A stretch of DNA of 64,000 bases. Source: Candidatus Latescibacterota bacterium (GTDB lineage: Bacteria > Latescibacterota > UBA2968 > UBA8231). Position numbers and translations under genes: made by a program. The stretch spans positions 2,624,001 through 2,688,000 of the forward strand of contig CBDETK010000013.1 of the NCBI GenBank assembly GCA_965242865.1, given 5' to 3'. Positions 1 to 64,000 of this stretch are shown in pieces. The notes under the pieces are model-generated. The model saw nothing but the letters and a program-made list of their open reading frames with translations, was not told the origin of the DNA and searched no databases. Positions within the stretch are counted from its first letter, which is position 1. The number at the start of each line of letters is the position of its first letter.

Positions 1-1
1 C

Positions 2-394
2 GGCGCGGTGGCCGGGGACTTTGACGACGATGGCCGCTTAGACCTGTTCGTCACCAACCTCAACGGCCGGCCCTCCCTGCTGCACAACCAGACGACCGCT
101 GACCACCACTGGCTCGGCCTGCGCCTTGTGGGCGCGGGAAAAAACCGCGAGGCCGTTGGTGCGAAGGTCGTATTGTGGAGCGGCGGTCAAAAGCAGCGGC
201 GGGATGTGCTCTGCGGCGAGAGCTTCTTGGGCAGCGGCGACCGGCGCGTGCATTTTGGCTTGGGCGCAACGGGCCGAGCGGATTCGCTGCACATCTATTG
301 GCCGAGCGGGGTGCTGCAACGGCTAATTGACTTGCCGATTGATGAGTATGTGAGGGTTGAGGAGGGAGTTGATGGCGGCGTTGGAGTTTGGTAG
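2..394 (+). CDS. CRTAC1/ASPIC-UnbV family protein, 3' end (5' part outside window)
   Basis: FG-GAP motif GDFDDDGRLDLFVTN, then WLGLRLVG..NREAVGAKV..G.SFLG..RVHFGLG..IYWPSG, typical of the ASPIC/UnbV C-terminus. Confidence 0.9.
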   Translation, partial: GAVAGDFDDDGRLDLFVTNLNGRPSLLHNQTTADHHWLGLRLVGAGKNREAVGAKVVLWSGGQKQRRDVLCGESFLGSGDRRVHFGLGATGRADSLHIYWPSGVLQRLIDLPIDEYVRVEEGVDGGVGVW

Positions 395-522
395 GTTGTC
401 CGTCGATAGCACTGAATGGCGGTATAGTTGAGGATAGTAGGGCCGCTGTTCCGACACACTTTCACTTCGTGTGACCAGATGCCCCGGTTGCTAGTACACA
501 TAAACTATTGGAGATGATTAAG

Positions 523-1917
523 ATGTTCGAGCGTTTGCGAATACAAAACTTTAAGGGGTGGCAGGATACTGGCCGCATTCGCATGGCTCCTATTACTCTT
601 TTCTTTGGTGCCAACAGTTCCGGCAAGTCCAGTATCGGCCAGTTTCTGATGATGCTAAAGCAGACGGTTGAATCACCAGATAGGAAGGCGGTGTTTCACC
701 TTGGTGGGAAAAACACAGCGGTCCAACTCGGCTCCTATCGGGAAATGGTTTTTCGCCGCGATCCAAAAAAGGAAATCTCGTTTGAGTATCAGTGGTCGCT
801 TCCCAACAGCTTAACAATTAAGGATCCTATTTCAGAGCGATCACTTAAAGGAGATGCGTTAGTTTTTGCAGCAGAAGTAGGATTGAGCGACTCAAATTTG
901 CTTGAAGTTAAAAAAACCAAATACCGAGTTTTTAAGGAAGACTATCAGTCGCTGTCCGTTGGGTTAGAAGAAGGCGATAAACGGAATTACGCGGTATCCG
1001 CGGAGGGGTACGATCTCGTCAGAAAAAGAGGACGTGGCTGGCCTCTAAGAGGCCCTGTGCGCTTCTATGGCTTTCCAGACGAGGCGGTTACCTATTACCA
1101 GAACGCTGAGTTTCTTCAGGAACTGAACCTAGAGCAAGAATTGTTGTTCAAATCCATCTACTATCTTGGCCCGCTTAGAACAAGGGCCGATAGACTTTAT
1201 ACATGGACTGGTATCACGCCTGAAAGCGTTGGTTTTGCAGGCGAAAATACCGTAGCAGCCATTCTTGCTGCACGAGACCGTAGAATTAGCTTGGGGCACC
1301 GGAAGCGAACCAAGCGATTAGAGGAGATCGTCTCCTCCAAGTTGGAGAAGATGGGATTGCTCGAGAAATTCAAGGTCGATTCCATCCCTGAGCAAAGGCA
1401 AGAATATGAAGTCAAGGTGCACGCGAAAGGCTCAGCGGATTGGGTAGATCTCCCAGATGTCGGCTTTGGCATTTCGCAGGTACTCCCAGTGCTCGTGCAG
1501 TGTTTTTACGCTCCACCGGGATCAATAATCATCATGGAGCAGCCAGAAATCCACCTTCACCCCAGTGCTCAATCGGCCCTAGCCGATGTGATGATTGATG
1601 TGATCAATTCCAAGGAAAATGGTAGAGACAGAAATATCCAGTTGATCATTGAAACCCACTCCGAGCACTTTTTGCGACGCCTACAAAGGAGAATTGCAGA
1701 AGGTGTCATAGATGAGGCAACAGTGTCGGCTTACTTCGCCGATATTAACAAATTTCCCGCCAAGTTAGAGCCTCTACAAATAGACGAGTACGGCAACATT
1801 CAGAACTGGCCGGAACATTTCTTTGGCGATGAGATGGGGGACATTCTCGCGCAGACTGAGGCAGGCATAAAAAGGAGGATGCAATCACAACAAGACACTC
1901 GTGGATTGGAGAAATAA
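523..1917 (+). CDS. ABC-type (AAA_15/AAA_21) ATPase with DUF3696-like C-terminus
   Basis: N-terminal LRIQNFKG, Walker A GANSSGKS, degenerate signature DVGFGISQVLP, Walker B/D-loop IIIMEQPEIHLHP, H-loop IETHS, C-terminal DEYGNIQNWPEHFF; GGAG RBS before ATG 523; AT-richer than flanks. Confidence 0.9.
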   Translation: MFERLRIQNFKGWQDTGRIRMAPITLFFGANSSGKSSIGQFLMMLKQTVESPDRKAVFHLGGKNTAVQLGSYREMVFRRDPKKEISFEYQWSLPNSLTIKDPISERSLKGDALVFAAEVGLSDSNLLEVKKTKYRVFKEDYQSLSVGLEEGDKRNYAVSAEGYDLVRKRGRGWPLRGPVRFYGFPDEAVTYYQNAEFLQELNLEQELLFKSIYYLGPLRTRADRLYTWTGITPESVGFAGENTVAAILAARDRRISLGHRKRTKRLEEIVSSKLEKMGLLEKFKVDSIPEQRQEYEVKVHAKGSADWVDLPDVGFGISQVLPVLVQCFYAPPGSIIIMEQPEIHLHPSAQSALADVMIDVINSKENGRDRNIQLIIETHSEHFLRRLQRRIAEGVIDEATVSAYFADINKFPAKLEPLQIDEYGNIQNWPEHFFGDEMGDILAQTEAGIKRRMQSQQDTRGLEK

Positions 1918-1919
1918 AA

Positions 1920-2445
1920 ATGAAATTCGTCATAGATACCAATGTCGCCATTGTAGCTAATGGCCGAAAGGACGATCTTCCGTCTGATATTCCAAAGAAT
2001 TGCATTAATGAATCTATCGAGAAAATTAAAAATGTCACAGAAAAAAATTATTGTCTCGTTGTTGATGCTGCTGACGAAATTTTCTATGAATACATAAAGA
2101 GCCCCTACCTTTCTTTGAGAGGTCAGCCCGGTATTGGGGACAAATTTGTCAAATGGGTACATGATCATCAATTTAATCCAAGTAAAGTGGCCCGCGTAGA
2201 AATCACCAAAAGCGGAAGCTCTTACAAAGAATTTCCCGACCACCCTGATTTGCATAACGTTTGATTCTTCTGATCGCAAGTTCGTCGCTGTCGCAAATGC
2301 CCATCCTGAAAAGCCGCCTATTTTACAGGCAACGGATAGCAAGTGGTGGGGATGGAAGGATGCTTTGGCCGAAGTTGGAATTACGGTCTGTTTTCTCTGT
2401 CAAGAATTTGTTGAGAAAAAGTACGCGGATAAGATGGGTGCGTGA
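1920..2445 (+). pseudogene. PIN-domain RNase, split by a +1 frameshift near 2259
   Basis: Starts MKFVIDTNV (PIN first Asp). Frame 0 stops at ..AAC GTT TGA (2264); the +1 frame continues FDSSDRKFVAVANAH..ILQATDSKWWGW..KMGA to TGA 2445, which overlaps the next start (GTGA). Confidence 0.8.
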
Positions 2446-3131
2446 TCGACGCTTTCTTTAAGTTCCCCTCAACGCCACACTTGGCACTCCTCGGCGACGC
2501 CGATGTCAGGAATGATAAGGTCTTGACGGTAGCCGAGCGGAATGAATTTTTGTGCCGTGAGTTGGTCGTCGAAGAAAAAATCGATGGGGCCAATCTCGGC
2601 ATTTCGTTTGATCTCGACGGAAATATTCGCGCCCAAAATCGGGGCGCGTACTTGGAGCTTCCCCGGTCAGGACAATGGAAAAAGCTCTCGGAGTGGTTGA
2701 CGCCGAGAACAGAGACGTTTTTTGAACATCTGTTTGACCGTTACATCCTTTTTGGGGAATGGTGCTATGCTCGGCACACGGTCTTCTACGACCGGCTACC
2801 GGACTGGTTTCTCGGATTCGACGTCTATGATAGGGAAACGGACCGATTTTTATCTTGCGACCGACGCAATGAGCTCTTTCGCTCTATTCGCATTTGTCCC
2901 GTCCCGACCGTCAGACGCGGTTGCTTCACGCTCTCAGAACTGAGCGAACTTCTATTGCAGTCAATGCTCGGCGAGCACCCCGCAGAAGGCATTTATCTCC
3001 GGTCTGATCGCAGTGGCTGGTTGGTTCAGAGGGCCAAGTTGGTTCGTCCCGCCTTTGTTCAGTCAATAGAGCAGCACTGGTCTCGTAAGGACATTGCGCC
3101 CAATCGGTTGAAGTGGGAGGTTCGGACATGA
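2442..3131 (+). CDS. ATP-dependent RNA ligase family protein (Rnl2-like nucleotidyltransferase)
   Basis: Motif I EEKIDGAN, motif III LFGEW, IIIa FLGFDVYD, IV EGIYL, V RAKLV; N-terminal KFPSTPHL. Confidence 0.85.
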   Translation: MIDAFFKFPSTPHLALLGDADVRNDKVLTVAERNEFLCRELVVEEKIDGANLGISFDLDGNIRAQNRGAYLELPRSGQWKKLSEWLTPRTETFFEHLFDRYILFGEWCYARHTVFYDRLPDWFLGFDVYDRETDRFLSCDRRNELFRSIRICPVPTVRRGCFTLSELSELLLQSMLGEHPAEGIYLRSDRSGWLVQRAKLVRPAFVQSIEQHWSRKDIAPNRLKWEVRT

Positions 3132-3171
3132 GTACATCCCTGCTAGCGGCTCAGTGTCTTGCTGGTCACCA

Positions 3172-3409
3172 ACTTTGACGACGATGGCCGCTTAGACCTG
3201 TTCGTCACCAACCTCAACGGCCGGCCCTCCCTGCTGCACAACCAGACGACCGCTACCCACCACTGGCTCGGCCTGCTCCTTGTGGGCGCGGGAAAAAACC
3301 GCGAGGCGGTCGGCGCGAAGGTCGTATTGTGGAGTGGCGGTCAAAGGCAGCGGCGGGATGTGCTCTGCGGCGAGAGCTTCTTGGGCAGCGGCGACCGGCG
3401 CGTGCATTT
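3172..3409 (+). repeat. 238-bp direct-repeat remnant of the ASPIC/UnbV gene (copy of 18-255)
   Basis: Ungapped match to 18-255 at offset 3154, about 8 substitutions by eye; truncated at ..RVH. Confidence 0.95.
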
Positions 3410-3414
3410 AAATA

Positions 3415-3431
3415 ATTTAGGATGGCTATAT
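3415..3431 (-). mobile_element. isolated MITE-like terminus
   Basis: Reverse complement ATATAGCCATCCTAAAT matches 43058-43074 ATATAGCCGTCCTAAAT at 16/17. Confidence 0.55.
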
Positions 3432-3449
3432 CGGTGTGTTAGGCATCGG

Positions 3450-3658
3450 GAAGGTGGTTTTTTATAAACCGTTGCGTCGTCTTTTTTTCTTATATCAAGC
3501 TCGTATGAGCATCAATCACAATTTCGCCTACCTTATAGCCATTTTTATCTTTCAGGGGCACCCGCCAGATACGATAGCGATCATCTACTTCTGGAAGTCC
3601 AAACTGAATCGCATTGTCGAGATCAATATCTTTTAGATAATTCACAGAAACAACAGTC
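3450..3658 (-). pseudogene. AT-rich gene fragment, possibly the N-terminus of a site-specific DNA methyltransferase
   Basis: Minus frame reads NYLKDIDLDNAIQFGLPEVDDRYRIWRVPLKDKNGYKVGEIVIDAHTSLI*EKKTT; no start, in-frame stop; family call is from recollection only. Confidence 0.4.
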
Positions 3659-3681
3659 TAAGGCGTAACGAACGCACGTGC

Positions 3682-5178
3682 CTAGCGGCGATACTGGTCG
3701 AGCGTCCCTCGTCTCGGATCGAAGGTCGTAGCGTGGTTCCACGAGGCGTCGTGCTGGTGCATCACGTCCCGGATTAGGCGACGGCGATAGAGGCTGTCGA
3801 GATTGTCGGCGGCCATTTTATCGGGGTCGAAGTGGTCTAAAATCAGCCCGCGTAAGTGCGTCTCAACTGCGGCGTACTCAGCCTCCCCGGCGAGATTGTT
3901 CCACTCGCCGGGATCGTTCTCCAAATCAAAAAGCTGTGGCTGGTGGCCGTGGATGTAATTGTATTTGAACCGGTCCTCGCGGACCATGATGCAGGGGGCA
4001 CCCACGGCCTCGTGGGCTTGGGCGAAGATGGGGCGTCCCGCTTGCTGGCCCTCAATAATTGGCAGGAGGCTGGTGCCATCGTGGGGCAAGCGCGCCTCGG
4101 CACCGGCTAATTCGCAAAAGGTCGGCAGCAGGTCGAGGAGTGAGGTCGGCGTCTCAATGGTGGCACCGGCCCGCCACTGGTCGGGGAAGCGGACGATGAG
4201 GGGAACTCGGCAGGACCACTCGTAAAAACAGCGTTTCTGCACCATCTCCTTTTCGCACAGCATGTCGCCGTGGTCGGAGGTAAAGACCACAACCGTGTTG
4301 TCGAGCAGGCCCGTTTGCTCCAAAGTCGCCAGCAAACAACCGACCTTGTCGTCGAGGTACGTCACCAAGCCGTAGTACGCGCGGCGCAGGCGGCGCAGAC
4401 TTGCGGGATCGCGCAAGTTGAAGCGGCGGGTGCCGTGGTAGGTATTGAGCCAGCGATCCATCGCCGAGTAGGTCTCGTCGAGGTGAGCCGGGAATTCGGG
4501 GATGGCAATTTCGGCGTCGGCGTAGCGGTCCCAGTGCGCTTGCGGCGGATGGAACGGCTCGTGTGGGTGGTGGAAGGAAGCGCAGAGGAAGAAGGGGGCG
4601 TCGCCGCGTTGAGCGCGGAGGTACTCGACGGAGCGGAAGAGCGTTTCTTCGTCGTAGCTGAGGGCGTCGTGCCAGAAGTTGACGCGCACGGCTTGGCCGG
4701 TGTAGCCACCAGCGTTGTACGTGGGTCGGTTGCCCATGACCTCTTGGTAGTTATCTCCCTTGGTCTCCTTGATGCGGATCCACTCTTCCTTGACCCACGA
4801 AAAGTCGGGCGGGTAGATGTCGGTCGTCAGCCGGCGGTGGAAGCCGTGTAGTTGGTCTGGGCCGACAAAGTGCATCTTGCCCGAAAGCACGGTGTCGTAC
4901 CCAGCGTCGCTGAGGTAGTGGGCGTATGACGGCACATCCGCGGCCAAGAGCGCGCCGTTGTCCCAAGCACCGATCGCGGAGGCGTGGCGTCCGCTGGTGA
5001 TGCAGGCGCGGCCTGGGGCGCACAAGGGGAACGGAGTGTAGGCCGCGTCAAAGCGGACGCCTTCGGCGGCGAGGCGATTCAAGTGCGGCGTCTGGACGAC
5101 CGGGTGGCCGTAGGCTCCGGTCAGAGCGGCGATGAGTTGATCGGACATGATGAAGAGGATGTTGGGGCGGGCGGGCAT
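3682..5178 (-). CDS. Cys-type sulfatase (choline-sulfatase-like)
   Basis: PNILFIMSDQ, CAPGR (CxPxR), GKMHF, TSDHGDML, QLFDLENDPGE. Confidence 0.93.
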   Translation of the reverse strand: MPARPNILFIMSDQLIAALTGAYGHPVVQTPHLNRLAAEGVRFDAAYTPFPLCAPGRACITSGRHASAIGAWDNGALLAADVPSYAHYLSDAGYDTVLSGKMHFVGPDQLHGFHRRLTTDIYPPDFSWVKEEWIRIKETKGDNYQEVMGNRPTYNAGGYTGQAVRVNFWHDALSYDEETLFRSVEYLRAQRGDAPFFLCASFHHPHEPFHPPQAHWDRYADAEIAIPEFPAHLDETYSAMDRWLNTYHGTRRFNLRDPASLRRLRRAYYGLVTYLDDKVGCLLATLEQTGLLDNTVVVFTSDHGDMLCEKEMVQKRCFYEWSCRVPLIVRFPDQWRAGATIETPTSLLDLLPTFCELAGAEARLPHDGTSLLPIIEGQQAGRPIFAQAHEAVGAPCIMVREDRFKYNYIHGHQPQLFDLENDPGEWNNLAGEAEYAAVETHLRGLILDHFDPDKMAADNLDSLYRRRLIRDVMHQHDASWNHATTFDPRRGTLDQYRR

Positions 5179-5182
5179 GGCT

Positions 5183-6166
5183 TTAGCTTTCGGGTGAAAG
5201 GGATTTCTTTACGTAGGCAACCGACTGCTCGAACTGCTCCAGTTCATAAGCAACCCGCACAGCGGCACTCGCGCCGCGCTCGTGCGGCGTCTGCCAATCG
5301 TCGGGATCGTCGGCCGCCTGATGCAGGGTGCGGATGGCATGTATGGCTTCGTCGAGAGGTCGCTCGGGAAAGGTCGCCCACCAGTCCGCTTCCAACAGGC
5401 GAATGTGGCGGGCGACGCTCGCGCCGAGTTCAATGCAGCCCTCGACCTGCGGCACCGCGCGGTTGAATAGCGCGATTATCTCCGGCCAGTTGACGACCCC
5501 GTCGCCGATGGCACAGCGCTTGAGGCGATAGCCCGAGGGCGTGGGGTGGACCGCGTAGTCCTTGAGGTGGACGTGTTTGAGGATGGGCAAGATGCGCTCG
5601 GCAAAGGATCGGGGATGCTCGCCGACGGCAAGGGCATTGCCTACGTCCATGGTGACGCCGAGTTGCGGGCTGCCGACTTTTTCGCACAGCGACAGCAATT
5701 CCCACGAGCACAGATCCTGGTGGTTTTCAATGCCCACTGGAATACCGTATTCCTCGGCAAGTGGCATGACTTCTTTGAAGGGCTGTACCAAGGCTTCGAT
5801 GTAAGCTCGCATCCCCTCGGCGCCATACTCGGTGCGGTTGCCTTCGACGAGGCGGCTGACAGTGGTGCGCACGGCGCGAGCCCCGGTTTGGTGCGCGGTC
5901 TCAATGGCTTGGCGCAGCGGCGCGATGTCTGCGGCGTAGTCGTCGCCGCCGGTGTCCAAAAACAGATTGAGACCCGCACGCGTCTCGGCAAAAACCGCCC
6001 GCTGCTCGGGCGAGCAGTCGCCCAGCCATTGGGCGGCGAATTCGACGCTGTGGAGGCCCGCGTCCTTGGCCAAGCGCGTCAGGCCCTCGGGGGTGTGGGG
6101 GGCCAGGGCGCGACCGGCTTCGCGGTGGGCGCCGGTAAAGCTCCAAGCGCAGAGGCCGATTTTCAT
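5183..6166 (-). CDS. sugar phosphate isomerase/epimerase (AP endonuclease 2 TIM barrel)
   Basis: MKIGLCAWS start (ATGA overlap with hisS-remnant stop), IENHQD, MDVGN, HVHLKD, IGDGVVNW. Confidence 0.88.
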   Translation of the reverse strand: MKIGLCAWSFTGAHREAGRALAPHTPEGLTRLAKDAGLHSVEFAAQWLGDCSPEQRAVFAETRAGLNLFLDTGGDDYAADIAPLRQAIETAHQTGARAVRTTVSRLVEGNRTEYGAEGMRAYIEALVQPFKEVMPLAEEYGIPVGIENHQDLCSWELLSLCEKVGSPQLGVTMDVGNALAVGEHPRSFAERILPILKHVHLKDYAVHPTPSGYRLKRCAIGDGVVNWPEIIALFNRAVPQVEGCIELGASVARHIRLLEADWWATFPERPLDEAIHAIRTLHQAADDPDDWQTPHERGASAAVRVAYELEQFEQSVAYVKKSLSPES

Positions 6167-6361
6167 GCGCGGCTCGTTTCGGTCAACTGGTCGAGAGGGA
6201 CGTTTTGCTCGACGCCGGTGGATAGGGTTTTGATCCGCACCTGACCGGCGGCCCATTCGTCCGGGGCCAGCAAGACCAGCCGAGCGGCCCCGAGCTGGTC
6301 GGCGCGGCGAAAGGCCCAGCGGACTTTTTTGTCTTCGAGGACCAAGTCAACCGAGCGGCCG
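6163..6361 (-). pseudogene. duplicated 3' end of hisS (anticodon-binding domain tail)
   Basis: 5968-6361 matches 8289-8682 (394 bp, about 3 substitutions); encodes GRSVDLVLEDKKVRWAF..TETSRA. Confidence 0.95.
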
Positions 6362-6388
6362 TTATCCACAGACCGCTCGCTACGAGGA

Positions 6389-6985
6389 TTAGTTTTCCAC
6401 GCTTTCAAATAGATCCAAGTGCTCACCTGTGCCAACGAGTCTCCCATGTAAATGCCGAATGTCAATCACTGCCCCAAAGCGAATGAATATCTTTTCAAAG
6501 TGCTCGTACTGCGGCCCCCAATAGATCAGTGCGCAGGACATCGGGGCACCCTTACCGCCATCCTTCCCGTTTACGAGGAAGCGCAGCCGGGTGTCGTAGA
6601 GAAATGCAACCGCAGTAGCAGTGCCAAACACGTATTGTTTCCAGTGGCGAGTATTCGTGGCGACGGGCACTAGAGCGATCACTTCAACACCATGTTGTAC
6701 GTGAGCTTCGGTGCATTTTCGGAGCCAATCTCGAATCGTGGTGCCTCTCTCGCGGTCCCTGCCGTATGGAGGATTGACGAAAACGGTAGGATAATCCCAC
6801 GACGCCGACAACCCGTCAATCTCAGGCAGGGAGTACTCTACAGTCGCCCTCACGATAGAATGGCGATTGGCGCATGGGTCCAACGCGACTGATCCGGCAA
6901 AAAACTCTCGTATCGCGTTAACGTACTTTGGAGGGGTACACCAATGTTGGCTTAGCACTTCGGCATTGTTGCGTCCTGCGGTCAT
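6389..6985 (-). CDS. small DNA N6-adenine methyltransferase (phage Dam-like family)
   Basis: W.TP, ALDPCA (motif I-like), DGL...W, VFVNPPYG (motif IV), ALVPVATNTRHW, RLRF. Confidence 0.88.
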   Translation of the reverse strand: MTAGRNNAEVLSQHWCTPPKYVNAIREFFAGSVALDPCANRHSIVRATVEYSLPEIDGLSASWDYPTVFVNPPYGRDRERGTTIRDWLRKCTEAHVQHGVEVIALVPVATNTRHWKQYVFGTATAVAFLYDTRLRFLVNGKDGGKGAPMSCALIYWGPQYEHFEKIFIRFGAVIDIRHLHGRLVGTGEHLDLFESVEN

Positions 6986-6999
6986 GCCTAGCCGTCCTC

Positions 7000-8115
7000 C
7001 TACCAGTCTTTTGCGGCAAGTTTTCGCAAGTCAGCCTGAAGGTTCTCAATCGTACCGTCACGGGGAGAGATGATGTTAAACCACGTCTCGATCTCAGCTT
7101 CGTGCGCCGTGAAGTAGCTTCGGAGTGCCTCGTCTGCGTCAGTGGCCATGCGCACCTTGGTAAATATATTCGTTCCAGATCCGCGGGGATAACTCGCCAA
7201 GAATGCCTCACGAACAGGTGCCAACTCTGGTGTGGGATTGATCAGCAGCCTGTCAATGAACTGGGACAACCCAGCATCGGTAAGGAACAAAAGCCAGTCG
7301 TATGACTGAGCCAGAACGCGAAGTTCCTTGTTGTGGTTGTCAGAGGTAAACCAGTTACCATGGTTGCTGACGACGCCAACGGAGAGTACGAATCCAGCGA
7401 GTTCGATAATCGACGATGCGTCAATGGCTTCCCGGAGTAGTTCGTCGTATAGGCCGGTTCGAAAGCTACCGTCGGATTGTTCCATGACTCCTTGGAACTG
7501 CCCATTCCTAAGCCGCACTTTTTGCAGGGAAGACACGGACCGTGCAACATAAGCACCCTGTTTTGCCTTTTCAATCGTCTGCGGCCCTTTTCGCATCCCT
7601 TCCTCCACGCCTACGCGCTTGCATTCAAAGATCGCGAACGGATCCCTGGAGAGCAGACATACGATGAGTTTGCAAATAGAACCATTCAATGTATCAACAT
7701 TAGCAATAACTGGACCTGTTTTGCTCTCTATAAGGACAGCTGCGTTGCGCTTCACGGCGTCTTTGCTGAGTACCTGAGTTGATTTGACAGCCATTCCTCG
7801 TAGAAAGGGCAAGTGATGCTTGATCTTTGCGGCCGTGAGAGGAAGGGATAACGAGGCGATCTCGACTTCATGGCGTTCTCTGATGGGGTGAAGTGAGAAC
7901 TCGACGTTGTGCAATATCTCAGGGTTGGCGAACTCAGGCACTGAGCGCTCAATGACGATATGGTCACGAAGATTCCACGTACGGAGAGTGTAAAATGCGA
8001 CGATCTCAACGAGCGTCCCCAACGCACGACCTGCGGCCTTCTTTCGGTCCGCGGCGTAACGGAAGACCGTGTCTGCCAGAGTTCTTTGAAGTGCATCAAC
8101 TGACTCAAAGACCAA
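7000..8115 (-). CDS. putative type II restriction endonuclease (PD-(D/E)XK)
   Basis: GTLVE helix and AIFECKRVG catalytic-type motif; directly upstream of the methyltransferase; AT-richer than flanks. Confidence 0.7.
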   Translation of the reverse strand: MVFESVDALQRTLADTVFRYAADRKKAAGRALGTLVEIVAFYTLRTWNLRDHIVIERSVPEFANPEILHNVEFSLHPIRERHEVEIASLSLPLTAAKIKHHLPFLRGMAVKSTQVLSKDAVKRNAAVLIESKTGPVIANVDTLNGSICKLIVCLLSRDPFAIFECKRVGVEEGMRKGPQTIEKAKQGAYVARSVSSLQKVRLRNGQFQGVMEQSDGSFRTGLYDELLREAIDASSIIELAGFVLSVGVVSNHGNWFTSDNHNKELRVLAQSYDWLLFLTDAGLSQFIDRLLINPTPELAPVREAFLASYPRGSGTNIFTKVRMATDADEALRSYFTAHEAEIETWFNIISPRDGTIENLQADLRKLAAKDW

Positions 8116-8208
8116 TAGGTTTCTCCTAGCTTGTTCTGCTAATCCTGTCTAAATATAGAGGTCAGCCACGGTTTGTCCGCATCGTCTGCCGCGGCGTAAC
8201 GCACGTGC

Positions 8209-8487
8209 CTAGCGGCGATACTGGTCGAGTGCCCCTTGTCTCGGATCAAAGGTCGTAGCGTGGTTCCACGAGGCGTCGTGCTGGTACATGAGACCCGCGC
8301 GCATCTCGGCAAAAACCGCCCGCTGCTCGGGCGAGCAGTCGCCCAGCCATTGGGCGGCGAATTCGACGCTGTGGAGGCCCGCGTCCTTGGCCAAGCGCGT
8401 CAGGCCCTCGGGGGTGTGGGGGGCCAGGGCGCGACCGGCTTCGCGGTGGGCGCCGGTAAAGCTCCAAGCGCAGAGGCCGATTTTCAT
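8209..8487 (-). pseudogene. in-frame chimera: first 66 codons of the isomerase fused to the last 26 codons of the sulfatase
   Basis: 8289-8487 equals 5968-6166 and 8193-8289 resembles 3662-3762; junction equals a 2206-bp deletion of the isomerase-sulfatase operon. Confidence 0.9.
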
Positions 8488-9761
8488 GCGCGGCTCGTTT
8501 CGGTCAACTGGTCGAGAGGGACGTTTTGCTCGACGCCGGTGGATAGGGTTTTGATCCGCACCTGACCGGCGGCCCATTCGTCCGGGGCCAGCAAGACCAG
8601 CCGAGCGGCCCCGAGCTGGTCGGCGCGGCGAAAGGCCCAGCGGACTTTTTTGTCTTCGAGGACCAAATCAACCGAGCGGCCGGTCTGCCGCAGTCGGGCC
8701 GCCACGTCTATGGCGGCCGGGCGCAGGTCGGCGTTGAAGGCAAAGACTAGGTCGTCCACGGCCTTGGAAACCGCGGGCAGCAGCCCTTGGGCCTCGAGCA
8801 ATTCGACGATGACCGCGTCGCCACAGCCAAACCCGCAGGCCGGTACGTCTTGGCCGCCAAAAGTCGAAAGCAGCCGGTCGTAGCGGCCTCCGCCGCAGAT
8901 GGCGCGCAGGTCGCCGCCGCGGTCAAAAGCCTCAAAGACGATGCCCGTATAATAGGCCAGTCCCCGCACTAGACTCGCCTCAAACGAGAGCCAATCGACA
9001 TAGCCGTAGTCAGCGGCCAAGTCGAAGAGACGATGCAGTTCGGCAATGCCGGAGTGGTCGGTTCCGATTGCGGCGGCTATCTGGTCGAGTTCGTCCGCGG
9101 AGAGGGCCTCGATAATGCGGTCAACCATGCCGCGATCCAAGCCCAAGGCGGCCATGTCGTCCTCAAGGGCTGCACGCGGCACTTTTTCTAGCTTGTCAAT
9201 CAGGACGCACACCGGGGCGAATCGGTCGTCGGACACGCCGAGGCCCTGGAGCAGCCCTTGGAGAATTTTGCGATTGGATACTTTGATGCCGACGTCCGCC
9301 GGGCCGAGGCCGAGGCCCTTAAAAAAGGTGGTGAGGGCGGCGAGCAACTCGGCTTCCGCGGTCACCTCGGCAACGCCGACAATATCCATATTCCACTGAT
9401 AGTGTTCGCGTCTGCGCCCGCGGGTCATGCGCTCGTAGCGCCAACACTGGGGAATGCTGAACCACTTGAGAGGCAGGGCCAAGGAGCCGCCCTTTTGCAG
9501 CACCAGCCGAGCCAGCGACGGGGTCATTTCCGGGCGCAGAGCTAGGCGGCGTCCACTTTTGTCGGCAAAGTTGTAGAGTTGGTCGGTGATTTCCTCGCCG
9601 GCCTTGCGCGTGTAGAGGGCTTCGGATTCCACGACTGGAGCGTCGTATTCTTCAAAGGCAAAAAGATCCGCCACCGCGCGAAAATGGCCCAGCAACCAGT
9701 TGTGCTGGCGCATATCCTCGGGGAAAAAATCGCGGGTGCCGCGAGGTGGAGACAGGTTCAT
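8484..9761 (-). CDS. hisS: histidine--tRNA ligase
   Basis: PRGTRDF, LRPEMTPS, WRYER..GRRREHYQ, LVRGLAYYTG, GGGRYD. Confidence 0.98.
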   Translation of the reverse strand: MNLSPPRGTRDFFPEDMRQHNWLLGHFRAVADLFAFEEYDAPVVESEALYTRKAGEEITDQLYNFADKSGRRLALRPEMTPSLARLVLQKGGSLALPLKWFSIPQCWRYERMTRGRRREHYQWNMDIVGVAEVTAEAELLAALTTFFKGLGLGPADVGIKVSNRKILQGLLQGLGVSDDRFAPVCVLIDKLEKVPRAALEDDMAALGLDRGMVDRIIEALSADELDQIAAAIGTDHSGIAELHRLFDLAADYGYVDWLSFEASLVRGLAYYTGIVFEAFDRGGDLRAICGGGRYDRLLSTFGGQDVPACGFGCGDAVIVELLEAQGLLPAVSKAVDDLVFAFNADLRPAAIDVAARLRQTGRSVDLVLEDKKVRWAFRRADQLGAARLVLLAPDEWAAGQVRIKTLSTGVEQNVPLDQLTETSRA

Positions 9762-9888
9762 AGCGAGGGCTTTCTATAAAAAGGGGAAGGACAGGTTGCG
9801 GCTGGGAGCGAGCCGAGGGGCGATAATTGCGCGACCCTTAGCAGCGAGAAAAGGTTTTGACAGCGGTGATTTTGAGTGGATTGACCCG

Positions 9889-10092
9889 CTAGCCGAACAA
9901 CTTTAAGGCCCCGATGAGGCCCCAGGTCGCCACTTGTAGAACAATGACCCACCGCAAGAGGCTGTCGAGCTTGGCTTCAACGCTACCCAAGCGGATGTTG
10001 ATTTGCTCGACAATGCCCTCCAGTCGGGCGATGCGCCCCTCGTGATCCAACAGATACGGCCGCTCCGGCGGCTTATCGGTCATATTGGTCAT
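9889..10092 (-). CDS. small coiled-coil protein with C-terminal TM helix
   Basis: RIARLEG..RLGSVEAKLD heptads then LLRWVIVLQVATWGLIGAL; AAGGAG RBS upstream. Confidence 0.6.
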   Translation of the reverse strand: MTNMTDKPPERPYLLDHEGRIARLEGIVEQINIRLGSVEAKLDSLLRWVIVLQVATWGLIGALKLFG

Positions 10093-10175
10093 ATCAAAAC
10101 TCCTTTTTGTTTGTGCCCATTGATCAAGGTGTCCGCAAGGGCACGGCTGCGGTCGTCTATAATATCAGGCCGCGA

Positions 10176-11060
10176 CTAGCCCAAAGCAAAGACCGCCTCG
10201 CCGACGACGATGGCCACAAGCCCTAGCAACATGCCGACTTTGAGCAAGCGGCCGAGGCGGTCGTCGGCCAGTACTGCGCGTTGGCAATACAACTGCCAGA
10301 GGACGTAGCCGACCAAGGCGTGAACCGGCAGCAGAGCGAACGCGTACAGCGCGCCGTAAAGGCCCATGAAAAACGGCATCCAAGTAAAGCCAACCAACAC
10401 CAAGTACACGAGGGCTGCCAGCATCCCAGCTTGGGCGCGTCCCCAAGCAAGGGGCAAGGTGCGCTCGCGGCGGATTTGGTCTCCGGCGATGTCCTCGATG
10501 TCCTTGATCATTTCTCGTCCCAAGTGAAAGAGGAAGGCAAAGAGCGCGGGAATCCACGAGCGGCCTATACCGCCAGCGGTTAGAGCACCATAAGGAAAGG
10601 CAACGGCCCCGACAAAGGCGACGAGTACATTGCCCCACAGCAGGCTGTTTGTTAAGAAAATGCTATAGAGCGCGAGCAAGGCGACGGCGATTAGGGCGAT
10701 CAATCCATGCCCAGGGCTGAGGCTGAACGCGAGCGCACAGCCGGCGAGGGCGAGAAGCAAACTCTGCGTTCGGGCCGTGTTCGGGCTGAGGCGACCGGCC
10801 GGCAGGGGGCGCAACGGGCGATTGACGCGATCGATGTCTATGTCCATCAAATCGTTAAAGGCATTGCCGGCGCCGTTGATCAAGGCGGCAGAAAGAGCGG
10901 CGAGCACGAGGGCCGGCCAAGCCGGGGCTTGGTCTGCGGTCAAAGCACCAATGCCGACCGAGAGGGCGGTAATCAGGCCGTTGAACGGCCGGGGCAGGAG
11001 GAAAAAGGCACTGAGTTGCGACAAGGGTCTCCGTTTGTAGGCGAGTAACAGTTTCCTCAT
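10176..11060 (-). CDS. UbiA-family prenyltransferase (DGGGP synthase-like)
   Basis: NAFNDLMDIDIDRVNRPLRPLPAG and REMIKDIEDIAGD Asp-rich motifs; multiple TM helices. Confidence 0.9.
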   Translation of the reverse strand: MRKLLLAYKRRPLSQLSAFFLLPRPFNGLITALSVGIGALTADQAPAWPALVLAALSAALINGAGNAFNDLMDIDIDRVNRPLRPLPAGRLSPNTARTQSLLLALAGCALAFSLSPGHGLIALIAVALLALYSIFLTNSLLWGNVLVAFVGAVAFPYGALTAGGIGRSWIPALFAFLFHLGREMIKDIEDIAGDQIRRERTLPLAWGRAQAGMLAALVYLVLVGFTWMPFFMGLYGALYAFALLPVHALVGYVLWQLYCQRAVLADDRLGRLLKVGMLLGLVAIVVGEAVFALG

Positions 11061-11306
11061 AAGTACGCGACACTTACTTTGCGTACCTGTTCCTGATGCG
11101 TCCGGGATCGAGGCAAGATGCCCTCGATCCTTGGAACGCTGGTCGCTGGTGTCGTGTAGTAAGCAGTTTTCCTATAAAAGCAAAGGGCGACAGGCGACGC
11201 CAAGCGGCTTTTGGCGGCCAAGGTGCGCGGGCCGATTTGTTCTTGACAGGGCCTGACGCGCACAGTACGTTCCCTAACGTTTTGTTTCTCAAAGAGTAAG
11301 CTAGCC

Positions 11307-13370
11307 ATGAACACAATTAAAGGGGCGTTGTGCGCCTCTCTTTTTTTTAGCGGCTTCGCTTGGGCCGATCCGCCCTTGGTCGGCCTGTCTTGGAACGCAC
11401 CCACCGAACTCGCTGCGATCGCCGAGCGGAGCGAGCAAGTGCGCTACGTGGCGCGCGGCATCGCTTTTGTCGAGGCCAGCGACCGTGCGGTCGCGGAGTT
11501 CGCAACGCGGGGCTTTACCATCCTTTGCCTCGACAGGCCGCAGGCGGGCGACCGCTATTTTGTCGCCGCTCACCTCGATTTGCCCCTGCCCCAAGGCGTT
11601 GAATTGGTCTTTACTCGCGGCGGCGAATGGGCGCTCTTGCGGGTGGAGCCGACCGCCCGCTTGCACGAAGGGCCTTACTTCCTCTGGCCCCTGCCCACCC
11701 ACTACAGCCTAGACGGGTGGTTGGACGCGCCTAAGCGGGCACCCAAGGCCCTGCAAACGGCCTCGCCGGCTGTGGCGGCCCTCATCGAGGAAGTCGCCGC
11801 CGAGCGCTTGCAAGCCCACGTCGAGGCCCTCGCGTTGAAAGACCCGGCTTTGGGCAGCGTCCCCGGCAACATGCGCAGCCGCTTTGCCGTGCATCCCGAG
11901 ATACGCGAGTCAACCGAGTACATCCGCTCGCAACTGGCCGCGGCCCTCGGCGACCAAGCGGTCGAGTTGCATCCCTTCCCCATTGCCTCAGAGCGCGTAG
12001 TCTTTCACGCCTCGCGCCGCGGCAACGAGGGCCACGCCCCGACCGACACCACCGCGTACAACATCATCGGCACCCTGCCGGGCACGGACCCAGCGGCCGG
12101 GTACTACATCATCTGCGCTCACTACGACGCCACCGGGGTGCGCTCGGCCGGCGGCTGGGACTGGATTCGCGAGCCGGCACCCGGGGCCGACGACAATGCC
12201 AGCGGCGTGGCCTTGGTCTTGGAGAGCGCGCGGCTGTTGGCCGCGCAGCAGTTTCCTTGGTCCATTCGCTTTATCGCTTGGTCAGGCGAGGAATTGGGCC
12301 TGTTGGGCAGCCAAGTGTACGCCGACTTAGCGGCCGAGCGCGACGACAAAATTCTCGGGGTGTTCAATTTCGACATGATCGGCTTCAATCACTTGCAGCA
12401 GCGGTTGGAGATCGTGACGAATCCCGGGTCGCGCTGGCTGGCGGCCGAGATGGCGTCGGCCGCCGAGCGCTACGGAATCGGGCTGGCTATCGACGTGCTC
12501 GAAGACCCAGGCTCGCGCATCAGCGACCACGCGCCGTTTTGGAAGTGGGGCTACGACGCCATCGTCGGCATTGAAAACCACCTGCCCGCAGACCCGACGA
12601 CCTACGGCGTGCGCGAGGGGGTCTATCGGGTCAACTCCCAGTACCACACGGTCGTCGATGTACCCGACAGCATCAACTGGGAGCTGGTGCGCCGCACCAC
12701 CCAAGTGGCCGTGGCGACGGTGGCCGAGTACGGGTTGGGAGAAGGCCCGCCGAATTTGGCGGTCTTCACCGGCGACTTGCGCGGCGACCGCACGGACGAT
12801 CTCCGCGTCCGCGTCAGCAATCTCGGGCTGGGCGCGGTCGCGAGCAGCTTCTCGGTGCGGGTCTCGCGCTGCGCCCTAGACTCCAGCCGCTGCCAAGTCA
12901 TCCACCGGGCACAGGCCCCAGCGGGCTTGGCCCCCGGCGCGAGCGCGGACTTGCGCATTCCCCATCAGCGATTCGGCGAAATGGTCTTTTTGATCGAGGT
13001 CGATGCGGAAGGGCAAATTGACGAAGGCAGCGAGGCGGACAACCGCGTCTTTCAGCGTTTGCGCCTGGTGCCCCAGTCCAAGCTCGCCGTCTTTCCCAAC
13101 CCCTTCCGCCTGGGCAACGGCCGCGTGCTTCGCTTCAGCGGCGTCCCGCTCAAATCCTCGGTGCAGGTCTTTGGGCCAGCGGGCGAGCTCGTGTGGGAAG
13201 CGATTGAGGACGACGACGCCCAGCGGCGCTTGGGGGCCGGGGCCAACGAGGTGCTGTGGTACGGAACCAACCTCTCCAACGCGCCTGTGGGCAACGGAAT
13301 TTACATCTATGCGATTTACGACCCAGCAGGAACCCTGCTGGCGAGGGACAAAATCGCGGTCGTGCGCTGA
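11307..13370 (+). CDS. secreted M28 peptidase with CARDB-like and FlgD/T9SS-like C-terminal domains
   Basis: Signal peptide, CAHYD, PGADDNASG, SGEELGLLGS, NFDMIG, SDH, YHT; C-terminal VFPNPF..WYGTN..GNGIYIY. Confidence 0.88.
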   Translation: MNTIKGALCASLFFSGFAWADPPLVGLSWNAPTELAAIAERSEQVRYVARGIAFVEASDRAVAEFATRGFTILCLDRPQAGDRYFVAAHLDLPLPQGVELVFTRGGEWALLRVEPTARLHEGPYFLWPLPTHYSLDGWLDAPKRAPKALQTASPAVAALIEEVAAERLQAHVEALALKDPALGSVPGNMRSRFAVHPEIRESTEYIRSQLAAALGDQAVELHPFPIASERVVFHASRRGNEGHAPTDTTAYNIIGTLPGTDPAAGYYIICAHYDATGVRSAGGWDWIREPAPGADDNASGVALVLESARLLAAQQFPWSIRFIAWSGEELGLLGSQVYADLAAERDDKILGVFNFDMIGFNHLQQRLEIVTNPGSRWLAAEMASAAERYGIGLAIDVLEDPGSRISDHAPFWKWGYDAIVGIENHLPADPTTYGVREGVYRVNSQYHTVVDVPDSINWELVRRTTQVAVATVAEYGLGEGPPNLAVFTGDLRGDRTDDLRVRVSNLGLGAVASSFSVRVSRCALDSSRCQVIHRAQAPAGLAPGASADLRIPHQRFGEMVFLIEVDAEGQIDEGSEADNRVFQRLRLVPQSKLAVFPNPFRLGNGRVLRFSGVPLKSSVQVFGPAGELVWEAIEDDDAQRRLGAGANEVLWYGTNLSNAPVGNGIYIYAIYDPAGTLLARDKIAVVR

Positions 13371-13389
13371 CGCGAAAGAGAGCTTGCTC

Positions 13390-13947
13390 ATGGAAACCAT
13401 CGGCAATTTGGTGACAGCGGCTCGTCTCGTGGAGCAGCAAGGCGATGGCTACCGCTGTGAATTGATTTTAGGAGAGGTAGTGAAGATGAGCCCGACCAGC
13501 GGCAAACACGGCGTCATTGCCCTTCGCATCGGGCGGTTGCTGGGCAATTGGGCGGACCAGCAGGGCGTTGGGCTGGTGTTTGCCGCGGAAACCGGATTCA
13601 AACTGGCGACCAATCCCGATACCGTGCGCACGGCCGATGTCGCCCTCGTGCTAAATGAGCGCGTCCCCGCTACGGGCGTACCCGACAGCTTCTGGGAAGG
13701 AGCACCAGACTTGGCGGTGGAAGTGCTCTCTCCCAACGACAGCGCGAGTGACGTGTTAGACAAGGTGCGCGATTATCTCGCGGCCGGGGCGGATCAAGTG
13801 TGGATCGCAGACCCCAAAAGCAGCGCGGTTTCCGTGTACAGGTCGTTACAGGACATGCAGACGCTGACGGCGCGGGAGACGTTAGTGGGGACAGGAGCCG
13901 TAGAGGGCTTTAGGTGCGGGGTTGGGGAGTTTTTCGCCGCACGATGA
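13390..13947 (+). CDS. Uma2 family endonuclease
   Basis: ELILGEVVKMSP...H, DVALV, GAPDLAVEVLSPND, KVRDYLAAG..VWIADP. Confidence 0.9.
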   Translation: METIGNLVTAARLVEQQGDGYRCELILGEVVKMSPTSGKHGVIALRIGRLLGNWADQQGVGLVFAAETGFKLATNPDTVRTADVALVLNERVPATGVPDSFWEGAPDLAVEVLSPNDSASDVLDKVRDYLAAGADQVWIADPKSSAVSVYRSLQDMQTLTARETLVGTGAVEGFRCGVGEFFAAR

Positions 13948-14600
13948 ACGAAGGGGAACTGGTGATTCGCGCAGTGTTGTGGGACAACGATGGCGTCCTA
14001 GTAGATACCGAGAGGCTGTACTTTCAGGCCGGGCGAGAGGTCATGGCAACGCAGGGTATTGAGCTGACGCCGGAGGATTTTGTTGAGCAGTCGTTGAAAA
14101 AGGGACAAAGCGTATTTGACTTGCTGCCCGACCCAGATGCGGAACTGATAGATCGGTTGCGCTTGCAGCGCAATGCGCGGTACAGCGCGTTGTTGCGGGA
14201 ACAGGTGCGGGTTTTGGATGGGGTGGTGGAGACGCTCCGGGCATTACACGGCCGTGTGCTCATGGGGGTGGTGACCGGGTCGCGGAAGGATCACTTTGAC
14301 ATCATTCACGCCCAAACGAATTTGCTCCCGTTTTTCGAGTTTGTAATCACGCGAGAAGATTACCAAGAAGCAAAGCCCCACCCCGATGCGTACTTGACGG
14401 CCATGCGACTGCATGGGTTGACGCCGGAGACCTGCGTCGTCGTGGAGGATTCGGAGCGGGGATGCGCTGCGGCCGCAAAGGCTGGGTTGCGCGTCCTCGC
14501 GGTGCCGAATGCGTTGTCGCAACGCGGCGATTTTTCACCGGCGTACAAAGTGCTGCGATCCGTCCGAGAGGTGGTGGACGAAGTGGAGCGGTTGCACTGA
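13944..14600 (+). CDS. HAD family phosphatase
   Basis: WDNDGVLVDTE, KPHPDAY, VVEDSERG. Confidence 0.92.
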   Translation: MNEGELVIRAVLWDNDGVLVDTERLYFQAGREVMATQGIELTPEDFVEQSLKKGQSVFDLLPDPDAELIDRLRLQRNARYSALLREQVRVLDGVVETLRALHGRVLMGVVTGSRKDHFDIIHAQTNLLPFFEFVITREDYQEAKPHPDAYLTAMRLHGLTPETCVVVEDSERGCAAAAKAGLRVLAVPNALSQRGDFSPAYKVLRSVREVVDEVERLH

Positions 14601-14626
14601 GGATCACGGCCAAAGCGCGCCCCGCC

Positions 14627-16390
14627 CTAAAACTCGGCCCCATCGCGCGTAAAGACTACGCGCCCCGCCAGCATGGTCAGCTCGACTTGAATGGCGTGAA
14701 TGCGATGCGGCGGCGTGCTGAACAAGTCTCGTTCTATCACAATTAAATCGGCCTGCTTGCCGGGCGCGATGACGCCCACCTCTTCTTCGAGGCGCAGTTG
14801 GCGAGCGCCGTTGGCCGTATAGCCCAGCAGGAGATCGGCGAGAGCCAGGCGTTGATCGGCTGGCGGCAAGGGCGTGCCTTCCTCGGCACCCGGCGCAAGG
14901 CGCGTGTGCCCGATCTCAATCCCGTACAGCGGCGAGGTTTGCGGAAAAGGCAAACCCGTGGCCGGATAATCCGCGCCAAAGGCAACCAGCGGCGCCGCAT
15001 CCCACATTGCTTGCAACAGCATCACCTCGGCACCGCGCGTTGGGTCGAGCAGGTGTGAATAGAGAGCGAGCGTCCCGCTTAGATCGTGCGCCCAATGGGG
15101 CGTGGTTTGGAGCATGACGTCCAGCGACTTCATGCGGCGCAAATCTTCGGGTGCGGCGAGCATGGCGTGTGCAACGGTGACGCGGCTGTCCGAGGTGGGT
15201 ACGGCCGTGCGGGCCGCGGCCACGGCATCCAGCGTCACGCGCAAGGTGCGGTCGCCAATGGCGTGAATGTGCGCGTCCAAATCGGCCTTTCGCAGCGCGG
15301 CGAGGAATTGGGCAAACGGTTTTCCCGCCAGCAAGACCGCGCCGCGGCCGCCGGCCGCATACGGTTTGAGCACCGCGGCCGTTTCGCCTTCTATCGTACC
15401 GTCGTTGGGAATTTTTACGGTGTGGAGATCGATGAGGCCCGAGGCGAACTCTTGGCGCATTTGGGCCACGCGTCGCGCCACGTCGTCGCCGTGCTCGTCC
15501 GGGCTGTTGAGATACGAGCTGGCGCGGAATCGCACGGGCAGTTGCCCAGCGCGCTCCATAGCGGTGAGGGCTTTCAGCGCGTTTCGCAGCAAGACGTCGC
15601 CGCCGGGAATGCCCGCGTCAAACACGGTGGTGATCCCCATGGCCGAATAATTTGGCAACATGTCGGAAAAGGCGGCGCGGAAATCCGCTTCCGAGCCAAT
15701 GCCAAAAAGCGGCACCAAGGGCCAAAAAGCATTGCCTTCCACCATCCAGCCCGTGGGGTCGCCGTTCTCGTCGCGCTGGTAGTAGTGGACCCCAGGCAAG
15801 GGGTCGGGCGTGTGCGCGGTGATGCCGGCCACTTCCAATGCCTTGCTGTTGACCCAAGCACTGTGCGCGTCGAGGGCGATGAGCATGACCGGGCGGTCGG
15901 AGACGACCTCGTCCAAATCGCCGCGGTAGGGGCCTTTCACGCCTGCAACATTGAGGGCGGTGTTGAGCGCACTCGGAAAGCCAAACCCGAACAAAACCTT
16001 CTCGTCGGGATGGGCGTCGGCATAGGCTTTCAGCGCGGCCTGCACCTCGGCGACGGTCTGCGTCCCGATGACCTGCAATTTGGCGTTGAGTAGGCCGGCT
16101 ACGGCGGGATGCGAGTGGGTTTCCACAAACCCGGGGAGGAGCATTCGGCCCTTGAGGTCAATGACGCGAGCACTGCTGTCGGCACGGCTCGACGCTTCCG
16201 CACGCGGACCGACGTAGTGAATCCGCCCGTCGCGCACGAGCACTGATTCGGCGCGAGGTTGCGTCTGCTCGCCGGTCCAGACCGTACCATTGACGAAGAG
16301 CGTCTCTTCGGCCATCAAGGGGGCCGAAGCGTCCCAAACGAACAGCGCACCCAAAAGCGCGACGATCCCTTTTTTCTTATAAATGCTCAT
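14627..16390 (-). CDS. secreted amidohydrolase (Amidohydro_3, YtcJ-like)
   Basis: PGFVETHSH, HSAWVNSKAL, HAIGDR, FGADYP, GKQADLIV; N-terminal signal peptide. Confidence 0.9.
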   Translation of the reverse strand: MSIYKKKGIVALLGALFVWDASAPLMAEETLFVNGTVWTGEQTQPRAESVLVRDGRIHYVGPRAEASSRADSSARVIDLKGRMLLPGFVETHSHPAVAGLLNAKLQVIGTQTVAEVQAALKAYADAHPDEKVLFGFGFPSALNTALNVAGVKGPYRGDLDEVVSDRPVMLIALDAHSAWVNSKALEVAGITAHTPDPLPGVHYYQRDENGDPTGWMVEGNAFWPLVPLFGIGSEADFRAAFSDMLPNYSAMGITTVFDAGIPGGDVLLRNALKALTAMERAGQLPVRFRASSYLNSPDEHGDDVARRVAQMRQEFASGLIDLHTVKIPNDGTIEGETAAVLKPYAAGGRGAVLLAGKPFAQFLAALRKADLDAHIHAIGDRTLRVTLDAVAAARTAVPTSDSRVTVAHAMLAAPEDLRRMKSLDVMLQTTPHWAHDLSGTLALYSHLLDPTRGAEVMLLQAMWDAAPLVAFGADYPATGLPFPQTSPLYGIEIGHTRLAPGAEEGTPLPPADQRLALADLLLGYTANGARQLRLEEEVGVIAPGKQADLIVIERDLFSTPPHRIHAIQVELTMLAGRVVFTRDGAEF

Positions 16391-16447
16391 GATCTTTCCT
16401 CTCTTTCTGTCTATGAGGAGTCATTTGTATGTTGCCGATTCCTTTTA

Positions 16448-16524
16448 GATCGGCACGGTCTTTTCTACCTATGTCATCCCGCAAACGCGGGAATCCAGTC
16501 TTGAATAACGTAGGATTGCTATAT
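16448..16524. mobile_element. degenerate MITE/REP-like element with internal hairpin
   Basis: GTCATCCCGCAAACGCGGGAATCCAGTCTTGAA resembles 43123-43155; ends in TAGGATTGCTATAT, an inverted match to the 43058 terminus. Confidence 0.6.
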
Positions 16525-16552
16525 TGCGGCCTTGGTCGAAGCATTCCCTTTT

Positions 16553-18103
16553 TTATAGAATCAGCAGCATCTTGCGGATGGCCTGCCGACCGTCGGCGTA
16601 TAGCCGCGCAATATACACCCCACTGCTGACGACTTGGCCGTGAGCATCGCGCCCATCCCAAGCCGTCTGATAGGTTCCCGCCGGCCGCATGCCTTCTACC
16701 AAGGTGGCTACCAACTGGCCGTGGGTGTTGAACACTTGCAGCGACACCGCCGATAGCTGCTGGAGAGTAAAGCCGATGTGCGTGGCGTGATTGAAGGGGT
16801 TGGGATAATTCTGCGCGAGATGGAACGAGCGCGGCGCACCGGACATGGACGAGGATGCAATCGCCGTAGGCAGATCGGGACGATGCCACCGGTACAGGCC
16901 CTCGTATGAGGGAATCCACAGATCCCCCCGACTGTCGAAAACCGGGGCACGAGCGACTAGGAACTCCTCCCAAGAGAACCCGGTCCAAGTGGTCCCCTCC
17001 AACATGCCAAAGTAGCCCCCTACCACGATCCACAGTCGACCCGCGGCGTCTTCCGTCATCTCAAAAACATTCCAGAATAAAGCATTCCAGAATATCCCGG
17101 CCTTATGGTAGTACTTCCAAGTCGAACCGTCCTTGACACACAATATCCAACAATCCAACCAGACGCGACCTTGGCTGTCCGGGAAGATCATCTGGACGTG
17201 GGATCGATACTTCGGATCAAAATCGAACGGAGCGGACGGGTCTTTGGAGCGATATGATGTCCACTGCGTCCCATTGAACGTGAGCGGGCGGTTCCATCGC
17301 CTTTCCGTGCCCCTCTCTGAGTCTAGGACTTTCCAAAACTCAAGAAGTGCCCAGAGTGTGCCGGATCGATCCACCGCAATGTTGACAACGTGGACGTCAT
17401 CGAAGCGCGCCTCGCTTTCGATGATGCCCATATCGGCGTGGGCGTAGGTCCACCAAGCCTGCCCGTCAAAACGCGCCAGAAGGAAGTCTGTGCCGCCGGT
17501 ACACCATACATCCCCATTCGGTGCTATCGCGATCGCGCGGCCCCCTCTCTCTTCAAATCGGTAGCGGGTCCAGCGCTGGTCACCGAAGCGGGAAAGCCCA
17601 TTCAAACTCCCCGCCCACACCTGACCTTGACCGTCCACGGCGACCGAGTGGATATGGTCGTCCGCCAAGCCATCCGCTTGGGTGAAGGTCGTCCACTGCT
17701 GGCCATCGAACCGGCTCAAACCCGCTGAAGTCCCCACCCACACATTGCCCGACGAGGCCGCCGCCAAGGCCGAAATTTTTCCATTCGCATAGCTGATCGT
17801 CGGTTGTCCACCCGCGCTGTCCTGGACGACGACCTCCACCGCCGTCAGTCGTGTACCCGTGCCCGTGCCGATCACGGCCGAGACCGGGGCCTCCATCGGG
17901 ATGGGTAGCCCCCCATCTACCACCATTGGCGTACTAAGCAGTCGCTGCTGCGAGCCATTCGGCGTATATAGGGTCACCTGCCGCGTTTCTTGCCCCGAAA
18001 GCCCAAGAGGCAATAGCAGTAATAGCAACAGATAGCCGCTCGCCGGACCAGCGAGCTTGGGACGCAATCGAATAGGAGATGAGGAAGGGCGTACACCGAG
18101 CAT
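16553..18103 (-). CDS. secreted beta-propeller (Reg_prop-type repeats) protein with FlgD/T9SS-like C-terminus, paralogue 1
   Basis: VWVGTSAGLSRFDG..W repeats; LAQNYPNPFN..WDGRDAHG..SSGVY; near-identical ends with 27133-28704. Confidence 0.85.
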   Translation of the reverse strand: MLGVRPSSSPIRLRPKLAGPASGYLLLLLLLPLGLSGQETRQVTLYTPNGSQQRLLSTPMVVDGGLPIPMEAPVSAVIGTGTGTRLTAVEVVVQDSAGGQPTISYANGKISALAAASSGNVWVGTSAGLSRFDGQQWTTFTQADGLADDHIHSVAVDGQGQVWAGSLNGLSRFGDQRWTRYRFEERGGRAIAIAPNGDVWCTGGTDFLLARFDGQAWWTYAHADMGIIESEARFDDVHVVNIAVDRSGTLWALLEFWKVLDSERGTERRWNRPLTFNGTQWTSYRSKDPSAPFDFDPKYRSHVQMIFPDSQGRVWLDCWILCVKDGSTWKYYHKAGIFWNALFWNVFEMTEDAAGRLWIVVGGYFGMLEGTTWTGFSWEEFLVARAPVFDSRGDLWIPSYEGLYRWHRPDLPTAIASSSMSGAPRSFHLAQNYPNPFNHATHIGFTLQQLSAVSLQVFNTHGQLVATLVEGMRPAGTYQTAWDGRDAHGQVVSSGVYIARLYADGRQAIRKMLLIL

Positions 18104-18193
18104 AACACGACCTCCATCAAAGGGGGGATGGAAGACATACGTTTGTCTAAACATGCAATAAAATATAACGAATGATCGGCTCGGAGTACACTT

Positions 18194-19639
18194 TCACCTG
18201 AACTCAGTGGTCCCCTTCATCGGTCTCGATCTAGACGGGACAACCGCTCCCAATCCTCTCGGAGTCTGCAACCGTTCCGGTGCTAGGATGCGACCCGGCG
18301 TCACCGTCGCCCATACCGGACCGCTCGCCCCTACATCGTTGACCGCCCGCACCGCAATGGAGTAGGACTGCCCAGGGCTCAACCCGCCCACCGCAAAGGA
18401 AGACACCGCCCCCGGAGCCAATCCCGCCAACGTCGTCGCATCCACGCCTGCGGATGTCCACCCCAAAAGCTGGGCCACCCCTTCGTAGAGTTGGTACTCA
18501 TAGCCGGTCAGTGCCGAGGGGTTGGACATGGGCTTGAACACCGACACGTTCACCCGACCCGCCGCCGAATACACCGACACCTCCGGCGCATCTGGCGCCC
18601 CGGTTTGCACTGGCGCATCCGCATCGCGTTGGGGGTGCTTGCCGGCACCGAGTATGGTGCGCACATGATTAACCACACCTCGCAACACCCAGCCCATAAT
18701 GTCCTTATAGTAGTTGACCACAGCCCATACTACCCGGCCTACATACTCCGCATGCGTGGCGTAGCGAGACCGATCGGGCTCGGCCATCACCGGCCCCGGA
18801 CCGCTTTCGTCCACCTTCACTACTCTCACGGCCACCGGGTAATTGGTAGAGAGTGCTGGCAAGCCGTGGTCGGAGGCCACCACGGTCACCTGATAGTCGG
18901 TGTCGGTGGGAGGGATCCCGGACCGACGTTCGTAGTCTGGCACGAACCGGAACAAAAGGTCCATCGTATTGCGTTCCATGTCGGTGGTGAACGTGAAAGC
19001 CCCTGCATCCCGACCCGCCAGCGACCACGTAATCGGGTCGCCTTCTGCGTCTCGCACCGAGTAGGTGGCCACTATTTCTGGGCCGTTTTCCGCAAAGGAG
19101 ACGCTTTCGAGGCCCGCGATGACCGGCGCGGTGTTGAGCGTCACCACCGCCCTGTTCGAGGCCGGACCCCACCCCGCGGCGTTGTGTGCCCGCACCTCAA
19201 AGGTATAGGTGGCCCCGTTCGTTAAGCCCATCACTCTGTACTCAGCGACGCTGGCGACGGACATATCCTGCCAGTCCTCTGAATCCGGTCGATATTGCCA
19301 AGCGTCGAGGGTGGGATTGTGCGGATGGTCCCAGCGCAACGTGGCCGCGCCATCGCCGGCTTCCGCGACCAAGTTCGTCGGGGCCAAGGGGCGAAAAACT
19401 AGCGGCTGGTTGTTGGCGGTCTCGTAGTCCGTGGCGGCGGATGGCAACGTCCCGCTCAAGCCGAGCAGAACCGTCAGGGTCCCCATCACCGGCCAGTCGC
19501 TAGTACGTGGATAAATTTTTGTTGATCGGCTTGGCCGAAAATTGTCAGAAATACGGTCCGCCAAGACGCGGACCTCGTCGTCGCTGGGCAGGTGCTCTGG
19601 GGCAAAGGCGGAGAAGGATTCGTAGCGCGGCAATTCCAT
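18194..19639 (-). CDS. FN3 + cadherin-like + FN3 mosaic protein, probably a rearranged remnant
   Basis: APTNLVAEAGDGAATLRWD..YTFEVRAHNAAGWG..NTAPVI..LSTNYPV parallels about 23650-24250 of the large gene; unrelated-looking N-terminus. Confidence 0.6.
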   Translation of the reverse strand: MELPRYESFSAFAPEHLPSDDEVRVLADRISDNFRPSRSTKIYPRTSDWPVMGTLTVLLGLSGTLPSAATDYETANNQPLVFRPLAPTNLVAEAGDGAATLRWDHPHNPTLDAWQYRPDSEDWQDMSVASVAEYRVMGLTNGATYTFEVRAHNAAGWGPASNRAVVTLNTAPVIAGLESVSFAENGPEIVATYSVRDAEGDPITWSLAGRDAGAFTFTTDMERNTMDLLFRFVPDYERRSGIPPTDTDYQVTVVASDHGLPALSTNYPVAVRVVKVDESGPGPVMAEPDRSRYATHAEYVGRVVWAVVNYYKDIMGWVLRGVVNHVRTILGAGKHPQRDADAPVQTGAPDAPEVSVYSAAGRVNVSVFKPMSNPSALTGYEYQLYEGVAQLLGWTSAGVDATTLAGLAPGAVSSFAVGGLSPGQSYSIAVRAVNDVGASGPVWATVTPGRILAPERLQTPRGLGAVVPSRSRPMKGTTEFR

Positions 19640-19678
19640 GCTGTCATCGGCTTTGGTGAAGGCTGATTCCGGGTGCTT

Positions 19679-19711
19679 GGCCGGCGGCGCACACGATCCG
19701 CGCCGCCGGCC
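19679..19711. other. GC-rich hairpin (12-bp perfect stem)
   Basis: GGCCGGCGGCGC-acacgatcc-GCGCCGCCGGCC. Confidence 0.6.
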
Positions 19712-19758
19712 CTAGCCGTTGTCAAGAGCCGTTTCGTCGGCTGACAAGCGGTTTTTTT

Positions 19759-19792
19759 GCGGACCGACCCTTGAGGTTGCGGGTCGGTCCGC
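19759..19792. terminator. hairpin just downstream of the large adhesin gene (terminator or 3' stabiliser)
   Basis: GCGGACCGACCC-ttgaggttgc-GGGTCGGTCCGC, 5 nt after the stop; followed by an A-tract rather than a U-tract on the coding strand, so not canonical. Confidence 0.5.
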
Positions 19793-19797
19793 TTGGT

Positions 19798-22700
19798 TCA
19801 AGCACCCCGTTGACGGACGGTTAGTTGCAGCGAGTAGGTGTCGGTGTCGCCATCAGTGTCGCGCACGGTCCACGTAATCCCACACTGTCCTGTCGAGCGC
19901 GGCGACCCGCTGACTGAAGAGGATGTAGCCGTTAGGCCAGCGCAGCTACCGCTGACTGAGTACCTCAAGGGCGCGTTGCCACTCCGGGCCGAGGGACGGG
20001 TGAAACTGAAGTACTGTCCCACGATCGCCGATCTGGAAGTGCCCGATGAGGCAAACGTAGGCGACGTGTCAGCGGCGACCGAGATTTGCAGCGAGTAGGT
20101 ATCCGTGTCGCCATCAGTATCCCGCACCGTCCAGCTAATCCCACATCGGCCTGCCGAGCGCGGCGAACCACTAACCGACGAGGATGTAACCGTTAGGCCA
20201 GCGCAACTGCCGCTAACCGAGTAGCGCAGAGGCGAGTTGCCGCCGCTGGCTGAGGGACGACTAAAACTGAAATACTGGCCCGCAATCGCCGACCTAGACG
20301 TCCCCGACGAGGCAAACGTAGGCGACGTGTCGGCGGCCACCGAAATCTGCAACGAGTACGTGTCGGTGTCGCCATCGGTATCCTGCGCTGTCCAAGTAAT
20401 CCCACACTGTCCAGCCGAACTCGGCGACCCACTCACCGCAGAGGTCGTCACCGTTAAGCCAGCGCAGGTGCCCCTGACTGAGTACGTCAAAGGCGTGTTA
20501 CCACCGCTGGCCGATGGACGACTAAAGCTGAAAGACTGACCCGCAATCGCAGCCCTTGCCGCACTCGACGCGGCGAATGAAGGCTCGGTGTCAGCGGCGA
20601 CCGTGATTTGCAGCGAGTACGTGTCGGTGTCGCCATCGGTGTCCTGCGCTGTCCAAGTAATCGCATACTCTCCTGCCGTACTTGGCGACCCACTGACCGC
20701 AGAGGCCGTCACCGTTAGGCCGGGACAGGTCCCGCGGACTGAGTAGCTCACGGGTGCGTTACCACCGCTGGCCGACGGACGAGTGAAACTGAAAGACTGG
20801 CCAACTATTGCGCCCTCTGAGGTCCCCGACGCGGCGAAAGAAGGCTCGGTATCGGCGGCGACCGTGATTTGCAGCGAGTACGTGTCGGTGTCGCCATCGG
20901 TATCCTGCGCTGTCCAGCTAATCCCACACTGTCCTGCCGTACTTGGCGACCCACTCACCGCAGAGGTCGTCACCGTTAAGCCAGCACAGGTGCCCCTGAC
21001 TGAGTACGTCAAAGGCGCGTTGCCGCCGCTGGCCGACGGACGAGTGAAACTGAAAGACTGACCCACGATCGCAGCCCTTGCCGCACTCGACGAGGCGAAT
21101 GAAGGTTCGGTGTCGGCCGCCACCGTGACTTGCAGCGAGTAGGTATCCGTATCGCCATCGGTGTCCTGCGCTGTCCAAGTAATCGCATACTCTCCTGCCG
21201 TACTTGGCGACCCACTGACCGCAGAGGACGTCACCGTTAGGCCGGGACAGGTCCCGCGGACTGAGTAGCTCACGGGTGCGTTACCACCGCTGGCCGACGG
21301 ACGACTAAAGCTGAAAGACTGGCCAACTATTGCGCCCTTTGAGGTCCCTGACGAGGCAAACGCAGGCTCGGTATCGGCAGCAACGGAGATTTGCAGCGAG
21401 TAGGTGTCGGTGTCGCCATCGGTGTCCTGCGCTGTCCAAGTAATCGCATACTCTCCTGCCGTACTTGGCGACCCACTGACCGCAGAGGCCGTCACCGTTA
21501 GGCCGGGACAAGTCCCGCGGACTGAGTAGCTCACGGGTGCGTTACCACCGCTGGCCGACGGACGAGTGAAACTGAAAGACTGGCCAACTATTGCGCCCTC
21601 TGAGGTCCCCGACGCGGCGAATGAAGGCTCGGTATCGGCGGCGACCGTGATTTGCAGCGAGTAGGTGTCGGTGTCGCCATCGGTGTCCTGCGCTGTCCAA
21701 GTAATCGCATACTCTCCTGCCGTACTTGGCGACCCACTGACCGCAGAGGACGTCACCGTTAGGCCGGGACAGGTCCCGCGGACTGAGTAGCTCACGGGTG
21801 CGTTACCACCGCTGGCCGACGGACGACTAAAGCTGAAAGACTGGCCAACTATTGCGCCCTCTGAGGTCCCTGACGAGGCAAACGCAGGCTCGGTGTCAGC
21901 GGCGACCGTGATTTGCAGCGAGTACGTGTCCGTGTCGCCATCGGTGTCGCGCACCGTCCAAGTAATCCCACACTGTCCAGCCGTACTCGGCGACCCACTG
22001 ACCGCAGAGGACGTAACCACCAAGCCGGGACAGGTACCGCGGACCGAGTAACTCACGGGCGCGTTGCCGCCGCTGGCCGACGGACGAGTGAAACTGAAAG
22101 ACTGACCCGCAATCGCAGCCCTTGCCGCACTCGACGAGGCGAATGAAGGCTCGGTGTCAGCGGCGACCGTGACTTGCAGCGAGTACGTGTCCGTATCGCC
22201 ATCGGTGTCGCGCACCGTCCAAGTAATCCCGCATTGTCCAGCCGTACTCGGCGAACCGCTGACCGCAGAGGTCGTAACCACCAAGCCGGGACAGGTACCG
22301 CGGACCGAGTAGCCCAAAGGGGCGTTGCCCCCGCTGGCCGACGGACGGGGAAAACTGAAAGGCTGTCCCGCGATCAACGATCTGGAAGCACCTGACGAGG
22401 CAAACGCAGGCTCGGTGTCGGCGACAACAGAAATTTGCAGCGAGTACGTGTCCGTATCGCCATCGGAGTCTGTAACCGTCCAAGTAATCCCACATTGGCC
22501 GATTAAACTCGGCGACCCACTCACCGACGAGGCGGTCACCCTTAGGCCAGAGCAGGCACCGCGGACCGAGTAGCGCAAAGGAGCGTTGCCCCCGCTGGCC
22601 GACGGACGGGGAAAACTAAAATACTGGCCTATGACCGCGGACCGGGAAGCACTCGACGAGGCAAACGCAGGCATGATATCCGCATCGTTGTCGAGCAGCG

Positions 22701-25700
22701 TCACCGTCGCCTGTCGCGTCGTACCGGCGGCCACTCCCGAAAGCAGACGCCCAAACGACAGCGTCACCGTCTCGTCGGCAATATCGGTGTCCTCGTTGGC
22801 CGTCAGCGTAAACGACTGCGACGACGTGCCAGCGGCAAACGACACCCACACCGTGCCATCCGTCAGCCCCGCCACCGCGTAATCGCCCGCCTCAGTGCCC
22901 GCATCCGCCGACACCACCACCGGAATGTGCAATGTCTGCGCGGGTGCTGGCGACAGCGACACCGTGATGGACGCGCCAGTGCCCCCTTCGGTCGCTTGGT
23001 AGGACACGGCCCCAAACGACGCGGTCCCCGACCAAGCCTGCGGCGGTGCCTGCGGCATCGTCGAGTGCGAGGCCGACGCCCCCGCGCCAGTGCTATTGAC
23101 CGCCCGCACCGCAAACTCGTAGAGCACCCCATTGGTCAGTCCTGTAACCGTACTATCGCGGGCCGTGCTGCCGCCCAACACAGGGGACCAACCCGGCCAG
23201 CCATGCCCCGAATTAGCCACCCGCCATTGAACTTCATAGCGGGTCACTGGCGAGCCATTGGCCGAAGCCGCATCCCATCCCAAGACCACCCGACCATCCC
23301 CCGGCGAGGGCACAAAGTTCGGAGGCGCACCCGGCACCCCGGCGCGCACTGGCGCGGTCTCCATGCTCGTCGCGGTATTGCCCCCGCCGAGGGCGTCGCG
23401 ATAGGATTTGAGCAGTGCTCGCAACGCCCAGCCCACCTGAGCGACCAGCGGCGTGTAGCTCACAGACGCCTCGTCCGACGCCGCGCTCGAAAGAAGCTGC
23501 CACGCCGTCGTACCCGGTTGCTGTCCCTGCCATTGCCAGTCTAGGTGGGTCACACCCCCATCCGGATCGGTCAGTTCCGCGGTCAACGGCACCCCTACCT
23601 GCGGCGAGGACGTACTCAGCGACACTACGCCGGGATCATTCGCATTCGTCACCGTCACCGTCACCGGATAGTTGGTAGCGAGTACCGGCGTACCATTGTC
23701 AGTAGCCACCACGGTCACTTGGTAGATATTGTTTGTGCCGCGGTCTGTCGGAGGCGATTGGTCCGGTGGGTGCGCTCGATCCGTCGGCCCTTCAAAATCT
23801 GGCCTCGTCCGAAAGGTCAACTCGCCGTTCGTACTCAGGTTGAAATCAGCCGAATCCGTACCCGTCAGCGACCACGTAATCGCATGGCTTTCCGCGTCGG
23901 TAGCCATGTACATGGCCACCGTCCCCGTGCCGTTCTCGCCAAAAGAGGGGTGTTCATCGCCCGTGATCACCGGCGCGGAGTTGAGTGTCACCCCAGCACT
24001 GTTCGAGGCTGGCCCCCATCCTGCGACGTTGTGCGCCCGAACCGCAAAGGTATAAGTGGTCCCGTTGGTCAGGTCCATCACCGTATATTCGTCGGTGTCC
24101 GCGTCGCTGTCGGACATAGCCTGCCAGTCCCCCCCATTCTGTTGGTATTGCCAACCATCGATGGTGGAGTCGTCCGGATCATCCCAGCTCAACGTGGCCG
24201 CATCATCGCCGGCGATCACGGTCAGGTTCTCCGGTGCCGAGGGACGAAAAGTGATGTCCACCGTCAGCCTATCGTTGGGGTCGGAGCGGGTGATGTCGGT
24301 GATTGCTAACCCCACATCGCCGGGGTCGGGCTGCCGACCCCCTCCACGCGTCGCCCTCAGAGTCATCTGGCGCAGACCCATCCCAGCTATCTGGGTATCA
24401 ACCGCATTAACCGCCGGCTGTATAAGCCTGACGTCGTCCCCCACCCGCACGGTGTCCGCCGCCACTGGAAACGGATCGTAGAGCATGTCTTGGTATTCAT
24501 GGATGGCTGGGCTATAACCTCGGTCGCGGGCGTTCATGAACCGCCGCCCGTCGGCCGTGATCAGTATCGGACGCTCGATAAGGAAATTGGGATTGAAACG
24601 GCGGCGCCAGATAAATAGACCTGGGTCTCTATCCTCGTATTCGTAATACGACACGTAGCGGCCAAACGAGCGGCCATTACTCCCGTCGTGAGTGCGCCGT
24701 TCCAGCAGGTACTCAACCTGACCCCGGTTGGTTGAACGGATAATCCGATGTACCGTCCCCGGCTCAATGACGTAATCGTCCTGATTATCAGTGATGTCTG
24801 TGGGAGTCAACCAGCCTAGGTCCCACCGATAAAAGGGGTTGATCGGGTTGGGGCAGGAGCGGTAAGCCCTGTAATAGAGTTGCATCGGCCTGCTGCTGTC
24901 TGTCTCTTGCGGCCCGGCCCCCGACCCTTGCATCAACCCCCAATCCATCAGGTTGGCCGTATTATCAGTGGTATCAGCAGCGGCTGATGTGTACGGATTG
25001 GGGCCTCTCCACTGGCCGCCAGGGTGGTTGAGACCCAGCAGGTGGCCGATTTCGTGGGCGTGGATGAAAATCCCGGCGAACTCGTCAATGTCATGGTCGT
25101 TGGTACCCCAACCTTGGCGCTCGCCCATGACATAGCGGTAGCCTACTTGAGTAGGCATGCCTGCCCTATCGGTCCTTGTAACCTCATCCACTCGCGGATG
25201 CAGCAGACCTGTGGGATATCGGGCGGTATAGGTGGCCCCGGAATGCAGGTAAACTACCTTGCGGCGCAAGCGGTGAGCAGTGTCGTAAGAGTCATTGGGG
25301 AGGTCATTGATGGTGTATCCTGCTACCGACTCCCCGCAGTTACGAGAACCCGAAGTCCCGTTCCAGCAGTTCACCGAATCCCGCGCCGCCGCATACGCGT
25401 CGTCCCAGAACCAATTCCTAATGGCTCTGCTCCGGTCATTTGGCAGCGTTCCTAAAGAGTCTCTTCCAATCTCGGCATAATGGGCCTTGGTTTGCGGCAG
25501 TTCAACCCAGCGAGGGAATCCGTTGGCGGCCGGATTGATCATGCGCACGTGCAATTGGAACGCCCCATTGGACACCGAGTCGTAATACGCCCGCACACTG
25601 CCGAACACTTCCGGCAGCGTATGGCCATTGGCCACCGTGACCGTGTCGCCGACAAAAGGCAAATCCGCTAAGCGGCCATAGCCGCCGCTGAATAGCCGCT

Positions 25701-25971
25701 CAAAATCGCGCAGCGTGTAACTGGTATCGGGATCAGGATACGTCCCGTTGTCGTTGGAGCCGTGGGGCCGATCATGGAGGTGATAGTCGAAGTTTCCCAC
25801 GCGCGTTGTCGCATTCTGAAAGGTGACCAGCACCACGTCTAGCGTGCAGGGATATGTCGTGTCCGCACGAAGAGACGCCCGGCCCGTAATCGCCGAACCG
25901 CGAGCACCCACCACAGACGCACTGAGCGTCTGGATCAAGAGGATCGCTAGCAATGCATATCTGTAGTCCAT
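19798..25971 (-). CDS. large secreted M6-like metzincin protease/adhesin (protease-FN3-cadherin-FN3-Calx-beta-11 Ig-like repeats)
   Basis: Signal peptide MDYRYALLAILL, GSVRAYY, HEIGHLLGLNH zinc motif, WGLM Met-turn, FN3 and cadherin motifs, DETVTLSF..ATVTLLDND; TGATG coupling to upstream gene. Confidence 0.85.
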   Translation of the reverse strand: MDYRYALLAILLIQTLSASVVGARGSAITGRASLRADTTYPCTLDVVLVTFQNATTRVGNFDYHLHDRPHGSNDNGTYPDPDTSYTLRDFERLFSGGYGRLADLPFVGDTVTVANGHTLPEVFGSVRAYYDSVSNGAFQLHVRMINPAANGFPRWVELPQTKAHYAEIGRDSLGTLPNDRSRAIRNWFWDDAYAAARDSVNCWNGTSGSRNCGESVAGYTINDLPNDSYDTAHRLRRKVVYLHSGATYTARYPTGLLHPRVDEVTRTDRAGMPTQVGYRYVMGERQGWGTNDHDIDEFAGIFIHAHEIGHLLGLNHPGGQWRGPNPYTSAAADTTDNTANLMDWGLMQGSGAGPQETDSSRPMQLYYRAYRSCPNPINPFYRWDLGWLTPTDITDNQDDYVIEPGTVHRIIRSTNRGQVEYLLERRTHDGSNGRSFGRYVSYYEYEDRDPGLFIWRRRFNPNFLIERPILITADGRRFMNARDRGYSPAIHEYQDMLYDPFPVAADTVRVGDDVRLIQPAVNAVDTQIAGMGLRQMTLRATRGGGRQPDPGDVGLAITDITRSDPNDRLTVDITFRPSAPENLTVIAGDDAATLSWDDPDDSTIDGWQYQQNGGDWQAMSDSDADTDEYTVMDLTNGTTYTFAVRAHNVAGWGPASNSAGVTLNSAPVITGDEHPSFGENGTGTVAMYMATDAESHAITWSLTGTDSADFNLSTNGELTFRTRPDFEGPTDRAHPPDQSPPTDRGTNNIYQVTVVATDNGTPVLATNYPVTVTVTNANDPGVVSLSTSSPQVGVPLTAELTDPDGGVTHLDWQWQGQQPGTTAWQLLSSAASDEASVSYTPLVAQVGWALRALLKSYRDALGGGNTATSMETAPVRAGVPGAPPNFVPSPGDGRVVLGWDAASANGSPVTRYEVQWRVANSGHGWPGWSPVLGGSTARDSTVTGLTNGVLYEFAVRAVNSTGAGASASHSTMPQAPPQAWSGTASFGAVSYQATEGGTGASITVSLSPAPAQTLHIPVVVSADAGTEAGDYAVAGLTDGTVWVSFAAGTSSQSFTLTANEDTDIADETVTLSFGRLLSGVAAGTTRQATVTLLDNDADIMPAFASSSASRSAVIGQYFSFPRPSASGGNAPLRYSVRGACSGLRVTASSVSGSPSLIGQCGITWTVTDSDGDTDTYSLQISVVADTEPAFASSGASRSLIAGQPFSFPRPSASGGNAPLGYSVRGTCPGLVVTTSAVSGSPSTAGQCGITWTVRDTDGDTDTYSLQVTVAADTEPSFASSSAARAAIAGQSFSFTRPSASGGNAPVSYSVRGTCPGLVVTSSAVSGSPSTAGQCGITWTVRDTDGDTDTYSLQITVAADTEPAFASSGTSEGAIVGQSFSFSRPSASGGNAPVSYSVRGTCPGLTVTSSAVSGSPSTAGEYAITWTAQDTDGDTDTYSLQITVAADTEPSFAASGTSEGAIVGQSFSFTRPSASGGNAPVSYSVRGTCPGLTVTASAVSGSPSTAGEYAITWTAQDTDGDTDTYSLQISVAADTEPAFASSGTSKGAIVGQSFSFSRPSASGGNAPVSYSVRGTCPGLTVTSSAVSGSPSTAGEYAITWTAQDTDGDTDTYSLQVTVAADTEPSFASSSAARAAIVGQSFSFTRPSASGGNAPLTYSVRGTCAGLTVTTSAVSGSPSTAGQCGISWTAQDTDGDTDTYSLQITVAADTEPSFAASGTSEGAIVGQSFSFTRPSASGGNAPVSYSVRGTCPGLTVTASAVSGSPSTAGEYAITWTAQDTDGDTDTYSLQITVAADTEPSFAASSAARAAIAGQSFSFSRPSASGGNTPLTYSVRGTCAGLTVTTSAVSGSPSSAGQCGITWTAQDTDGDTDTYSLQISVAADTSPTFASSGTSRSAIAGQYFSFSRPSASGGNSPLRYSVSGSCAGLTVTSSSVSGSPRSAGRCGISWTVRDTDGDTDTYSLQISVAADTSPTFASSGTSRSAIVGQYFSFTRPSARSGNAPLRYSVSGSCAGLTATSSSVSGSPRSTGQCGITWTVRDTDGDTDTYSLQLTVRQRGA
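19813..22684 (-). repeat. 11 tandem 261-bp (87-aa) Ig-like repeats
   Basis: Unit ADTEPxFASS..GQSFSFxRPSASGGNAP..YSVRGTCxGL..VSGSPS..ITWT..DTDGDTDTYSLQI counted 11 times. Confidence 0.93.
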
Positions 25972-26723
25972 CAGTCCACCTCCTCCTTGACCTGACCCCA
26001 AGACGACGACGGGATGTTCGTGCTCGTGGGCGTCAACAGGTCTTTATACTCCACCGTGCGACCCCCTAAGACCGCCCAGAAGGAGACTACGAAGTTTTCG
26101 AATACTGGGTAAGAGTCAGAGCCAGGGAAAATCGCCGATTCACATGAGACACAGCCGTAGTTCTTGTGAAACGCACAGCTCCCATTGCCTTGCTCAGTGT
26201 CGCGAAACTCGAACAGAGGGGCGAGCAAAGGATCGGGAGAACTCGGTCTCACCTTAATTATGTCCGTTCCACCGGGCTCGACCGTGTAGCCGGCGTCGTT
26301 AGCCCCATCAAAGCGAAACACAGACCGCTCGCCCTCGGCGGTGCGTTCCATCAGGTGCGTACCCTTCCAGCGCAGCTTCTTGCCAGCGATGAAATACGGG
26401 GGGGCTGGCGGCCAGTTGGCCGGCATATCGCTAAGCACGTAATACGTCTTGCCGTCGATGACCTCTGTGCCCTGCACCGTGATGGTGAACTTGGGAAGTT
26501 GGGTAGATTCATCGAGGGGCGAAAATCTATAGTACGCGGGATACCGCTGAATCTGATCATCCCACTGACTGTCTAGGTCATAGTAATCGTGGACATAGGT
26601 CCACGAGTTGCCCACGGCCAGCGGCAGATAGGCCGCCGCTGCGTCGTCCGTGGCGGTGGCTGGCAGTGCCCAACTCAGGCCGAGCAGCACTGCCAAAAGC
26701 AAGTGAATCTTCTTCATTGCCAT
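25971..26723 (-). CDS. secreted hypothetical protein with C-terminal SWGQVK tail
   Basis: GGAGG RBS, signal peptide, YLPLAVGNSWTY motif, ends PTSTNIPSSSWGQVKEEVD. Confidence 0.8.
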   Translation of the reverse strand: MAMKKIHLLLAVLLGLSWALPATATDDAAAAYLPLAVGNSWTYVHDYYDLDSQWDDQIQRYPAYYRFSPLDESTQLPKFTITVQGTEVIDGKTYYVLSDMPANWPPAPPYFIAGKKLRWKGTHLMERTAEGERSVFRFDGANDAGYTVEPGGTDIIKVRPSSPDPLLAPLFEFRDTEQGNGSCAFHKNYGCVSCESAIFPGSDSYPVFENFVVSFWAVLGGRTVEYKDLLTPTSTNIPSSSWGQVKEEVD

Positions 26724-26939
26724 GATGCGTCTCCTCCGTGCGAGATGAGAAATCCGTTCCGTCGGCGATAGGCCAGACAGAGACGGGAAGTGAATGATGA
26801 TTACCAATATACCTAGTGCGGCCTCCTTTTCCGCACCGGCTCCGACTATAATGCACATTTCGTGCCAACGAGCCGACCACGCACAAAAAAAATCCTTCAG
26901 GAAGGCCCTAAAGGATTGAAAAAACAGGAGCTTAAAAAA

Positions 26940-26957
26940 TGTAGAAGTTTTTCTACA
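26940..26957. promoter_or_regulatory. palindromic operator-like site upstream of the adhesin operon
   Basis: TGTAGAA-GTTT-TTCTACA in an AT-rich intergenic region. Confidence 0.45.
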
Positions 26958-27132
26958 CTCCGTCGCTCAACCGTCGCTACTCGTCTTGTTAAATAATTTT
27001 TTGTTCCTATTGAACAACCTTCTATTCACTTAAACAACTTTTTGTTTATCGGCATACACCCTTCCCAAGCCGCCGCCCCAAGCAGCTATGGCAACCCGGC
27101 CCGTGCCGCCAACCGCAGGATAGCACCTCTCC

Positions 27133-28704
27133 TCATTGAACGAGCACCATCTTACGGGTGGCCTGCTGCCCCCCGGCGTCTAGCCGCGCAATATACACCC
27201 CACTGCTGACGACTTGGCCGTGAGCATCGCGCCCATCCCAAGCCATCTGATAGGTTCCCGCCGGCCGCATGCCTTCTACCAAGGTGGCTACCAACTGGCC
27301 GTGGGTGTTGAACACTTGCAGCGACACCGCCGATAACTGCTGGAGAGTAAAGCCGATGTGCGTGGCGTGATTGAAGGGATTGGGGTAATTCTGTGCGAGA
27401 TGGAACGAGCGCGGGATACCGGGCATGGACGAGGATGCAATCGCCGTAGGCAGATCGGGACGATGCCACCGGTACAGGCCCTCGTATGAGGGAATCCACA
27501 GATCCCCCCGACTGTCGAAAACCGGGGCACGAGTGGCACGGAACTCCTCCCAAGAGAACCCGGTCCAAGTGGTCCCCTCCAGCAGGCCAAAATAGTCTCC
27601 TTTCGCCACCCACAGGCGGTCCCCGACGCCCCTCCAACCATAAAGACTCAAACTTTGGTAATACTTCCACGTCGAACCCTCCTTGAAACACAATCCACCC
27701 ATCCAACCGTCCTTGACACTCAATATCCCACAATTCAACCAAACGCGACCTTGGCTGTCAGAGAAGATCATCCCGAAACGGCCCAAGTACGACGTCCACC
27801 GCGTCCCATCAAAGGAGAGCAAGCTACTCCATGTCCGTTCCCCGAAGTCGTCCACGAGCACGTCAAACTCAAGAACCGCCCAGAGTGTGCCGGATCGATC
27901 CACCGCGATGTTGGTAACTTGGACGTGATCAAAAGTGCCAAGTATAGGATGGAACACTGGTTCTAGTTCTATAGGGTGCCACCAAGCCTGCCCGTCAAAA
28001 CGCGATTGCTGGTTGGTCGCGTAGGTCCACCAAGGCTCGCTATCAACGATCCCCATATCGGCGTAGTCGTAGGTCCACCAAGCCTGCCCGTCGAAGCGCG
28101 CCAGCAGGGAGCCTCTGTAGCCAGTACACCACACATCCCCATTCGGTGCTACCGCGATCCTGTGTCCGAATAGTCCTCTATAGCAGGTCCAGCGCTGACC
28201 ATCGAACCGGGTGACATCCCCCCAACTTCCGACCCACACCTGCCCCTGACCATCCACGGCCAGCGAGCGGATGTGATCTTCCGTGAAGGTCGTCCACTGC
28301 TGGCCATCGAACCGGCTCAAACCCGTTGAAGTCCCCACCCACACATTGCCCGACGGGTCCGCCGCCAAGGCCGAAATTTTTCCATTCGCATAGCTGATCG
28401 TCGGTTGTCCACCCGCACTGTCACGGACGACGACCTCCATCTCTGTTAGCCGTGTACCCGTGCCCGTGCCGACCACGGCCGAGACTGGGGCCTCCATCGG
28501 ACTGGGTAGCCCCACATCTACCACCAGCGGCGTACTGAGCAGCCGCTGCTGCGAGCCATCCGGCGTGTACAGGGTCACCTGCTGGGTTTCTTGCCCCGAA
28601 AGCCCAATAGGCAACAACAGCAACAGCACCAAACAGCCGCTCGTCGGACCAGCGATCTTGGGACGCAATCGAATAGGAGATGAGGAAGGGCGTACACCAC
28701 TCAT
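27133..28704 (-). CDS. secreted beta-propeller protein with FlgD/T9SS-like C-terminus, paralogue 2
   Basis: Same architecture as 16553-18103; ends nearly identical, middle divergent. Confidence 0.85.
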   Translation of the reverse strand: MSGVRPSSSPIRLRPKIAGPTSGCLVLLLLLPIGLSGQETQQVTLYTPDGSQQRLLSTPLVVDVGLPSPMEAPVSAVVGTGTGTRLTEMEVVVRDSAGGQPTISYANGKISALAADPSGNVWVGTSTGLSRFDGQQWTTFTEDHIRSLAVDGQGQVWVGSWGDVTRFDGQRWTCYRGLFGHRIAVAPNGDVWCTGYRGSLLARFDGQAWWTYDYADMGIVDSEPWWTYATNQQSRFDGQAWWHPIELEPVFHPILGTFDHVQVTNIAVDRSGTLWAVLEFDVLVDDFGERTWSSLLSFDGTRWTSYLGRFGMIFSDSQGRVWLNCGILSVKDGWMGGLCFKEGSTWKYYQSLSLYGWRGVGDRLWVAKGDYFGLLEGTTWTGFSWEEFRATRAPVFDSRGDLWIPSYEGLYRWHRPDLPTAIASSSMPGIPRSFHLAQNYPNPFNHATHIGFTLQQLSAVSLQVFNTHGQLVATLVEGMRPAGTYQMAWDGRDAHGQVVSSGVYIARLDAGGQQATRKMVLVQ

Positions 28705-28718
28705 AACACGACAGCATG

Positions 28719-29426
28719 TTATTGCCGGCGGCCAAGCCCCACCGGACAATCCGCACACCGCTCCCTCGTCCCGCACCATTCCAATTCACACGTCAGCAAG
28801 GCTTCTATCCGCCGCTTCCAATCGGCTGGATAGCGCAGCGTTCCTTGCAAGCGGAAGCCGCGGACCACGGAGCGCAGCAGGGCAAAGCGCGTCTCGCGGT
28901 CGGCGACTTTGGCGCGCACCCGCTGGCGAGCCTCGGCCAAACCGTTGAGGTACGCGGCAAATTCCCCGTCGAAAATTGCGTCGAGGTCTTGCCGCAAGCG
29001 ACTCGATAGCGCCGGGCTGGCGTTGGAGGTGGAGATGCTCAACCGCAAGTGGCCCGGATGGACTAGGGCCGCCATGCCCACGTTGGAATAGGCCGGGTTG
29101 TCGTAGGAGTTGATCAGGGCTTTGCGCACCACGGCGAGTTCATGCACCCGCGCTGTCAGCGCATGGTCGCGCACGGTGTTCAACACCAAGAAGACGCCGT
29201 CGAGGTCGCGCTCGGCAAAGCAGCGCGGCTGGTGAGTGAGGCGACCGGCCGCAGCCCATTCGACGAGCGCGGGCGTCGCACGGGGGCTAACCACCGTCAA
29301 GCGCGCCCCGGCCGCGAGCAAGCGACCGGCCTTGTCTTCGGCCTCGCGCCCTCCGCCGATGATCAAGCAGGGCTGCTCCAGCACGTCGAGCCCCACCTGA
29401 AAATAGGGATTGAGCTGCTCGTTCAC
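28719..29426 (-). CDS. precorrin-2 dehydrogenase/sirohydrochlorin ferrochelatase (CysG N-terminal/Met8 type)
   Basis: CLIIGGGREA..KA..LLAAGA.LTVVSP, INSYDNP, ISISTSNASPALS. Confidence 0.9.
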   Translation of the reverse strand: MNEQLNPYFQVGLDVLEQPCLIIGGGREAEDKAGRLLAAGARLTVVSPRATPALVEWAAAGRLTHQPRCFAERDLDGVFLVLNTVRDHALTARVHELAVVRKALINSYDNPAYSNVGMAALVHPGHLRLSISTSNASPALSSRLRQDLDAIFDGEFAAYLNGLAEARQRVRAKVADRETRFALLRSVVRGFRLQGTLRYPADWKRRIEALLTCELEWCGTRERCADCPVGLGRRQ

Positions 29427-29830
29427 GCTAGGGCTGCGTAGCCTTTGTCGTCGCTCGCGCCGGATTCGACCGGAAAGCCGAGGTCCAGCCAGCCGCGCTC
29501 GGTGCGCGATCCGCCAAAACCAGCGGTGACGTTAGCCACATCCACAAAACCAGCCGCGACGAGCGCTTCACAAGCGCGCATGGAGCGGGCGCCCGACTGG
29601 CAGCCGACGAGCAGTTTGGCGTCCGCGGCAAAATGGGCTTGGACCACCCGGACGAAATCCGGGTTGGGAACCATGCCCACGGCGTGGCGGTGCAAGACCG
29701 GGATGTTGAACGCGCCGGCCGGATGGCCGCTCTCGTATTCGGGGATGGAGCGGACGTCGATATAGACCGCGCCCCCATCGCCGGCGAGCAATTCCTTGGC
29801 CTCAGTGGGACTGACGTTTTGATAGCTCAC
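29423..29830 (-). CDS. rhodanese-like domain protein
   Basis: IDVRSIPEYESGHPAGAFNIP, CQSGARS. Confidence 0.9.
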   Translation of the reverse strand: MSYQNVSPTEAKELLAGDGGAVYIDVRSIPEYESGHPAGAFNIPVLHRHAVGMVPNPDFVRVVQAHFAADAKLLVGCQSGARSMRACEALVAAGFVDVANVTAGFGGSRTERGWLDLGFPVESGASDDKGYAALA

Positions 29831-29928
29831 GATACCTCCGTTTGACAATGTCTATTCTGTGGAGTTGAATACTTGTTAAGGTAACACACTCCTTTCGCCA
29901 CCTACAAGCCCCTAGACCCCGGAGGAAG

Positions 29929-31027
29929 ATGATTTTGAACGCATGGGCAGGCGTACTGTTGTTGGCGGCCGCTTTGGGGGCTTGCAGTGGGCAAGTGGGC
30001 GGCCAAGGCGAGGACGACCGGCCCGACTCAACGGCCCAAGCCGACAGCACGGCCGCCGATAGCCTAGAAGCGGTGCCCGTGGAAGTCGCCCTCGCCCACA
30101 CGGGCGCAATCTCCGCGCATCTGCTGTTCAACTCGACCATCGAGACCGAAGAAGCGGTTGAGATGTATCCCCAAATCAGCGGCCTCGTCCGTCAGCTCCG
30201 CGTGGAGGCGGGCGACCGCGTGGAAGCGGGCGACACCCTCCTCCGCATCGAGGACGAGCAATTGCGCATCGCCGTTGCAGAGGCCCAAGCCAACTACAAC
30301 TACCAGCAGGCCGGCTTTGAGCGCACCGAGGCCATGTTTGAGCGCGACCTCATCAGCGACCAAGAGTTTGAGACCAACAAATACAACTTTGAACAATCGC
30401 GCCTCCGGCTGGCGCGCGCCCGCCTAGACCTAGAATACGCAGCCATCATCGCGCCGTTTTCCGGCGTGATCACCGAGCGCTACGTGCAAGTCGGCGCCCG
30501 GGTCGGGCCGAGTAGCAAGCTCTACGACCTCATCAAGCTCGACGATCTCATCGCCCGCGTCTTTGCGCCCGGCCAGTACCTCACCGCCGTCCGCAACGGC
30601 CAGCAGGCCCTGATCACCTCGGAGTTTTTGCCCGACGAGCAGTTCCCGGGCTGGGTCAAGCGCATCAGCCCGGTCGTCGATCCCAGAAGCGGCACCTTCA
30701 AGGTCACGGTGGGCTTGCGCGACCGCTGGGAGTACTTGCGGCCCGGCCTCTTCGTCAACGTGCGCATCATCACCGACACGCACCCCAACGCGGTGTTGAT
30801 ACCCAAGCAGGCGATCGTGTACGACGGCGGCGACCGGTTCGTGTTCGCCGTCAAGGACTCCATGGCGGCGCGGGTTGAGTTGCAGCCCGGATTTGAGGAC
30901 GCCGACTTTATCGAGGCCCTCGCCGGCATCGACGCCGGCACCCCGATCATCGTCGTCGGGCAAAACGGCCTCAAAGACCGTACGCGGGTGCGCGTGGTCA
31001 ACTCAGCCTCAGCCGAAGACGCGGCCC

Positions 31028-31044
<17 letters not shown>
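29929..31044 (+). CDS. RND efflux periplasmic adaptor (lipoprotein)
   Basis: Lipobox LGAC, lipoyl-like V.AGDRVEAGD, IIAPFSGVI, ISPVVDPRSGT, LRPGLF. Confidence 0.93.
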
Positions 31045-34831
<3,787 letters not shown>

Positions 34832-37800
34832 ATGGAAAAGCCGAGCCAGTACCCTCTGCCGCGCTTTTCGGTCAACCGGCCGGTGACCGTGGTGATGTCG
34901 CTGGTCGCCTTGCTGGTGGTGGGCTACATCGCGTACACGCGGATTCCGCTGACCCTCTTCCCCGGTGGCTTTGACTATCCCCGCCTCTTCGCTTGGGCGC
35001 ACTATCCCAACGCCGGAGCGGTCGAAGTGGAGCAGAAGGTGGTGCATCACCTCGAAGAGGCCGTCGCCCAAGTCAGCCGGATCAAGCGGATCCGCTCCAA
35101 CGCTTACAGCGGCGGCGGCAATGTCCAAGTCGAGTTCCAAAAAGGCACGGACCTGCAATTGGCTTTTGCCGAGATGAAGGACCGGCTCGACCGCATAATG
35201 CCCGAGCTGCCCGACGAAATTGAGCAACTGTGGGTCCGGCGCTGGGATCAAAACGACATTCCGATCATGGAGGGCGCGATCACCTTTGAGGCCCAACACG
35301 CCGACCCGCGCCAATTCATTGACGCGTACGTGGAGCCGGCGCTGCGCCGCGTCAATGGGGTCGGCAACATCGAGCTTTGGGGCGCTCCGACCCAACAAGT
35401 GATCGTCGAGCTGGACCAAAGCAAGGTCCACGGCCACCGGATCGACGTTTTCGGGGTGCTCAACAACTTGCGCGCCCAAAACCTCACGGTCCCCGGGGGC
35501 TGGGTGATCGAGGGCGGCAAGAAGATCTATGTGCGCTCGGTGGGCCGCTTTGAGGACGTCGAAGCGATCGCCAACACCGTAATTGATCCCGAGCACCAGC
35601 TGCGGCTGGGCGACATCGCCGAGGTTTCCTATAAGCGGCCGCAGCAAGACTGGGTCAACCGCATTGACCGCAAGGAGGCCCTGGCCTTCGGCGTCACCAA
35701 GGCATCCGAGGCAAATGTCGTCGAGGTTTCCAACGGGGTGAAGGAGGCGCTGGAGCAGCTAAAGGACCATCCCAAACTCGAAGGGTTGGAATTCAAGTTG
35801 TTCTGGAACCAAGGCGACCAAGTGACCAACTCGGTTGACAATCTCAAAAACTCCGGCCTGTGGGGCGGGCTGTTCGCGGCCTTAGTGCTCTTTTTCTTTT
35901 TGCGGGCGGTGCGCATCACCCTGATCATCACCTTGGCGATCCCCCTGTCCATTTTAGCGACGATTACCGCCCTGTACTTCATCGGCTGGTCGTTGAATAT
36001 GGCGACGATGATGGGGCTCATGCTGAGCTTGGGACTGGTGGTGGACAACGCCATCGTCATCGTCGAAAACATCTACCGCAAGCGCCAAGAAGGCATTGCC
36101 CCGCGCCCGGCCTCCGTTGACGGGGCCGGCGAGGTGGGGTTGGCGGTGACCATGGCGACCCTGACGACCGTGGTCGTCTTCCTGCCCCTGATTCTGATGA
36201 GCGACGAGGAAATGTTTTCGTTCTGGATGCTCAGAATCGGCCTGCCGGTCATCGCCGGGTTGGTGGCCTCCCTGCTCATCGCCCTGATCTTTATCCCGCT
36301 CGCCGCGCTCAAGCTGGCGACGAGCGAGGAAAAAAGCGAGCCCCGGGGCATCGCTTGGTGCCGCAAGCACTACGTGCGCTCGCTGGGCTGGGCACTGAAC
36401 CATCGCCTCGACGCCTTCGTCATCGCCTTGGTCCTCATGGCCAGCATCAAGATCCCGATGGATGGCATGGAGCGCACCGACAATCAGGAGCGCAACGAGG
36501 TGCGGATGGACTTGGCCTTTGAGATGCCTTCGGGCCAATCGCTGGACCAAGCCGAGCAGTTTATGGCCGTCGTCGAGGATACGGTGATGGCCCGCCAAGC
36601 CGAGTACAACGTCGAGATCATACGCACGTACTTCCGCCGCGGCTGGGGCCGGGTGACGCTGTTTTTCGCCGAGGAAGAGGACGTGGAGTGGTATCAGGTG
36701 GCTTGGGACAATTTGGGCGTCGCGCTGGGCCTAAAGGAACGGGCTTACCTCCCCTACAAGGAGGTCGAACAGGATCTCCGCGAGCGGCTCTACCTGCCGC
36801 CGGGCGTCGCCCTGCGGGTCAACTGGGAAAACCCCGAGCAGGATGCCCGCGTCAACGTCAGCCTGTACGGCGAGGATACCGAAGTGCTGGTCGGATTAGC
36901 GGCCGAGGTCGAGCGGCGGCTGGAGAGCATCCCCGGCTTGCTGTCGGTCAACACCGACATGGACCGCGGCGGCACCGAGCTACAGGTGCGCCTCAACCGC
37001 GACCAAGTGCAGCGCCTCGGCGTGGATCCTCAAGTCATTTCGGGAGGCATTGCCTACGCCCTGCGCGGCACGGATATCAACAAGTTCCACACCGACGACG
37101 GCCGCGAAGTCGATATCCGCGTGCAGCTCGCCGAGTACGGCCACCACAGCTTAGACGACCTCCGCACTCAGCGTTTTCCCACCGCAGATGGCCGAGAAGT
37201 GGCCCTCGAATCGCTGGCAGACATCTACGTCGAGCGCACCCTAGGCAATATCCAGCGCGAGAACCGCCAGACCATGCTCAACGTCAGTGCCCGCGCCGCT
37301 AAGGACCGAGCGCAGCATCTTTTTGCCCAAGTCGATCGGGCGATGCAGGGCTTTGAGATGCCGCGCGGCTATCGCTGGGACAAAGGCTCTCGCTTTGAGG
37401 AGCTCGAGGAGCAAGACCAGTCGCGGAAATTCGCCCTTATCATGTCCGTGACCTTCGTCTTTCTGCTGATGGGGGTGCTCTTTGAGTCGTTCGTGCTGCC
37501 GCTTTCTGTGATCGTGTCGATCCCATTCTCCTTCCTCGGCGTTTACTGGGTTCTATACCTGACGGACACGCCCTTTGAAATCATGTCGATGATCGGCTCG
37601 GTGATCCTGATCGGGGTGGTGGTCAACAACGCCATCGTGCTGATCGATTTGGCCAACCGGCTGCGGGCCGAGGGCAAGTCGCGCTACGACGCGCTGCTAG
37701 AGGCCGGCCGCCACCGCTTCCGGCCCATTCTGATGACGACCTTCACCACTGCTTTCGGGCTGATTCCAATGGCCGCGGGCAATTCCAAGATGGTGGGTTT

Positions 37801-37981
37801 GGCTTACGCGCCGCTGGGTCGGACGATGATCGGGGGCTTGCTGGCGGCGATGGTGCTGACACTGCTGCTGGTGCCGCTGTTTTACACCTTTTTCGATGAC
37901 TTCCGCACGGCCATGCAGCGGATTATGACGTCGGCGTTTGGACGCGAGGCGGCTCATCGTCCCAAGCGGAAGACCTCGTAA
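34832..37981 (+). CDS. RND efflux permease subunit 2
   Basis: NRPVTV, GLVVDNAIVIVENI, GVVVNNAIVLID, RFRPILMT. Confidence 0.95.
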   Translation: MEKPSQYPLPRFSVNRPVTVVMSLVALLVVGYIAYTRIPLTLFPGGFDYPRLFAWAHYPNAGAVEVEQKVVHHLEEAVAQVSRIKRIRSNAYSGGGNVQVEFQKGTDLQLAFAEMKDRLDRIMPELPDEIEQLWVRRWDQNDIPIMEGAITFEAQHADPRQFIDAYVEPALRRVNGVGNIELWGAPTQQVIVELDQSKVHGHRIDVFGVLNNLRAQNLTVPGGWVIEGGKKIYVRSVGRFEDVEAIANTVIDPEHQLRLGDIAEVSYKRPQQDWVNRIDRKEALAFGVTKASEANVVEVSNGVKEALEQLKDHPKLEGLEFKLFWNQGDQVTNSVDNLKNSGLWGGLFAALVLFFFLRAVRITLIITLAIPLSILATITALYFIGWSLNMATMMGLMLSLGLVVDNAIVIVENIYRKRQEGIAPRPASVDGAGEVGLAVTMATLTTVVVFLPLILMSDEEMFSFWMLRIGLPVIAGLVASLLIALIFIPLAALKLATSEEKSEPRGIAWCRKHYVRSLGWALNHRLDAFVIALVLMASIKIPMDGMERTDNQERNEVRMDLAFEMPSGQSLDQAEQFMAVVEDTVMARQAEYNVEIIRTYFRRGWGRVTLFFAEEEDVEWYQVAWDNLGVALGLKERAYLPYKEVEQDLRERLYLPPGVALRVNWENPEQDARVNVSLYGEDTEVLVGLAAEVERRLESIPGLLSVNTDMDRGGTELQVRLNRDQVQRLGVDPQVISGGIAYALRGTDINKFHTDDGREVDIRVQLAEYGHHSLDDLRTQRFPTADGREVALESLADIYVERTLGNIQRENRQTMLNVSARAAKDRAQHLFAQVDRAMQGFEMPRGYRWDKGSRFEELEEQDQSRKFALIMSVTFVFLLMGVLFESFVLPLSVIVSIPFSFLGVYWVLYLTDTPFEIMSMIGSVILIGVVVNNAIVLIDLANRLRAEGKSRYDALLEAGRHRFRPILMTTFTTAFGLIPMAAGNSKMVGLAYAPLGRTMIGGLLAAMVLTLLLVPLFYTFFDDFRTAMQRIMTSAFGREAAHRPKRKTS

Positions 37982-39444
37982 GGCACGGAGGGACAGCCAG
38001 CACGGCCGCGATCAATTTCCGCGATCCATTCCCGCCGGGGATACCTAGCGCGCAGCGATTCGGGAACCGTGCCGCCCGTTCGCACGGCGAAGAGCACTTC
38101 TGCTGGATAGGATGCCTCGCGCTGTCCGTAAAAATCCGTCAGGTTTCGGAATCTCGGGTCATCCACCGTGTAGTACGCCCGCTCGGTCCGCCCATAATAC
38201 GCCAGCGCGAACGGTATGCTGTACTGAGTACTCAGCAGCGGCAGCCGGGGTAAAACCTCCTCCGCGTCCGCGGCCCAGCGACGCCAACCGCTGTACTCGC
38301 AGAGCCGCTCGCTCCACGAATGGGAAGGCTCGCGCACCTGATCTTCCGGCGACACCAACCCAACATAGCTTTGGTCCAGCCCGCTGCGCTCGATGAGGGT
38401 GCTGTAGAGCGCGGGGTATTTCAGGCCTAGGCCGATGGCGAGCGATTGCAGCAGCCCGGTGGCGACGAGGGCGACGAGCAGCCAGCGTCTGGGCTGGGCC
38501 GCAAACGCCGCCGGCCACAGGCTCAGCAAGCCCGGCAGCAGCCAGTTGCCCTTGATTTGACCGCGCCCGAGCGCGAAAAACAAAAACGCGCCGACCGTGC
38601 AGAGCGCGGGAAGGAGGGCGAGGAGGTCCGCCCGCCGCCAACCGACCCACAGCAGAACCAGCAAAAACGGCGACACAAAAAAGAGCGGACTGACCGCAAA
38701 GAAGAGCAGGCGGGCGAGCGGATGGCCGAGGTCGTCAATCCGCGAAAGCGTACTCAGGGCCTGCGGCAGGTAGAAGCCGGTGCTGAACTGGGCGTAGGTA
38801 AGCGGCGCGGTAACGGCAAAGGCGGGCAGCAGGAACGCGGCGAGCCGATGCCAACGCCCTTTCCTTGGGTGCCCGAGCGCGATCCACAGGCCGAGCCCGC
38901 CGACGAGAAAGGCCCCCGAGTACTTGCAGAGGACGGCCAAGCCCGCCGCTAGGCCCGTGCATACATAAGGCCGGAGTGCGTTGGTTGCCGTGGCCCGCCG
39001 CGCCATGCACAGGGCCAGCAGCCAACAAGGAACTAAGAAGCCATCGGGATGCAGGTAGGAGCTGGTGTGCCAAGTCCAGTGGCTGAGCGCGAAGGCAGCG
39101 GCCGCCCACCGCGCCCGTTGCTCGGCGAGGCCCTGCATCCGGCAAAGCCAATAGACGAGCGCGGTAGAAAACGCGCCCAACAAAGCCGAGGGCAGCCGCA
39201 AAAACCACTCTTGGTGCGGGTAGAGCGCGTGGGCCAGCTTAAAGACCGCCAAGGGCAAGAGCGCGTAGGAAGCGTCGAGGTGCTGGCCCCAATACCAGTA
39301 AACGGCCTCGTCCTTGCCCAGCTCCACCCCGGCGACCAGCCAGAGCTTGAGCAAGGTATAGACGCCCAGCAGGGACAGCAGATTGACGCTGTTGGGGCCG
39401 CCGCGTATATTGTGAAACCCAAACTTAGCAGACAATTTCAGCAT
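37954..39444 (-). CDS. GT-C glycosyltransferase (family 39/ArnT-like)
   Basis: KDEAVYWYWG.HL, LRLPSAL, GLAVLCKYSG; many TM helices; exact start uncertain. Confidence 0.8.
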   Translation of the reverse strand: MLKLSAKFGFHNIRGGPNSVNLLSLLGVYTLLKLWLVAGVELGKDEAVYWYWGQHLDASYALLPLAVFKLAHALYPHQEWFLRLPSALLGAFSTALVYWLCRMQGLAEQRARWAAAAFALSHWTWHTSSYLHPDGFLVPCWLLALCMARRATATNALRPYVCTGLAAGLAVLCKYSGAFLVGGLGLWIALGHPRKGRWHRLAAFLLPAFAVTAPLTYAQFSTGFYLPQALSTLSRIDDLGHPLARLLFFAVSPLFFVSPFLLVLLWVGWRRADLLALLPALCTVGAFLFFALGRGQIKGNWLLPGLLSLWPAAFAAQPRRWLLVALVATGLLQSLAIGLGLKYPALYSTLIERSGLDQSYVGLVSPEDQVREPSHSWSERLCEYSGWRRWAADAEEVLPRLPLLSTQYSIPFALAYYGRTERAYYTVDDPRFRNLTDFYGQREASYPAEVLFAVRTGGTVPESLRARYPRREWIAEIDRGRAGCPSVPYEVFRLGR

Positions 39445-39459
39445 TGTGGAGATGGTTTA

Positions 39460-40068
39460 ATGGCCGCAAAAGACGATGACTTGCTCAAGAATCTGCAAGA
39501 GAAAAACCTAGAGCAAAGCCTGTACAAAGCGCGCAAAATTTTCCTTTGGTCCGACGTCAACGACGAGTCGGCCAAGGCCGTAGTCACCCGCCTGCTCTCG
39601 CTAGACGCCGAGGATCCCACCGCGGAAATCGTCCTCTACATCAACAGCCCCGGCGGCTCGGTCTCCGATGGCATGGCCGTTTACGACGCCATGCTGGCGA
39701 TTCAGGCCCCGGTTTCCACCGTGTGCATGGGCATGGCCATGAGCATGGGGTCGTTTCTGCTGTCGGCTGGCGAGGCGGGGCGTCGCTTCGCTTGGCCGCA
39801 CGCCCGGATTATGATCCATCAGCCGAGCCTCCTCCACACCATCACCGGCACGGCCATTGACCTCGACATCCGCGCCAAGGAGACGATCCGCCTGCGCGAA
39901 GAGCTAAACGCGCTCTACGCCAAGCACACCGGCCAATCGGTCGAAAAGATCGCCAAGGACACGGACCGCGACTTTTTCATGTCGGCCGAGGAAGCCAAGG
40001 CGTATGGCCTGCTCGACGACATAATCACCACCACCGCCCCCTCGCCCAACGGGTATGCCAAAAAGTAG
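39460..40068 (+). CDS. clpP: ATP-dependent Clp protease proteolytic subunit
   Basis: YINSPGGSV, GMAMSMG, RIMIHQP, DTDRDFFMSAEEAKAYGLLD. Confidence 0.97.
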   Translation: MAAKDDDLLKNLQEKNLEQSLYKARKIFLWSDVNDESAKAVVTRLLSLDAEDPTAEIVLYINSPGGSVSDGMAVYDAMLAIQAPVSTVCMGMAMSMGSFLLSAGEAGRRFAWPHARIMIHQPSLLHTITGTAIDLDIRAKETIRLREELNALYAKHTGQSVEKIAKDTDRDFFMSAEEAKAYGLLDDIITTTAPSPNGYAKK

Positions 40069-40122
40069 CATCGTCCCTTCGCGGCTTGCTCATCGCGCCG
40101 GTCCCAAGCGGGGCCGGCGTTT

Positions 40123-40929
40123 TTATTGGCAACTCGGGCAATAGAAGGTGTTGCGGCCCCCCAAGTAGAAGCTCTCAACCGGCGCGTCGCAGACGCGGCA
40201 GTCCTCGCCTCGGCGGCCGTACACATAGAGCCGCTGTTGAAAGCGTCCCCCCGCCCCCGATCCTTGATAGTCGCTGATGGTCGTGCCGCCCTGGTCAATG
40301 GCGACGCGCAGCACCTTTTTGATCTCCTCGGCGAGCCGGGCCAAGCGCGGCGGCGCAAGGGCGGCGGCCGGAGTCGCCGGATGAATGCGCGCCCGGAACA
40401 GGGCCTCGCTGGCGTAGATATTGCCCACGCCGACGACCGTGCGATTATCCATAATGAGGTTCTTGATCGGGGTTTTGCGCCGCTGGCATTGGGCTTGGAG
40501 GTAGCGGGCGTTAAAGGCGCACGAGAGAGGCTCGGGGCCGAGGTGTTGCAGGTAGCGGCACGTGTGCTCCTCGCCCGCCTCGAGCACCTGCACTAGGCCA
40601 AAGCGCCGCGGATCGTTGAACACCACAGCCCCCCCGTCAGCCAACTCAAAGCCCACGTGGTCGTGCTTCGTGCCCCATGGCCGCAGGAGCAGGTTGCCGC
40701 TCATGCCGAGATGGACCAAGAGCGTCCGGCCCGCTTGCAGGTCGAGGAGGAGGAATTTGGCGCGGCGGCGAGCCCCGGCAAAGCAATCTCCGACCAAGGA
40801 GCGCAACGCGGCCCTCGGCAAAGGCTCGCGCAGGCGTTTTGCACTGACGCGGACGCGGGCAATCGGCCGGCCTAGCAGGTGGCACTCCAGCGCACGGCGG
40901 ACGGTTTCGACCTCGGGAAGCTCGGGCAT
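40123..40929 (-). CDS. mutM: formamidopyrimidine-DNA glycosylase
   Basis: MPELPEVETV, HLGMSG, DPRRFG, GVGNIYASE, C-terminal CxxC..CPSCQ zinc finger. Confidence 0.97.
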   Translation of the reverse strand: MPELPEVETVRRALECHLLGRPIARVRVSAKRLREPLPRAALRSLVGDCFAGARRRAKFLLLDLQAGRTLLVHLGMSGNLLLRPWGTKHDHVGFELADGGAVVFNDPRRFGLVQVLEAGEEHTCRYLQHLGPEPLSCAFNARYLQAQCQRRKTPIKNLIMDNRTVVGVGNIYASEALFRARIHPATPAAALAPPRLARLAEEIKKVLRVAIDQGGTTISDYQGSGAGGRFQQRLYVYGRRGEDCRVCDAPVESFYLGGRNTFYCPSCQ

Positions 40930-41030
40930 GGGCAGAGTATAGAAGCCGCCCTTAGAGGCGTCAAACATTGCCGCCCGGTCTGCGGTTGGTATATTGAAAC
41001 CCTCACCTCAAAACCCAGGAGCTATTCCGC

Positions 41031-42332
41031 ATGGATCTGACCAAACAACCGCCTCGCCGCCCCTCCAACGCCCGCGTCGCCGGCATCGTCGGGCTGGCGC
41101 GCATGATCGACAAGGCGCGTGGCCACAACGCCGAGACCATTGGCGCATTCAAGTATGGCGACGAGTCCGGCCTCGATGTCGAAGTGCTCGAATTTATCAA
41201 CATGAACGCCGCCGAATTCGCCGAGGCCGTCGGCGAATTGAGCGATGCGGCTTTGGGCGAATTGGCCCTAGAAAGAGCGCAGAAAAGCCAAGCCGAGCTC
41301 GACGCCTTCAACGAGGAACACCTCGCCCGCGAGCCGCAAGACGAACTACACGAGCGGCTGCTCGTTGAGCGGATCGCCCAGTACGCCCCAGAGCGCACGG
41401 ACATCAAAACGGTCTTCGCCTCCATTGAGCTAGACGACTGGGGGGCCTTTCGGGACTTGGACCTGACCGCCCAGCCGCCGCGCAGCCCGTACCTCCGCAG
41501 CGTCTTTGGCGTGGCGGGCGCGGCGCGCATGGCCGACAAGGCGCGGGCCGTCACCGGCGGCCAGCTCGGGGAGTACCGCTTTGGGGCCGACTCCAGCCAA
41601 GACGCGGCCATTTTGGATTTCTTGGGCCTTGCCGAGGACGCCTTTCGCCAAGCGGCTTACGAAAACCCCAACGACCACGAGTTGAGCGAGTGGATCGCCG
41701 ACCGCTGCGAGAAATCGGCTGCGGACAAAAGCGTCTTCAACGCTTGGCGCGCCAACGTCGGCCGCTACGGCGAGATGCACCAGCGGCTCGCGCTGCGCCG
41801 GGCCGAGGTCGCGCCCGAGCGCGGGGACATCGAGACCTTCTTCGACCTGCAAGACCTCGACGACGAATTGAGCTTTGGGCTGACGGACTTGCGCCGGCAC
41901 CCGCCGCGCAGCCCCTTTGACCAGAGCGTCGGTGGCCTCGCCTGCCTAGCGCGGATGATCGACAAATTCCGCGCCCAAGCAGACCATTGCCTCGGCGAGT
42001 ACTGGTGCGGCGAGGATTCGGGTTTCGACCGTGCGGTGCTGGATTTTCTCGGCCTCAACGCGGCGGTTTTTGCCGAGGCCATTGCGGCCAACGGAACCGA
42101 CGACTCCTTAGTGGCGTGGCTGGGCGGGCGGCTAGCCGACAAGGGCGAGGACGAGAAGGCGCGGTTCAACCAACGGCTCCTGACGGCCGGGCCGCGCAAC
42201 GACCGGCAGCAGAGCTTTTTGCGCGCCGCCATCGCCCGGCTCGACGCCTCGCGCACGGACATCGAGAGCTTTGCGGCCCTGACCCTCCTCGACGACGCGG
42301 TCTCCTTCGCCCGGCTCAAGGCCGGCGTCTGA
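41031..42332 (+). CDS. protein with three DUF5069-like domains
   Basis: Three internal repeats DL..PPR.P...V.G...xARMxDKxRA....G.Y.xG.DS..D..xL.FxG. Confidence 0.75.
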   Translation: MDLTKQPPRRPSNARVAGIVGLARMIDKARGHNAETIGAFKYGDESGLDVEVLEFINMNAAEFAEAVGELSDAALGELALERAQKSQAELDAFNEEHLAREPQDELHERLLVERIAQYAPERTDIKTVFASIELDDWGAFRDLDLTAQPPRSPYLRSVFGVAGAARMADKARAVTGGQLGEYRFGADSSQDAAILDFLGLAEDAFRQAAYENPNDHELSEWIADRCEKSAADKSVFNAWRANVGRYGEMHQRLALRRAEVAPERGDIETFFDLQDLDDELSFGLTDLRRHPPRSPFDQSVGGLACLARMIDKFRAQADHCLGEYWCGEDSGFDRAVLDFLGLNAAVFAEAIAANGTDDSLVAWLGGRLADKGEDEKARFNQRLLTAGPRNDRQQSFLRAAIARLDASRTDIESFAALTLLDDAVSFARLKAGV

Positions 42333-43027
42333 TGTCCCGCCCGCTCATCGGCATCACCAGCAGCCTAAACGCCAGCGGCGAGCAAACCCTCGACGCCCAC
42401 TACGTAGAAGCGGTCGCGCAGGCGGGCGGCGCACCGCTCGTGCTGCCGATGAGCGCAGACTGCACCGCGCTGCAAGCCGTACTAGAGCGCATTGACGGGC
42501 TGTTGATCACCGGCGGCCCGGGCATTGAGCGCGGCCTGATCGGCACCCTGCCCAGCGATCTGCCGCCGGTTGCGGCCCAGCGCGACCGAGCGGACCGCTG
42601 GAGCTTTGCGACCGCGCAAGCGCGTCGGTTGCCGGTTTTGGGCATCTGCTATGGAATGCAGTTTATCAGTGCCGAGTTGGGTGGCACGATTTGGGCGGAC
42701 GTGGAAGCCCAGCTCGGGGTTGAGCCGCATGGGCGACCGCGAACGGCGGGCGAGCGCATTGAGCACGATCTCCAAGTCGAGCCGGGCACGGTGCTGGCCG
42801 CGCTGAGCCATGCTGGGGCGTCGCGGGTCAATTCCAATCACGTGCAGGCCATTGACCGGCCCGGCGCGGGCTTGGCGATCAGCGGGCGCAGCGCCGATGG
42901 CGTCGTGGAGGCGGTTGAGAGCGCGGATGGGCGTTTAATCGGCGTACAGTTTCACCCGGAGCTCATGCTTGGGACGATCTGGTCTAAGCTATTCGACCAC
43001 TTGGTGAGCCGAGCGAGGCGATGCTGA
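42332..43027 (+). CDS. peptidase C26 / gamma-glutamyl-GABA hydrolase family
   Basis: RPLIGIT, DGLLITGG, LGICYGMQ, VNSNH.QAI, GVQFHPE; TGATG coupling. Confidence 0.92.
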   Translation: MSRPLIGITSSLNASGEQTLDAHYVEAVAQAGGAPLVLPMSADCTALQAVLERIDGLLITGGPGIERGLIGTLPSDLPPVAAQRDRADRWSFATAQARRLPVLGICYGMQFISAELGGTIWADVEAQLGVEPHGRPRTAGERIEHDLQVEPGTVLAALSHAGASRVNSNHVQAIDRPGAGLAISGRSADGVVEAVESADGRLIGVQFHPELMLGTIWSKLFDHLVSRARRC

Positions 43028-43057
43028 AGGAGTAATGCGGATTAAGGAAGGATTAGT

Positions 43058-43168
43058 ATATAGCCGTCCTAAATGACTTGAAAGCATGGAATGTTGATCG
43101 CCCCTGTTTTTTGTTACGAGGCGTCATTCCCGCGAACGCGGGAATCCAGTCTTGAAGGATGTAGAATT
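43058..43168. mobile_element. MITE-like element (TATAG terminus, ATTCCC-N8-GGGAAT hairpin), right end truncated
   Basis: ATATAGCCGTCCTAAAT at 43058; GTCATTCCCGCGAACGCGGGAATCCAG at 43123; resembles 16448-16517. Confidence 0.65.
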
Positions 43169-43254
43169 ACCAAGGCTGGTCTCAATTTTGTCTGCGACAG
43201 ATCGGAGAATGGAAATGGCACTAAGACTATTGATCTTGCTGTAGGTGTGCCCAT
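43165..43254 (-). pseudogene. PemK/MazF toxin, N-terminal fragment
   Basis: MGTPTARSIVLVPFPFSDLSQTKLRPALVI, then runs into the MITE-like element; not in the ORF track. Confidence 0.85.
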
Positions 43255-43442
43255 GCAGCATCCTCCTCTGGGCGATTCCAGTCTTCAGCTAATGCGGCTT
43301 CACTAAGCAAGGCGGTTTCAGCCATAGCCGATTCAGCGGAGAGGATCGTCACAAATGCACGTTGAGGCTTGGGCAACTGGACCGGCTCCAGTAAGCTCAC
43401 ATTGCCTTGTTCATCAGTGTCCAGTAGAACTTTAGGTAACAA
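43227..43442 (-). CDS. putative antitoxin of the MazF-type pair (N-terminus possibly altered)
   Basis: ETALLSEAALAEDWNRPEEDAAWAHL tail; overlaps the toxin start. Confidence 0.7.
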   Translation of the reverse strand: MLPKVLLDTDEQGNVSLLEPVQLPKPQRAFVTILSAESAMAETALLSEAALAEDWNRPEEDAAWAHLQQDQ

Positions 43443-43508
43443 AAAAGGAAAGCCCTAGTCAAGCTATAACCAGTGCCCCGAGCGGTATGTAGTTCACGGG
43501 TTAGGTTC

Positions 43509-43600
43509 AGTTGGGTGTTGAGTTTTGGCGCGGCGGCTGAGGTGCTGGAGCCGGAGGCATTGTGGGCGGCGGTGCGGGCGGTGCGAGGGTTGTATGACGA
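43509..43600 (+). pseudogene. C-terminal fragment of a WYL/WCX regulator
   Basis: SWVLSFGAAAEVLEPEALWAAV matches the WCX-type W.LSFG..VEVLEP..LR tail. Confidence 0.6.
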
Positions 43601-43704
43601 GGGGCGACGTGATCTGTCTCAGATCATCGAATACGCGCAGACCGACCTACGGTCAGCAGCACCAAGTTACGCAAAGACAGAGCCGATCCAAGCGTCGCTG
43701 ACTC

Positions 43705-44940
43705 CTATGCTTCTATAAGCGTTTCCCCCCACGTTGCAAGGGGAGTAGCGAGCGCATCAATGATACATTTTTCAAGTTCTCCCCGCTTCTCCAAATCAAT
43801 CACTTTATCGCGACCCCATTCCCGAGAGACCGAGAATCCCGGGATGACATTGAGGCTCTGCCTCTTTGTCTTGTTAAACTCGGCTTCGATCTCTCTTCGA
43901 CCTTCAGAACTAATAAGGCGATCGTGTTCCCATTGCTTGGCCAAGCACAACAGTTCATCCCGACACTTTTTGCCATACAAAGACCCATCTGAAAAGCGGT
44001 CCAAATATTCACGAGTTTCCAAATCCGTTTCGGCCCAGATCAAGCCCTTGCTCATAAAGGAGAAACGGAGATTGGGTTTGACCTCCCACTCTTTCAAGGC
44101 GAGAAAGGCTTCCTTGTCGACAGCTTCGTAAAAACGGCGGGCTTGCCAGACGGTATCTGCTGGATACAGCTTTACTTGGAGTTTCCAAGGCTTCGACTCG
44201 GAGATCAAAATGAAGACCATTTGAGCAATTTTATCCGGCCGGAATAAGAAGTCCCTATCCTCCAAATCTGTCTTACTTGCTAAAGTAGCCAATAGAGAGG
44301 CACAGCGTCTTTCTAGTGCTTCAGGTCTGTCACCGCAGAGTTCGAAGGTGCGATAGGGAGTCAACTCAGGATGGACTTTCTCCACGAACGACAGGAAATC
44401 ACTAGCGATCTCGCGGCTGCTGAAATGCGCGATGCCTGACTCGGCGTACTTGAGCACACCTTCCAGAATTTCTGACCACTCCAAGCATATCGCCGAATGA
44501 TGTAGCGTGTTATCGTCAATGTCACCCGAGAATGACTTTTTGCTCGGCGACAACTGCTCCTCCCATACGGCACCATGATGGAGTTTGTTTTCGATAATCA
44601 AGGTCATGCAGTTTGGGTACTCAATTATGCCATCATACCTAGGATTACGACCTGACCATTCGACCCTTATTTTTTTTTGAATAGGCGCATCGGTAAGGAG
44701 GATGGAAACAAGAGGAGTAGTGGACGATTCAATCCACTCGGTCTGCGTTGAGACATTCGCCGGCTCCCAAGTATTGACGTGCGTCCGAAGCTTGGGAGGT
44801 AGCCGCGATTCCACCAGTTCACGCAGGAAGTTCTGTAGGGATGGATCGTATTTAAGAGCTACGAGAAACGCCCAAGTCAAGCGATCTTCATGATGCCTAT
44901 ACCGAGAATCAAAGGGGTTAAACAGATTTGAGCGGTTCAT
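43705..44940 (-). CDS. PD-(D/E)XK nuclease-like protein
   Basis: HEDRLT helix, YDGII....LIIENKL....EEQL; AAGGAG RBS. Confidence 0.7.
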   Translation of the reverse strand: MNRSNLFNPFDSRYRHHEDRLTWAFLVALKYDPSLQNFLRELVESRLPPKLRTHVNTWEPANVSTQTEWIESSTTPLVSILLTDAPIQKKIRVEWSGRNPRYDGIIEYPNCMTLIIENKLHHGAVWEEQLSPSKKSFSGDIDDNTLHHSAICLEWSEILEGVLKYAESGIAHFSSREIASDFLSFVEKVHPELTPYRTFELCGDRPEALERRCASLLATLASKTDLEDRDFLFRPDKIAQMVFILISESKPWKLQVKLYPADTVWQARRFYEAVDKEAFLALKEWEVKPNLRFSFMSKGLIWAETDLETREYLDRFSDGSLYGKKCRDELLCLAKQWEHDRLISSEGRREIEAEFNKTKRQSLNVIPGFSVSREWGRDKVIDLEKRGELEKCIIDALATPLATWGETLIEA

Positions 44941-45195
44941 TTATTTTTGCTCCTTGTATTTGAGGATTCCACTTCTCGGACTACGATATTGCCAGCCTGT
45001 TCCGGCAAACCGGCGAATGCTTTTCCGAATATAGGTACAGGTCACTATCAGGAAAAGGCCTGAGGCTAGAACCTTTTTACAAAAAAATTCTCCCCTGCGA
45101 CGCGATCTCATAGCCGCCACAAGCCCCGGCTTCCAAGAGGCGGTTGTCAGTTCTCCTTTACACTAGCGGGCGCACCATCCACCACTCCAGCCGAA

Positions 45196-45725
45196 CTAAT
45201 CCGTTCCAGCAGACACCAAGACACTATCCATCTCAGCCCTCTCAAAATTATCGTCCGAATGAGCCTGTATGCTTCCTATGCCTTTGCGAAAACCACTCGC
45301 AACTCCGTCGCCCCAAGAAGTCAATGTCACCGTCCCTGACGGGGACACGGCTTTACGAGTGTAGTATAATGCCTCAATAGACATTCTGATAGGCGACAAG
45401 TTCGACATATTTGGAATCGTGTTAGGCCAAGGACCGGGATTAGGAAACAGCAGTGTACCCAATACGTTTCGGGGGTCGATATGGAAAGAGCCTGAGAGTT
45501 CCGCGGGAAAGCTCTCATCGGTGTCTTTGTAAGTAGCCTGAACACTCCCAAAAACCCCGATAGAGGATTTATTAGCATGGAAGTAGTAATAGTAGGAACC
45601 ATATCTTGATCTAGTACCGTATTCTATCCGCCTCCCAAGCCTCCCCGTGAAATCGTAGTCCAACGTTCCATAACCATCCGTAGGAACATTCTGGTAATCC
45701 TCGTGCGCCCACTGTGCATCAAGAC
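45196..45725 (-). pseudogene. 3' fragment of an unknown gene
   Basis: Protein-like open frame (LDAQWAHEDYQNVP..SAGTD) whose 5' end abuts the truncated AAA gene; no credible start. Confidence 0.4.
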
Positions 45726-45769
45726 CTAAGCGGTCCAATAAATTAGAGGAACGCGACCACATCGAAAAA

Positions 45770-47140
45770 ATGGTCCAGGGCGCACTATCCACCGGCAAAC
45801 CGGGCGTAAACATCTTGGTGTACGGCCCGCCGGGAACCGGCAAGACCGAGTTTTGCAAGACGCTGGCCGCCCGGCTCGGGAAGAGGCTGTACAGCGTCGG
45901 CGAAGAAGATGGCAGCGGCGACGATCCCAGACGGAACGAGCGACTCCAAGAACTCCAGCTCGCCCAGCGTCTGCTAGCACCGGGCCGTGGGTCAATCCTG
46001 CTCTTCGACGAGATGGAGGACTTGCTCTCGAATCCGGACTCGGGCTGGATGCCGTTCTCGTCGCGTAGCTTTCCTCATCTTCGGGCCGGCGGCTCCAAAG
46101 TGTTCCTAAACCGGCTGCTCGAACGGACGCCCGTACCGACGCTGTGGACCTCCAACTCCGCCCGAGCAACCTGTCCCACCGTCCTGCGCCGCATGACCTT
46201 CGCCTTAGAGTTGCGTAAGCCGCCATCCCCAGTCCGGGCGCGTATCTGGCAACGGGAACTGGCCCGGCGCGATATCGAGGCGACCGAGCAGGATGCACGC
46301 TCCCTGGCCAAAGAGTTTGACGTAACGCCGGGCATAGCGTCTGGGGCCATCGCCGCGGCGAGCCTCTGCGGCGGCGACCTCACCGCAGTGCGCCTCGGCG
46401 TCCGCAGCCTGTCTCAAGTGATTGTCGGCGAGAAGCCCCCCGCAAATCAGGGGCCGCCCGATAGATTCGACCCCGTCCTAATCCGGGCCGACATCGACCC
46501 GGTAGAATTTGCGGGAAGCATTGTACAAAGCGGTGGCAAGCATTTTTCCCTCTGTCTGCAAGGGCCGCCCGGCACCGGCAAGAGCGCGTTCGTCCGCTAC
46601 CTAGCCGAACGCCTCGGCCTCCAAGTCTCCCAAAAGCGCGCCTCCGACCTAATGTCGATGTGGGTCGGCGAAACCGAAAAGCTAATCGCCGAAGCCTTTG
46701 CCGAAGCTCGCGCCGAAGGCTCCATTCTCGTCTTTGACGAGGCCGACTCCCTGCTCGCCGATCGCCAAGGTGCCGTGCGCTCTTGGGAAGTCAGCCGAGT
46801 CAACGAAATGCTGACTTGGATGGAGAGCCACCCCCTGCCGTTCGCCTGCACGACGAACTTTGGCGACAATCTCGACCCCGCCACCTTGCGCCGCTTCACC
46901 TTCAAGATCGCGCTCAACTACCTCACGCCCGACCAGTCGCAAGCGGCGTTCCGCACCTATTTCGCGCTCAACCCTCCGCCCGAAGTCGCCGACCTCACCA
47001 CCCTGACCCCCGGCGATTTCGCCGTAGTCCGCCGAAAGGCCGAAATCCTCGGCCACCTGCAAGACGCAAAGGCTCTCGCCGAATTGCTCCGCGCCGAGTG
47101 CGAAGCCAAGCCGAACCACACGCGCAAGATGGGCTTTTGA
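45770..47140 (+). CDS. tandem AAA+ ATPase (SpoVK/Cdc48-like), probably 5'-truncated
   Basis: GPPGTGKT/LLFDEMED and GPPGTGKS/LVFDEADS, LRRF, C-terminal KMGF; Walker A only about 18 aa from the start. Confidence 0.8.
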   Translation: MVQGALSTGKPGVNILVYGPPGTGKTEFCKTLAARLGKRLYSVGEEDGSGDDPRRNERLQELQLAQRLLAPGRGSILLFDEMEDLLSNPDSGWMPFSSRSFPHLRAGGSKVFLNRLLERTPVPTLWTSNSARATCPTVLRRMTFALELRKPPSPVRARIWQRELARRDIEATEQDARSLAKEFDVTPGIASGAIAAASLCGGDLTAVRLGVRSLSQVIVGEKPPANQGPPDRFDPVLIRADIDPVEFAGSIVQSGGKHFSLCLQGPPGTGKSAFVRYLAERLGLQVSQKRASDLMSMWVGETEKLIAEAFAEARAEGSILVFDEADSLLADRQGAVRSWEVSRVNEMLTWMESHPLPFACTTNFGDNLDPATLRRFTFKIALNYLTPDQSQAAFRTYFALNPPPEVADLTTLTPGDFAVVRRKAEILGHLQDAKALAELLRAECEAKPNHTRKMGF

Positions 47141-47197
47141 TTAGGTTCTCGTTTTTGACAAGTCGATTACCACTGAATAAATTCTCCCGCCCGTCGC

Positions 47198-47251
47198 ATG
47201 ACGACCATCCCTAATCTGTGCGGATTCGCAACAAAAGAACTCGCACGCTAA
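47198..47251 (+). pseudogene. 17-codon remnant of the 5' end of a paralogue of the next gene
   Basis: MTTIPNLCGFATKELAR* versus MTLPNLYEFATKELAQD at 47269. Confidence 0.8.
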
Positions 47252-47268
47252 ACAAGGAGCACAGCAAA

Positions 47269-48354
47269 ATGACACTGCCCAATCTGTACGAATTCGCAAC
47301 AAAGGAACTCGCACAGGATGCTACCATTGCTTACCTCTTGGCGTGGGCCGACCCGGCATACCGCGAATCACATCCGCGCCTCCACACCCTTGGCACCGAA
47401 TTATTGCGTTCGCTCCTTCAGACGAAAGAAGAGGTTCTTCCACCGATCGAAACACTTTGTATCAAGACCCAGGTTTACCGGATTGACATTGTCGTGAAGA
47501 TCAACGCCGGCGAGAATGGAGTCCTCCTGATCATCGAAGACAAGGTGAGTGCCCGAGAGGGGCCGAACCAAATTGAAGGGTATAAAGAGGCCGCCAAGAA
47601 GAAGTACAGCGGCCAGTATGGTTGTGGTCGTTTGGTTGCGGTATATCTCAAGACGGGAAACGAATCGAAGGCCAGCCTTCCAGACGTAAAAAAATGCGGC
47701 CGCTTTATGCGCCGCGACCTGCTAGATGTCCTGAACAAATTTCAGGACACGGGAAATACCATAGTGGAAGACTTTCGCATCCATCTTCAAAATTGGGAGG
47801 ACGATACGAACAGGTGGGAATCCGCGAGTTACAAGGAGTGGGAGTGGAGACAATGGGAGGGCTTCTATGCCGAGTTGGAACACAGGTGGGACGGTTGTTG
47901 TGGTTGGGGTTATATTGCAAATCCGGCTGGAGGATTCCTTGGCTGTTGGTTGGGCTTCAAGAACATCGGAACCGAGGATCCGTACTCTCGCCTATATATA
48001 CAGATTCACAAGGATATACAGAAGGATATACAGATTTACAAGGAAACGCGTTTGACCGTCCGGCTTGGATCCGGTAAGGCCATGGACAAAGTTCGTGCCC
48101 CGTTCATGCACAAAGTTTTCAATGCCTTGAAAGAAGAGGCTTTTGACGGCATCCGCATCGAAAAGGCGGGGAAGTTCAGGGGCGGCGGTGCTGCAGCGGT
48201 TGCAGTCGTCACGTTTGATGAACAAGTACCTTGGCTTGCCGTTGACTCCAACGGCGTCGTGAATATGGACGCCACGATCGAACGGCTGCGTCGCTTGGAG
48301 GAACTGCTGGAAAAAGTTGCGACGCGCTTAACCGAACAGGGGATCGCCAGTTAG
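47269..48354 (+). CDS. PD-(D/E)XK nuclease family protein (PDDEXK_4-like)
   Basis: NLYEFATKELAQDA, RIDIVV....LIIEDKV....NQI..Y, VYLKTG; AAGGAG RBS. Confidence 0.85.
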   Translation: MTLPNLYEFATKELAQDATIAYLLAWADPAYRESHPRLHTLGTELLRSLLQTKEEVLPPIETLCIKTQVYRIDIVVKINAGENGVLLIIEDKVSAREGPNQIEGYKEAAKKKYSGQYGCGRLVAVYLKTGNESKASLPDVKKCGRFMRRDLLDVLNKFQDTGNTIVEDFRIHLQNWEDDTNRWESASYKEWEWRQWEGFYAELEHRWDGCCGWGYIANPAGGFLGCWLGFKNIGTEDPYSRLYIQIHKDIQKDIQIYKETRLTVRLGSGKAMDKVRAPFMHKVFNALKEEAFDGIRIEKAGKFRGGGAAAVAVVTFDEQVPWLAVDSNGVVNMDATIERLRRLEELLEKVATRLTEQGIAS

Positions 48355-48378
48355 TTGCGCGAGCATTCGCAATATTGA

Positions 48379-48705
48379 CTATGCCCGCAGCAAATGCCGC
48401 TGTAGCAAGGTCTGCATGTCGCGTCGCCCATCGGCGATCAAGAGCACATAGACCTCATTTCCCATCACCCGATAAATGATGCGGTAGGGCCTGAAGAATA
48501 TCTCCCGGTACTCCCGAATTCCAACGTCCAGCAGTTCCGTCGGATAGCTCCCGCGCTCGGGATACTCGGATAGGCTGCTGAACGCCTTCTCAATCTGCTT
48601 CAGTACACAATCCGCTCGGCCCGGCCCATCCTGCCTATCGCTGTAATCGCAGATAGTCTCCAAGTCGTGCGCCGAGTCGTCGGTCAACTGAACCAAGAAC
48701 ACCAT
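48379..48705 (-). CDS. RelE/ParE family toxin
   Basis: V.LTDDSAHDLETICDY, LSEYPERG..P.EL, YREI..RPYRIIYRV, IADGRRD. Confidence 0.88.
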   Translation of the reverse strand: MVFLVQLTDDSAHDLETICDYSDRQDGPGRADCVLKQIEKAFSSLSEYPERGSYPTELLDVGIREYREIFFRPYRIIYRVMGNEVYVLLIADGRRDMQTLLQRHLLRA

Positions 48706-48811
48706 CAGCGACCTTGGTGCCGCTCCCGCAGCCGTGCGACGACATCGGCGGCCGGTTGCACCTGACCTGCTTCGATCTGACGGCTACCCAGCGCGAGGAT
48801 CTTGAGCAACG
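48705..48811 (-). pseudogene. Phd/YefM antitoxin, C-terminal fragment only
   Basis: LLKILALGSRQIEAGQVQPAADVVARLRERHQGR* with TGATG coupling to the toxin; N-terminus missing. Confidence 0.7.
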
Positions 48812-48979
48812 TACCTGATCTGGCACTTCGCGAAGTGCTATCGTAGTTTAGGATTTCAAGAAATTGGCAAAGGAACGACAGTTGCCGGTTGTTGTTGGAG
48901 AAGATGGCGCGGCTTTAAGAGAAATACGAGGCCGAGCGGATTCGCTCGACAGCCGAACGAATCAAGGGAGAATTTTGCA

Positions 48980-50356
48980 ATGGACGAAATAAGGGAATTG
49001 ATTTTGGAGGATGTGCGCTGTTTCCAAGGCACACAGCGCGGTCGCTTGCGGCCTATTACGCTGCTCGTGGGTGAGAACAGTACGGGAAAGACTACCTTTC
49101 TAAGCTGTTACAGGATATTACACCGGGTGCTTTCTCGGCAGGAGGGCAACATTGACGAGCAGTTGGACTTCAACGAGGATCCCTTTTCTATGGGCTCGTT
49201 CCACGACATCGTTCGGTTGCGGCGCGGTCCAAGCGGTCGTATCGACGAGTTCAAACTCGGTTTTACGATTGCGCCTCACAACGGTGTGTCGCCGTATGAA
49301 ACATCCATCGCCGTCTCGGAAAAAAATTCGCAACCTGCTGTCTCCTCCTTGCGCTATCAGTTCAACTCCGACTCCTTTCTGGCATTGCGACGAGTTGACT
49401 CCGGCGAAACCATTCTTTCCATCCCGCATCACGAGGAGAAGATCAACTTCTCATTTGAGGAAGTGGTGTTCATGCTCGATAGGCTGACCTCTGGATATCC
49501 AAAACAGCATCCTTACTATCTCCACTACCTTCGCCTGTTTCCGAACATGCGACCAATCGTCGAGTACCTCGAAACGTTGTTCTCCAACCGCAAAACTGGT
49601 AAGGCCGGACGCACGAAGCGGCGGGGTTATGGTTTCAGGTTTCTGAGCACCACCGATGTAATTCCAATCGCGCCGCTTCGCTCCAAACCCAAGCGCACCT
49701 ACGATCCGGTACGCGAGACCGCCTCGCCTGAAGGCGAACACATCCCCATGTTAATGATGAGGCTCGACCGCACCGACAAGAACCACTGGAACTCGCTTCG
49801 CGATAGCCTCCTGCAATTTGGTCATGGCTCCGGATTGTTTGCGGACATCAAAGTAAAGCGTCATGGCAAGCTGATGAGCGATCCGTTCCAGTTGCAGGTA
49901 AAAGTTCGATCAGGACCGCATGCGAACATCATGGATGTGGGCTACGGTGTCAGCCAGAGCCTGCCAATCCTAGTCGACGTGCTAGCTGCGGAGTCGGGAT
50001 TGCGCCGACAGGGCGGAGGCGAACGGACGTTCTTGCTACAGCAACCAGAGGTCCATCTTCATCCCCGGGGGCAGGCGGCACTAGCCAGTCTGCTAGTGGA
50101 GTCCTTTGAGAAACGCGGAAACCGATTCTTGATCGAGACCCACAGCGACTACATTGTAGATCGCGTTCGCATCTCCGTCAGAAAACGGATTTTGAAGCCC
50201 GAGGACGTTTCCATCCTGTACTTCGAGCCAAAAGGAAACGCCGTTGTGATTCACAATGTGACCTTGGACAAATACGGCAATCTACAGGACGCGCCCGATG
50301 GATACCGGGACTTCTTCTTAAAGGAAACCGACCAGCTACTTGGTTTCGCGGATTGA
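48980..50356 (+). CDS. ABC-type (AAA_15/AAA_21) ATPase, same family as 523-1917
   Basis: GENSTGKT, DVGYGVSQSLP, LLQQPEVHLHP, IETHSD, DKYGNL..APDGY..FF. Confidence 0.88.
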   Translation: MDEIRELILEDVRCFQGTQRGRLRPITLLVGENSTGKTTFLSCYRILHRVLSRQEGNIDEQLDFNEDPFSMGSFHDIVRLRRGPSGRIDEFKLGFTIAPHNGVSPYETSIAVSEKNSQPAVSSLRYQFNSDSFLALRRVDSGETILSIPHHEEKINFSFEEVVFMLDRLTSGYPKQHPYYLHYLRLFPNMRPIVEYLETLFSNRKTGKAGRTKRRGYGFRFLSTTDVIPIAPLRSKPKRTYDPVRETASPEGEHIPMLMMRLDRTDKNHWNSLRDSLLQFGHGSGLFADIKVKRHGKLMSDPFQLQVKVRSGPHANIMDVGYGVSQSLPILVDVLAAESGLRRQGGGERTFLLQQPEVHLHPRGQAALASLLVESFEKRGNRFLIETHSDYIVDRVRISVRKRILKPEDVSILYFEPKGNAVVIHNVTLDKYGNLQDAPDGYRDFFLKETDQLLGFAD

Positions 50357-50365
50357 GCCGGCCTC

Positions 50366-50681
50366 ATGTGCATCATCATAGACGAGAACAAGCTCGGTTC
50401 GTTTCTCGCCGATCCACCGGACGCGGATTCCGCGCCGGTCCGCAAGTGGCTAGACAAAGGTGGTATCCTCGTGTATTCAACGGGGAGCATTTTCGCCGAA
50501 GAAGTTAGAGGCCGGGCAAAGAGAACGCGGTGCCCGCCTGCTCTATACAGGGGACAACGATCTCATAGCGGACTTCAAGAACAAGCAGTTCATAGATAAA
50601 CCAAGAGGCAAAGTCTATTCCGGCTCGGCCAATGCCAACTTACTTACCAAATCGGCCTGCGAGGGGCGAGGAATGCAGTAG
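50366..50681 (+). pseudogene. PIN-like protein with internal deletion/frameshift near 50520
   Basis: MCIIIDEN..EVRGRAK in one frame, then ERGARLLYTGDNDLIADFKN.. in another; central D.H region absent. Confidence 0.65.
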
Positions 50682-50759
50682 CCTCAGAAAGGACCTTATG
50701 CCCGCAGTAAGCGTCGCAACAGCAAGGTCTCCCGAAAGCCAGGCGAGAGCAGTTCTTGC

Positions 50760-50844
50760 TGTAATTTTGAACCGCTACTTCAAATTATCGTGTAATTTTG
50801 AACCGCTACTTCAAATTTACACGTTAATTTTAAGTCCATGTACA
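50760..50844 (+). repeat. orphan copy of the DUF4143 gene leader (two palindromes + ATGTACA)
   Basis: 85-bp match to 56801-56885 with about 4 substitutions. Confidence 0.95.
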
Positions 50845-50886
50845 TATCCTCGCCTAAGATGCTGATCGGAGCGGATTATTCAAACG

Positions 50887-50990
50887 CTAAGTCGCCGCTT
50901 CCGACGAAGCCTCAATGCGTCCGGCGATCCACTCTTGAAGCAGCTTCACATCAGAGATACCACGCGACTTGGCAAGTTCCTTTGAGGGGG
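50887..50990 (-). pseudogene. CopG/RHH antitoxin-like C-terminal fragment
   Basis: KELAKSRGISDVKLLQEWIAGRI*-type tail. Confidence 0.4.
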
Positions 50991-51110
50991 CCGCCCTGAC
51001 CTTAGTTGATTTTGCCGTAGTCCGCCGAAAAGCCGAAATCTTCGGCCACCTACAAGACTCGTCAAATTGCTGTGCGCCGAGTGTGCAACCAAGCCGAACC
51101 ACTCGCACGA
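50991..51110 (+). repeat. degenerate copy of the 3' end of the tandem AAA+ gene (46998-47127)
   Basis: GATTTyGCCGTAGTCCGCCGAAArGCCGAAATCyTCGGCCACCTrCAAGAC..CCAAGCCGAACCAC shared, with a 9-bp deletion. Confidence 0.9.
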
Positions 51111-51118
51111 CCCGTTGC

Positions 51119-53278
51119 TCAGAGAATGGGGGACTCTGATTGTTTTAGCAATCCGTCAATCTGCTCGCGGTCCTTGAGTTCCTCGCTAGGTGTGTAGCCG
51201 GGCCATAGCTGTCTGTAGAGCGACGCGACGTAATCCTCGGTCTCCAAGGGCAACTTTCGCTTGCTAGCTACTAAGGCGAACAACTTCAATTCCAAAATTT
51301 TGTAGACACGGTCATGTTCTTTCAGCGACAACGCGGAGATCGCTATCGCGGTCTGCTCTGCTTCATCGATTGCGTCTAACAAGAGCCATAGCTGACCCCA
51401 AAACCGCAACGTTTTAAGGTCGAATTGCCCTCCATCGCCAAAACGCTCCGAGGCGGCGTGGATGAATTCTGTGGTGATCATCTCGTCGTAGTGTGCATCC
51501 GTCCCACCTTCGCGAGAACTCTTGAGACTTCGCTGCTCAAGCAGAGCCCATAAGGCAAGAGGCTCGACTCCTAAGTGCCGTACTCGATCCAGTAGCCATG
51601 CGTCGTTTGGCTCGCCAAACTCGATGACAAAGCGGGCCGCAAGCTCCGATGCGACCGAGGCTGCGGGATGGCTAGGAAGGTGTTGTCCGGCGAAATGGCA
51701 GTGGTCCCACAGGATCTCGGCGAGAGTGCGGACCGATACAGGATTGATCGTGTGGCCGAGTTCGTTTATTACTGGGATTGCGTGGAGTGCGACCAAGAAC
51801 CAATGTTGCGCTGCTCGGTCAGCATAGATGAACGCTTCATAATTATCCTCAGTATCCCATACACTCAGCGGCAACTCCCGGCACTGAGCCGAGACCCACT
51901 CCGGCAAATCAAGCTCCTCGTGAGACAGCACAAGGGCTATGCCGAGACTGCTGAACCACTCGCGTTGGTGCCAGGCACGCCAGTCCAAAAATAGATGATT
52001 CTGTTCCAACTGCTTGGCAATGTGCTGACCGTGCAAGTCGAAAGCCACTTGGGCGATCTCAGCGGCCCTCGCAGAATCGTCTTCGCGGATCAACCAAGCA
52101 ACATCCGCAATGTGACGGGTCCAAGTCGTTCGAGGAGTCAGGCATAGGCCAGCCCTAAGTTCGTCAAGCAGATTGTCGGACCATGACTGGCAAACGAGGC
52201 GTGAGAGTAGTTCCGTACATGCCCTCTCAAGTTGTTCAATCCGGGGCGGCTTCTCATGGCTCCCGCGTTGATTCAGCCCGTAAGGGGCATTGCTGAGCAC
52301 CTCGCCGACCCAGCGTACGCACACAAGAGGATCAAGCACGGCTAGCCGATCAACTAAGTCTTTAAGGAGAGCGGCAGCGGCGGCATCAAGGTCATCCTGA
52401 GGAAGGCAGAGTTCGGTTCTCCAGCTATATCGATCTATACCCATACCCATTTCACCCATTCGATCTGAGTATCGAAGGTCTTCGTCCAACTTATTGACGG
52501 TGTTCAGCGTATGTACGATCGCAAGCGCAACCAAGGCATCGCATGAATCCTTAGTGATCCACTCTAGGGTCTGACGATGGTTCAAGGAAAGGTCCGCGGC
52601 GGTCATGCGGTTGGCCGCCCGTGCCTGAATCACCGGATGATCGAGCTCCTCAATCAGGGTTTCAAAATGCTTGGGCCGCAACTTGATGACGAGTTCGAGC
52701 AGATTGCCCACGGCAGGATAGATCTCTAGAAAGCCATGGTTGTCTAGGTGCTGAAAAGTTTCTAGCCTTCCTTCGCGCTTTATAGAATCTTTCAGGATTT
52801 TAGCATTGACAGAATCTTGTGCAGTAAAGCCGGGGCAACGGGCCACATCGAGAATCTGGTCTTGATCGCAGAGCTTTTTCAACACCGTAAGTGTCGCCTC
52901 AACCAAAGAGTTAATCTCCTGAGAGGACCAGCGGCAACGAATGAGACGTACTGCTAGGTCAACGTCAATCGAGCCGACAGCCCAGATTGCAATCTTCCCG
53001 CGCTCGGTCCGGATCTCCTCTAGGATCAGGGCTGCAACTGGCTCGAACAATTCAGACTTGAGCAATGGTCGATCCCCATACGACTCAAACCAACCACGGA
53101 TCTCCGTGATGGCTCGATCCTGCTCTATAGAAGAAATAACATACTTTCTAGTGATTGGCTCGATCAGTTCGTAAGTCGACTGCCCCGTTAAGGGAGATTC
53201 ACCCGAGCCGAAGATCCGCCAAATAACGGCTTTTGCGCTGTCAGGCAGGGAAATACTAGGTATGCTGTTGCTGACCAT
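51119..53278 (-). CDS. hypothetical 719-aa, likely alpha-helical protein
   Basis: Long ORF, TGATG-coupled to the upstream HTH-PLD gene; no motif recognised. Confidence 0.8.
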   Translation of the reverse strand: MVSNSIPSISLPDSAKAVIWRIFGSGESPLTGQSTYELIEPITRKYVISSIEQDRAITEIRGWFESYGDRPLLKSELFEPVAALILEEIRTERGKIAIWAVGSIDVDLAVRLIRCRWSSQEINSLVEATLTVLKKLCDQDQILDVARCPGFTAQDSVNAKILKDSIKREGRLETFQHLDNHGFLEIYPAVGNLLELVIKLRPKHFETLIEELDHPVIQARAANRMTAADLSLNHRQTLEWITKDSCDALVALAIVHTLNTVNKLDEDLRYSDRMGEMGMGIDRYSWRTELCLPQDDLDAAAAALLKDLVDRLAVLDPLVCVRWVGEVLSNAPYGLNQRGSHEKPPRIEQLERACTELLSRLVCQSWSDNLLDELRAGLCLTPRTTWTRHIADVAWLIREDDSARAAEIAQVAFDLHGQHIAKQLEQNHLFLDWRAWHQREWFSSLGIALVLSHEELDLPEWVSAQCRELPLSVWDTEDNYEAFIYADRAAQHWFLVALHAIPVINELGHTINPVSVRTLAEILWDHCHFAGQHLPSHPAASVASELAARFVIEFGEPNDAWLLDRVRHLGVEPLALWALLEQRSLKSSREGGTDAHYDEMITTEFIHAASERFGDGGQFDLKTLRFWGQLWLLLDAIDEAEQTAIAISALSLKEHDRVYKILELKLFALVASKRKLPLETEDYVASLYRQLWPGYTPSEELKDREQIDGLLKQSESPIL

Positions 53279-54987
53279 CAGGCGATCTCCTTAACAAAAC
53301 AGTTTGTGTTCTTGGATCCGATGACCATTGACCACAGCGACTCCGCCTCGGCGCGATACACACCGTAGGGGTGGCTAGAAAAGGTAACCCCCTCCTTATG
53401 CCAACCATTAAAGGAATGGGTGATGACGATCTCGCGTTTGGGCATTATCAAGTAACGATCGTGAAACCCAGGACCTTCCGAATTCTGTTCGAGGAACACG
53501 CGAATATTAACATGACTCGTTAGTTGGTCGGGGAGATTCGACCACCATGTACTCCACCATGTGACTTTCGCCTCTTTCGCGCATAGGATTCGCAACGGCC
53601 TGCCATTGGTGGCTTCGAATATATTAAGGTATAGCTTCTTAAGATTGTCTCTCTCCGGTTTGGGTATGTCCATGAAGTAGGGGTCGGCAAGATAAATCGG
53701 TGCCGTTTGATCGGCATCTTGACGCAGAAGATAGGTAAAGTGCTGGATAGCCCGCTCGAATTCCACGGGTCTAAAACGCACGAGATTACCCTCTCGGCGT
53801 GCGATATTCTCCCGCTCGTAAACCTGACGATCAAGCCATTGTCGTCGGATTCCTCTGTCGAGTTCGGCACTGTCTTGGTCAGTTTGGACGTTGATTGTGG
53901 AGACGAAACCTGATGGATTGACCTCGTGGGTGAAGCTGCTTTTGCGTTCGCGGAGCTGCAGCGTTGGGCCGGACTTGATCTCCATGCGAATACCGACCTC
54001 CATGAGCAGAAACGCCTCCATCAAGTCGACACACTGTCCGTCAGCAGTCCGGAGAATCTCAAAGCCGATGTGATCAACATCCGATGCAAACTCAATCACC
54101 TTCTGGCCTAGAGTGACCGGAACTTCTCGTCGTAGCACCCGATCTCCACTGTGGCTAGCCCAGACCGTGGCTCGGTAGGCCCCGGACAGCAGTTCGTTCG
54201 CATCTACATGAAGCCTCAGCGTCCGGTTGCGATTCGCTGACAGATCACAAACAATTGCATCTTGGGCGGCGGCGATCATGAAGTTTCCAACCCGGTCTGG
54301 ACGGCGGTTGAGTGGGAAGCCCAGACGTGCGAGTTGAGGTAAGGCTTTGTTCTGAAGTGATTCAAGGATCTCCAGCCAGCGTTTGCGAGGCTCCACCGTG
54401 AAGCTCCAGTACTCGATTATCTCCGCACTGTGTCTTGAGAAGGGGCTACGCATTGAAGCATCGGCGAGCGGGCGGTCATCTCGATAAGCCCAGTGGCGGC
54501 GAGGGATGGGTTCCAAGGCATATTGAATTTCAAGGTCATCAATCCCCAGCGTACCCGAATCCAAGATTTGACCAACCAATGTGTAGCAGCATTCCCACGA
54601 CGCTTCTAAGGAAAACAGTCGGAGTTCATGTCCAAGGTCGATACTCGACCAAGTCTCGTCCGGTTCGCCAGCCCAAGGCCCTAGCGCATCCTGACGTCGG
54701 TGGCGTATGAGCGTGAACAAGTTGCGAAGCGGTGCGCTCGGCGAATGCCACGCCAATACCGTCATCCGAGCGGTTCGGCTCTCCATAGCCCCCGTCGTCA
54801 CCGGGGCGCGAGCCGGTAAATTGAAGGAAAGCCCGCGCTCGTGCGCCCAACGCATTGCTTCGTCAAGTGACACGGACACATTGCGCCCTTCCCTTCGCAC
54901 GGCCAAGTGCCCTCGATGAATGTGTTGGCGAATGTAGGTCTCGCTCTTATCCACGGAACGGGCTAACTCTGCAATCGTAATATACAT
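53278..54987 (-). CDS. N-terminal HTH + C-terminal PLD-like nuclease domain protein (VPA1262-like)
   Basis: MYITIAELARSVDKSETYIRQHIHRGHL (excisionase-type HTH); IYLADPYF..FHDRYLI..ITHSFNG. Confidence 0.7.
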   Translation of the reverse strand: MYITIAELARSVDKSETYIRQHIHRGHLAVRREGRNVSVSLDEAMRWAHERGLSFNLPARAPVTTGAMESRTARMTVLAWHSPSAPLRNLFTLIRHRRQDALGPWAGEPDETWSSIDLGHELRLFSLEASWECCYTLVGQILDSGTLGIDDLEIQYALEPIPRRHWAYRDDRPLADASMRSPFSRHSAEIIEYWSFTVEPRKRWLEILESLQNKALPQLARLGFPLNRRPDRVGNFMIAAAQDAIVCDLSANRNRTLRLHVDANELLSGAYRATVWASHSGDRVLRREVPVTLGQKVIEFASDVDHIGFEILRTADGQCVDLMEAFLLMEVGIRMEIKSGPTLQLRERKSSFTHEVNPSGFVSTINVQTDQDSAELDRGIRRQWLDRQVYERENIARREGNLVRFRPVEFERAIQHFTYLLRQDADQTAPIYLADPYFMDIPKPERDNLKKLYLNIFEATNGRPLRILCAKEAKVTWWSTWWSNLPDQLTSHVNIRVFLEQNSEGPGFHDRYLIMPKREIVITHSFNGWHKEGVTFSSHPYGVYRAEAESLWSMVIGSKNTNCFVKEIA

Positions 54988-55015
54988 ATAGGCATCTCTC
55001 TGATAAGCGACAAGT

Positions 55016-55058
55016 GTAATTTACTAATGTAAATTACGATGTAACTACAATCTGTCAA
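55016..55058 (-). promoter_or_regulatory. sigma70-like promoter with overlapping inverted-repeat operator
   Basis: Minus strand TTGACA(55058-55053)-16 nt-TAATTT; perfect IR GTAATTTAC-TAAT-GTAAATTAC at 55016-55037. Confidence 0.6.
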
Positions 55059-55192
55059 GTCCCCAGTAGCCGAACGTGAATCGGGGCTTGCCGGTCTGGC
55101 CTGCTCGACGCGGATTGCCCCCACATAGTGTCGTCCGTCTTTCCTCACCAGCGGCCCAACCGATGATTTCCTCTTGATCATTAGCCAAAATC

Positions 55193-55205
55193 AGACATAT
55201 TGTCT
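55193..55205. promoter_or_regulatory. short inverted repeat upstream of abiEi
   Basis: AGACA-TAT-TGTCT; AbiEi proteins are known to autoregulate through promoter IRs. Confidence 0.35.
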
Positions 55206-55230
55206 CTATATGAAATTAAATGGAGTCAAT

Positions 55231-55836
55231 ATGTCTAGATCTAAGAAAAAACGTCCTGAAGAAATCTTCCGCAGGTACGGCGGCCAACTTCGGATGAGCG
55301 AGGCCATCGCACACGGGATTACACGCTACATGCTATATGCGCTCAAAGACAGGGGCGTCATCGAGCCGGTCAGCAGAGGCATCTATCGATTGCGGGAACT
55401 ACCTCCGCTCGGCAACCCTGATCTGGTCGCGGTGAGCCTTCGCTTCCCCAACGCCGTCGTTTGCCTCGTCTCTGCGCTGGCTCACCATAGCATCACGACT
55501 CAGATTCCCCATGAGATTTCTGTGGCGGTGCCAAGAGACTCGCGGGTTCCGTCACTCGACTATCCTCCCATCCGAGCCCACAGATTCTCGCAGGCAGCAT
55601 ACAAGTCCGGCATCGAAACGCCCCTAATTGATGGTGTGCCCGTTAAAATCTACCGTTGCGAGAAAACCCTAGCCGACTGCTTCAAGTTTCGCAACAAAAT
55701 TGGTATGGATGTGGCGCTAGAAGCGTTGAAGCTCCACCAGACGCGAAACGGGTTCAATCTCGGCGAACTGCTCAAATACGCCAGAATTTGTCGGGTAGAA
55801 AAGGTGATGTGGCCCTATTTAGAGGCACTGGTATGA
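55231..55836 (+). CDS. abiEi: type IV TA antitoxin AbiEi
   Basis: N-terminal wHTH (RGIYRL), VCLVSALAHH.ITTQIP, EKTLADCFKFRNKIG. Confidence 0.9.
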   Translation: MSRSKKKRPEEIFRRYGGQLRMSEAIAHGITRYMLYALKDRGVIEPVSRGIYRLRELPPLGNPDLVAVSLRFPNAVVCLVSALAHHSITTQIPHEISVAVPRDSRVPSLDYPPIRAHRFSQAAYKSGIETPLIDGVPVKIYRCEKTLADCFKFRNKIGMDVALEALKLHQTRNGFNLGELLKYARICRVEKVMWPYLEALV

Positions 55837-56735
55837 CGTCTCCTCGCAATGCGTCCGCGTCTGTCCGGCAACGCCTCCTCAATCGGGCCAGAAGTGAACG
55901 ACGGCCATTTAACGAAATGCTTCAATACTTCGCCATGGAGCGATTCCTCTACCGGCTATCCCAATCCGCTCATGCCCATCGATTTGTGCTCAAGGGCGCG
56001 TTGATGCTGAGGGTTTGGGACTCACCGGAATTCCGTCCGACCATGGACATCGACTTACTTGGCAGGACTCGCAACGAAGAAGCCGATATCGTCTCTCAGA
56101 TGCGGGACATCCTAATGGTCAATGTGGAAACGGACGGACTTGCGTTCGATCCGGATTCTATCCACACCGAGCGGATCACCGAAGGCGCGGATTACGACGG
56201 GATCAGAATTCGGTTCCTAGGCGTATTGGGATCCGCGATAATTCACATGCAGATCGACATTGGCTTCGGTGATGTCGTGTATCCCGAACCGAAAGAGTTG
56301 GATTTTCCGACCATATTGAACTTCTCGGCACCGCGATTGTTCTGTTACAGCCGCGAGAGTTCCATCTCGGAGAAGGTCGAAGCCATGGTCAAGCTAGGTA
56401 TGCTAAACAGCCGGATGAAGGATTTCTACGACATCTGGTTGCTGTCTCGGCAGTTCGACTTTGAGGGCCCCAAGTTGGTCCAAGCCATTCGGCGGACCTT
56501 TGAACGGCGAAGCACGGTGCTACCCGCGGAAATCGAGGCATTCTCTCAGTCTTTCATCGATGCCAAGCAGAGCCAATGGGCGGCGTTCCACAACAGGCTC
56601 CAGCAGGATCACGTGCCTGCCTCGTTCGGAGAAATTACGGCTTCGGTGAGTGGATTTCTGCGGCCCGTTGTCGCGGCTCTTTCCTCCGGGAACTCTAGGC
56701 CGACCGACTGGATCGCACCCGGCCCATGGACCTGA
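55833..56735 (+). CDS. abiEii: type IV TA nucleotidyltransferase toxin AbiEii
   Basis: ERFLYRLS, FVLKGA, RPTMDIDL, IDIGFGD, EKVEAM, SRMKDFYD; ATGA overlap. Confidence 0.92.
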   Translation: MTSPRNASASVRQRLLNRARSERRPFNEMLQYFAMERFLYRLSQSAHAHRFVLKGALMLRVWDSPEFRPTMDIDLLGRTRNEEADIVSQMRDILMVNVETDGLAFDPDSIHTERITEGADYDGIRIRFLGVLGSAIIHMQIDIGFGDVVYPEPKELDFPTILNFSAPRLFCYSRESSISEKVEAMVKLGMLNSRMKDFYDIWLLSRQFDFEGPKLVQAIRRTFERRSTVLPAEIEAFSQSFIDAKQSQWAAFHNRLQQDHVPASFGEITASVSGFLRPVVAALSSGNSRPTDWIAPGPWT

Positions 56736-56770
56736 GCCGGTATCCTTCCACCAAAGCAAGAAGACGTGTA

Positions 56771-56798
56771 CGTCGGATAGCTCCCGCGCTCGGGATAC
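56771..56798. repeat. 28-bp exact copy of an internal part of the relE/parE gene (48538-48565)
   Basis: CGTCGGATAGCTCCCGCGCTCGGGATAC at both positions. Confidence 0.92.
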
Positions 56799-56800
56799 GT

Positions 56801-56862
56801 TGTAATTTTGAACCGTTACTTCAAATTATCATGTAATTTTGAATCGCTATTTCAAATTTACA
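56801..56862. promoter_or_regulatory. two tandem 31-bp palindromes upstream of the DUF4143 ATPase
   Basis: TGTAATTTTGAA-N7-TTCAAATTATCA and TGTAATTTTGAA-N7-TTCAAATTTACA. Confidence 0.7.
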
Positions 56863-56878
56863 CGTTAATTTTAAGTCC

Positions 56879-58033
56879 ATGTACAAACGATCGCTGGACC
56901 TCCCCGCGTCCGGCACCGAGACGTTTTTCCTCTGGGGGCCGCGACAGGCGGGCAAAAGCACCCTGCTAAAACACCAGTACGCCGACGGCCTGTGGCTCGA
57001 TCTCCTAAAGGCCGACGAGTTCAGACGGTACGTCGCCAACCCAGAGTTTTTGCGTCAAGAAATCGAGGCGACCGGGTTCGACGCCAGTCGCCAGATCGTC
57101 ATTGACGAGATTCAGAAAGTACCGGCCCTGCTCGACGAGGTGCATTGGCTGCTCGAAAACCGAGGGTTGAGCTTCGCCCTTTGCGGCTCCAGTGCCCGCA
57201 AGGTGCGGCGCGGAGGGGCCAACCTGCTCGGCGGGCGAGCCGTGCGCTATCAACTGCACGGGCTGACGGCGCGGGAACTCGGCTCAGACTTTGACCTCAC
57301 CCGGCTCCTCAACCACGGCTACCTGCCCCGGATGTACGCCAACGCCCGTCCCGCCCGGTTGCTCGACGCGTATGTCGCCGACTATCTCAAGGAGGAAATC
57401 GCGGCCGAAGGACTGGTCCGCAACTTGCCCGCGTTTGCCGGGTTTTTGAACGCGGCCGCTCTAGGCGATACCGAAATGGTCAACTTCTCCAATATCGCAC
57501 GGGAGTGCGGCGTCTCCAGTCACACGGCGAGAGGCTACTACGAGATTCTCGAAGACGCGCTGCTCGGACGCTGGTTGCCCGCCTTCCGCCGGCGTCCCAA
57601 GCGGCGAGTGGTTGCCGCGCCTAAGTTCTACTTTGCGGATGTCGGAGTGGTCAACCGCCTCGCCCGCCGAGGGCAACTGCTGGTAGGGTCGGCTCTATAC
57701 GGCAAGGCATTTGAGAACTGGGTGTTCCACGAGTTGGCCGCGTTTGCCGACTATCAAGCATTCGATGGCGATCTAACGTATTGGCGTCTAGCCGGCGGGA
57801 CCGAGGTTGATTTCATCTTGGGCGACATGCAGCTAGCGGTTGAAGCCAAGGCGAGCAATCCCATCGTCAGCAACCACTTGAAAGGGCTGCGTAGCCTAGT
57901 GAAGGATCATCCGGGCGTCGGCCGGCGAGTTGTCGCGTGCCTTGAACCCCGCGCCCGGCGCACTGACGACGGGATCGACATCCTGCCCGCAGCCACCTTC
58001 GTCCAAATGCTCTGGCGCGGCGACCTCGCCTAA
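56879..58033 (+). CDS. AAA_14 ATPase with DUF4143 (wHTH and PD-(D/E)XK-like tail)
   Basis: GPRQAGKS, IDEIQKVP, LCGSS, KFYFADVG, AFENWV, EVDFIL..AVEAK. Confidence 0.92.
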   Translation: MYKRSLDLPASGTETFFLWGPRQAGKSTLLKHQYADGLWLDLLKADEFRRYVANPEFLRQEIEATGFDASRQIVIDEIQKVPALLDEVHWLLENRGLSFALCGSSARKVRRGGANLLGGRAVRYQLHGLTARELGSDFDLTRLLNHGYLPRMYANARPARLLDAYVADYLKEEIAAEGLVRNLPAFAGFLNAAALGDTEMVNFSNIARECGVSSHTARGYYEILEDALLGRWLPAFRRRPKRRVVAAPKFYFADVGVVNRLARRGQLLVGSALYGKAFENWVFHELAAFADYQAFDGDLTYWRLAGGTEVDFILGDMQLAVEAKASNPIVSNHLKGLRSLVKDHPGVGRRVVACLEPRARRTDDGIDILPAATFVQMLWRGDLA

Positions 58034-58713
58034 GCTCGCCGCTTCCATACATCCGCGGCTTGCTGGCTCTCCACTTGCACGAGCCGCGCTTCTTCAAGCA
58101 CATAACCGCTGAGGGGGCCGCCGTAGATGCAGCCCGAGTCGAGGCCGAGGAGATAGGGGCGGCCCGCGCGCTTTTTAAGCACCAAGCCGCCGGGCGCGTC
58201 ATGGCCAAAGACGAGCAGGGGATGCGTCGGCTCGTAGAAATCGTGCCACCGCGGGCCGGAAAGATCGCGGGTGGGCGGCCAAGTGCGGATTTTCAGGAAT
58301 TCGGCGCGGCGAGTGCCTCGCAAGTCCTTTTGCGGGTGGATGCCCGCGTGGACGAGGAGAAAGGCGTCTTCCGCGATGTAGAGCGGGCACTGCCGGAGCC
58401 AAGCGAGAATTTCGCCGTGGACGGGCTGGAGCTGGGCGCGGGTATAGCCTTGATCGGCAAACTTCTCTTTGGGCTTGCGGCCCTTGGCCTGAGCGGTTAG
58501 CTGCTTCAAGAGACGGGCGTCGTGATTGCCCAACACCATCTCGGCCCCGGTATCGCGGATCAACTGCCACACCGCTAGCGGGTCGGGGCCGCGAGAAAAA
58601 GCATCGCCGGTCAGCAACAGGCGATCCCGGGCCGCGTCGTAGTCTGCTTTTGCCAGCAGGGCTGCAAGCTCGGCCGCGCAGCCGTGGATGTCGCCGACGA
58701 AAATAGTACGCAT
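58030..58713 (-). CDS. metallophosphoesterase (ApaH/PPP-like)
   Basis: GDIHG, GDAFSRG, GNHD, VHAG, FGH, LDSGC.YGG.L. Confidence 0.92.
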   Translation of the reverse strand: MRTIFVGDIHGCAAELAALLAKADYDAARDRLLLTGDAFSRGPDPLAVWQLIRDTGAEMVLGNHDARLLKQLTAQAKGRKPKEKFADQGYTRAQLQPVHGEILAWLRQCPLYIAEDAFLLVHAGIHPQKDLRGTRRAEFLKIRTWPPTRDLSGPRWHDFYEPTHPLLVFGHDAPGGLVLKKRAGRPYLLGLDSGCIYGGPLSGYVLEEARLVQVESQQAADVWKRRA

Positions 58714-58781
58714 TAGATTTTCCTAGATTGCATTGCGGAAGGGCAAACCCTATCATACTCACCACCTCAAGATAGCCCCTG

Positions 58782-60122
58782 ATGGAAACTGCGACCACAC
58801 TCACCCCTGCTCCGGCGTCTTGCCACGTAATGGCCAAGCCTTCGGGCTCGGTCTGCAACATCGACTGCAAGTACTGCTTCTATCTGGAGAAGGAAAAGCT
58901 CTACCCGGACGCGCACAAAAATTGGCGCATGTCCGACGAGACGCTCGAACTCTACGTCAAGCAGTACATCGAGGCCCAAGATGTGCCGCAGGTAGATTTT
59001 GCTTGGCAGGGCGGCGAGCCGACCCTAATGGGCGTGGACTTTTTCCGCCGTGCGGTCCAGCTACAGCAGCAGTACGCCAACGGCAAGCTGGTCACCAACG
59101 CCTTCCAGACCAACGGCATCCTCCTCAACGACGAGTGGGGCGAGTTCCTCGCCGAAAACAAATTCCTAGTCGGGCTGTCGATTGACGGGCCGCGCCCGTT
59201 CCACGACCGCTACCGAGTTGACAAGGGGCAAAAGCCAACGTACGACCGAGTGTATGCCGGCTTGCAAATGCTCAAAAAGCACGCGGTGGAATTCAATACC
59301 CTGACCGTGCTACAAAACCACAACGCCGATCATCCGCTCGAAGTCTATCGCTTCCTGCGCCAAGAGGGCTCGGGGTTTATGCAGTTTATTCCCATCGTCG
59401 AGCGCGTCGCCCACGAGCCAGACGACGATGGGCTGGAATTAGTCGATCCCGACTACGAGGGCCGGGCGCCGGTTTCCAAGTGGTCGGTGGGGCCGGGGCA
59501 GTACGGCAAGTTCCTCTGCGCGATCTTTGACGAGTGGGTGCGCCACGACGTCGGCCAAGTCTTTGTGCAGCTCTTTGACGTGACCCTCGGCTCGTGGCTG
59601 GGCCAAGACGCGAGCCTGTGCATCTTTGCCGAGACCTGCGGCAAGGCCCTGATCATCGAGCACAACGGCGACCTGTACTCTTGCGACCACTTCGTGTACT
59701 CGGATTATCGGCTGGGCAACGTCCACGACGAGAGCATCCGCGATATGGTCGCCAGCCCGCAGCAGGCCCAGTTCGGGCAGGACAAAAAGGACGCGCTGCC
59801 CCAGTACTGCGTCGAATGCGATGTTCGCTTTGCCTGCAACGGCGGCTGCCCCAAGCACCGCTTTACCAAAACCCCGCGCGGCGAAGCCGGTCTCAACTAT
59901 CTGTGCAAAGGGTACAAGATGTACTTCGGGCACGTTGACCCTTACATGCGCTTTATGGCGCACGAATTGCGGCACGGCCGACCGGCCCTCGGTGTAATGG
60001 AATGGGCCAGAAACAGGGACGCGGTCAAGGCGGCCCTGCACCCAAAGACCCCCGGCCGCAACCGCCCGTGCTCCTGCGGCAGCGGCAAGAAGTACAAGCA
60101 CTGCTGTGGCCGGGCCGCATAA
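58782..60122 (+). CDS. anaerobic sulfatase maturase (radical SAM/SPASM) with C-terminal SEC-C motif
   Basis: CNIDCKYC, WQGGEPTL, GDLYSCDHF, CxxC..CNGGCPK, GRNRPCSCGSGKKYKHCC. Confidence 0.95.
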   Translation: METATTLTPAPASCHVMAKPSGSVCNIDCKYCFYLEKEKLYPDAHKNWRMSDETLELYVKQYIEAQDVPQVDFAWQGGEPTLMGVDFFRRAVQLQQQYANGKLVTNAFQTNGILLNDEWGEFLAENKFLVGLSIDGPRPFHDRYRVDKGQKPTYDRVYAGLQMLKKHAVEFNTLTVLQNHNADHPLEVYRFLRQEGSGFMQFIPIVERVAHEPDDDGLELVDPDYEGRAPVSKWSVGPGQYGKFLCAIFDEWVRHDVGQVFVQLFDVTLGSWLGQDASLCIFAETCGKALIIEHNGDLYSCDHFVYSDYRLGNVHDESIRDMVASPQQAQFGQDKKDALPQYCVECDVRFACNGGCPKHRFTKTPRGEAGLNYLCKGYKMYFGHVDPYMRFMAHELRHGRPALGVMEWARNRDAVKAALHPKTPGRNRPCSCGSGKKYKHCCGRAA

Positions 60123-60135
60123 CCGAAAGGCAACC

Positions 60136-61038
60136 ATGATCGACATCGAGCTACATCCCGCAGACTGCAAGGCCGTCGTCGCGATCGACGGCCAGCTTTT
60201 TACCGAGTACCGCTACGGCCACTACGTGTGCCGCCCGTACCTCTATCCCGTGCTGACGCCCAGCGGCACCGGTCTGACCCGCGCCTACCCAATGGAAAAC
60301 GTCGCCGGCGAAAACCAAGACCACTACCACCATCGCGGCATGTACACGGCCCACGGCCTCGTCAACGGCCACAACCTGTGGGACGAGGGCACTGGCCACG
60401 GCACCATGCTCCAGCGCGGCGAGCCAGTAGTCGCCGCCGCCGCCGGCGTCGCCCAGATCGATGGGATCGTCGATTGGTTTGGGCCGGAGGGGGAGAAGCT
60501 GTTGGAGGAGCGGCGCACCCTCGCGATCCGCCCTGAAGGAGCGTTGCGGATCGTGGACCAACGCAGCGAATTCCGCGCTCGCTACGGCGACGCGACCTTT
60601 GGCGACACCAAAGAAGGCGGGCTGTTTGCCATCCGGGTGCCGACCTCAATGGATGCCAAGGCCGCCGGGCGGATTGAAAATTCGGCCGGCCAAGTCTTTG
60701 AAAACGGCCAAGGGCCAGAGAGCACTTGGGGCCAGCAGGCCGCTTGGGTGGATTATTCCGGGCCGGTGGCCGATGGCGAGGAGTGGGGGCACACCGTCGT
60801 CGATCACCGCGACAATCCCCGCCACCCGACCTACTGGCACGTGCGCGGGTACGGGCTGTTTACCGCCAACCCCTTTGGGGTGCACGATTTCAAGGGCGAC
60901 AAAAGCCTAGACGCGAGCCTGACCATCCCCAGCGGCGCCAAAGCCGTCTTCCGCTACCGGCTGATCATCCACCCCGGGCGCAGCGTGGATGGGCACCCAG
61001 CCGTGCGCCCGCTCATCGAGCAGTTCCAAGACGGATAG
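60136..61038 (+). CDS. PmoA-family (DUF6807-like) protein
   Basis: RPYLYPV, DHYHHRG, DTKEGG, WVDYSG, WHVRGYGLF.ANPFG. Confidence 0.8.
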   Translation: MIDIELHPADCKAVVAIDGQLFTEYRYGHYVCRPYLYPVLTPSGTGLTRAYPMENVAGENQDHYHHRGMYTAHGLVNGHNLWDEGTGHGTMLQRGEPVVAAAAGVAQIDGIVDWFGPEGEKLLEERRTLAIRPEGALRIVDQRSEFRARYGDATFGDTKEGGLFAIRVPTSMDAKAAGRIENSAGQVFENGQGPESTWGQQAAWVDYSGPVADGEEWGHTVVDHRDNPRHPTYWHVRGYGLFTANPFGVHDFKGDKSLDASLTIPSGAKAVFRYRLIIHPGRSVDGHPAVRPLIEQFQDG

Positions 61039-61040
61039 CC

Positions 61041-62099
61041 ATGAACACGCAAGACAAGCTGCGCGTCGCCCTAATTGGTGCTGGCGGCATCGCCAAGGCG
61101 CATATACGCTATTACCAAGACATGGACGACGTGGAGATAGTAGCCGTGGCGGACGTGGTCCTCGAAAGGGCGCGCGCCTGCTGCGAGGAATACCAAATCC
61201 CCCAAGCCTACGCCCGCTACGAGGACCTGCTCCAGCAGGCCCAGCCCGACGCGGTGAGCGTCTGTACGCCCAATGGCCTGCACGCCCCCTGCGCTATCGC
61301 CGCGCTCGACGCGGGTGCCCATGTCCTCGTCGAGAAGCCGCTGGCTATGAACGCCCGCGAGGGCCAAGAGATGCTCGACGCGGCCGAGAAAAACGGCAAA
61401 AAGCTGATCATTGGATTTCAGAACCGCTACGATCCAAAGACGGAGTTTGTCAAGAAGCTCGTTGACGACGGCGAGCTGGGCACGCTCCTGTACGCCCGGG
61501 TACAGGCCCTGCGGCGGCGGGGCATTCCCAACTGGGGAGTCTTTGGCCGCAAGGAGCTGCAAGGCGGCGGGCCGCTGATCGATATCGGCGTCCACATGCT
61601 GGAGACCACGCACTATGCGATGGGCGCACCCCAGCCAGTGGCAGCGAGTGGCAGCACCTATACCTATATCGGCGACGAGCCGTCAAACGTGCGCTCGCTC
61701 TGGCCCAACTGGGATTACAAGACCTATACGGTAGAGGACCTAATGGTGGGACACATCCGCTTTGCAACCGGCGCGATGCTCAGTATTGAGACCAGCTTTG
61801 CCGCTCATATCGAGAAAAACGAGTGGAACTTCACGCTGATGGGCGACAAAGGCGGCGCCAACTGGGACCCGCCGGGTTTTTTCCACGACGCCAACGATTA
61901 CATGGTCAACACCCAGCCCAACTGGATGCCCAGCGGCCCAGCGGCCGACTCCTTCGGCTTGAGGATGCGCAACTTTGTCGATTGCGTACTCTACGATGCA
62001 GAAACCCTAGCCCCCGGAGCGCACGGGCTGATGGTGCAAAAGATGATTGACGGCCTGTACGAATCGGCCGCACAGGGGCGAGAAGTGCCGATTGAGTAG
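61041..62099 (+). CDS. Gfo/Idh/MocA oxidoreductase
   Basis: IGAGGIA, VCTPNGLH, VEKPLA, GGPLIDIGVH. Confidence 0.94.
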   Translation: MNTQDKLRVALIGAGGIAKAHIRYYQDMDDVEIVAVADVVLERARACCEEYQIPQAYARYEDLLQQAQPDAVSVCTPNGLHAPCAIAALDAGAHVLVEKPLAMNAREGQEMLDAAEKNGKKLIIGFQNRYDPKTEFVKKLVDDGELGTLLYARVQALRRRGIPNWGVFGRKELQGGGPLIDIGVHMLETTHYAMGAPQPVAASGSTYTYIGDEPSNVRSLWPNWDYKTYTVEDLMVGHIRFATGAMLSIETSFAAHIEKNEWNFTLMGDKGGANWDPPGFFHDANDYMVNTQPNWMPSGPAADSFGLRMRNFVDCVLYDAETLAPGAHGLMVQKMIDGLYESAAQGREVPIE

Positions 62100-62139
62100 C
62101 GGGCGATGCGGGCGGCCCGTAGTTGTTTCTTTCTAAAAA

Positions 62140-62178
62140 TGGCGTAAATTTTGCAGTAATGATTCAAATTATACGCCA
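62140..62178. promoter_or_regulatory. palindrome overlapping the start of the second DUF4143 ATPase
   Basis: TGGCGTAAATTTTGCA-N7-TTCAAATTATACGCCA; same core and spacer as 56801-56862. Confidence 0.65.
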
Positions 62179-63418
62179 AATCCAACAAGACATACAGGAT
62201 ATTCACCAGCGCGAGCGCGGACGTCTCCTCGTGCTTACGGGAGCACGCCAAGTGGGGAAATCCACCCTTGCCAACATGGCGTTCCCCGACTATCCGGTGA
62301 TTAACCTAGATTCGCCGGTGGAACGAGCGGCCTACGAGCAGCTAGGGCCGGAAGAATGGGTGGCCCGCTACCCCCGCGCCATCGTCGATGAGGCGCAGAA
62401 GCTGCCGGCGGTCATCGAGACCCTAAAGGCGTGTTACGACCGCGATGCAGGGGTGCGGTATGTCCTGCTAGGGTCGAGCCAGATTCTGCTGCTCGAAAAA
62501 GTGCGCGAATCGCTCGCTGGACGCGCTGCGCTGCGGGCGCTTTTCCCGTTTACCCTGCCGGAACTGCTGACAACAACCGGCGCGAGCCGATTGGTCGAGA
62601 TACTCGCGGCCGACGATCCGCTCCACGCCCTCGACCGGCTGTGCCCGGCGATGTACCGCATTACCCCAGCCTACGCGCAGGCCAAAACGCGCTGGGAGTA
62701 CTTCCTTCACTGGGGTGGGATGCCGCGGATTAGGGAATGGGCCGACGAGGACCGCTTCGCGTGGTTGCAGGACTACCAAGCGATGTACCTCCAGCGCGAC
62801 TTGGGCGATTTGGCGCAGTTGCGGCGGCTGGAGCCTTTTGTCCGCGCTCAGCAAGCGGCGGCTCTGCGTTCGGGGCAGGTGATCAATTTTTCGGATCTGG
62901 CCCGGCTGAGCGATGTATCGCCGGCGACCGCACGGCAGTTCATGCGCTACTTGGAACTTAGCTACCAGATTATTCTGTTACCGGCGTGGTATCGCAACGC
63001 AGAAAAACGCCTGAGCAAGCAAAGCAAGCTGCACTTTGTCGATCCGGGGATCCGCCGGAGTATTCTGCGAAAGCGCGGGGAGATTGACGGCACGGAACTG
63101 GAAAGCGCGGTGGTGGCGGAAATCTACAAGCAGTGCCGCAACGCCCAACTGCCGGTTGAGCTATACCATCTACGCACCGCGGACCGGCGCGAGTTAGACT
63201 TGTTGATTGAGCGCGAGGATGGGTTTATCGCCGTGGAAGTTAGGCAGACCGCGCGGGTCAGTGCCACTGATTTTCGCCCCCTTCGCGGCCTAGAGGACTT
63301 GCTGGACAAGCCGCTACTGTTGGGCTTGGTGGCCTCAAACGATGCGTCGAGCATCCCCAGCCCGGACGGGCGGCTGCGCCACGTGGCGATTCCGCATTTG
63401 CTGTCGGGAGCAGGATAG
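62159..63418 (+). CDS. AAA_14 ATPase with DUF4143
   Basis: GARQVGKS, VDEAQKLP, LLGSS, ESLAGR, KLHFVDPG, ELDLLI..AVEVR. Confidence 0.92.
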   Translation: MIQIIRQIQQDIQDIHQRERGRLLVLTGARQVGKSTLANMAFPDYPVINLDSPVERAAYEQLGPEEWVARYPRAIVDEAQKLPAVIETLKACYDRDAGVRYVLLGSSQILLLEKVRESLAGRAALRALFPFTLPELLTTTGASRLVEILAADDPLHALDRLCPAMYRITPAYAQAKTRWEYFLHWGGMPRIREWADEDRFAWLQDYQAMYLQRDLGDLAQLRRLEPFVRAQQAAALRSGQVINFSDLARLSDVSPATARQFMRYLELSYQIILLPAWYRNAEKRLSKQSKLHFVDPGIRRSILRKRGEIDGTELESAVVAEIYKQCRNAQLPVELYHLRTADRRELDLLIEREDGFIAVEVRQTARVSATDFRPLRGLEDLLDKPLLLGLVASNDASSIPSPDGRLRHVAIPHLLSGAG

Positions 63419-63419
63419 G

Positions 63420-64000
63420 TTGCCGACGAACTCGCGCAGGATCGCACGTATTTTCTTAGCGTGACCTTCAAACGCCGGATCGTTCTTCATAGCCGCGAGA
63501 GCATCTTCCGCCTTTGTGAGCGATTTGTGGTTGCGGAGAAAGTCTTGAACTTTTTTAGACGCCATCGCTAGAGCAACAGCTAAGGGCGGCAAACCGCTTG
63601 CAGACCAATCGAGAATTAGAGTGGAAATTTCATGTCTCGCGCCAAACTAGTGTACGTAGTCTGCAAGTTGACTGTTAATCGGCGAAGTAGCACAGAGTAC
63701 CCAAAGGTCGAGATCGCTGCCTCTAATCGAGAGTTCACCGAGTTTTGACGTGATTTCCTTCCTAGGCACTTGACCTTTATAACGCTTACACTCGAAACAG
63801 ATGCCGTCGTCTGCATAGGTAGATCTACCGTCAACTCCGAATTGTAAACCGCTACTGGCCAGTCTAAATGGGACTCCGGCGATTTCGCTCAGCGCGGCTC
63901 CGATCAAACCCTCAAACCCATCATCGCCAGTAGCCCGAAGGTCGGTCAGAATTTTCTTTAGATCGCTGATGTAGGCCGAAACGTCTGTCCTAGCTTCCAT
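63420..64000 (-). pseudogene. Mrr-like restriction-endonuclease N-terminal domain, nonsense-mutated and truncated
   Basis: GFEGLI..QFGVDG..CFECKRY; TAG at 63647-63649 is in frame with FGARHEISTLILDWSASGLPPLAV.., which then runs into the convergent gene. Confidence 0.7.

Follow-up and report, generated by a model that had tools for sequence, protein, structure and literature searches.

Low-GC defence cargo between duplicated gene ends in a sponge-associated Latescibacterota genome: insertions with long target duplication

How do defence genes come to lie between two diverged copies of a neighbouring gene's end when no recombinase accompanies them? This question is raised by the window, a 64,000-nucleotide stretch of DNA analysed here from a sponge-symbiotic Latescibacterota whose metagenome-derived assembly has 6.8% estimated contamination. 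A self-blastn comparison combined with a repeat search of the window recovered, at the same coordinates, every repeat pair listed in an earlier sequence-only reading. Those that bracket low-GC cargo are unique direct repeats of 85-394 bp (94.6-99.2% identity), and they copy the ends of adjacent genes. Four bracketed blocks had been proposed; three indeed hold low-GC defence cargo within gene-end repeats, namely HEC-03 with an RNA ligase, a Dam-like methylase with a 371-aa gene, and AbiE with two unknown genes, whereas the fourth consists of propeller paralogues. GC content inside versus flanking the three blocks is 0.486 versus 0.612, 0.528 versus 0.589 and 0.539 versus 0.593, and their insert units measure 3154, 2321 and 6041 bp. 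Structurally, these loci belong to the insertions with long target duplication, which are already known and not new. We propose, with a probability of about 0.6, that they were made by the host's own recombination, with no element-encoded recombinase. The pattern has been known but mechanistically unexplained, and is extended here to cargo other than restriction-modification (RM) genes.

The first block begins in an ASPIC/UnbV gene cut off by the window start, so that its 3′ end alone is included (2..394, + strand; Pfam UnbV_ASPIC, 1.4e-18). Copy 1 of the direct repeat R238 lies within this intact gene (18..255, +), while copy 2 (3172..3409, +; both by self-blastn) is a truncated piece of ASPIC that gives way to unrelated sequence, its Pfam UnbV_ASPIC match covering model positions 1-34 of 68 only. 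The copies align without gaps over 238 bp at 96.6% identity; four of the eight mismatches are synonymous and four non-synonymous, and comparison with four relatives places the derived change on copy 2 at five of the eight. Cargo 1 (508..3131, +; GC about 0.49) encodes the HEC-03B ATPase (508-1917, +; PADLOC 4.1e-130; Pfam AAA_15/AAA_21/DUF3696), HEC-03A (1920-2264, +; PADLOC 2.7e-23) and an RNA ligase (2442-3131, +; Pfam RNA_ligase). Conservation of the ASPIC gene in relatives stops at window position 366, where all genus matches end and where the X16 and X1 contigs depart from the window sequence. The relative G001 has a duplication of this ASPIC end too, but its span differs (146 bp; window 232-377), as does the insert that it encloses (~830 bp), and G012 carries a donor-type allele without the repeat, in which ASPIC is followed by HEC-03-like genes and an RNA ligase.

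The second block occupies the hisS-isomerase-sulfatase locus, with resident alleles of a sulfatase gene (3682..5178, −; Pfam Sulfatase, 1e-49) and a xylose-isomerase-like TIM-barrel gene (5183..6256, −; Pfam AP_endonuc_2, 1.7e-24). The direct repeat R394 comprises the 5′ 289 bp of the isomerase gene and 105 bp of the hisS 3′ end; copy 1 (5968..6361) and copy 2 (8289..8682), the latter contiguous with hisS (8484..9761, −; Pfam tRNA-synt_His, 7.1e-40), match over 394 bp at 99.2% and are the only two copies genome-wide. Cargo 2 (6389..8115, −) consists of a Dam-like N6-adenine methylase (6389-6985, −; Pfam Dam, 3.5e-13; PADLOC orphan MTase, 1.4e-12) and a 371-aa protein (7000-8115, −) with no family match in NCBIfam, Pfam or PADLOC. 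A further repeat, S92, is formed by the final 81 bp of the sulfatase gene together with 11 bp beyond it (copy 1, 3671-3762) and by a sulfatase 3′ scrap that has kept its ancestral position next to the 371-aa gene (copy 2, 8198..8289). Its 92-bp copies are 94.6% identical, with two synonymous and three non-synonymous mismatches, and the alignment gains about 9 bases if a 3-nt indel is permitted. Divergence within this one unit is unequal, at 5.4% for S92 and 0.8% for R394. An ORF at 8209-8577 (−; 8209 = 3682 + 4527) joins 96 isomerase codons in frame to 27 sulfatase codons. A 183-bp element (3469..3651; second copy at C13:3451289-3451471, 95%) adjoins the sulfatase in the closest relative as well.

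This cargo is not newly arrived DNA: the Dam-like and 371-aa genes are old sulfatase neighbours across the genus. G012, G002, G009, G004, G006, G014 and G032 have the ancestral gene order (Dam, 371-aa gene, sulfatase, isomerase), with the 371-aa gene downstream of the sulfatase. In the closest relative (G031) and in the X16 strain the sulfatase has neither gene next to it, so the resident lineage was probably without them. Empty sites in relatives had been suggested as a check, and the dominant X16 strain, a sister strain, provides an exact one: position 5967 is joined to 8289, skipping exactly 2321 bp. The arms therefore mark a gain/loss polymorphism.

The AbiE block is part of a defence hotspot (43028..58029; Pfam and PADLOC) between a C26 peptidase gene and a metallophosphatase gene. 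It encodes an IetA-like AAA protein, a PDDEXK_4 protein, ParE, an NsnB-like ATPase, 719-aa and 569-aa unknowns, AbiEi/AbiEii and a DUF4143 ATPase; between the same flanks, relatives carry from 87 bp (G009) up to about 20 kb (G011), with modules shuffled. All three nested repeats described at 47-57 kb are present. The 85-bp pair (95.3%) is formed by the upstream region of the DUF4143 ATPase gene with its first 7 bases (copy 1, 50760..50844) and a second copy (56801..56885) ahead of the intact gene (56879-58033); in G014, G010 and G012 this element directly adjoins the right flank. The 6-kb unit between the copies (50845..56800) contains an AAA gene 3′-end scrap (50991-51106; pair with 46998-47123, 126 bp, 77.8%), the 719-aa and 569-aa genes, AbiEi/AbiEii and a ParE scrap (56771-56798; pair with 48538-48565, 28 bp, 100%). 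In G003 an intact ParDE comes after the same AAA scrap, the 719-aa and 569-aa genes and AbiE. Mobile elements, or double crossover within the flanking regions, are the usual explanation for turnover in defence-island hotspots. Like such hotspots, the 43-58 kb island is variable across the genus while its two flanking core genes stay the same, and modules have been exchanged among species; it differs from the usual ones in its internal repeats and gene scraps, which appear to record one-ended or single-crossover additions.

The propeller pair, previously read as homology arms, is of another kind. Propellers A (16553-18154, −) and B (27133-28779, −) are paralogous genes inside a single 14-kb insertion (14601..28736, −), not its arms; Pfam also identifies there an amidohydrolase and an fn3 protein, beside a 2067-aa repetitive adhesin (−) and a 295-aa ORF. 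They match in segments, 16555-17192 / 27135-27772 at 86.6% and 17411-18111 / 28036-28712 at 83.6%, gapped. In the relatives compared, for example G001, ~40 bp separate the HAD gene (13914-14600) from the NAD_binding_7 gene (28719-29426). The insertion is a mosaic with segments matching C13:5117008-5118569 and C13:5314388-5318214 at 95-99%. The genome has many local arrays of tandem paralogues.

Bracketed cargo recurs outside the window. Screening contig C13 for local repeat pairs at least 80 bp long, at least 93% identical and spaced 0.4-40 kb apart yielded 88, and 20 loci were annotated. Foreign cargo is bracketed likewise at 14 of them, including HindIII, EcoRII, type III, McrBC, MmeI, VapC and MazF; three are mere tandem paralogues. 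RM genes or components occur at 7 of the 20 (MmeI, Eco57I-like, type III, McrBC with a methylase, HindIII, EcoRII, methylase fragments), toxin-antitoxin genes at two (PIN; PemK/MazF), other nuclease or ATPase cargo at three (HNH, DUF4143, HD), non-defence cargo at three and family-less cargo at two; a two-component system is among the bracketed genes. Inner GC is at least 0.04 below the flanks at 19 of 24 loci (the 20 annotated, three in the window and one unannotated). Many repeats end at or a few bases from a stop codon, and both flanking genes are usually intact. Outside block 2, most cargo is low in GC and missing from all genus relatives. As at the ASPIC gene, a donor-type allele without the repeat exists for the HindIII case, the same gene being followed by HindIII RM in G012 and G005, and a uvrA-like 5′ scrap accompanies the EcoRII unit.

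Insertion with long target duplication of RM units was reportedly described by Nobusato et al. in Gene in 2000. Furuta, Abe & Kobayashi (NAR 2010; PMC2853133) define such loci by a direct target duplication >30 bp, an insert <20 kb without mobile-element genes, a repeat that is not high-copy, R and M homologues inside the insert, and an empty site in a related genome whose single copy aligns to both repeats. Repeats there are imperfect and unique and range from tens of bp to about 420 bp (e.g. 417/423 and 384/412 in Table 3), and the low-GC inserts carry all RM types, an orphan methylase or an mcrA/HNH gene. The present loci share the length of the duplication, the size and low GC of the insert, the lack of mobility genes and the range of RM-related cargo. 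Within the window the duplications measure 238, 394 and 85 bp, elsewhere 94-410 bp; inserts outside the window are of 670-10,328 bp, and each repeat has one or two genome copies. Single-copy empty sites exist for block 2 in X16 and for the McrBC locus L031 in 13 relatives, each with one clean repeat copy; none of the relatives examined has the flanks of L028 or of L038 side by side, so these two loci have no clean empty site. Both R and M homologues lie within the insert at L028, L038 and L044, whereas in the window block 2 holds a methylase with the 371-aa protein, and HEC-03 and AbiE are not RM systems. Because repeats span start or stop codons, neighbouring genes stay intact both in the published cases considered and here. 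Unlike those cases, ours come from a phylum off the paper's list, number at least 17 in a single genome, and include toxin-antitoxin pairs, HEC-03, AbiE, a DUF4143 ATPase and non-defence genes. The inserts here also hold donor-locus gene scraps, and the repeat mismatches are mostly synonymous, a bias measured in this genome only.

The earlier impression that integrase, transposase and tRNA att site are lacking was borne out. Pfam profiles gave no match to integrase or transposase families among 48 window ORFs, nor to integrase, transposase or resolvase families among 126 ORFs at the 20 outside loci, and ARAGORN found 0 tRNA genes in the window. The whole genome has three Phage_integrase (tyrosine-recombinase) matches, none in the window, no Resolvase/serine-recombinase match, one sub-threshold rve match on another contig and one weak Y1_Tnp match. 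No common sequence motif or hairpin was found in 18 junction sets inspected; the window has a single weak inverted pair. The lack of a common junction motif, together with the different ASPIC span in G001, argues against site-specific recombination. We rejected a DNA transposon (no transposase family; repeats of varying length, 85-410 bp), an integrase-borne island at a tRNA or gene 3′ end (no integrase, no tRNA, differing ASPIC spans) and an integron (no Phage_integrase match in the window, no common motif or hairpin at junctions). The loci resemble integrons in tandem cassette build-up at one place, but have no intI, attI, attC, common recombination site or common promoter. The integron-like behaviour suggested earlier left no sign of capture, expression or excised circles; in X12, Logan contigs, from which rare variants are dropped, showed neither an excised circle nor a within-sample empty site.

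The slight differences between copies, also noted before, look allelic and not like decay. Over 14 pairs we counted 36 synonymous, 18 non-synonymous and 8 non-coding mismatches (codon positions 12/8/34). The synonymous share of 36/54 (67%) compares with an expected 0.24-0.29 (p ~1e-8 to 5e-11) and with 0.38 under a mixed decay model (p = 2e-5); within the window alone the excess is weak (8/16; p = 0.04 versus random change, p = 0.23 versus the mixed model). Mostly synonymous mismatches, together with scraps from other allele arrangements, favour homology-anchored import of sister-strain alleles, although such an excess could also follow in-situ duplication with later allele exchange between the intact copy and the population. 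The "allele stacking" of the sequence-only reading thus comes close to what we favour, without its integron analogy.

In our model, DNA from a sister strain would bring another version of the locus: a gene end, then defence cargo, sometimes with scraps of neighbour genes. It would pair with the resident chromosome at the common gene end in one homologous crossover, while an illegitimate joint would attach its other end "too early", by a few hundred bases; integration of a circularised fragment by a single Campbell-type crossover would be topologically equivalent. Either route would give the observed layout of resident gene end, cargo and second, diverged gene-end copy, with the divergence of the copies corresponding to the donor-recipient allelic distance. 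Later RecA-type deletion between the repeats, possibly as circles, could produce the observed presence/absence polymorphism, the direction of which we infer, and repeated rounds could leave nested scraps. Homology-facilitated illegitimate recombination, whose described outcomes reportedly mostly delete recipient DNA between anchor and joint, is reported from naturally transformable bacteria by de Vries & Wackernagel in 2002 and by Prudhomme et al. in 2002. Our loci share with it an anchor-like homologous repeat, a presumed illegitimate joint, foreign DNA beside a conserved gene and no recombinase; here, by contrast, the joint would lie upstream of the anchor's end, giving a duplication, and transformation of this organism is putative. 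ComEC and DprA, sought as a check on competence, are present, but they also occur in most control genomes, so their presence is no proof of it. A donor strain was identified for none of the loci.

An unlikely alternative is that the target itself was duplicated: cargo alone would enter staggered breaks 100-400 bp apart, perhaps made by restriction enzymes, and gap filling would copy the target, leaving copies at first identical that then drift. Several pairs are indeed 98-100% identical, repeats span start and stop codons as in the published cases considered, and this route is favoured there for RM units, the Discussion suggesting a common RM property such as double-strand breakage (PMC2853133). 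VapC, MazF, HEC-03, AbiE and two-component cargo nevertheless come without a restriction enzyme, inserts hold scraps from another arrangement of the same locus, and S92 and R394 diverge unequally in one unit. The 67% synonymous share, against 24-38% expected, points to import of an alternative allele and not to a break by the RM system itself.

Slightly less probable still is an origin within the lineage, by tandem segment duplication and complementary deletions in the copies, with no DNA from another strain. Block 2 could be derived in this way from Dam, 371-aa gene, sulfatase, isomerase and hisS by one duplication and two deletions; deletions fusing the isomerase and sulfatase genes occur in the closest relative (L050), and the genome is rich in paralogue arrays. 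Such an origin sits poorly with the absence of both cargo genes from the sulfatase in G031 and the X16 strain, with low-GC cargo missing across the genus at most other loci, with the unequal divergence inside one unit and with the synonymous bias.

Very improbable are remnants of integrase-borne islands that targeted gene 3′ ends, brought a replacement end and have since lost their integrase genes. The elements e14 and phage 21 supply such an end at icd, and the many repeats ending at or near a stop codon look alike. Yet an integrase is found at 0 of the 20 outside loci and in no window block, the genome's three tyrosine-recombinase matches stand without a serine-recombinase match, the window has no tRNA gene, each repeat has a unique sequence of its own and no core is common to them, and the ASPIC duplication spans differ (G000 versus G001).

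Depths were taken from Logan contigs of public runs, in which summed contig depth does not equal copy number; X12 may be the sample behind the genome and X1 belongs to another study. In X12 the depth is 298.6 for R394, 165-184 for hisS, 160 for the cargo and 181-186 for isomerase-sulfatase, and in X1 it is 28.4 for R394 against 11.6-11.7 for the other three, so that in two studies the repeat alone stands at about twice its flanks. That the assembler joined two co-occurring strain alleles in tandem, which the sequence-only reading named as a refutation, is thus hardly credible despite the metagenomic origin, the estimated contamination and the several strains visible in the runs, since merged strains would give hisS the summed depth. 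Contig C13 is 5.6 Mb long, the small contigs are not alternative haplotypes (a single alignment of at least 500 bp to C13), and the cargo-repeat joint 6361|6362 is bridged by X12 contig record 14.

The window lies in a 5.6-Mb contig (C13) of an assembly of 6.0 Mb in 13 contigs, and the public runs containing window sequence carry sponge-metagenome or host-organism labels. The 6-Mb genome (G000) abounds in genes for RM, toxin-antitoxin and other defence systems, yet almost lacks transposase matches. Self-blastn and a repeat search of the window recovered every repeat pair in which a sequence-only reading had seen cargo bracketed by duplicated ends of neighbouring genes. They comprise direct repeats of 238 bp (18-255 and 3172-3409, 96.6% identity), 394 bp (5968-6361 and 8289-8682, 99.2%; exactly two copies in the whole genome) and 92 bp (3671-3762 and 8198-8289, 94.6%). 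Also recovered were two propeller genes (16555-18111 and 27135-28712, 84-87%, gapped) and three pairs at 47-57 kb: 50760-50844 with 56801-56885 (95.3%), 46998-47123 with 50991-51106 (77.8%), and an identical 28-bp pair at 48538-48565 and 56771-56798.

Between the 394-bp repeats, the cargo (6389-8115) encodes a Dam-like methylase and a 371-aa protein. Seven relatives (G012, G002, G009, G004, G006, G014 and G032; 85-91% identity) share the order Dam, 371-aa gene, sulfatase, isomerase, so that the apparent cargo has long been the sulfatase's neighbour, and the 92-bp sulfatase scrap joined to the 371-aa gene is a remnant of this order. We also placed Logan contigs of four public sequencing runs (X1, X12, X15 and X16) on window 1-10000. 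The dominant strain of X16, at depth 286 and with 56 differences in 2241 bases, has one contig in which 5967 runs straight into 8289, omitting exactly 2321 bp and leaving one repeat copy at the empty site; a loose end left of the sulfatase in the same run matched nothing anywhere in the window. The closest relative (segment L050 of genome G031, ~91% nucleotide identity) resembles this strain in that Dam and the 371-aa gene are absent, its order being hisS, isomerase, sulfatase and the element found at 3472-3651. Given the ancestral order in relatives and the arrangement in L050 and X16, the window therefore carries two tandem versions of the hisS-isomerase-sulfatase locus, one made up of hisS, an in-frame isomerase-sulfatase fusion (ORF 8209-8577), the 371-aa gene and Dam, the other of the last 105 bp of hisS, the isomerase, the sulfatase and the 3472-3651 element. 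The isomerase-sulfatase fusion of the closest relative (L050:4080-6188) arose by its own ~620-bp deletion (window 4425-5048) and is independent of the fusion in the window; with two such events, decay of this pair of genes seems to have recurred.

The cargo between the 238-bp ASPIC repeats (508-3131) has a GC content of 0.49, compared with 0.61 in the flanks, and encodes a candidate defence pair, HEC-03A (PADLOC, 2.7e-23) and HEC-03B (4.1e-130), together with an RNA ligase. Matches of the ASPIC gene with all relatives stop at position 366, where the X16 and X1 contigs also depart from it. Neither run covers the HEC-03B gene at 669-1336, and X16 has next to nothing over 669-2338; the RNA-ligase region 2418-3152 is present in X16 with 22 differences, and 1778-3130 in X1 with 26. 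The common departure point and the patchy coverage indicate that cargo at the ASPIC site varies between strains. Among the relatives, HEC-03-like genes (73-77%) and RNA ligase (87%) follow ASPIC with no repeat in G012. In G031, 3.6 kb of other DNA separates ASPIC from RNA ligase (94%), and G001 carries a 146-bp ASPIC duplication of its own (window 232-377) that encloses an insert of ~830 bp. The ASPIC and sulfatase-hisS blocks, adjacent in the window, lie 0.5-3 Mb apart or on separate contigs in every relative examined, which places a large rearrangement joint at 3410-3471.

The pairs at 47-57 kb fall within a 15-kb defence island (43028-58029) in which Pfam and PADLOC identified an IetA-like AAA protein, PDDEXK_4, ParE, an NsnB-like ATPase, two unknowns, AbiEi/AbiEii and a DUF4143 ATPase. 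Searches of NCBIfam, Pfam and PADLOC returned no family for the 371-, 719-, 411-, 220- and 295-aa proteins and a sub-threshold match for the 569-aa protein. Between the two genes that flank the island lie 87 bp and the DUF4143 gene in G009, 1.5 kb in G005 and ~20 kb in G011. In G003 an AAA 3' scrap is followed by the 719- and 569-aa genes, AbiE and an intact ParDE, an arrangement that explains the 126-bp and 28-bp repeats of the window as gene scraps. The 85-bp element (50760-50844 and 56801-56885), which lies 5' of the DUF4143 ATPase gene and may be an operator or promoter, contains an internal tandem duplication of ~29 bp (TGTAATTTTGAACCGCTACTTCAAATTA…); G014, G010 and G012 carry this element and precisely lack the DUF4143 ATPase gene.

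Such structures recur throughout the genome. A genome self-megablast for local direct-repeat pairs (at least 80 bp, at least 93% identity, 0.4-40 kb spacing) yielded 88 pairs on C13. Repeats present more than twice in the genome were set aside, and 20 loci with the 126 ORFs in and beside them were annotated; the low-copy pairs starting at 51963, 179899-181377, 700379, 725183, 735113, 1025119, 1267787, 1476069, 2228925, 2549940, 3172158, 3184070, 3208333-3218878, 3262873, 3963561, 5118566, 5403133, 5423493 and 5538082 were left unannotated. Seven of the 20 loci carry RM genes or components (MmeI with SIR2 and AAA_21, Eco57I-like, type III, McrBC with a methylase, HindIII, EcoRII, methylase fragments), two carry toxin-antitoxin cargo (PIN; PemK/MazF) and three other nuclease or ATPase cargo (HNH, DUF4143, HD); the remaining eight hold non-defence genes (3), no family (2) or tandem paralogues only (3). 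Inner GC was at least 0.04 below that of the flanks in 19 of 24 loci (the 20 annotated, three in the window and 5538082). Most repeats correspond to 60-320 bp at the end or start of a flanking gene, and in L027, L031 and L035 the repeat terminates exactly at the stop codon; no shared motif or microhomology was found among the 18 junction sets inspected.

Relatives supply both empty and alternative states of these loci. In 13 relatives the McrBC locus (L031) is cleanly empty, with one copy of the repeat and no cargo in any of them. The EcoRII locus (L044) joins two allele types found apart in relatives, one in which a T5orf172 gene adjoins the repeat (G010, G004, G006 and G001) and one in which a uvrA-like gene does (G012 and others). 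A conserved piece beside the EcoRII unit, for which tRNA identity was ruled out, looks by its sequence like the 5' end of a uvrA-like gene, and this scrap moves along with the unit. In G012 and G005 the gene that precedes the HindIII unit here is also followed by it (90-91%), with no repeat, and the site is empty in G001. None of the relatives examined has the two flanks of L028 or L038 next to each other, so neither locus has a clean empty site.

These loci are best read as products of host recombination, which adds to the resident locus a differing version from a sister strain. The incoming DNA would be joined by one homologous crossover within a shared gene end at one side and illegitimately at the other or, equivalently, a circularised fragment would enter by a single crossover, giving repeat, cargo, repeat. 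The repeats would then permit deletion, which fits the empty allele of X16, and nested scraps would record repeated rounds. What the data show directly is the anatomy, the scarcity of recombinases, the recurrence across the genome, the polymorphism and mismatches of allelic appearance, whereas the route of entry, the one-ended step and any circles are inferred. The sequence-only reading is partly supported: the stacking of alleles by homology that it put forward fits the ASPIC, hisS and defence-island blocks but not the propellers.

Mismatches between repeat copies bear on whether these are alleles or decayed duplicates. The analysis took in 14 pairs whose copies align free of indels and include part of an intact ORF. 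Excluded were pairs with indels (L026, L036, L040 and L043), with no ORF (the 85-bp pair, L032 and 5538082) or with no mismatch (L033). Of the 62 mismatches, 8 were non-coding; of the 54 in coding sequence, 36 were synonymous and 18 non-synonymous, with 12, 8 and 34 at codon positions one, two and three. Random change would give 24-29% synonymous (p ~1e-8 to 5e-11), and a model with one selected and one decaying copy ~38% (p = 2e-5); the three window pairs alone had 8 of 16 synonymous, for which comparison with random change gives p = 0.04 and with the mixed model p = 0.23. Polarised by four relatives, 5 of the 8 ASPIC mismatches are derived in the truncated copy (3 non-synonymous), pointing to some decay on top of allelic differences, and 2-3 in the intact copy; site 160 is polymorphic, X16 and X15 having the other copy's letter. 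This mixed picture fits allelic difference plus some decay. The synonymous excess could also come from later allelic recombination into the intact copy. We consider break-and-fill duplication less likely, because the mostly synonymous mismatches, together with donor-context gene scraps in the inserts, lean towards import. Tandem duplication followed by deletions is less likely too.

Decay of former integrase islands is a further, less likely explanation. As the sequence-only reading had claimed, the window showed no integrase, transposase or tRNA attachment site: none of the 48 ORFs scanned matched an integrase or transposase family, and the 64 kb contain no tRNA gene. Recombinase families were equally without a match among the 126 ORFs of the 20 annotated loci. 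The whole genome gave three tyrosine-recombinase matches, all to Phage_integrase (0.93, 1.46 and 4.99 Mb), no match to the serine-recombinase family Resolvase, one sub-threshold rve match on contig C8 and one weak Y1_Tnp match.

An assembly chimera of co-occurring strains, which that reading had named as its own possible refutation, is also less likely, judging by contig depth. In X12, which contains 0.97 of sampled words and is possibly the source sample, the repeat contig (8304-8666) had a depth of 298.6, compared with 165-184 for hisS, 160 for the cargo and 181-186 for isomerase-sulfatase; in X1, from another study, the repeat stood at 28.4 and the rest at 11.6-11.7, stoichiometry that is supportive rather than proof, since summed contig depth is not copy number. 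Two merged strains would have given hisS the summed depth, so the equal depths of hisS, cargo and isomerase-sulfatase, with the repeat alone raised, speak against a chimera. One X12 contig (6316-8227) spans the joint between repeat and cargo, and the cargo copy in X1 differs at 6 of 1783 bases. The small contigs, considered as alternative haplotypes and rejected, gave one alignment of at least 500 bp to C13 (C7, 1.4 kb). No excised- or empty-form joint was seen among the X12 contigs, but such contigs drop rare variants, so that this absence is uninformative either way; the presence of ComEC and DprA is similarly uninformative for competence, as 10 and 11 of 14 control genomes also have them.

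The structure matches an insertion with long target duplication, reportedly known since Nobusato et al. in 2000, and the genome holds an unusually dense new set of this known kind. We know of no established mechanism for it. PMC2853133 describes imperfect repeats of up to ~420 bp that span start or stop codons, without mobility genes and with empty sites in relatives; the cargo there covers every RM type as well as an orphan methylase and an mcrA gene, and naturally competent species account for most cases. The matches listed in a full-text literature search for 'long target duplication' included no sponge symbiont. Compared with these insertions, the present genome adds a new phylum and cargo beyond RM systems. 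With many independent examples, sister strains and near-complete relatives, it could decide between break-and-fill and homology-anchored import of neighbour alleles. Import, if true, would explain the turnover of defence islands in bacteria almost without mobile-element recombinases, and why repeat-bounded defence genes stay easily lost.

A broader and more tentative version of sister-strain import, to which we give a probability of roughly 0.3, is that in this sponge-symbiont lineage, nearly without integrases and transposases, host homologous recombination is the main cassette route. Sister-strain versions of a locus would stack in tandem via any shared gene end, and units (RM, toxin-antitoxin, HEC-03, AbiE and others) could loop out as one-repeat circles able to re-enter any strain with the same gene. 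The result would be a population-wide, recombinase-free pool, which would explain the mechanism of long target duplication. For the proposed integron-like function we found no supporting evidence.

The propeller pair, which had been taken for homology arms, has another origin. In the genus relatives compared, ~40 bp separate the HAD gene (13914-14600) from the NAD_binding_7 gene (28719-29426), so that 14601-28736 is one 14-kb insertion, containing an amidohydrolase and secreted, T9SS-tailed surface proteins. The two propellers are paralogues within it and are not built from neighbouring core genes. Mosaic segments shared at 95-99% with C13:5117008-5118569 and C13:5314388-5318214 suggest gene conversion among paralogous surface-protein loci. 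The insertion also includes eleven tandem 261-bp (87-codon) repeats (19775-22725, 67-82% identity) in the gene for a 2067-aa fn3/He_PIG/cadherin-like surface protein (19798-26001, minus strand).

Two dispersed sequences complete the inventory. A gene segment of ~1.3 kb (L045:1-1337; C13:2612001-2613337), from a family of eukaryote-like LRR/LDL-receptor-class-B repeat proteins, has at least 14 genome copies at 84-91% identity, some of which adjoin repeat-bounded loci such as L025, L036 and 5423493. A 112-bp element with a GC-rich hairpin (43057-43168; …CATTCCCGCGAACGCGGGAATC…) was considered as a common landing pad and rejected, being unrelated to the elements beside L038, L044 and window 3469-3651 and having no tie to the repeat-bounded loci. 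From its sequence it looks REP- or MITE-like, with 66 blastn matches genome-wide (76-100% identity) and a partial second window copy at 16473-16517.

Follow-up and report, generated by a model that had tools for sequence, protein, structure and literature searches.

The window (the whole stretch of 64,000 nucleotides that was analysed) carries at positions 523-3131 a cassette composed of an ABC ATPase gene, a VapC-like PIN gene and a gene for an RNA ligase of family PF09414, which has fragments of an ASPIC/UnbV-type gene, a sulfatase gene and a TIM-barrel gene as its neighbours. The features are as follows:

2..394, + strand: 3' end of an ASPIC/UnbV-type gene, left flank, outside the cassette (PF07593, 1.4e-18)
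18..255, no strand: left direct-repeat copy, 238 nt (repeat search, 97% against 3172-3409)
523..1917, + strand: ABC ATPase, intact (Pfam, PADLOC HEC-03B, homologue alignment, motifs)
1920..2264, + strand: N-terminal fragment of the PIN gene, 114 codons (PADLOC HEC-03A, 2.7e-23; homologue alignment)
2259..2262, + strand: frameshift site in the PIN gene (comparison with the family consensus and intact homologues)
2260..2445, + strand: C-terminal fragment of the PIN gene, 61 codons, +1 frame (tblastn to homologues, alignment)
2442..3131, + strand: RNA ligase, intact, 229 aa (PF09414, 1.5e-31; motifs, AF2 model, fold search)
3132..3171, + strand: right end of the cassette (blastn against the cassette of the congener G012)
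3172..3409, no strand: right direct-repeat copy, a truncated ASPIC 3' fragment (AT-rich sequence begins at 3410)

The genes are closely packed, with 2 nt between the end of the ATPase frame at 1917 and the start of the PIN frame at 1920, and a GTGA overlap (2442-2445) that places the GTG start of the ligase within the PIN stop region. The GC content is 0.479 for the cassette (460-3165) and 0.418 for the PIN gene, that of the flanking ASPIC pieces is 0.637 and 0.651, and that of the whole window 0.592. Both direct repeats (18-255 and 3172-3409) are pieces of the 3' end of the ASPIC/UnbV gene (PF07593), and a second copy of window positions 1-459, 97% identical, is present at another site of this genome (G000:C13:182022-182480); on the right side, DNA similarity to the G012 cassette extends to 3154 (blastn 2260-3154, 87% identity). 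A reading made earlier from the sequence alone had described three tightly coupled, AT-richer genes between ASPIC repeats, and had named an ABC ATPase, a PIN RNase and an RNA ligase; the open reading frames, base composition and repeats bear out this layout, and Pfam, PADLOC and fold comparison agree with all three family names. No family was found by an Rfam search of window positions 1-8000, and promoter and terminator scans gave site counts no higher than in shuffled sequence.

The ATPase and its relation to HEC-03

The ATPase matches AAA_15 (5e-25), AAA_21 (1e-22) and, at its C-terminal end, DUF3696 (5.5e-8), and it has GANSSGKS as Walker A and IIIMEQPE as the Walker B region. The longest open frame opens at TTG 508, and homologues align from residue 4-6 of that frame; the start is likely the ATG at 523, which has GGAG ahead of it at 510-513. 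Among defence models the protein matches PADLOC HEC-03B (PDLC04148) over nearly the entire profile (4.1e-130, 432.9 bits, profile 1-456 of 458), compared with 206 bits (2.8e-61) for the NsnB model of Menshen. HEC-03 (Hma-embedded candidate 03, PADLOC-DB v2 PDLC04147/04148) is described in the available text of Payne et al. (bioRxiv 10.1101/2024.01.29.577857) as a two-gene system that protects E. coli from phages, requires both genes and is toxic with IPTG induction; the word "ligase" does not occur in that text of the preprint. ATPases of the ligase-less HEC-03 proper score 680-796 bits with HEC-03B, versus 433 for the window ATPase.

The PIN gene is broken in the window

The N-terminal PIN fragment matches HEC-03A over profile positions 1-104 of 159. 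Its acidic positions are the first Asp, in VIDTNV, and the DEIF..EY site, and it closes at a TGA at 2262-2264; the C-terminal fragment holds FDSSDRKF and ATDSKWW, with the third and fourth acidic residues, and ends in MGA. Where the family consensus is EFPxHxGLxxFDxSDRKF, the window has EFPDHPDLHN-V-stop and moves to the +1 frame for FDSSDRKF, so that relative to intact homologues one extra base at 2259..2262 has produced a 1-nt frameshift. The C-terminal part is 65-87% identical to homologues, in which both parts are contiguous in a single frame (tblastn). The frameshifted sequence occurs without any indel in contigs from two studies, X1 and X2 on the one hand and X4 record 12 on the other; the assembly itself may derive from X1 and X2, X5 contigs do not include 2218-2282, and X4 record 12 spans 1986-2273 with 0 differences from the window. 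The frameshift does not stem from an error in a single assembly; the PIN gene is broken, and the window copy of the trio is decaying. With its PIN gene in this state the system probably does nothing in this genome.

A +1 ribosomal slip at GUU-UGA could in principle bypass the break, yielding some full-length PIN and a functional window copy, and two features would suit it, namely a zero-frame stop that coincides with the shift (GTT TGA T) and a product of family length. We regard such a slip as very improbable, given that 116 of the 117 non-redundant loci with homologues encode PIN in a single open frame, so that the slip would not be a conserved device; moreover, no Shine-Dalgarno-like stimulator was seen upstream, and Val would replace an invariant Phe.

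All 39 intact PIN homologues share D10, D117, D120 and D141, and nearly all have E57; the window gene keeps the conserved acidic residues, but divided over two frames. Two intact homologues match HEC-03A at 4.9e-29 (L092, profile 3-155 of 159) and 2.2e-27 (G012). The AF2 model of the PIN protein (pLDDT 95.9) aligned in VIA-align with VapC21 (Z 9.2, rmsd 3.2, 123 aligned), VapC11 (9.0), VapC15 (8.9) and FitB (8.2), PIN proteins, mostly VapC toxins, making up 14 of the first 15 rows. A Foldseek search of the model against the PDB gave no match at E <= 0.001, Pfam gave no significant match for either window fragment or for the 39 intact proteins searched at E <= 1, and PF13470 was touched by just 3 of these 39 (best E 0.11). 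By model and alignment, the protein is a real VapC-type fold with acidic residues of the active type, and its nuclease activity is predicted.

The ligase is intact and resembles RNA-repair enzymes

The ligase, by family a stand-alone ATP-dependent enzyme with an Rnl2-like nucleotidyltransferase domain, matches PF09414 with 110.3 bits (cut-off 27) over residues 39-200. Its motifs, under their usual names, are I (EEK46IDGAN), III (FGEW), IIIa (FD), IV (EGIYLR) and V (RAK199LVR), and K46, D48, G49, N51, F104-W107, F126, D127, E182, G183, R187, R197, K199 and V201 do not vary among 50 sequences, of which the window ligase is one. A sequence search against the PDB reached only E 0.07 at best; the AF2 model (pLDDT 85.2) matched in Foldseek the nick-sealing RNA ligases NgrRnl (6vt0, E 2.9e-7), Pab1020 (2vug) and T4 Rnl2 (2hvr), which are the closest in fold, as well as 5cot (TMq 0.62) and REL1 (1xdn). 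The model covers part of these 320-340 aa targets (TMt 0.40-0.44). Rnl2 proper has an appended C-terminal domain and Rnl5 proper an N-terminal OB-type domain; the window ligase consists of the nucleotidyltransferase domain only, with no appended RNA-binding domain of either kind. Relatives at 35-41% identity sit in operons of ligase, HD/kinase and RlaP or Hen1, and others are fusions with kinase, 2H or phosphatase domains, which places the ligase within a lineage of RNA-repair enzymes. As it matches no PADLOC model, it is a component left unscored by current defence finders.

PIN-ligase fusions were sought among the longer relatives and rejected: two proteins of about 390 aa with unassigned N-termini (P0016 and P0074) matched the PIN profile with probabilities of 0.15% and 0.26%, and the remaining long proteins have kinase, phosphatase or 2H domains fused to the ligase. 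Co-folding of PIN and ligase, run without controls, scored 0.00 against a mark of 0.32, which counts neither for nor against a complex of the two.

Conservation and genomic context of the trio

The sequence-only reading had made its case depend on conservation of the ligase next to ATPase-PIN homologues, and such conservation was found, the ligase lying directly downstream in 45 of 70 evaluable ATPase-anchored loci and ATPase plus PIN lying upstream in 63 of 69 evaluable ligase-anchored loci. The trio is present in 126 non-redundant loci from 24 named phyla, with 4-nt overlaps at both gene junctions in most of 80 complete loci, and pairwise identities of ATPases and ligases correlate (r 0.75; 0 of 999 permutations as high). 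These comparisons indicate that ATPase, PIN and ligase form a translationally coupled unit that has been inherited as a whole in many phyla. Cultivable carriers include Akkermansia glycaniphila, Desulfobacter vibrioformis DSM 8776, Methanolobus psychrotolerans and Pantoea piersonii.

HEC-03 proper, which lacks the ligase, is the sister clade of the ligase-bearing ATPases, and losses of the ligase are scattered inside the ligase-bearing clade. A full ligase is absent in 13 of 53 close ATPase relatives; PIN is retained in 11 of these, two of them with a ligase remnant, and is absent too in the remaining 2. An alternative third gene was looked for in the ligase-less loci and discarded, the downstream frames being unrelated genes with housekeeping or different defence roles (PheT, HisIE, threonine synthase, a TIR-NACHT protein). 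From the sister position of HEC-03 and the scattered losses, the ligase appears to behave as an accessory; and since 13 of 53 relatives do without a full ligase and the HEC-03 sister clade works without one, it is not an obligate antidote.

Conversely, four of the 69 evaluable ligase-anchored loci carry the ligase only (L081, L139, L142 and L147). Such loci would be expected if the ligase were an independent RNA-repair defence, mending host tRNA or rRNA cut by the ribotoxins of phages, plasmids or competitors and travelling as island cargo with no functional tie to PIN, as would the classical repair operons in which its next relatives occur and the tolerated loss of either ligase or ATPase-PIN. 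We nevertheless consider this rather unlikely: the gene order is fixed, with an overlap of PIN stop and ligase start in most of the 80 complete loci and across the 24 phyla, ATPase, PIN and ligase are inherited together, the ligase accompanies the ATPase-PIN pair in its position between pglXI and brxH, and the end-healing enzymes that a general repair ligase needs are absent.

In 13 of the 60 loci with long flanks (at least 3 kb on each side) the trio lies exactly between the genes for PglXI and BrxH, and BREX genes were the only recurrent neighbours in flank clustering of 132 loci. The window cassette is not between pglX and brxH. The trio was also found on conjugative and mobilizable plasmids, adjoining AbiEii and Hok/Gef genes on an Aeromonas plasmid. 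This setting, together with a patchy, horizontally moved distribution and the toxicity reported upon induction in the available HEC-03 text, could point to a chiefly selfish addiction module in which toxin and enzymatic antidote stabilise plasmids or islands and phages are not the target. Such a role seems improbable in view of the phage protection that the same text attributes to the two-gene relative, the embedding within BREX, and the persistence of PIN-bearing loci without ligase, which would be unexpected were the ligase the antidote.

Possible role of the ligase

We give about an even chance to the reading that the window cassette is a decaying copy of a ligase-bearing relative of HEC-03 in which the ligase would reseal RNA cut by PIN, on the grounds of sequence and of analogy with related systems. 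The ATPase would keep the PIN nuclease inactive and free or activate it upon infection, as the two-gene HEC-03 system and the models for PARIS, Septu and Menshen suggest; PIN would then cut RNA required for translation, a step likewise extrapolated from HEC-03 and related ABC-ATPase systems; and the ligase would reseal the breaks, which would limit self-damage from a leaky PIN or permit recovery after the threat has passed. The ligase would accordingly be a cost-reducing accessory and not a core part. Because the trio includes neither kinase nor phosphatase, this leads to a clear biochemical prediction: the breaks made by PIN should have 3'-OH/5'-phosphate ends, which the ligase could seal without prior healing.

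Several points weigh against resealing. By repairing the cut, a ligase of the host would cancel the defence as well, except where its action is timed or is outpaced by cutting. The literature on VapC ends is divided: in the available part of one laboratory's work, mass spectrometry of VapC cuts takes the 3' product to bear a 5' phosphate; on the opposing side, the accessible text of 5' RNA-seq work states that VapC products carry 5'-OH ends, and VapC expression is described, in the portion available, as inducing the RtcB repair operon, for which ends with a cyclic phosphate are the signal. Ends with 5'-OH and cyclic phosphate are not joinable by a ligase of this type without kinase and phosphatase, which the trio does not have. 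Finally, the ligase, at 229 aa, has no appended RNA-binding domain like those of Rnl2 and Rnl5 enzymes.

The ligase might instead be a co-effector that makes PIN damage permanent and defeats phage repair, by rejoining after nucleotide excision, by circularising or mis-joining the fragments, or by leaving 5'-adenylated ends. RloC is known to excise a nucleotide to frustrate repair, and the tight coupling to a nuclease gene, the strict conservation of the catalytic motifs and the possibility that a ligase of a single domain acts only inside a complex would all be compatible with a co-effector. It is nonetheless an improbable role, because the sister system does without a ligase, repeated loss fits an accessory better than an effector, and the ligase relatives are repair enzymes. 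Somewhat speculatively, PIN and ligase could also form a cut-and-rejoin machine, in which PIN, upon infection, takes one or a few nucleotides out of a loop in tRNA or rRNA and the ligase seals the shortened RNA, leaving a closed and undetectable lesion beyond the reach of the RNA-repair enzymes of phages, or, in a milder version, a translation switch that cuts on alarm and reseals on the all-clear; we think this unlikely. If true, it would be the first immune system known with both halves of a reversible RNA break. Phage defences based on RNases are commonly interpreted as abortive infection, at the cost of the cell. In the trio, a large branch of a validated ATPase-PIN system, spread over many phyla, has its own ligase with a strictly conserved active site, and this offers a direct test of whether defences of this kind can be reversible or self-limiting.

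Comparison with known systems

The sequence-only reading had not recognised the triad as a named system, which holds for the ligase as an extra part and fails for the ATPase-PIN pair, which matches PADLOC HEC-03. As in HEC-03, a VapC-like PIN gene comes directly after the gene of a DUF3696 ABC ATPase, both proteins match the models over their full length (in intact homologues), the two clades share EQPE in the Walker B region, and the genes are embedded in other defence systems. The trio differs from HEC-03 in that a coupled third gene, the ligase, joins the two in 45 of 70 loci, in that its ATPases form a separate clade at about 40% identity, and in that the embedding is in BREX systems and on plasmids, whereas that of HEC-03 is in Hma.

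The same reading had allowed for an earlier computational description, and one exists: according to a single summarising sentence in the part of Matelska et al. 2017 (PMC5499597) available, Burroughs and Aravind (2016) proposed a conflict system of PIN, ATP-grasp RNA ligase, ATPase and HNH. The idea is hence not wholly new, since that comparative-genomics paper proposed a like system with the three same protein kinds, the ligase being thought to neutralise toxic nucleases; that one sentence also names an HNH nuclease and files the PIN under PIN_3/COG1569, and the proposed system may or may not be the same as the trio. Literature searches found no description of an ATPase-PIN-ligase trio, although Burroughs and Aravind 2016 or Krishnan et al. 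2020 may contain one.

Menshen (NsnABC) shares the ABC plus DUF3696 build of NsnB and, in the available account, a modelled DUF3696 pair that grips a PIN-like domain of the effector. Its NsnA (ParB/DUF262) gene is absent from the trio, its PIN-like domain is described in that account as catalytically dead and fused to another nuclease, unlike the trio PIN with its acidic residues, and the word "ligase" has 0 occurrences there. The likeness to VapBC lies in the PIN fold and the acidic residues of VapC type; no VapB-like antitoxin gene is present, however, and the upstream partner is an ABC ATPase of 465 aa. RNA-repair operons (ligase with Pnkp-like HD/kinase and RlaP or Hen1) and the "Swiss Army Knife" fusions share the PF09414 lineage at 35-46% identity, but there the ligase is paired with a kinase, phosphatase or methylase and with no nuclease, and in the trio the reverse is the case. 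In the contest of PrrC and RloC with the Pnkp and Rnl1 of phage T4, an ABC-type ATPase regulates a translation-stopping RNase and RNA ligation reverses the damage; the nuclease there is a HEPN protein and the repair enzymes are encoded by the phage, whereas in the trio the nuclease is a PIN protein and the ligase is encoded by the host, with no end-healing enzyme beside it.

Cassette layout and the broken PIN gene

The sequence-only reading had described three tightly coupled, AT-richer genes between ASPIC repeats, and both layout and composition were borne out. The open reading frames run to 1917, from 1920 to 2264 and from 2442 to 3131, with a 2-nt gap, a GTGA overlap and ASPIC repeats on both sides, and GC is 0.478 in the ATPase gene, 0.418 in the PIN gene and 0.529 in the ligase gene, against 0.637 and 0.651 in the flanking ASPIC pieces and 0.592 in the whole window. 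The features are as follows.

508 (TTG) to 1917, plus strand: ATPase open reading frame (gene 1); ATG at 523 is the more likely start, with GGAG nine bases upstream
1920-2264, plus strand: N-terminal part of the PIN gene (gene 2), after the 2-nt gap; 114 codons, TGA stop at 2262-2264
2260 to TGA at 2443-2445, plus strand: C-terminal part of the PIN gene; last 61 codons, in the +1 frame
2442-3131, plus strand: RNA ligase open reading frame (gene 3), GTG start within GTGA
18-255 and 3172-3409: direct repeat of 238 nt, 97% identical, bracketing the cassette

Each copy of the repeat codes for the C-terminal portion of an ASPIC/UnbV protein, the second copy being truncated. Alignment with homologues places one extra base near 2259 relative to the family consensus EFPxHxGLxxFDxSDRKF. 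The frameshift is real in the sampled population, since the same sequence, with no indel listed, is carried by contigs from two studies: the public sequencing runs X1 and X2 belong to one, from which the assembly may derive, and X4 to the other, its record 12 spanning 1986-2273 with zero differences. At 116 of the 117 non-redundant homologous loci the PIN gene reads through in one frame, and the ATPase and ligase genes of the window are intact; bypass of the frameshift in this copy is considered highly improbable. Near-identical pieces of the cassette (window 400-3200) are also found in contigs of public runs from at least three studies, those of X5, labelled a sponge metagenome, differing at 1-9 positions. 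At window 1802-1838, three of the four runs compared (X1, X2, X5) show much greater depth together with loose ends, as if this short stretch were common to other DNA.

By DNA similarity, the measure used throughout the genus comparison, the cassette occurs in two of 25 genus genomes (the window's own, G000, included), namely G000 and the congener G012, and a relative occurs in three genomes of another family. The G012 trio is intact (ATPase 601 aa, PIN 179 aa, ligase 224 aa, with 4-nt overlaps) and is preceded by the ASPIC orthologue and two small genes for membrane proteins; its proteins are identical to those of the window at 50% for the ATPase, 44% for the N-terminal and 77% for the C-terminal half of the PIN, and 84% for the ligase. 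Its 601-aa ATPase (locus L169, G012:C1:5554500-5563500, 2951-4756) is longer at the N terminus and carries an insertion of about 65 residues between window-protein positions 414 and 418, and the same alignment break is present in three more Latescibacterota loci (L115, L125, L134). Window 1-459, comprising the ASPIC 3' end and 65 nt downstream, has a 97% copy 2.4 Mb away (G000:C13:182022-182480, locus L171), which is followed, as in G012, by two small open reading frames (127 and 129 aa) whose G012 counterparts match DUF4234 and DUF2752; the window's ASPIC copy is joined to the cassette in their place. The locus is therefore judged to be a rearranged, horizontally acquired island in decay.

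On the right-hand side, an AT-rich element at 3469-3651 has copies in its own genome (95%, G000:C13:3451289-3451471) and in five related genomes (76-84%), and its 51-aa open reading frame (3490-3645, minus strand) has no match in Pfam. It is followed on the minus strand (3682-6256) by genes for a sulfatase (PF00884, 1e-49) and a xylose-isomerase-like TIM-barrel protein (PF01261, 1.7e-24), with GC usual for the genome.

Identity of the three products

The gene 1 product is assigned as an ABC ATPase on its Pfam matches (AAA_15, 5e-25; AAA_21, 1e-22; C-terminal DUF3696, 5.5e-8), and it matches end to end the PADLOC model HEC-03B, the ATPase of the two-gene anti-phage system HEC-03 (4.1e-130). In the Walker B region (window 1538-1562) all 112 ATPases compared have hhhEQPExHLH where hhhDEPE is usual, with a Gln at the place of the catalytic Glu of ABC ATPases; ATP hydrolysis may be slow or absent. 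A similar Walker B change (EN) is described for NsnB of Menshen in the paper on that system.

Gene 2 has no significant Pfam match; its N-terminal part matches the PIN model HEC-03A (2.7e-23). The AlphaFold model of an intact homologue (locus L092, pLDDT 95.9) aligns best with VapC toxins (Z 9.2 for VapC21, 9.0 for VapC11 and 8.9 for VapC15, with FitB at 8.2), and PIN proteins, for the most part VapC toxins, fill 14 of the first 15 rows of the comparison. Since four aspartates (D10, D117, D120, D141) never vary and E57 hardly varies among 39 intact homologues, the family is predicted to be an active-type PIN.

Gene 3 encodes a PF09414 RNA ligase (1.5e-31) of 229 aa, consisting of the nucleotidyltransferase domain alone, in which the motif I lysine (EEK46xDGxN), FGEW, FD, EGxxxR and RxKxV are invariant among 50 sequences. 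Its model (pLDDT 85.2) matches the nick-sealing RNA ligases Naegleria NgrRnl (E 2.9e-7), Pab1020, T4 Rnl2 and REL1. An exhaustive profile-free search returned 2447 cluster representatives at E <= 0.001, of which 308 lie at <= 1e-30. Thirty of the longer relatives (35-46% identical) were scanned for domains, and in 23 the ligase is fused to P-loop kinase (AAA_33), 2H phosphoesterase or dual-specificity phosphatase domains, families that Pfam terms 'Swiss Army Knife'. Stand-alone relatives (35-41% identity) at 21 loci, mainly of Planctomycetota and Verrucomicrobiota (L195, L216, L220-L241), form a separate operon of two to three genes in which a 246-aa PF09414 ligase is followed, with a 4-nt overlap, by a 370-aa HD-phosphatase/AAA_33 kinase; the third gene, checked at two loci, is RlaP in L195 and Hen1 in L220. 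These fusions and operons suggest that the ligase belongs to an RNA-repair lineage, and in the trio a nuclease stands in place of its usual end-healing partners. At L220 the operon is preceded by a gene for a NIF-type phosphatase, and five ligase-domain proteins of 1089-2357 aa (P0027, P0042, P0093, P0113, P0146) with 2H, phosphatase and kinase domains add TPR, RWD, MJ1316, AKAP7-like and even Patched/sterol-sensing domains.

Conservation and genomic context of the trio

The sequence-only reading had proposed a cut-and-repair operon whose ligase should be kept beside ATPase-PIN homologues, and this association was found from both ends. An ATPase-anchored search returned 80 loci, 70 of them evaluable (at least 1250 nt downstream), with a PIN gene in 68, a full ligase in 45 and a ligase remnant in two; a ligase-anchored search returned 79 loci, and in 63 of the 69 evaluable ones (at least 2000 nt upstream) both ATPase and PIN are present, the two sets sharing contigs and hence not being independent. 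The six exceptions comprise three lone ligases beside housekeeping genes (L139, L142, L147), one next to a GHKL-type ATPase gene and an insertion sequence (L081), one IS630-type insertion (L101) and one locus with PIN and ligase kept and no ATPase found (L154). That the ligase is an independent repair ligase carried as island cargo is considered unlikely. After de-duplication and a third scan, all three genes occur in 126 non-redundant loci of 24 named phyla (123 bacterial, one archaeal, in Methanolobus, and two unplaced), and both junctions are mostly 4-nt overlaps in the 80 loci with three complete open reading frames. Among harmless, cultivable organisms, Akkermansia glycaniphila Pyt, Desulfobacter vibrioformis DSM 8776 and Pantoea piersonii carry the trio. 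ATPase and ligase identities rise and fall together from pair to pair (r 0.75, a value inflated by the relatedness of the sequences and reached by 0 of 999 permutations), which suggests that the trio genes travel together; module exchange is seen in a few pairs.

L081 (1482-5684, Latescibacterota chromosome record OZ242005.1) has the ligase nearest to that of the window, at 92% identity, and neither ATPase nor PIN accompanies it. Upstream of this ligase are the GHKL-type ATPase-like open reading frame (230 aa) and one of 879 aa with a weak NOV_C match (E 0.0042), an IS4/5 transposase adjoining; these neighbours might represent a different nuclease partner, or a remnant.

Flanks of 3 kb or more on each side are available for 60 trio loci. 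In 13 of these the trio lies exactly between PglXI-type methylase and BrxH-type helicase genes, on the same strand and separated from them by no more than a few to about 45 nt, and 17 in all have at least one of these two genes; PADLOC scores of the BREX neighbours are 1468 bits for PglXI, 1560-1589 for BrxH and 1029 for PglZ. The trio is also found on a conjugative Aeromonas plasmid, alongside AbiEii and Hok/Gef genes, and on a mobilizable Azotobacter plasmid. RefSeq labels the plasmid-borne genes only 'DUF3696 domain-containing protein', 'hypothetical protein' and 'RNA ligase family protein'. The tree of 112 ATPases is at odds with taxonomy, which fits horizontal spread. That the cassette is an addiction module seems improbable.

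Proposed mechanism

The gene content, coupling, conservation and context of the trio are direct observations, from which a mechanism can be inferred. If the trio works like HEC-03 and other ABC-ATPase defence systems, its ATPase would be the sensor or keeper and the PIN the RNase effector; in models in the Menshen paper, a pair of DUF3696 tails is placed around a PIN-like domain. The ligase would reseal PIN-made breaks, as a buffer against self-damage or a means of recovery. Resealing is its best-supported putative role, because it comes from a repair lineage, strictly keeps its active site, is coupled to the PIN gene and is dispensable like an accessory. Against it, the HEC-03 family works without a ligase, the ligase is absent at scattered loci, and resealing would counteract defence unless timed. 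That the ligase is instead a co-effector that locks in damage is judged to have little likelihood.

The end chemistry of VapC-type PINs is disputed across the published accounts drawn on here: one group, analysing the products by mass spectrometry, allows for a 5' phosphate on the 3' product, another group has the products carrying 5'-OH, and VapC induces the cyclic-phosphate-responsive Rtc operon. To act on 5'-OH ends the ligase would need the help of a kinase and a phosphatase, and both are absent from the trio. As a prediction, and not as an argument, this PIN should therefore leave 3'-OH/5'-P ends.

Relation to known systems

The sequence-only reading had recognised no named system, which holds for the trio, for which full-text searches found neither a name nor experimental work, but not for its ATPase-PIN pair, which matches HEC-03 in PADLOC. 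According to the main text of the HEC-03 preprint, in which the word 'ligase' does not occur, this ABC ATPase-PIN system lowers phage plaquing in E. coli, requires both genes and was kept without IPTG owing to toxicity (Payne et al., bioRxiv 10.1101/2024.01.29.577857). HEC-03 as described there has two genes, to which the trio adds a ligase. The ATPase tree splits into two clades, of 10 and 102 rows. The smaller, on a long branch with SH-aLRT 100, is ligase-less throughout (its members include Massilia, Bordetella, Gallionella, a cyanobacterium and an acidobacterium) and scores 680-796 bits with HEC-03B, against about 433 bits for the ligase clade. In the larger, 84 rows have the ligase and two a remnant, eight scattered rows lack it, two lack PIN and ligase and six could not be judged; ligase-anchored searches supplied 52 of the 112 rows, which inflates the ligase share, the unbiased figure being 45/70. 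Because of this split and the difference in HEC-03B scores, the window's ATPase is placed in a branch that is sister to HEC-03 proper; in this branch the ligase is taken to have been present early and to have been lost several times. At one ligase-less HEC-03-type locus (L071, 7080-9872, Alteromonadaceae) a TIR-NACHT-TPR protein gene directly follows the PIN gene, another sign of a defence island.

The sequence-only reading had also allowed for an earlier computational description. A table in Matelska et al. 2017 (PMC5499597) lists some PIN_3/COG1569 proteins whose operons also encode an ATP-grasp ligase, an ATPase and an HNH nuclease; according to that summary, Burroughs & Aravind proposed these in 2016 as a conflict system whose RNA ligase neutralises the nucleases. 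This system is alike in combining PIN, ligase and ATPase and may correspond to the trio; as summarised there it includes an HNH nuclease, whereas clustering of the flanks showed no HNH gene among the recurrent neighbours of trio loci, and its PIN is of the PIN_3/COG1569 type, whereas that of the trio barely touches PF13470. We rate the trio as a putative ligase-bearing, BREX-embedded branch of HEC-03, whose concept was foreshadowed computationally.

Follow-up and report, generated by a model that had tools for sequence, protein, structure and literature searches.

A variable defense hotspot of ~15 kb (window 43015-58016) in an uncultured sponge-associated Latescibacterota bacterium carries two sets of cargo genes arranged head to tail, and the boundary between them consists of stubs of the genes that bound the sets. 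We consider it probable that cargo was added here by a homologous crossover in an AAA ATPase gene combined with an illegitimate join, with older cargo displaced downstream and redundant anchor genes left to decay. All coordinates are positions within the window, the whole 64,000-nt stretch of DNA analyzed (contig CBDETK010000013.1, assembly GCA_965242865.1; 5,997,474 bases, or 6.0 Mb). The hotspot is bounded by two conserved genes and contains anti-phage and toxin-antitoxin genes called by family homology (Table 1), the defense role of every one being a prediction from sequence. In 15 loci of the same genus, 1.3 to 20 kb occupy the equivalent site; the left-flank alignment stops at 43015 in 12 relatives' loci, and right-flank homology begins at 58011-58030 in genomes without DUF4143. 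The initial annotation had read the locus as two versions in tandem produced by allelic exchange at fixed slots, an interpretation that our analysis supports in part.

Table 1. Features of the hotspot and its flanks, by window position
Feature	Position	Strand	Evidence or remark
Conserved left-flank gene	41987..43027	+	83% aa identity to cluster c8 of G013
WYL/WCX regulator gene, 3' stub	43509..43622	+	77-87% match to cluster c9 3' end
411-aa gene, cluster c30	43705..44940	-	Also in G008, G014, G019
AAA ATPase gene, 5'-truncated	45770..47140	+	Pfam AAA 5.7e-34; IetA 1e-26, partial
Repeat A, AAA gene 3' end	46998..47123	+	BLAST, self-comparison
Duplicated 5' stub of PD-(D/E)XK gene allele, 17 codons + stop	47196..47246	+	51 nt, 80% to 47264-47314
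PD-(D/E)XK nuclease-family gene	47218..48354	+	PDDEXK_4 3.8e-10; PDC-S26 2e-8
RelE/ParE toxin gene, intact, 108 aa	48379..48705	-	ParE_toxin 1.2e-15
Phd/YefM antitoxin gene, 5'-truncated	48708..48848	-	Residues 88-134 of 134 align
ABC-type ATPase gene, NsnB-like	48980..50356	+	AAA_15/AAA_21/DUF3696; NsnB 3.5e-46
Two short ORFs in different frames (formerly "PIN")	50366..50681	+	
relE 3'-end remnant, third relE-derived piece	50686..50730	-	75-83% matches to relE
Repeat C'	50760..50844	+	BLAST, self-comparison
DUF4143' remnant: last ~12 nt of deleted gene and its own downstream linker	50845..50886	+	
CopG-family antitoxin gene, 3' stub (last ~32 codons)	50887..50982	-	CopG_antitoxin 1e-8
Repeat A', orphan 3' stub of second AAA gene	50991..51106	+	BLAST; tblastn to G014 AAA residues 647-670
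719-aa gene	51119..53278	-	
569-aa gene	53278..54987	-	Weak N-terminal HTH, C-terminal PLD-superfamily fold
AbiEi-AbiEii pair	55174..56735	+	AbiEi 2e-74, AbiEii 2.5e-99
Repeat B', 28-nt tract	56771..56798	.	Identical to resident relE
Repeat C, operator-like leader of intact DUF4143 gene	56801..56885	+	BLAST, self-comparison, folding
AAA_14 + DUF4143 ATPase gene	56879..58033	+	Pfam; PADLOC PDC-S01 3.9e-49
Metallophosphoesterase gene, conserved right flank	58030..58713	-	Pfam

Pfam searches confirmed the family labels previously given to the AAA, PD-(D/E)XK, ParE/RelE, ABC-type ATPase, AbiEi/AbiEii and AAA_14 plus DUF4143 genes. At the left edge, the regulator stub belongs to cluster c9 (HTH_11+WYL+WCX; ~325 aa at full length in relatives), with a PADLOC WYL match of 8e-5 on the ORF at 43473-43718, and the adjacent 411-aa gene gave no match in family searches, Pfam and PADLOC among them.

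BLAST and self-comparison of the window bear out the three repeat pairs and their colinear order, A, B, C' followed by A', B', C. Repeats A and A' are 77.8% identical over 126 columns by BLAST (E 3e-24), or, without gaps, match in two blocks, one of 68 nt (85%) and one of 49 nt (84%), with a 10-nt indel shifting one against the other. Repeat B (48538-48565), inside relE, is identical to B' at 28 of 28 positions, and C' and C are 95.3% identical over 85 nt by BLAST (E 2e-33), with a longer ungapped match of 94 nt at 91%. Each element matches only its own two places in the whole assembly; all other matches have E >= 0.05, and the repeats are therefore not common dispersed sequences. Because identity differs strongly between pairs (78-85% for A, 91-95% for C, 100% for B), the pairs are not of one age.

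The junction between the two cargo sets is a succession of three gene stubs: the leader and end of a DUF4143 gene, a CopG antitoxin gene, and the 3' end of an AAA gene. C' consists of two 31-nt partly palindromic units followed by the leader and ATGTACA (start codon) of a second DUF4143 gene, which has lost ~1.14 kb internally; its remnant CCTCGCCTAAG equals the end of the intact gene at 58024-58034, and the same end and linker (GATGCT...GGATT) occur in G014 and G008. The CopG stub that follows shares 93% aa identity with G014 over residues 58-84 (full 88-aa genes are present in G014 and G013), and ~8 nt of filler separate it from A', the last ~40 codons (~120 nt) of a second AAA gene, which abuts the stop of the 719-aa gene. 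In G014, a 49-nt DUF4143 stub is followed by CopG and AAA genes that are both full length (691 aa for AAA); this DUF4143 stub recurs with its linker in G008, and G044 has CopG-c11-AAA.

We considered whether three unrelated repeats could have produced this picture, A' having hitchhiked with the 719/569 genes, C' being a local duplication, B' a repair patch, and their order a matter of chance. The pairs do differ in age, other genomes have A' alongside 719/569 but lack C', C is duplicated alone in G046, B' is lineage specific, and we calculate that 6 of the 90 ways to interleave three ordered pairs give a tandem-colinear order. However, C' is immediately followed by the DUF4143' end, the CopG stub and A', an order that the intact genes show in G014, and among 13 loci with both AAA and relBE, 12 have a relBE copy to the right of an AAA copy, so that coincidence appears distinctly improbable.

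The junction is also bridged by contigs assembled independently in two studies, and thus the A' junction is not an assembly artifact. Two Logan contigs, built independently of the assembly, cross it with 0 differences (X7 record 16, 44000-52666; X8 record 28, 50815-56880), and X1 record 4, which comes from a different study, spans 50953-51583 with 4 differences. Concatenation of two strain haplotypes of a variable locus might be suspected in a metagenome-assembled genome with 6.8% estimated contamination, and related strains do coexist in such samples, as X1 illustrates; yet the junction is composed of decayed stubs rather than of a switch within shared sequence, and such an origin has next to no probability. 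The X1 strain diverges by 3.0% (59/1968) in the AAA gene versus 0.36% (14/3903) in the 719/569 genes.

The resident AAA gene corresponds to an IetA-like second AAA domain, with 456 aa versus ~690 aa in relatives, whose homology to it begins in all cases at 45745/6. An identity profile reveals a mosaic in which the best-matching relative shifts along its length. A' shows 76-81% identity to all AAA copies alike, and its lineage is therefore not assignable. Eight further genomes (G001, G003, G005 with two, G010, G019, G022, G023 and G046) also have AAA 3' stubs ahead of other cargo, and G043 and G044 have truncated AAA genes terminating in the same stretch. In a stub alignment, most left ends fall within the interval equivalent to 46933-47070 of the ~2.08-kb gene, and the sequence to their left differs. 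A requirement for the crossover to be upstream of the join explains this clustering only partly; a local hotspot or selection may contribute. At least seven different neighbors follow the AAA anchor across 24 loci, and an AAA stub precedes the 719/569 pair in all four same-genus genomes that hold it.

We infer the following order of events and a mechanism of one-sided homology. The two-domain AAA ATPase, relBE, and leader C with the DUF4143 ATPase, all of which recur across the genus, would act as recombination anchors, and the cargo between and beside them turns over. The A...C' / A'...C pattern would then record one addition event, in which the incoming segment comprised the 3' part of an AAA gene, PD-(D/E)XK, relBE, the ABC ATPase, C', DUF4143' and part of a CopG gene. 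Its left end would have recombined homologously within the resident AAA gene, and its right end, inside the CopG gene, would have been joined illegitimately at the ~46998-equivalent of the AAA gene, pushing the terminal ~120 nt of the resident copy (A') and the older cargo (719-aa, 569-aa, AbiE, C, DUF4143) downstream. Later, the redundant DUF4143' would have suffered its internal loss, and the antitoxin, the "PIN" region and the AAA 5' end would have decayed. None of the 31 genus genomes compared yielded a donor with this exact segment.

Two deletions in a tandem of two complete units could lead to an identical arrangement, and the order of events is not readable from one genome. In an unlikely form of this scenario, a complete unit (CopG-c11-AAA...relBE...C-DUF4143) was duplicated by unequal crossing-over or added by homologous recombination, after which cargo was replaced and separate deletions removed the inner anchor copies. 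The colinear repeat order fits, as do the two long tandem units with different cargo in G011, the two full AAA genes in G010, and the full CopG and AAA genes behind the DUF4143 stub in G014. It would nevertheless need at least three independent deletions with endpoints that fall, by chance, in CopG and in the final 120 nt of AAA, whereas eight other genomes keep this very AAA terminus; moreover, the two halves share no cargo and the repeat pairs are not of one age.

The upstream cargo set is itself composite and largely decayed, and allelic exchange is too tidy a description. Against a single addition event, the ABC-ATPase segment comes with a separate relE remnant and C', which makes the set composite and calls for more than one event. 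This remnant lies just upstream of C' and always matches the stop-proximal end of relE, best in G019 (82% over 45 nt, E 1e-6) and G001 (E 4e-5). The intact RelE is 85% identical to the G019 copy over 108/108 residues; only the last 47 codons are left of its antitoxin (cluster c12, PhdYeFM_antitox), and relBE DNA homology to relatives stops at 48809-48817. The PD-(D/E)XK gene likely starts at ~47270, and the duplicated 5' stub upstream of this start matches the copies of G001 and G046, which have only one each, at 94-95% identity. The region formerly labeled PIN matched no family in repeated searches, Pfam and PADLOC among them, and is probably a broken gene; the X1 strain has an 11-nt deletion there, at 50412.

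Comparison within the genus shows each cargo set standing alone, the downstream set in G022 (A'-719-569-AbiE-C-DUF4143) and the ABC-ATPase set in G044 (AAA-ABC ATPase-relBE-C-DUF4143). Stacking recurs elsewhere: G010 and G011 each have two AAA copies, G003 and G014 two relBE, and G046 two C. The best relative differs per segment: G046 for PD-(D/E)XK with relBE (contiguous there, 89%) and for AbiE through the right flank (92%), G019 for 719/569 (90%), and G044, the only one of the 31 genomes with a homologue, for the ABC ATPase (85% DNA, 79% aa). The tandem described by the initial annotation is supported, but its fixed slots are not: the ABC-ATPase cargo lies right of relBE here and left of it in G044, and AbiE occurs in at least five different neighborhoods. 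Nor is B supported as a slot boundary. B', two nt from C, stands where G022, G010, G011 and G020 have a 13-nt linker, is absent from the same AbiE/C junction in G022, G046 and the ~99% identical X1 strain (where 56770 is joined directly to 57245), and differs from the A and C pairs in its complete identity. It probably represents a separate, younger event at the AbiE/C junction, being either a patch templated through microhomology or all that is left of a relBE copy homogenized with the resident one.

The AbiE module has borders common to relatives (55164 and ~56770) and ends the same way in several contexts, as would be expected if C, the AAA 3' end, or both were attachment sites at which a recombinase encoded elsewhere inserted and excised modules. 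C, with its partly palindromic unit present twice, also folds better than shuffled sequences (z -2.95), shares the 11-mer TGTAATYTTGA with the WYL-gene leader, flanks AbiE on both sides in G046, and is kept beside the right flank without DUF4143 in G010, G011, G012, G014, G023, G042 and G045. We consider this origin very unlikely, however, as C sits exactly where the promoter/operator of DUF4143 is expected, the G046 duplication around C reaches 43 nt past the palindrome, modules occur in both orientations, and the left junctions of AAA stubs have no common motif on the non-AAA side and vary in position by up to ~70 nt or more. Pfam searches of 17 ORFs from the window and of 88 sequences representing ORF clusters in relatives returned no integrase, transposase or recombinase family, and the window contains no tRNA gene.

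The locus reflects a known kind of process, not a new kind of system, and illustrates defense-island growth by ordinary recombination. In integron cassette arrays, small, mostly promoterless or self-contained modules, toxin-antitoxin pairs included, accumulate in order at one site. The present locus resembles them in this ordered accumulation and in its toxin-antitoxin pairs, but it has no integrase and no attC-like site at module borders, its module orientations are mixed, and its break positions vary. A parallel is offered by the T6SS effector-immunity arrays of Vibrio cholerae (PMC5361080) and the Rhs/CDI orphan modules (PMC3150448), sequential displacement arrays for which homology-facilitated illegitimate recombination, with one homologous and one illegitimate end, has been proposed. 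There, as here, a conserved upstream gene is the homologous anchor, new modules enter beside it, and older modules are displaced downstream while retaining a stub of the anchor 3' end; on our best reading, the same logic would explain the present locus. By comparison, the anchor here is a defense-island AAA ATPase rather than a toxin-delivery gene, several anchors (AAA, relBE, C-DUF4143, WYL) replace one, the cargo consists of whole defense or toxin-antitoxin systems rather than effector-immunity pairs, and complete systems are retained rather than immunity genes alone. Fixed flanking core genes, variable defense-rich content and rapid turnover are likewise shared with the core defense hotspots (cDHS) of Pseudomonas aeruginosa (PMC10250203) and with chromosomal HGT hotspots (PMC5635113), from which the present case differs in belonging to an uncultured candidate phylum.

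In the downstream cargo set, the 719-aa gene, which gave no match in repeated family searches (Pfam and PADLOC among them), is always paired with the 569-aa gene, in G019, G003, G022 and the more distant MAG L045. The HTH-PLD label earlier attached to the latter is weak by sequence (HTH_17 E 0.019) and finds support in predicted fold for residues ~392-569. The model reaches pLDDT 63-85 only for ~400-569, and this part appears to adopt a PLD-superfamily fold (Z 8.7-11.1 to Nuc, NucT, Zucchini, BfiI, SauUSI and PLDs). Residues F508-H509-D510-R511 are invariant.

The initial annotation had read this locus as two versions of one defence locus in tandem, marked by three repeat pairs: the 3′ end of an AAA gene (A and A′), 28 nt within relE (B and B′), and the leader of a DUF4143 gene (C′ and C). 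Self-comparison of positions 44000-60000 placed all three pairs at the coordinates first reported, and the colinear order A, B, C′ followed by A′, B′, C held. A and A′ are 77.8% identical over 126 aligned columns (E 3e-24) and resolve without gaps into two blocks, 68 nt at 85% and 49 nt at 84%, offset by 10 nt. B and B′ match at 28/28 positions, and C′ and C are 95.3% identical over 85 nt (E 2e-33). A perfect match of 28 nt, as in B, cannot have arisen by chance. We also ruled out dispersed genomic repeats, because a search of the complete assembly (13 contigs, 5,997,474 bases) placed every element in its own two positions only, with all remaining matches at E values of at least 0.05.

An assembly artefact could in principle produce such a tandem, and we compared the region with Logan contigs, which were built without reference to assembly GCA_965242865.1. 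Record 16 of run X7 (9,528 nt) covers 44000-52666 with 0 differences, and contigs of run X8 cover 44000-50839 and 50815-56880, also with 0 differences and with breaks only inside the C repeats. X7 and X8 may come from the source study and would then represent independent assembly rather than independent data. Run X1, which comes from a different study and represents a strain ~97-99.6% identical to the window, provides independent data and spans 50953-51583, across the joint between a CopG gene stub and A′, with 4 differences, and 51629-55531 with 14. The bridging threshold was 31 nt; X1 record 3 ends 30 nt past the joint between C′ and the DUF4143 remnant and hence was not counted. Run X10 gave short pieces only, with none across the junction among the matches listed. 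X1 diverges from the window by 3.0% in the AAA gene (59/1968) versus 0.36% in the genes for the 719-aa and 569-aa proteins (14/3903), an unevenness that points to recombination in the anchor region. A further X1 joint links 50982 to 57993; one side measures 30 nt and undetermined letters lie between, and it may represent a haplotype without version 2 or some arrangement unrelated to it. We attribute short contigs of high depth, in which 46336 is joined to 57651, to conserved P-loop motifs of other organisms.

Features of the island in window coordinates, from left to right, with the relatives' loci that carry AAA 3′ stubs
Feature	Coordinates	Strand	Description
WYL/WCX regulator gene 3′ stub			114 nt; leftmost piece of the island
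411-aa gene		minus	No known family; right of the WYL/WCX stub
AAA ATPase gene			456 aa; 5′-truncated relative to the ~690-aa copies of relatives
A	46998-47123		AAA gene 3′ end
PD-(D/E)XK gene			Preceded by a 51-nt duplicated 5′ stub of such a gene
RelE/ParE toxin gene	within 48379-48848		Intact, 108 aa
Phd/YefM antitoxin gene	within 48379-48848		Last 47 of 134 codons left
B	48538-48565		Internal to relE
ABC-type ATPase gene			NsnB-like, 3.5e-46
Two short ORFs			Out of frame, after the ABC-type ATPase gene; no family matches
relE 3′ remnant			45 nt, followed by C′
C′	50760-50844		DUF4143 leader copy
CopG-family antitoxin gene stub	50887-50982	minus	Last ~32 codons
A′	50991-51106		AAA 3′ copy
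719-aa and 569-aa genes	51119-54987	minus	Right of the C′/A′ junction
AbiEi/AbiEii genes			Right of the C′/A′ junction
B′	56771-56798		relE-internal copy
C	56801-56885		DUF4143 leader
AAA_14+DUF4143 ATPase gene			Intact
AAA 3′ stub loci of relatives			L011, L013, L015, L017, L023, L024, L025, L038, L039, L040

Version 1 has the order A, B, C′ and version 2 the order A′, B′, C. As read from the sequence, version 1 is mostly debris around three intact genes and version 2 is intact; gene functions in the island, defence roles included, are assigned by homology. Homology to the relatives' AAA genes always starts at 45745/6. The AAA 5′ truncation occurs in the window genome only, where ~230 N-terminal codons and c11, a small gene upstream, are gone (45746-45770); G044, G046, and other relatives' genomes keep c11. 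A duplication with 68-nt spacing (47196-47314) at the start of the PD-(D/E)XK gene has the look of a scar left by recombination. Its upstream copy, 51 nt with 17 codons and a stop, is 94-95% identical to the PD-(D/E)XK allele of G001 and G046, and the downstream copy is the start of the actual gene. The RelE/ParE-Phd pair is broken, with a whole toxin gene and an upstream antitoxin gene cut short at a point that is also the left border of the ABC-ATPase segment. A "PIN" label for the two out-of-frame ORFs was dropped, as they match no family even at E values up to 5. The self-match between 48380-48413 and 50697-50730 is weak (E 0.2), and we take 50697-50730 as a relE 3′ remnant on the basis of consistent matches to the same relE end in relatives.

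A 15-kb query was compared with 40 relatives and then with all 31 genomes of the genus. The island lies between two conserved flanks, of which the left ends at 43015 and the right begins at ~58016 at a metallophosphoesterase gene, and the content between them differs in every genome examined. We fetched 23 relatives' loci, giving 24 with the window, and both flanks fall inside the fetched stretch in 15 of the 24, window counted. In the other nine, the left flank is beyond the stretch or contig, or is different (rpsD-rpoA-rplQ in G019). The interval between flanks ranges from 1.3 kb in G009, where it consists of C and DUF4143 only, to 20.1 kb in G011, and is 15.0 kb in the window. By homology, the window carries AbiE, an IetA-like AAA, an NsnB-like ATPase, PDC-S01, and PDC-S26, and relatives carry CAP12/Pycsar-type TIR, WYL regulators, ADP-ribosylglycohydrolase (ARH), REase-ARP, and HigBA. 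No integrase, transposase, or recombinase family was found in Pfam among 17 window ORFs and 88 representatives of relatives' clusters (at least 70 aa). The window contains no tRNA gene, and a tRNA-targeted element was accordingly dropped as an explanation. With shared flanks, variable content, enrichment in defence genes by homology, and no element-encoded integrase or transposase, the locus has the makeup of a core-gene-flanked defence hotspot. Its conserved flanks around defence genes resemble the hotspots outlined for Pseudomonas and for bacterial chromosomes generally (PMC10250203, PMC5635113). Some sequencing runs containing the stretch are labelled sponge metagenome. In relatives (L011, L012, L017, L018, L021, L022, L027, L039, and others) the island also contains a gene for a paralogue of the DnaB helicase, frequently accompanied by an OMP beta-barrel gene and present twice in G010; the single dnaB of the window genome is 358 kb distant and 56-70% identical to these paralogues.

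Genomes with a single cargo set exist among the 23 relatives' loci. G022 has a relBE-like pair, A′, the 719-aa and 569-aa genes, AbiE, C, DUF4143, and the right flank, and lacks the AAA gene, PD-(D/E)XK, and ABC ATPase. G044 has an internally deleted AAA gene, the ABC ATPase (the only other copy among the 31 genomes, at 85% DNA identity), a PD-(D/E)XK_4 gene, relBE, C, and a damaged DUF4143 gene. In G046, the nearest relative by flank identity (92%), PD-(D/E)XK and relBE are contiguous as in the window (89%), followed by C′ with a single unit, AbiE, C with both units, and DUF4143. The segments of the window find their best matches in different genomes, making the island a mosaic. The earlier proposal of cassette exchange at fixed slots did not survive this comparison: the ABC ATPase lies right of relBE in the window and left of it in G044, and AbiE is preceded by a TIR gene (G020), the left flank (G011, G045), relBE (G010), the 569-aa gene (window, G003, G022), or C′ (G046). 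Its other component, additive stacking, is supported by AAA 3′ stubs and by the relatives' loci, and stacking is common in this genus. G011 carries a tandem of long units (AbiE remnant, WYL, cargo, c11, AAA, cargo), two in number and unlike in their cargo, and G010 has two full AAA genes.

Across the 24 loci, the AAA gene behaves as an anchor with variable downstream neighbors, being followed by ARH, REase-ARP, OMP-DnaB, relBE, ABC ATPase, PD-(D/E)XK, or C and the right flank. Besides A′, nine orphan AAA 3′ pieces occur in eight genomes (G001, G003, G005 with two, G010, G019, G022, G023, and G046), and the truncated AAA genes of G043 and G044 end in the same stretch as the stubs. Wherever the 719/569 pair occurs in the genus (4/4 genomes), a stub adjoins the 719 stop codon; it corresponds to 46998-47123 in the window and to 46933-47043 plus 22 nt of filler in the other three. 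Both forms hence go back to a longer AAA gene, probably a complete one, that was convergent with the gene for the 719-aa protein. G019 has the order full AAA, relBE, stub, 719, 569, and G001 has full AAA, ARH, PD-(D/E)XK, OMP, DnaB paralogue, stub, relBE, so that a pattern of anchor, putatively newer cargo, stub, and putatively older cargo recurs. Anchor 3′ stubs before displaced cargo, together with the variable neighbors of the anchor, are the marks of an orphan array, and the internal scars of the window locus fit the orphan-array process as outlined for polymorphic-toxin loci (Rhs/CDI/T6SS). The identity profile of the AAA gene is itself mosaic, with G011 the best relative at 45820-46100 and G042/G014 at 46570-46750.

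The C′/A′ junction holds several stubs in a row. C′ passes the DUF4143 start codon (ATGTACA) and continues directly into CCTCGCCTAAG, with which the intact gene ends (11 nt, 58024-58034), and then into a linker (GATGCT...GGATT) that also lies behind 49-nt DUF4143 3′ stubs in G014 and G008. The start codon joined to the gene end, with the shared linker behind it, identifies C′ as a second DUF4143 gene that lost ~1.14 kb internally. The CopG-family antitoxin gene that follows is complete (88 aa) in G014 and G013, and about 8 nt of unmatched sequence separate its stub from A′. A′ encodes the equivalent of AAA residues 647-670 (G014 protein) and reaches the stop codon of the 719-aa gene, which is convergent with it. 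The intact order in G014 is DUF4143 stub, CopG, full AAA, and that in G044 is CopG, c11, AAA. The 3′ end of the CopG stub (50887-50902) shares 16/17 nt with the 3′ end of the metallophosphoesterase gene (58030-58046), CTAAG(C)TCGCCGCTTCC, and the CopG genes of G014 and G013 end otherwise; this likeness may reflect conversion between the two DUF4143 downstream regions.

The most economical account of the locus would combine a homologous crossover within the AAA gene with a single illegitimate join; its rivals are stacking of whole units followed by deletions, a site-specific system, coincidence, and an assembly artefact. In this order of events, which we infer, the right end of an incoming segment, inside CopG, would have been joined at position ~46998 of the resident AAA gene, inserting the version 1 cargo and displacing A′ together with the version 2 cargo. 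One crossover and one join would explain why the CopG gene is truncated, why the AAA gene left its 3′ end alone, why filler lies at the joint, and why A and A′ differ. The donor of the incoming segment was not found among the 31 genomes of the genus, and attempts to assign a donor lineage to A′ or C′ were dropped, as the pieces are too short and their identities too alike (76-81% for A′, 88-97% for C).

The B pair had been regarded as a slot boundary equivalent to the other two, and its history argues otherwise. The 28-mer is identical to relE of the window genome and G019 only, with 1 difference in G046 and 2-5 in 17 other copies. At the AbiE/C junction, G022 has a 13-nt linker, CGGATATCATTGC, whose counterpart lies between AbiE and the WYL gene in G010, G011, and G020; G046 has unrelated sequence there. 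In the window, a relE tract stands in place of this linker, with CGGATA common to both. The X1 strain joins 56770 directly to 57245 and thus lacks B′ and C as well as the initial 366 nt of DUF4143. The replaced linker, and the absence of B′ from relatives and X1, indicate that B′ is young and lineage-specific. B′ may be a microhomology-templated patch, or it may be the last relic of a relBE copy, a reading suggested by the full relBE right after AbiE in G003 and G045 and by the relE remnant before C′. With either origin, B′ does not mark a slot boundary as old as A′ and C′.

C comprises two units of 31 nt, each with imperfect inverted arms, TAATTTTGAA and TTCAAATTA, around 7 nt, followed by the leader and start codon. 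By position it is a putative operator or promoter of DUF4143; a sigma-70 scan of the region gave one minus-strand consensus match only and is uninformative on this role. As single-stranded DNA, C folds better than shuffled sequences (z -2.95), and seven genomes from which DUF4143 has been lost still keep its first 64-70 nt beside the right flank. At the start of C, 11 nt (TGTAATYTTGA, 56801-56811) are shared with the start of the WYL-gene leader; together with the 13 nt before them, they precede the WYL gene where WYL follows AbiE (L017:3052+, L018:4142+, and L027:4181+, oriented coordinates), which points to an operator half-site common to both or to a place of repeated crossover. A dif/Xer site was dropped as an explanation of C, as the island (2.67 Mb on contig C13) lies at neither extreme of the cumulative GC skew (0.92 and 3.68 Mb), on an irregular curve.

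A site-specific or integron-like system would be expected to have a recombinase gene and one conserved site at the borders of all cassettes. No recombinase was found among the window and relatives' ORFs compared with Pfam, the stub borders differ in position, and the left borders of AbiE are of three kinds. To the left of the stubs lies sequence upstream of relBE, the end of a gene for a DnaB paralogue, CopG, or unrelated sequence, with no common motif seen among them. Most stub left ends, from at least six contexts, fall within 46933-47070, ~140 nt of a ~2.08-kb gene, and four of them at 46990-47006. In the account by one crossover and one join, the bias of stub ends toward the AAA 3′ end is explained in part, since the join must be downstream of the crossover; their clustering is the sole observation not fully explained, by this displacement model too. 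The clustering would be explained if the last ~150 nt of AAA, and perhaps the C leader, were dedicated capture points, a Chi-like or host-protein-targeted hotspot of local recombination, a proposal we regard as very improbable. If it were true, the hotspot would add defence cargo directionally and keep older cargo behind an orphan stub, as an integron-like accretion device without an integrase. We found no feature at the locus that needs a new molecular mechanism.

Tables of presence and absence are the usual basis for inferring how integrase-free defence islands gain and retain systems. In this island the scars themselves can be read, as orphaned anchor 3′ stubs, a second DUF4143 gene that lost its interior, and an antitoxin gene that is broken, and 23 loci of the same genus that carry the pieces separately serve as comparators. 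They support additive stacking by one-sided homologous recombination, as put forward for Rhs/CDI/T6SS arrays, here within the anti-phage island of a sponge symbiont not yet cultured.

Within version 2, the 569-aa protein, with a putative HTH and a predicted PLD fold, and the 719-aa protein form a two-gene cassette that is a candidate new defence system. The AlphaFold model of the 569-aa protein is poor overall (mean pLDDT 41.7), with no fold assigned to residues 21-402, and the C-terminal domain (pLDDT 63-85) alone was used. Its residues ~392-569 are predicted to adopt a PLD fold, with Z scores of 8.7-11.1 to 20 PLD-superfamily entries; the protein has no Pfam PLD match. It carries an invariant FHDR, and compared with the HxK(x)4D motif, H509-D-R511 has R for K and no D at +7. 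ESM Atlas matches to both proteins scored 0.75-0.85 and are leads only. Relatives found through the 719-aa protein are from uncultured Latescibacteria or Candidatus Latescibacterota. The genes for the two proteins are a conserved pair, found also at 52-54% amino acid identity in a more distant Latescibacterota MAG (L045:4274-8112), where they adjoin PDDEXK_4, DUF4411, and ImmA/IrrE genes.
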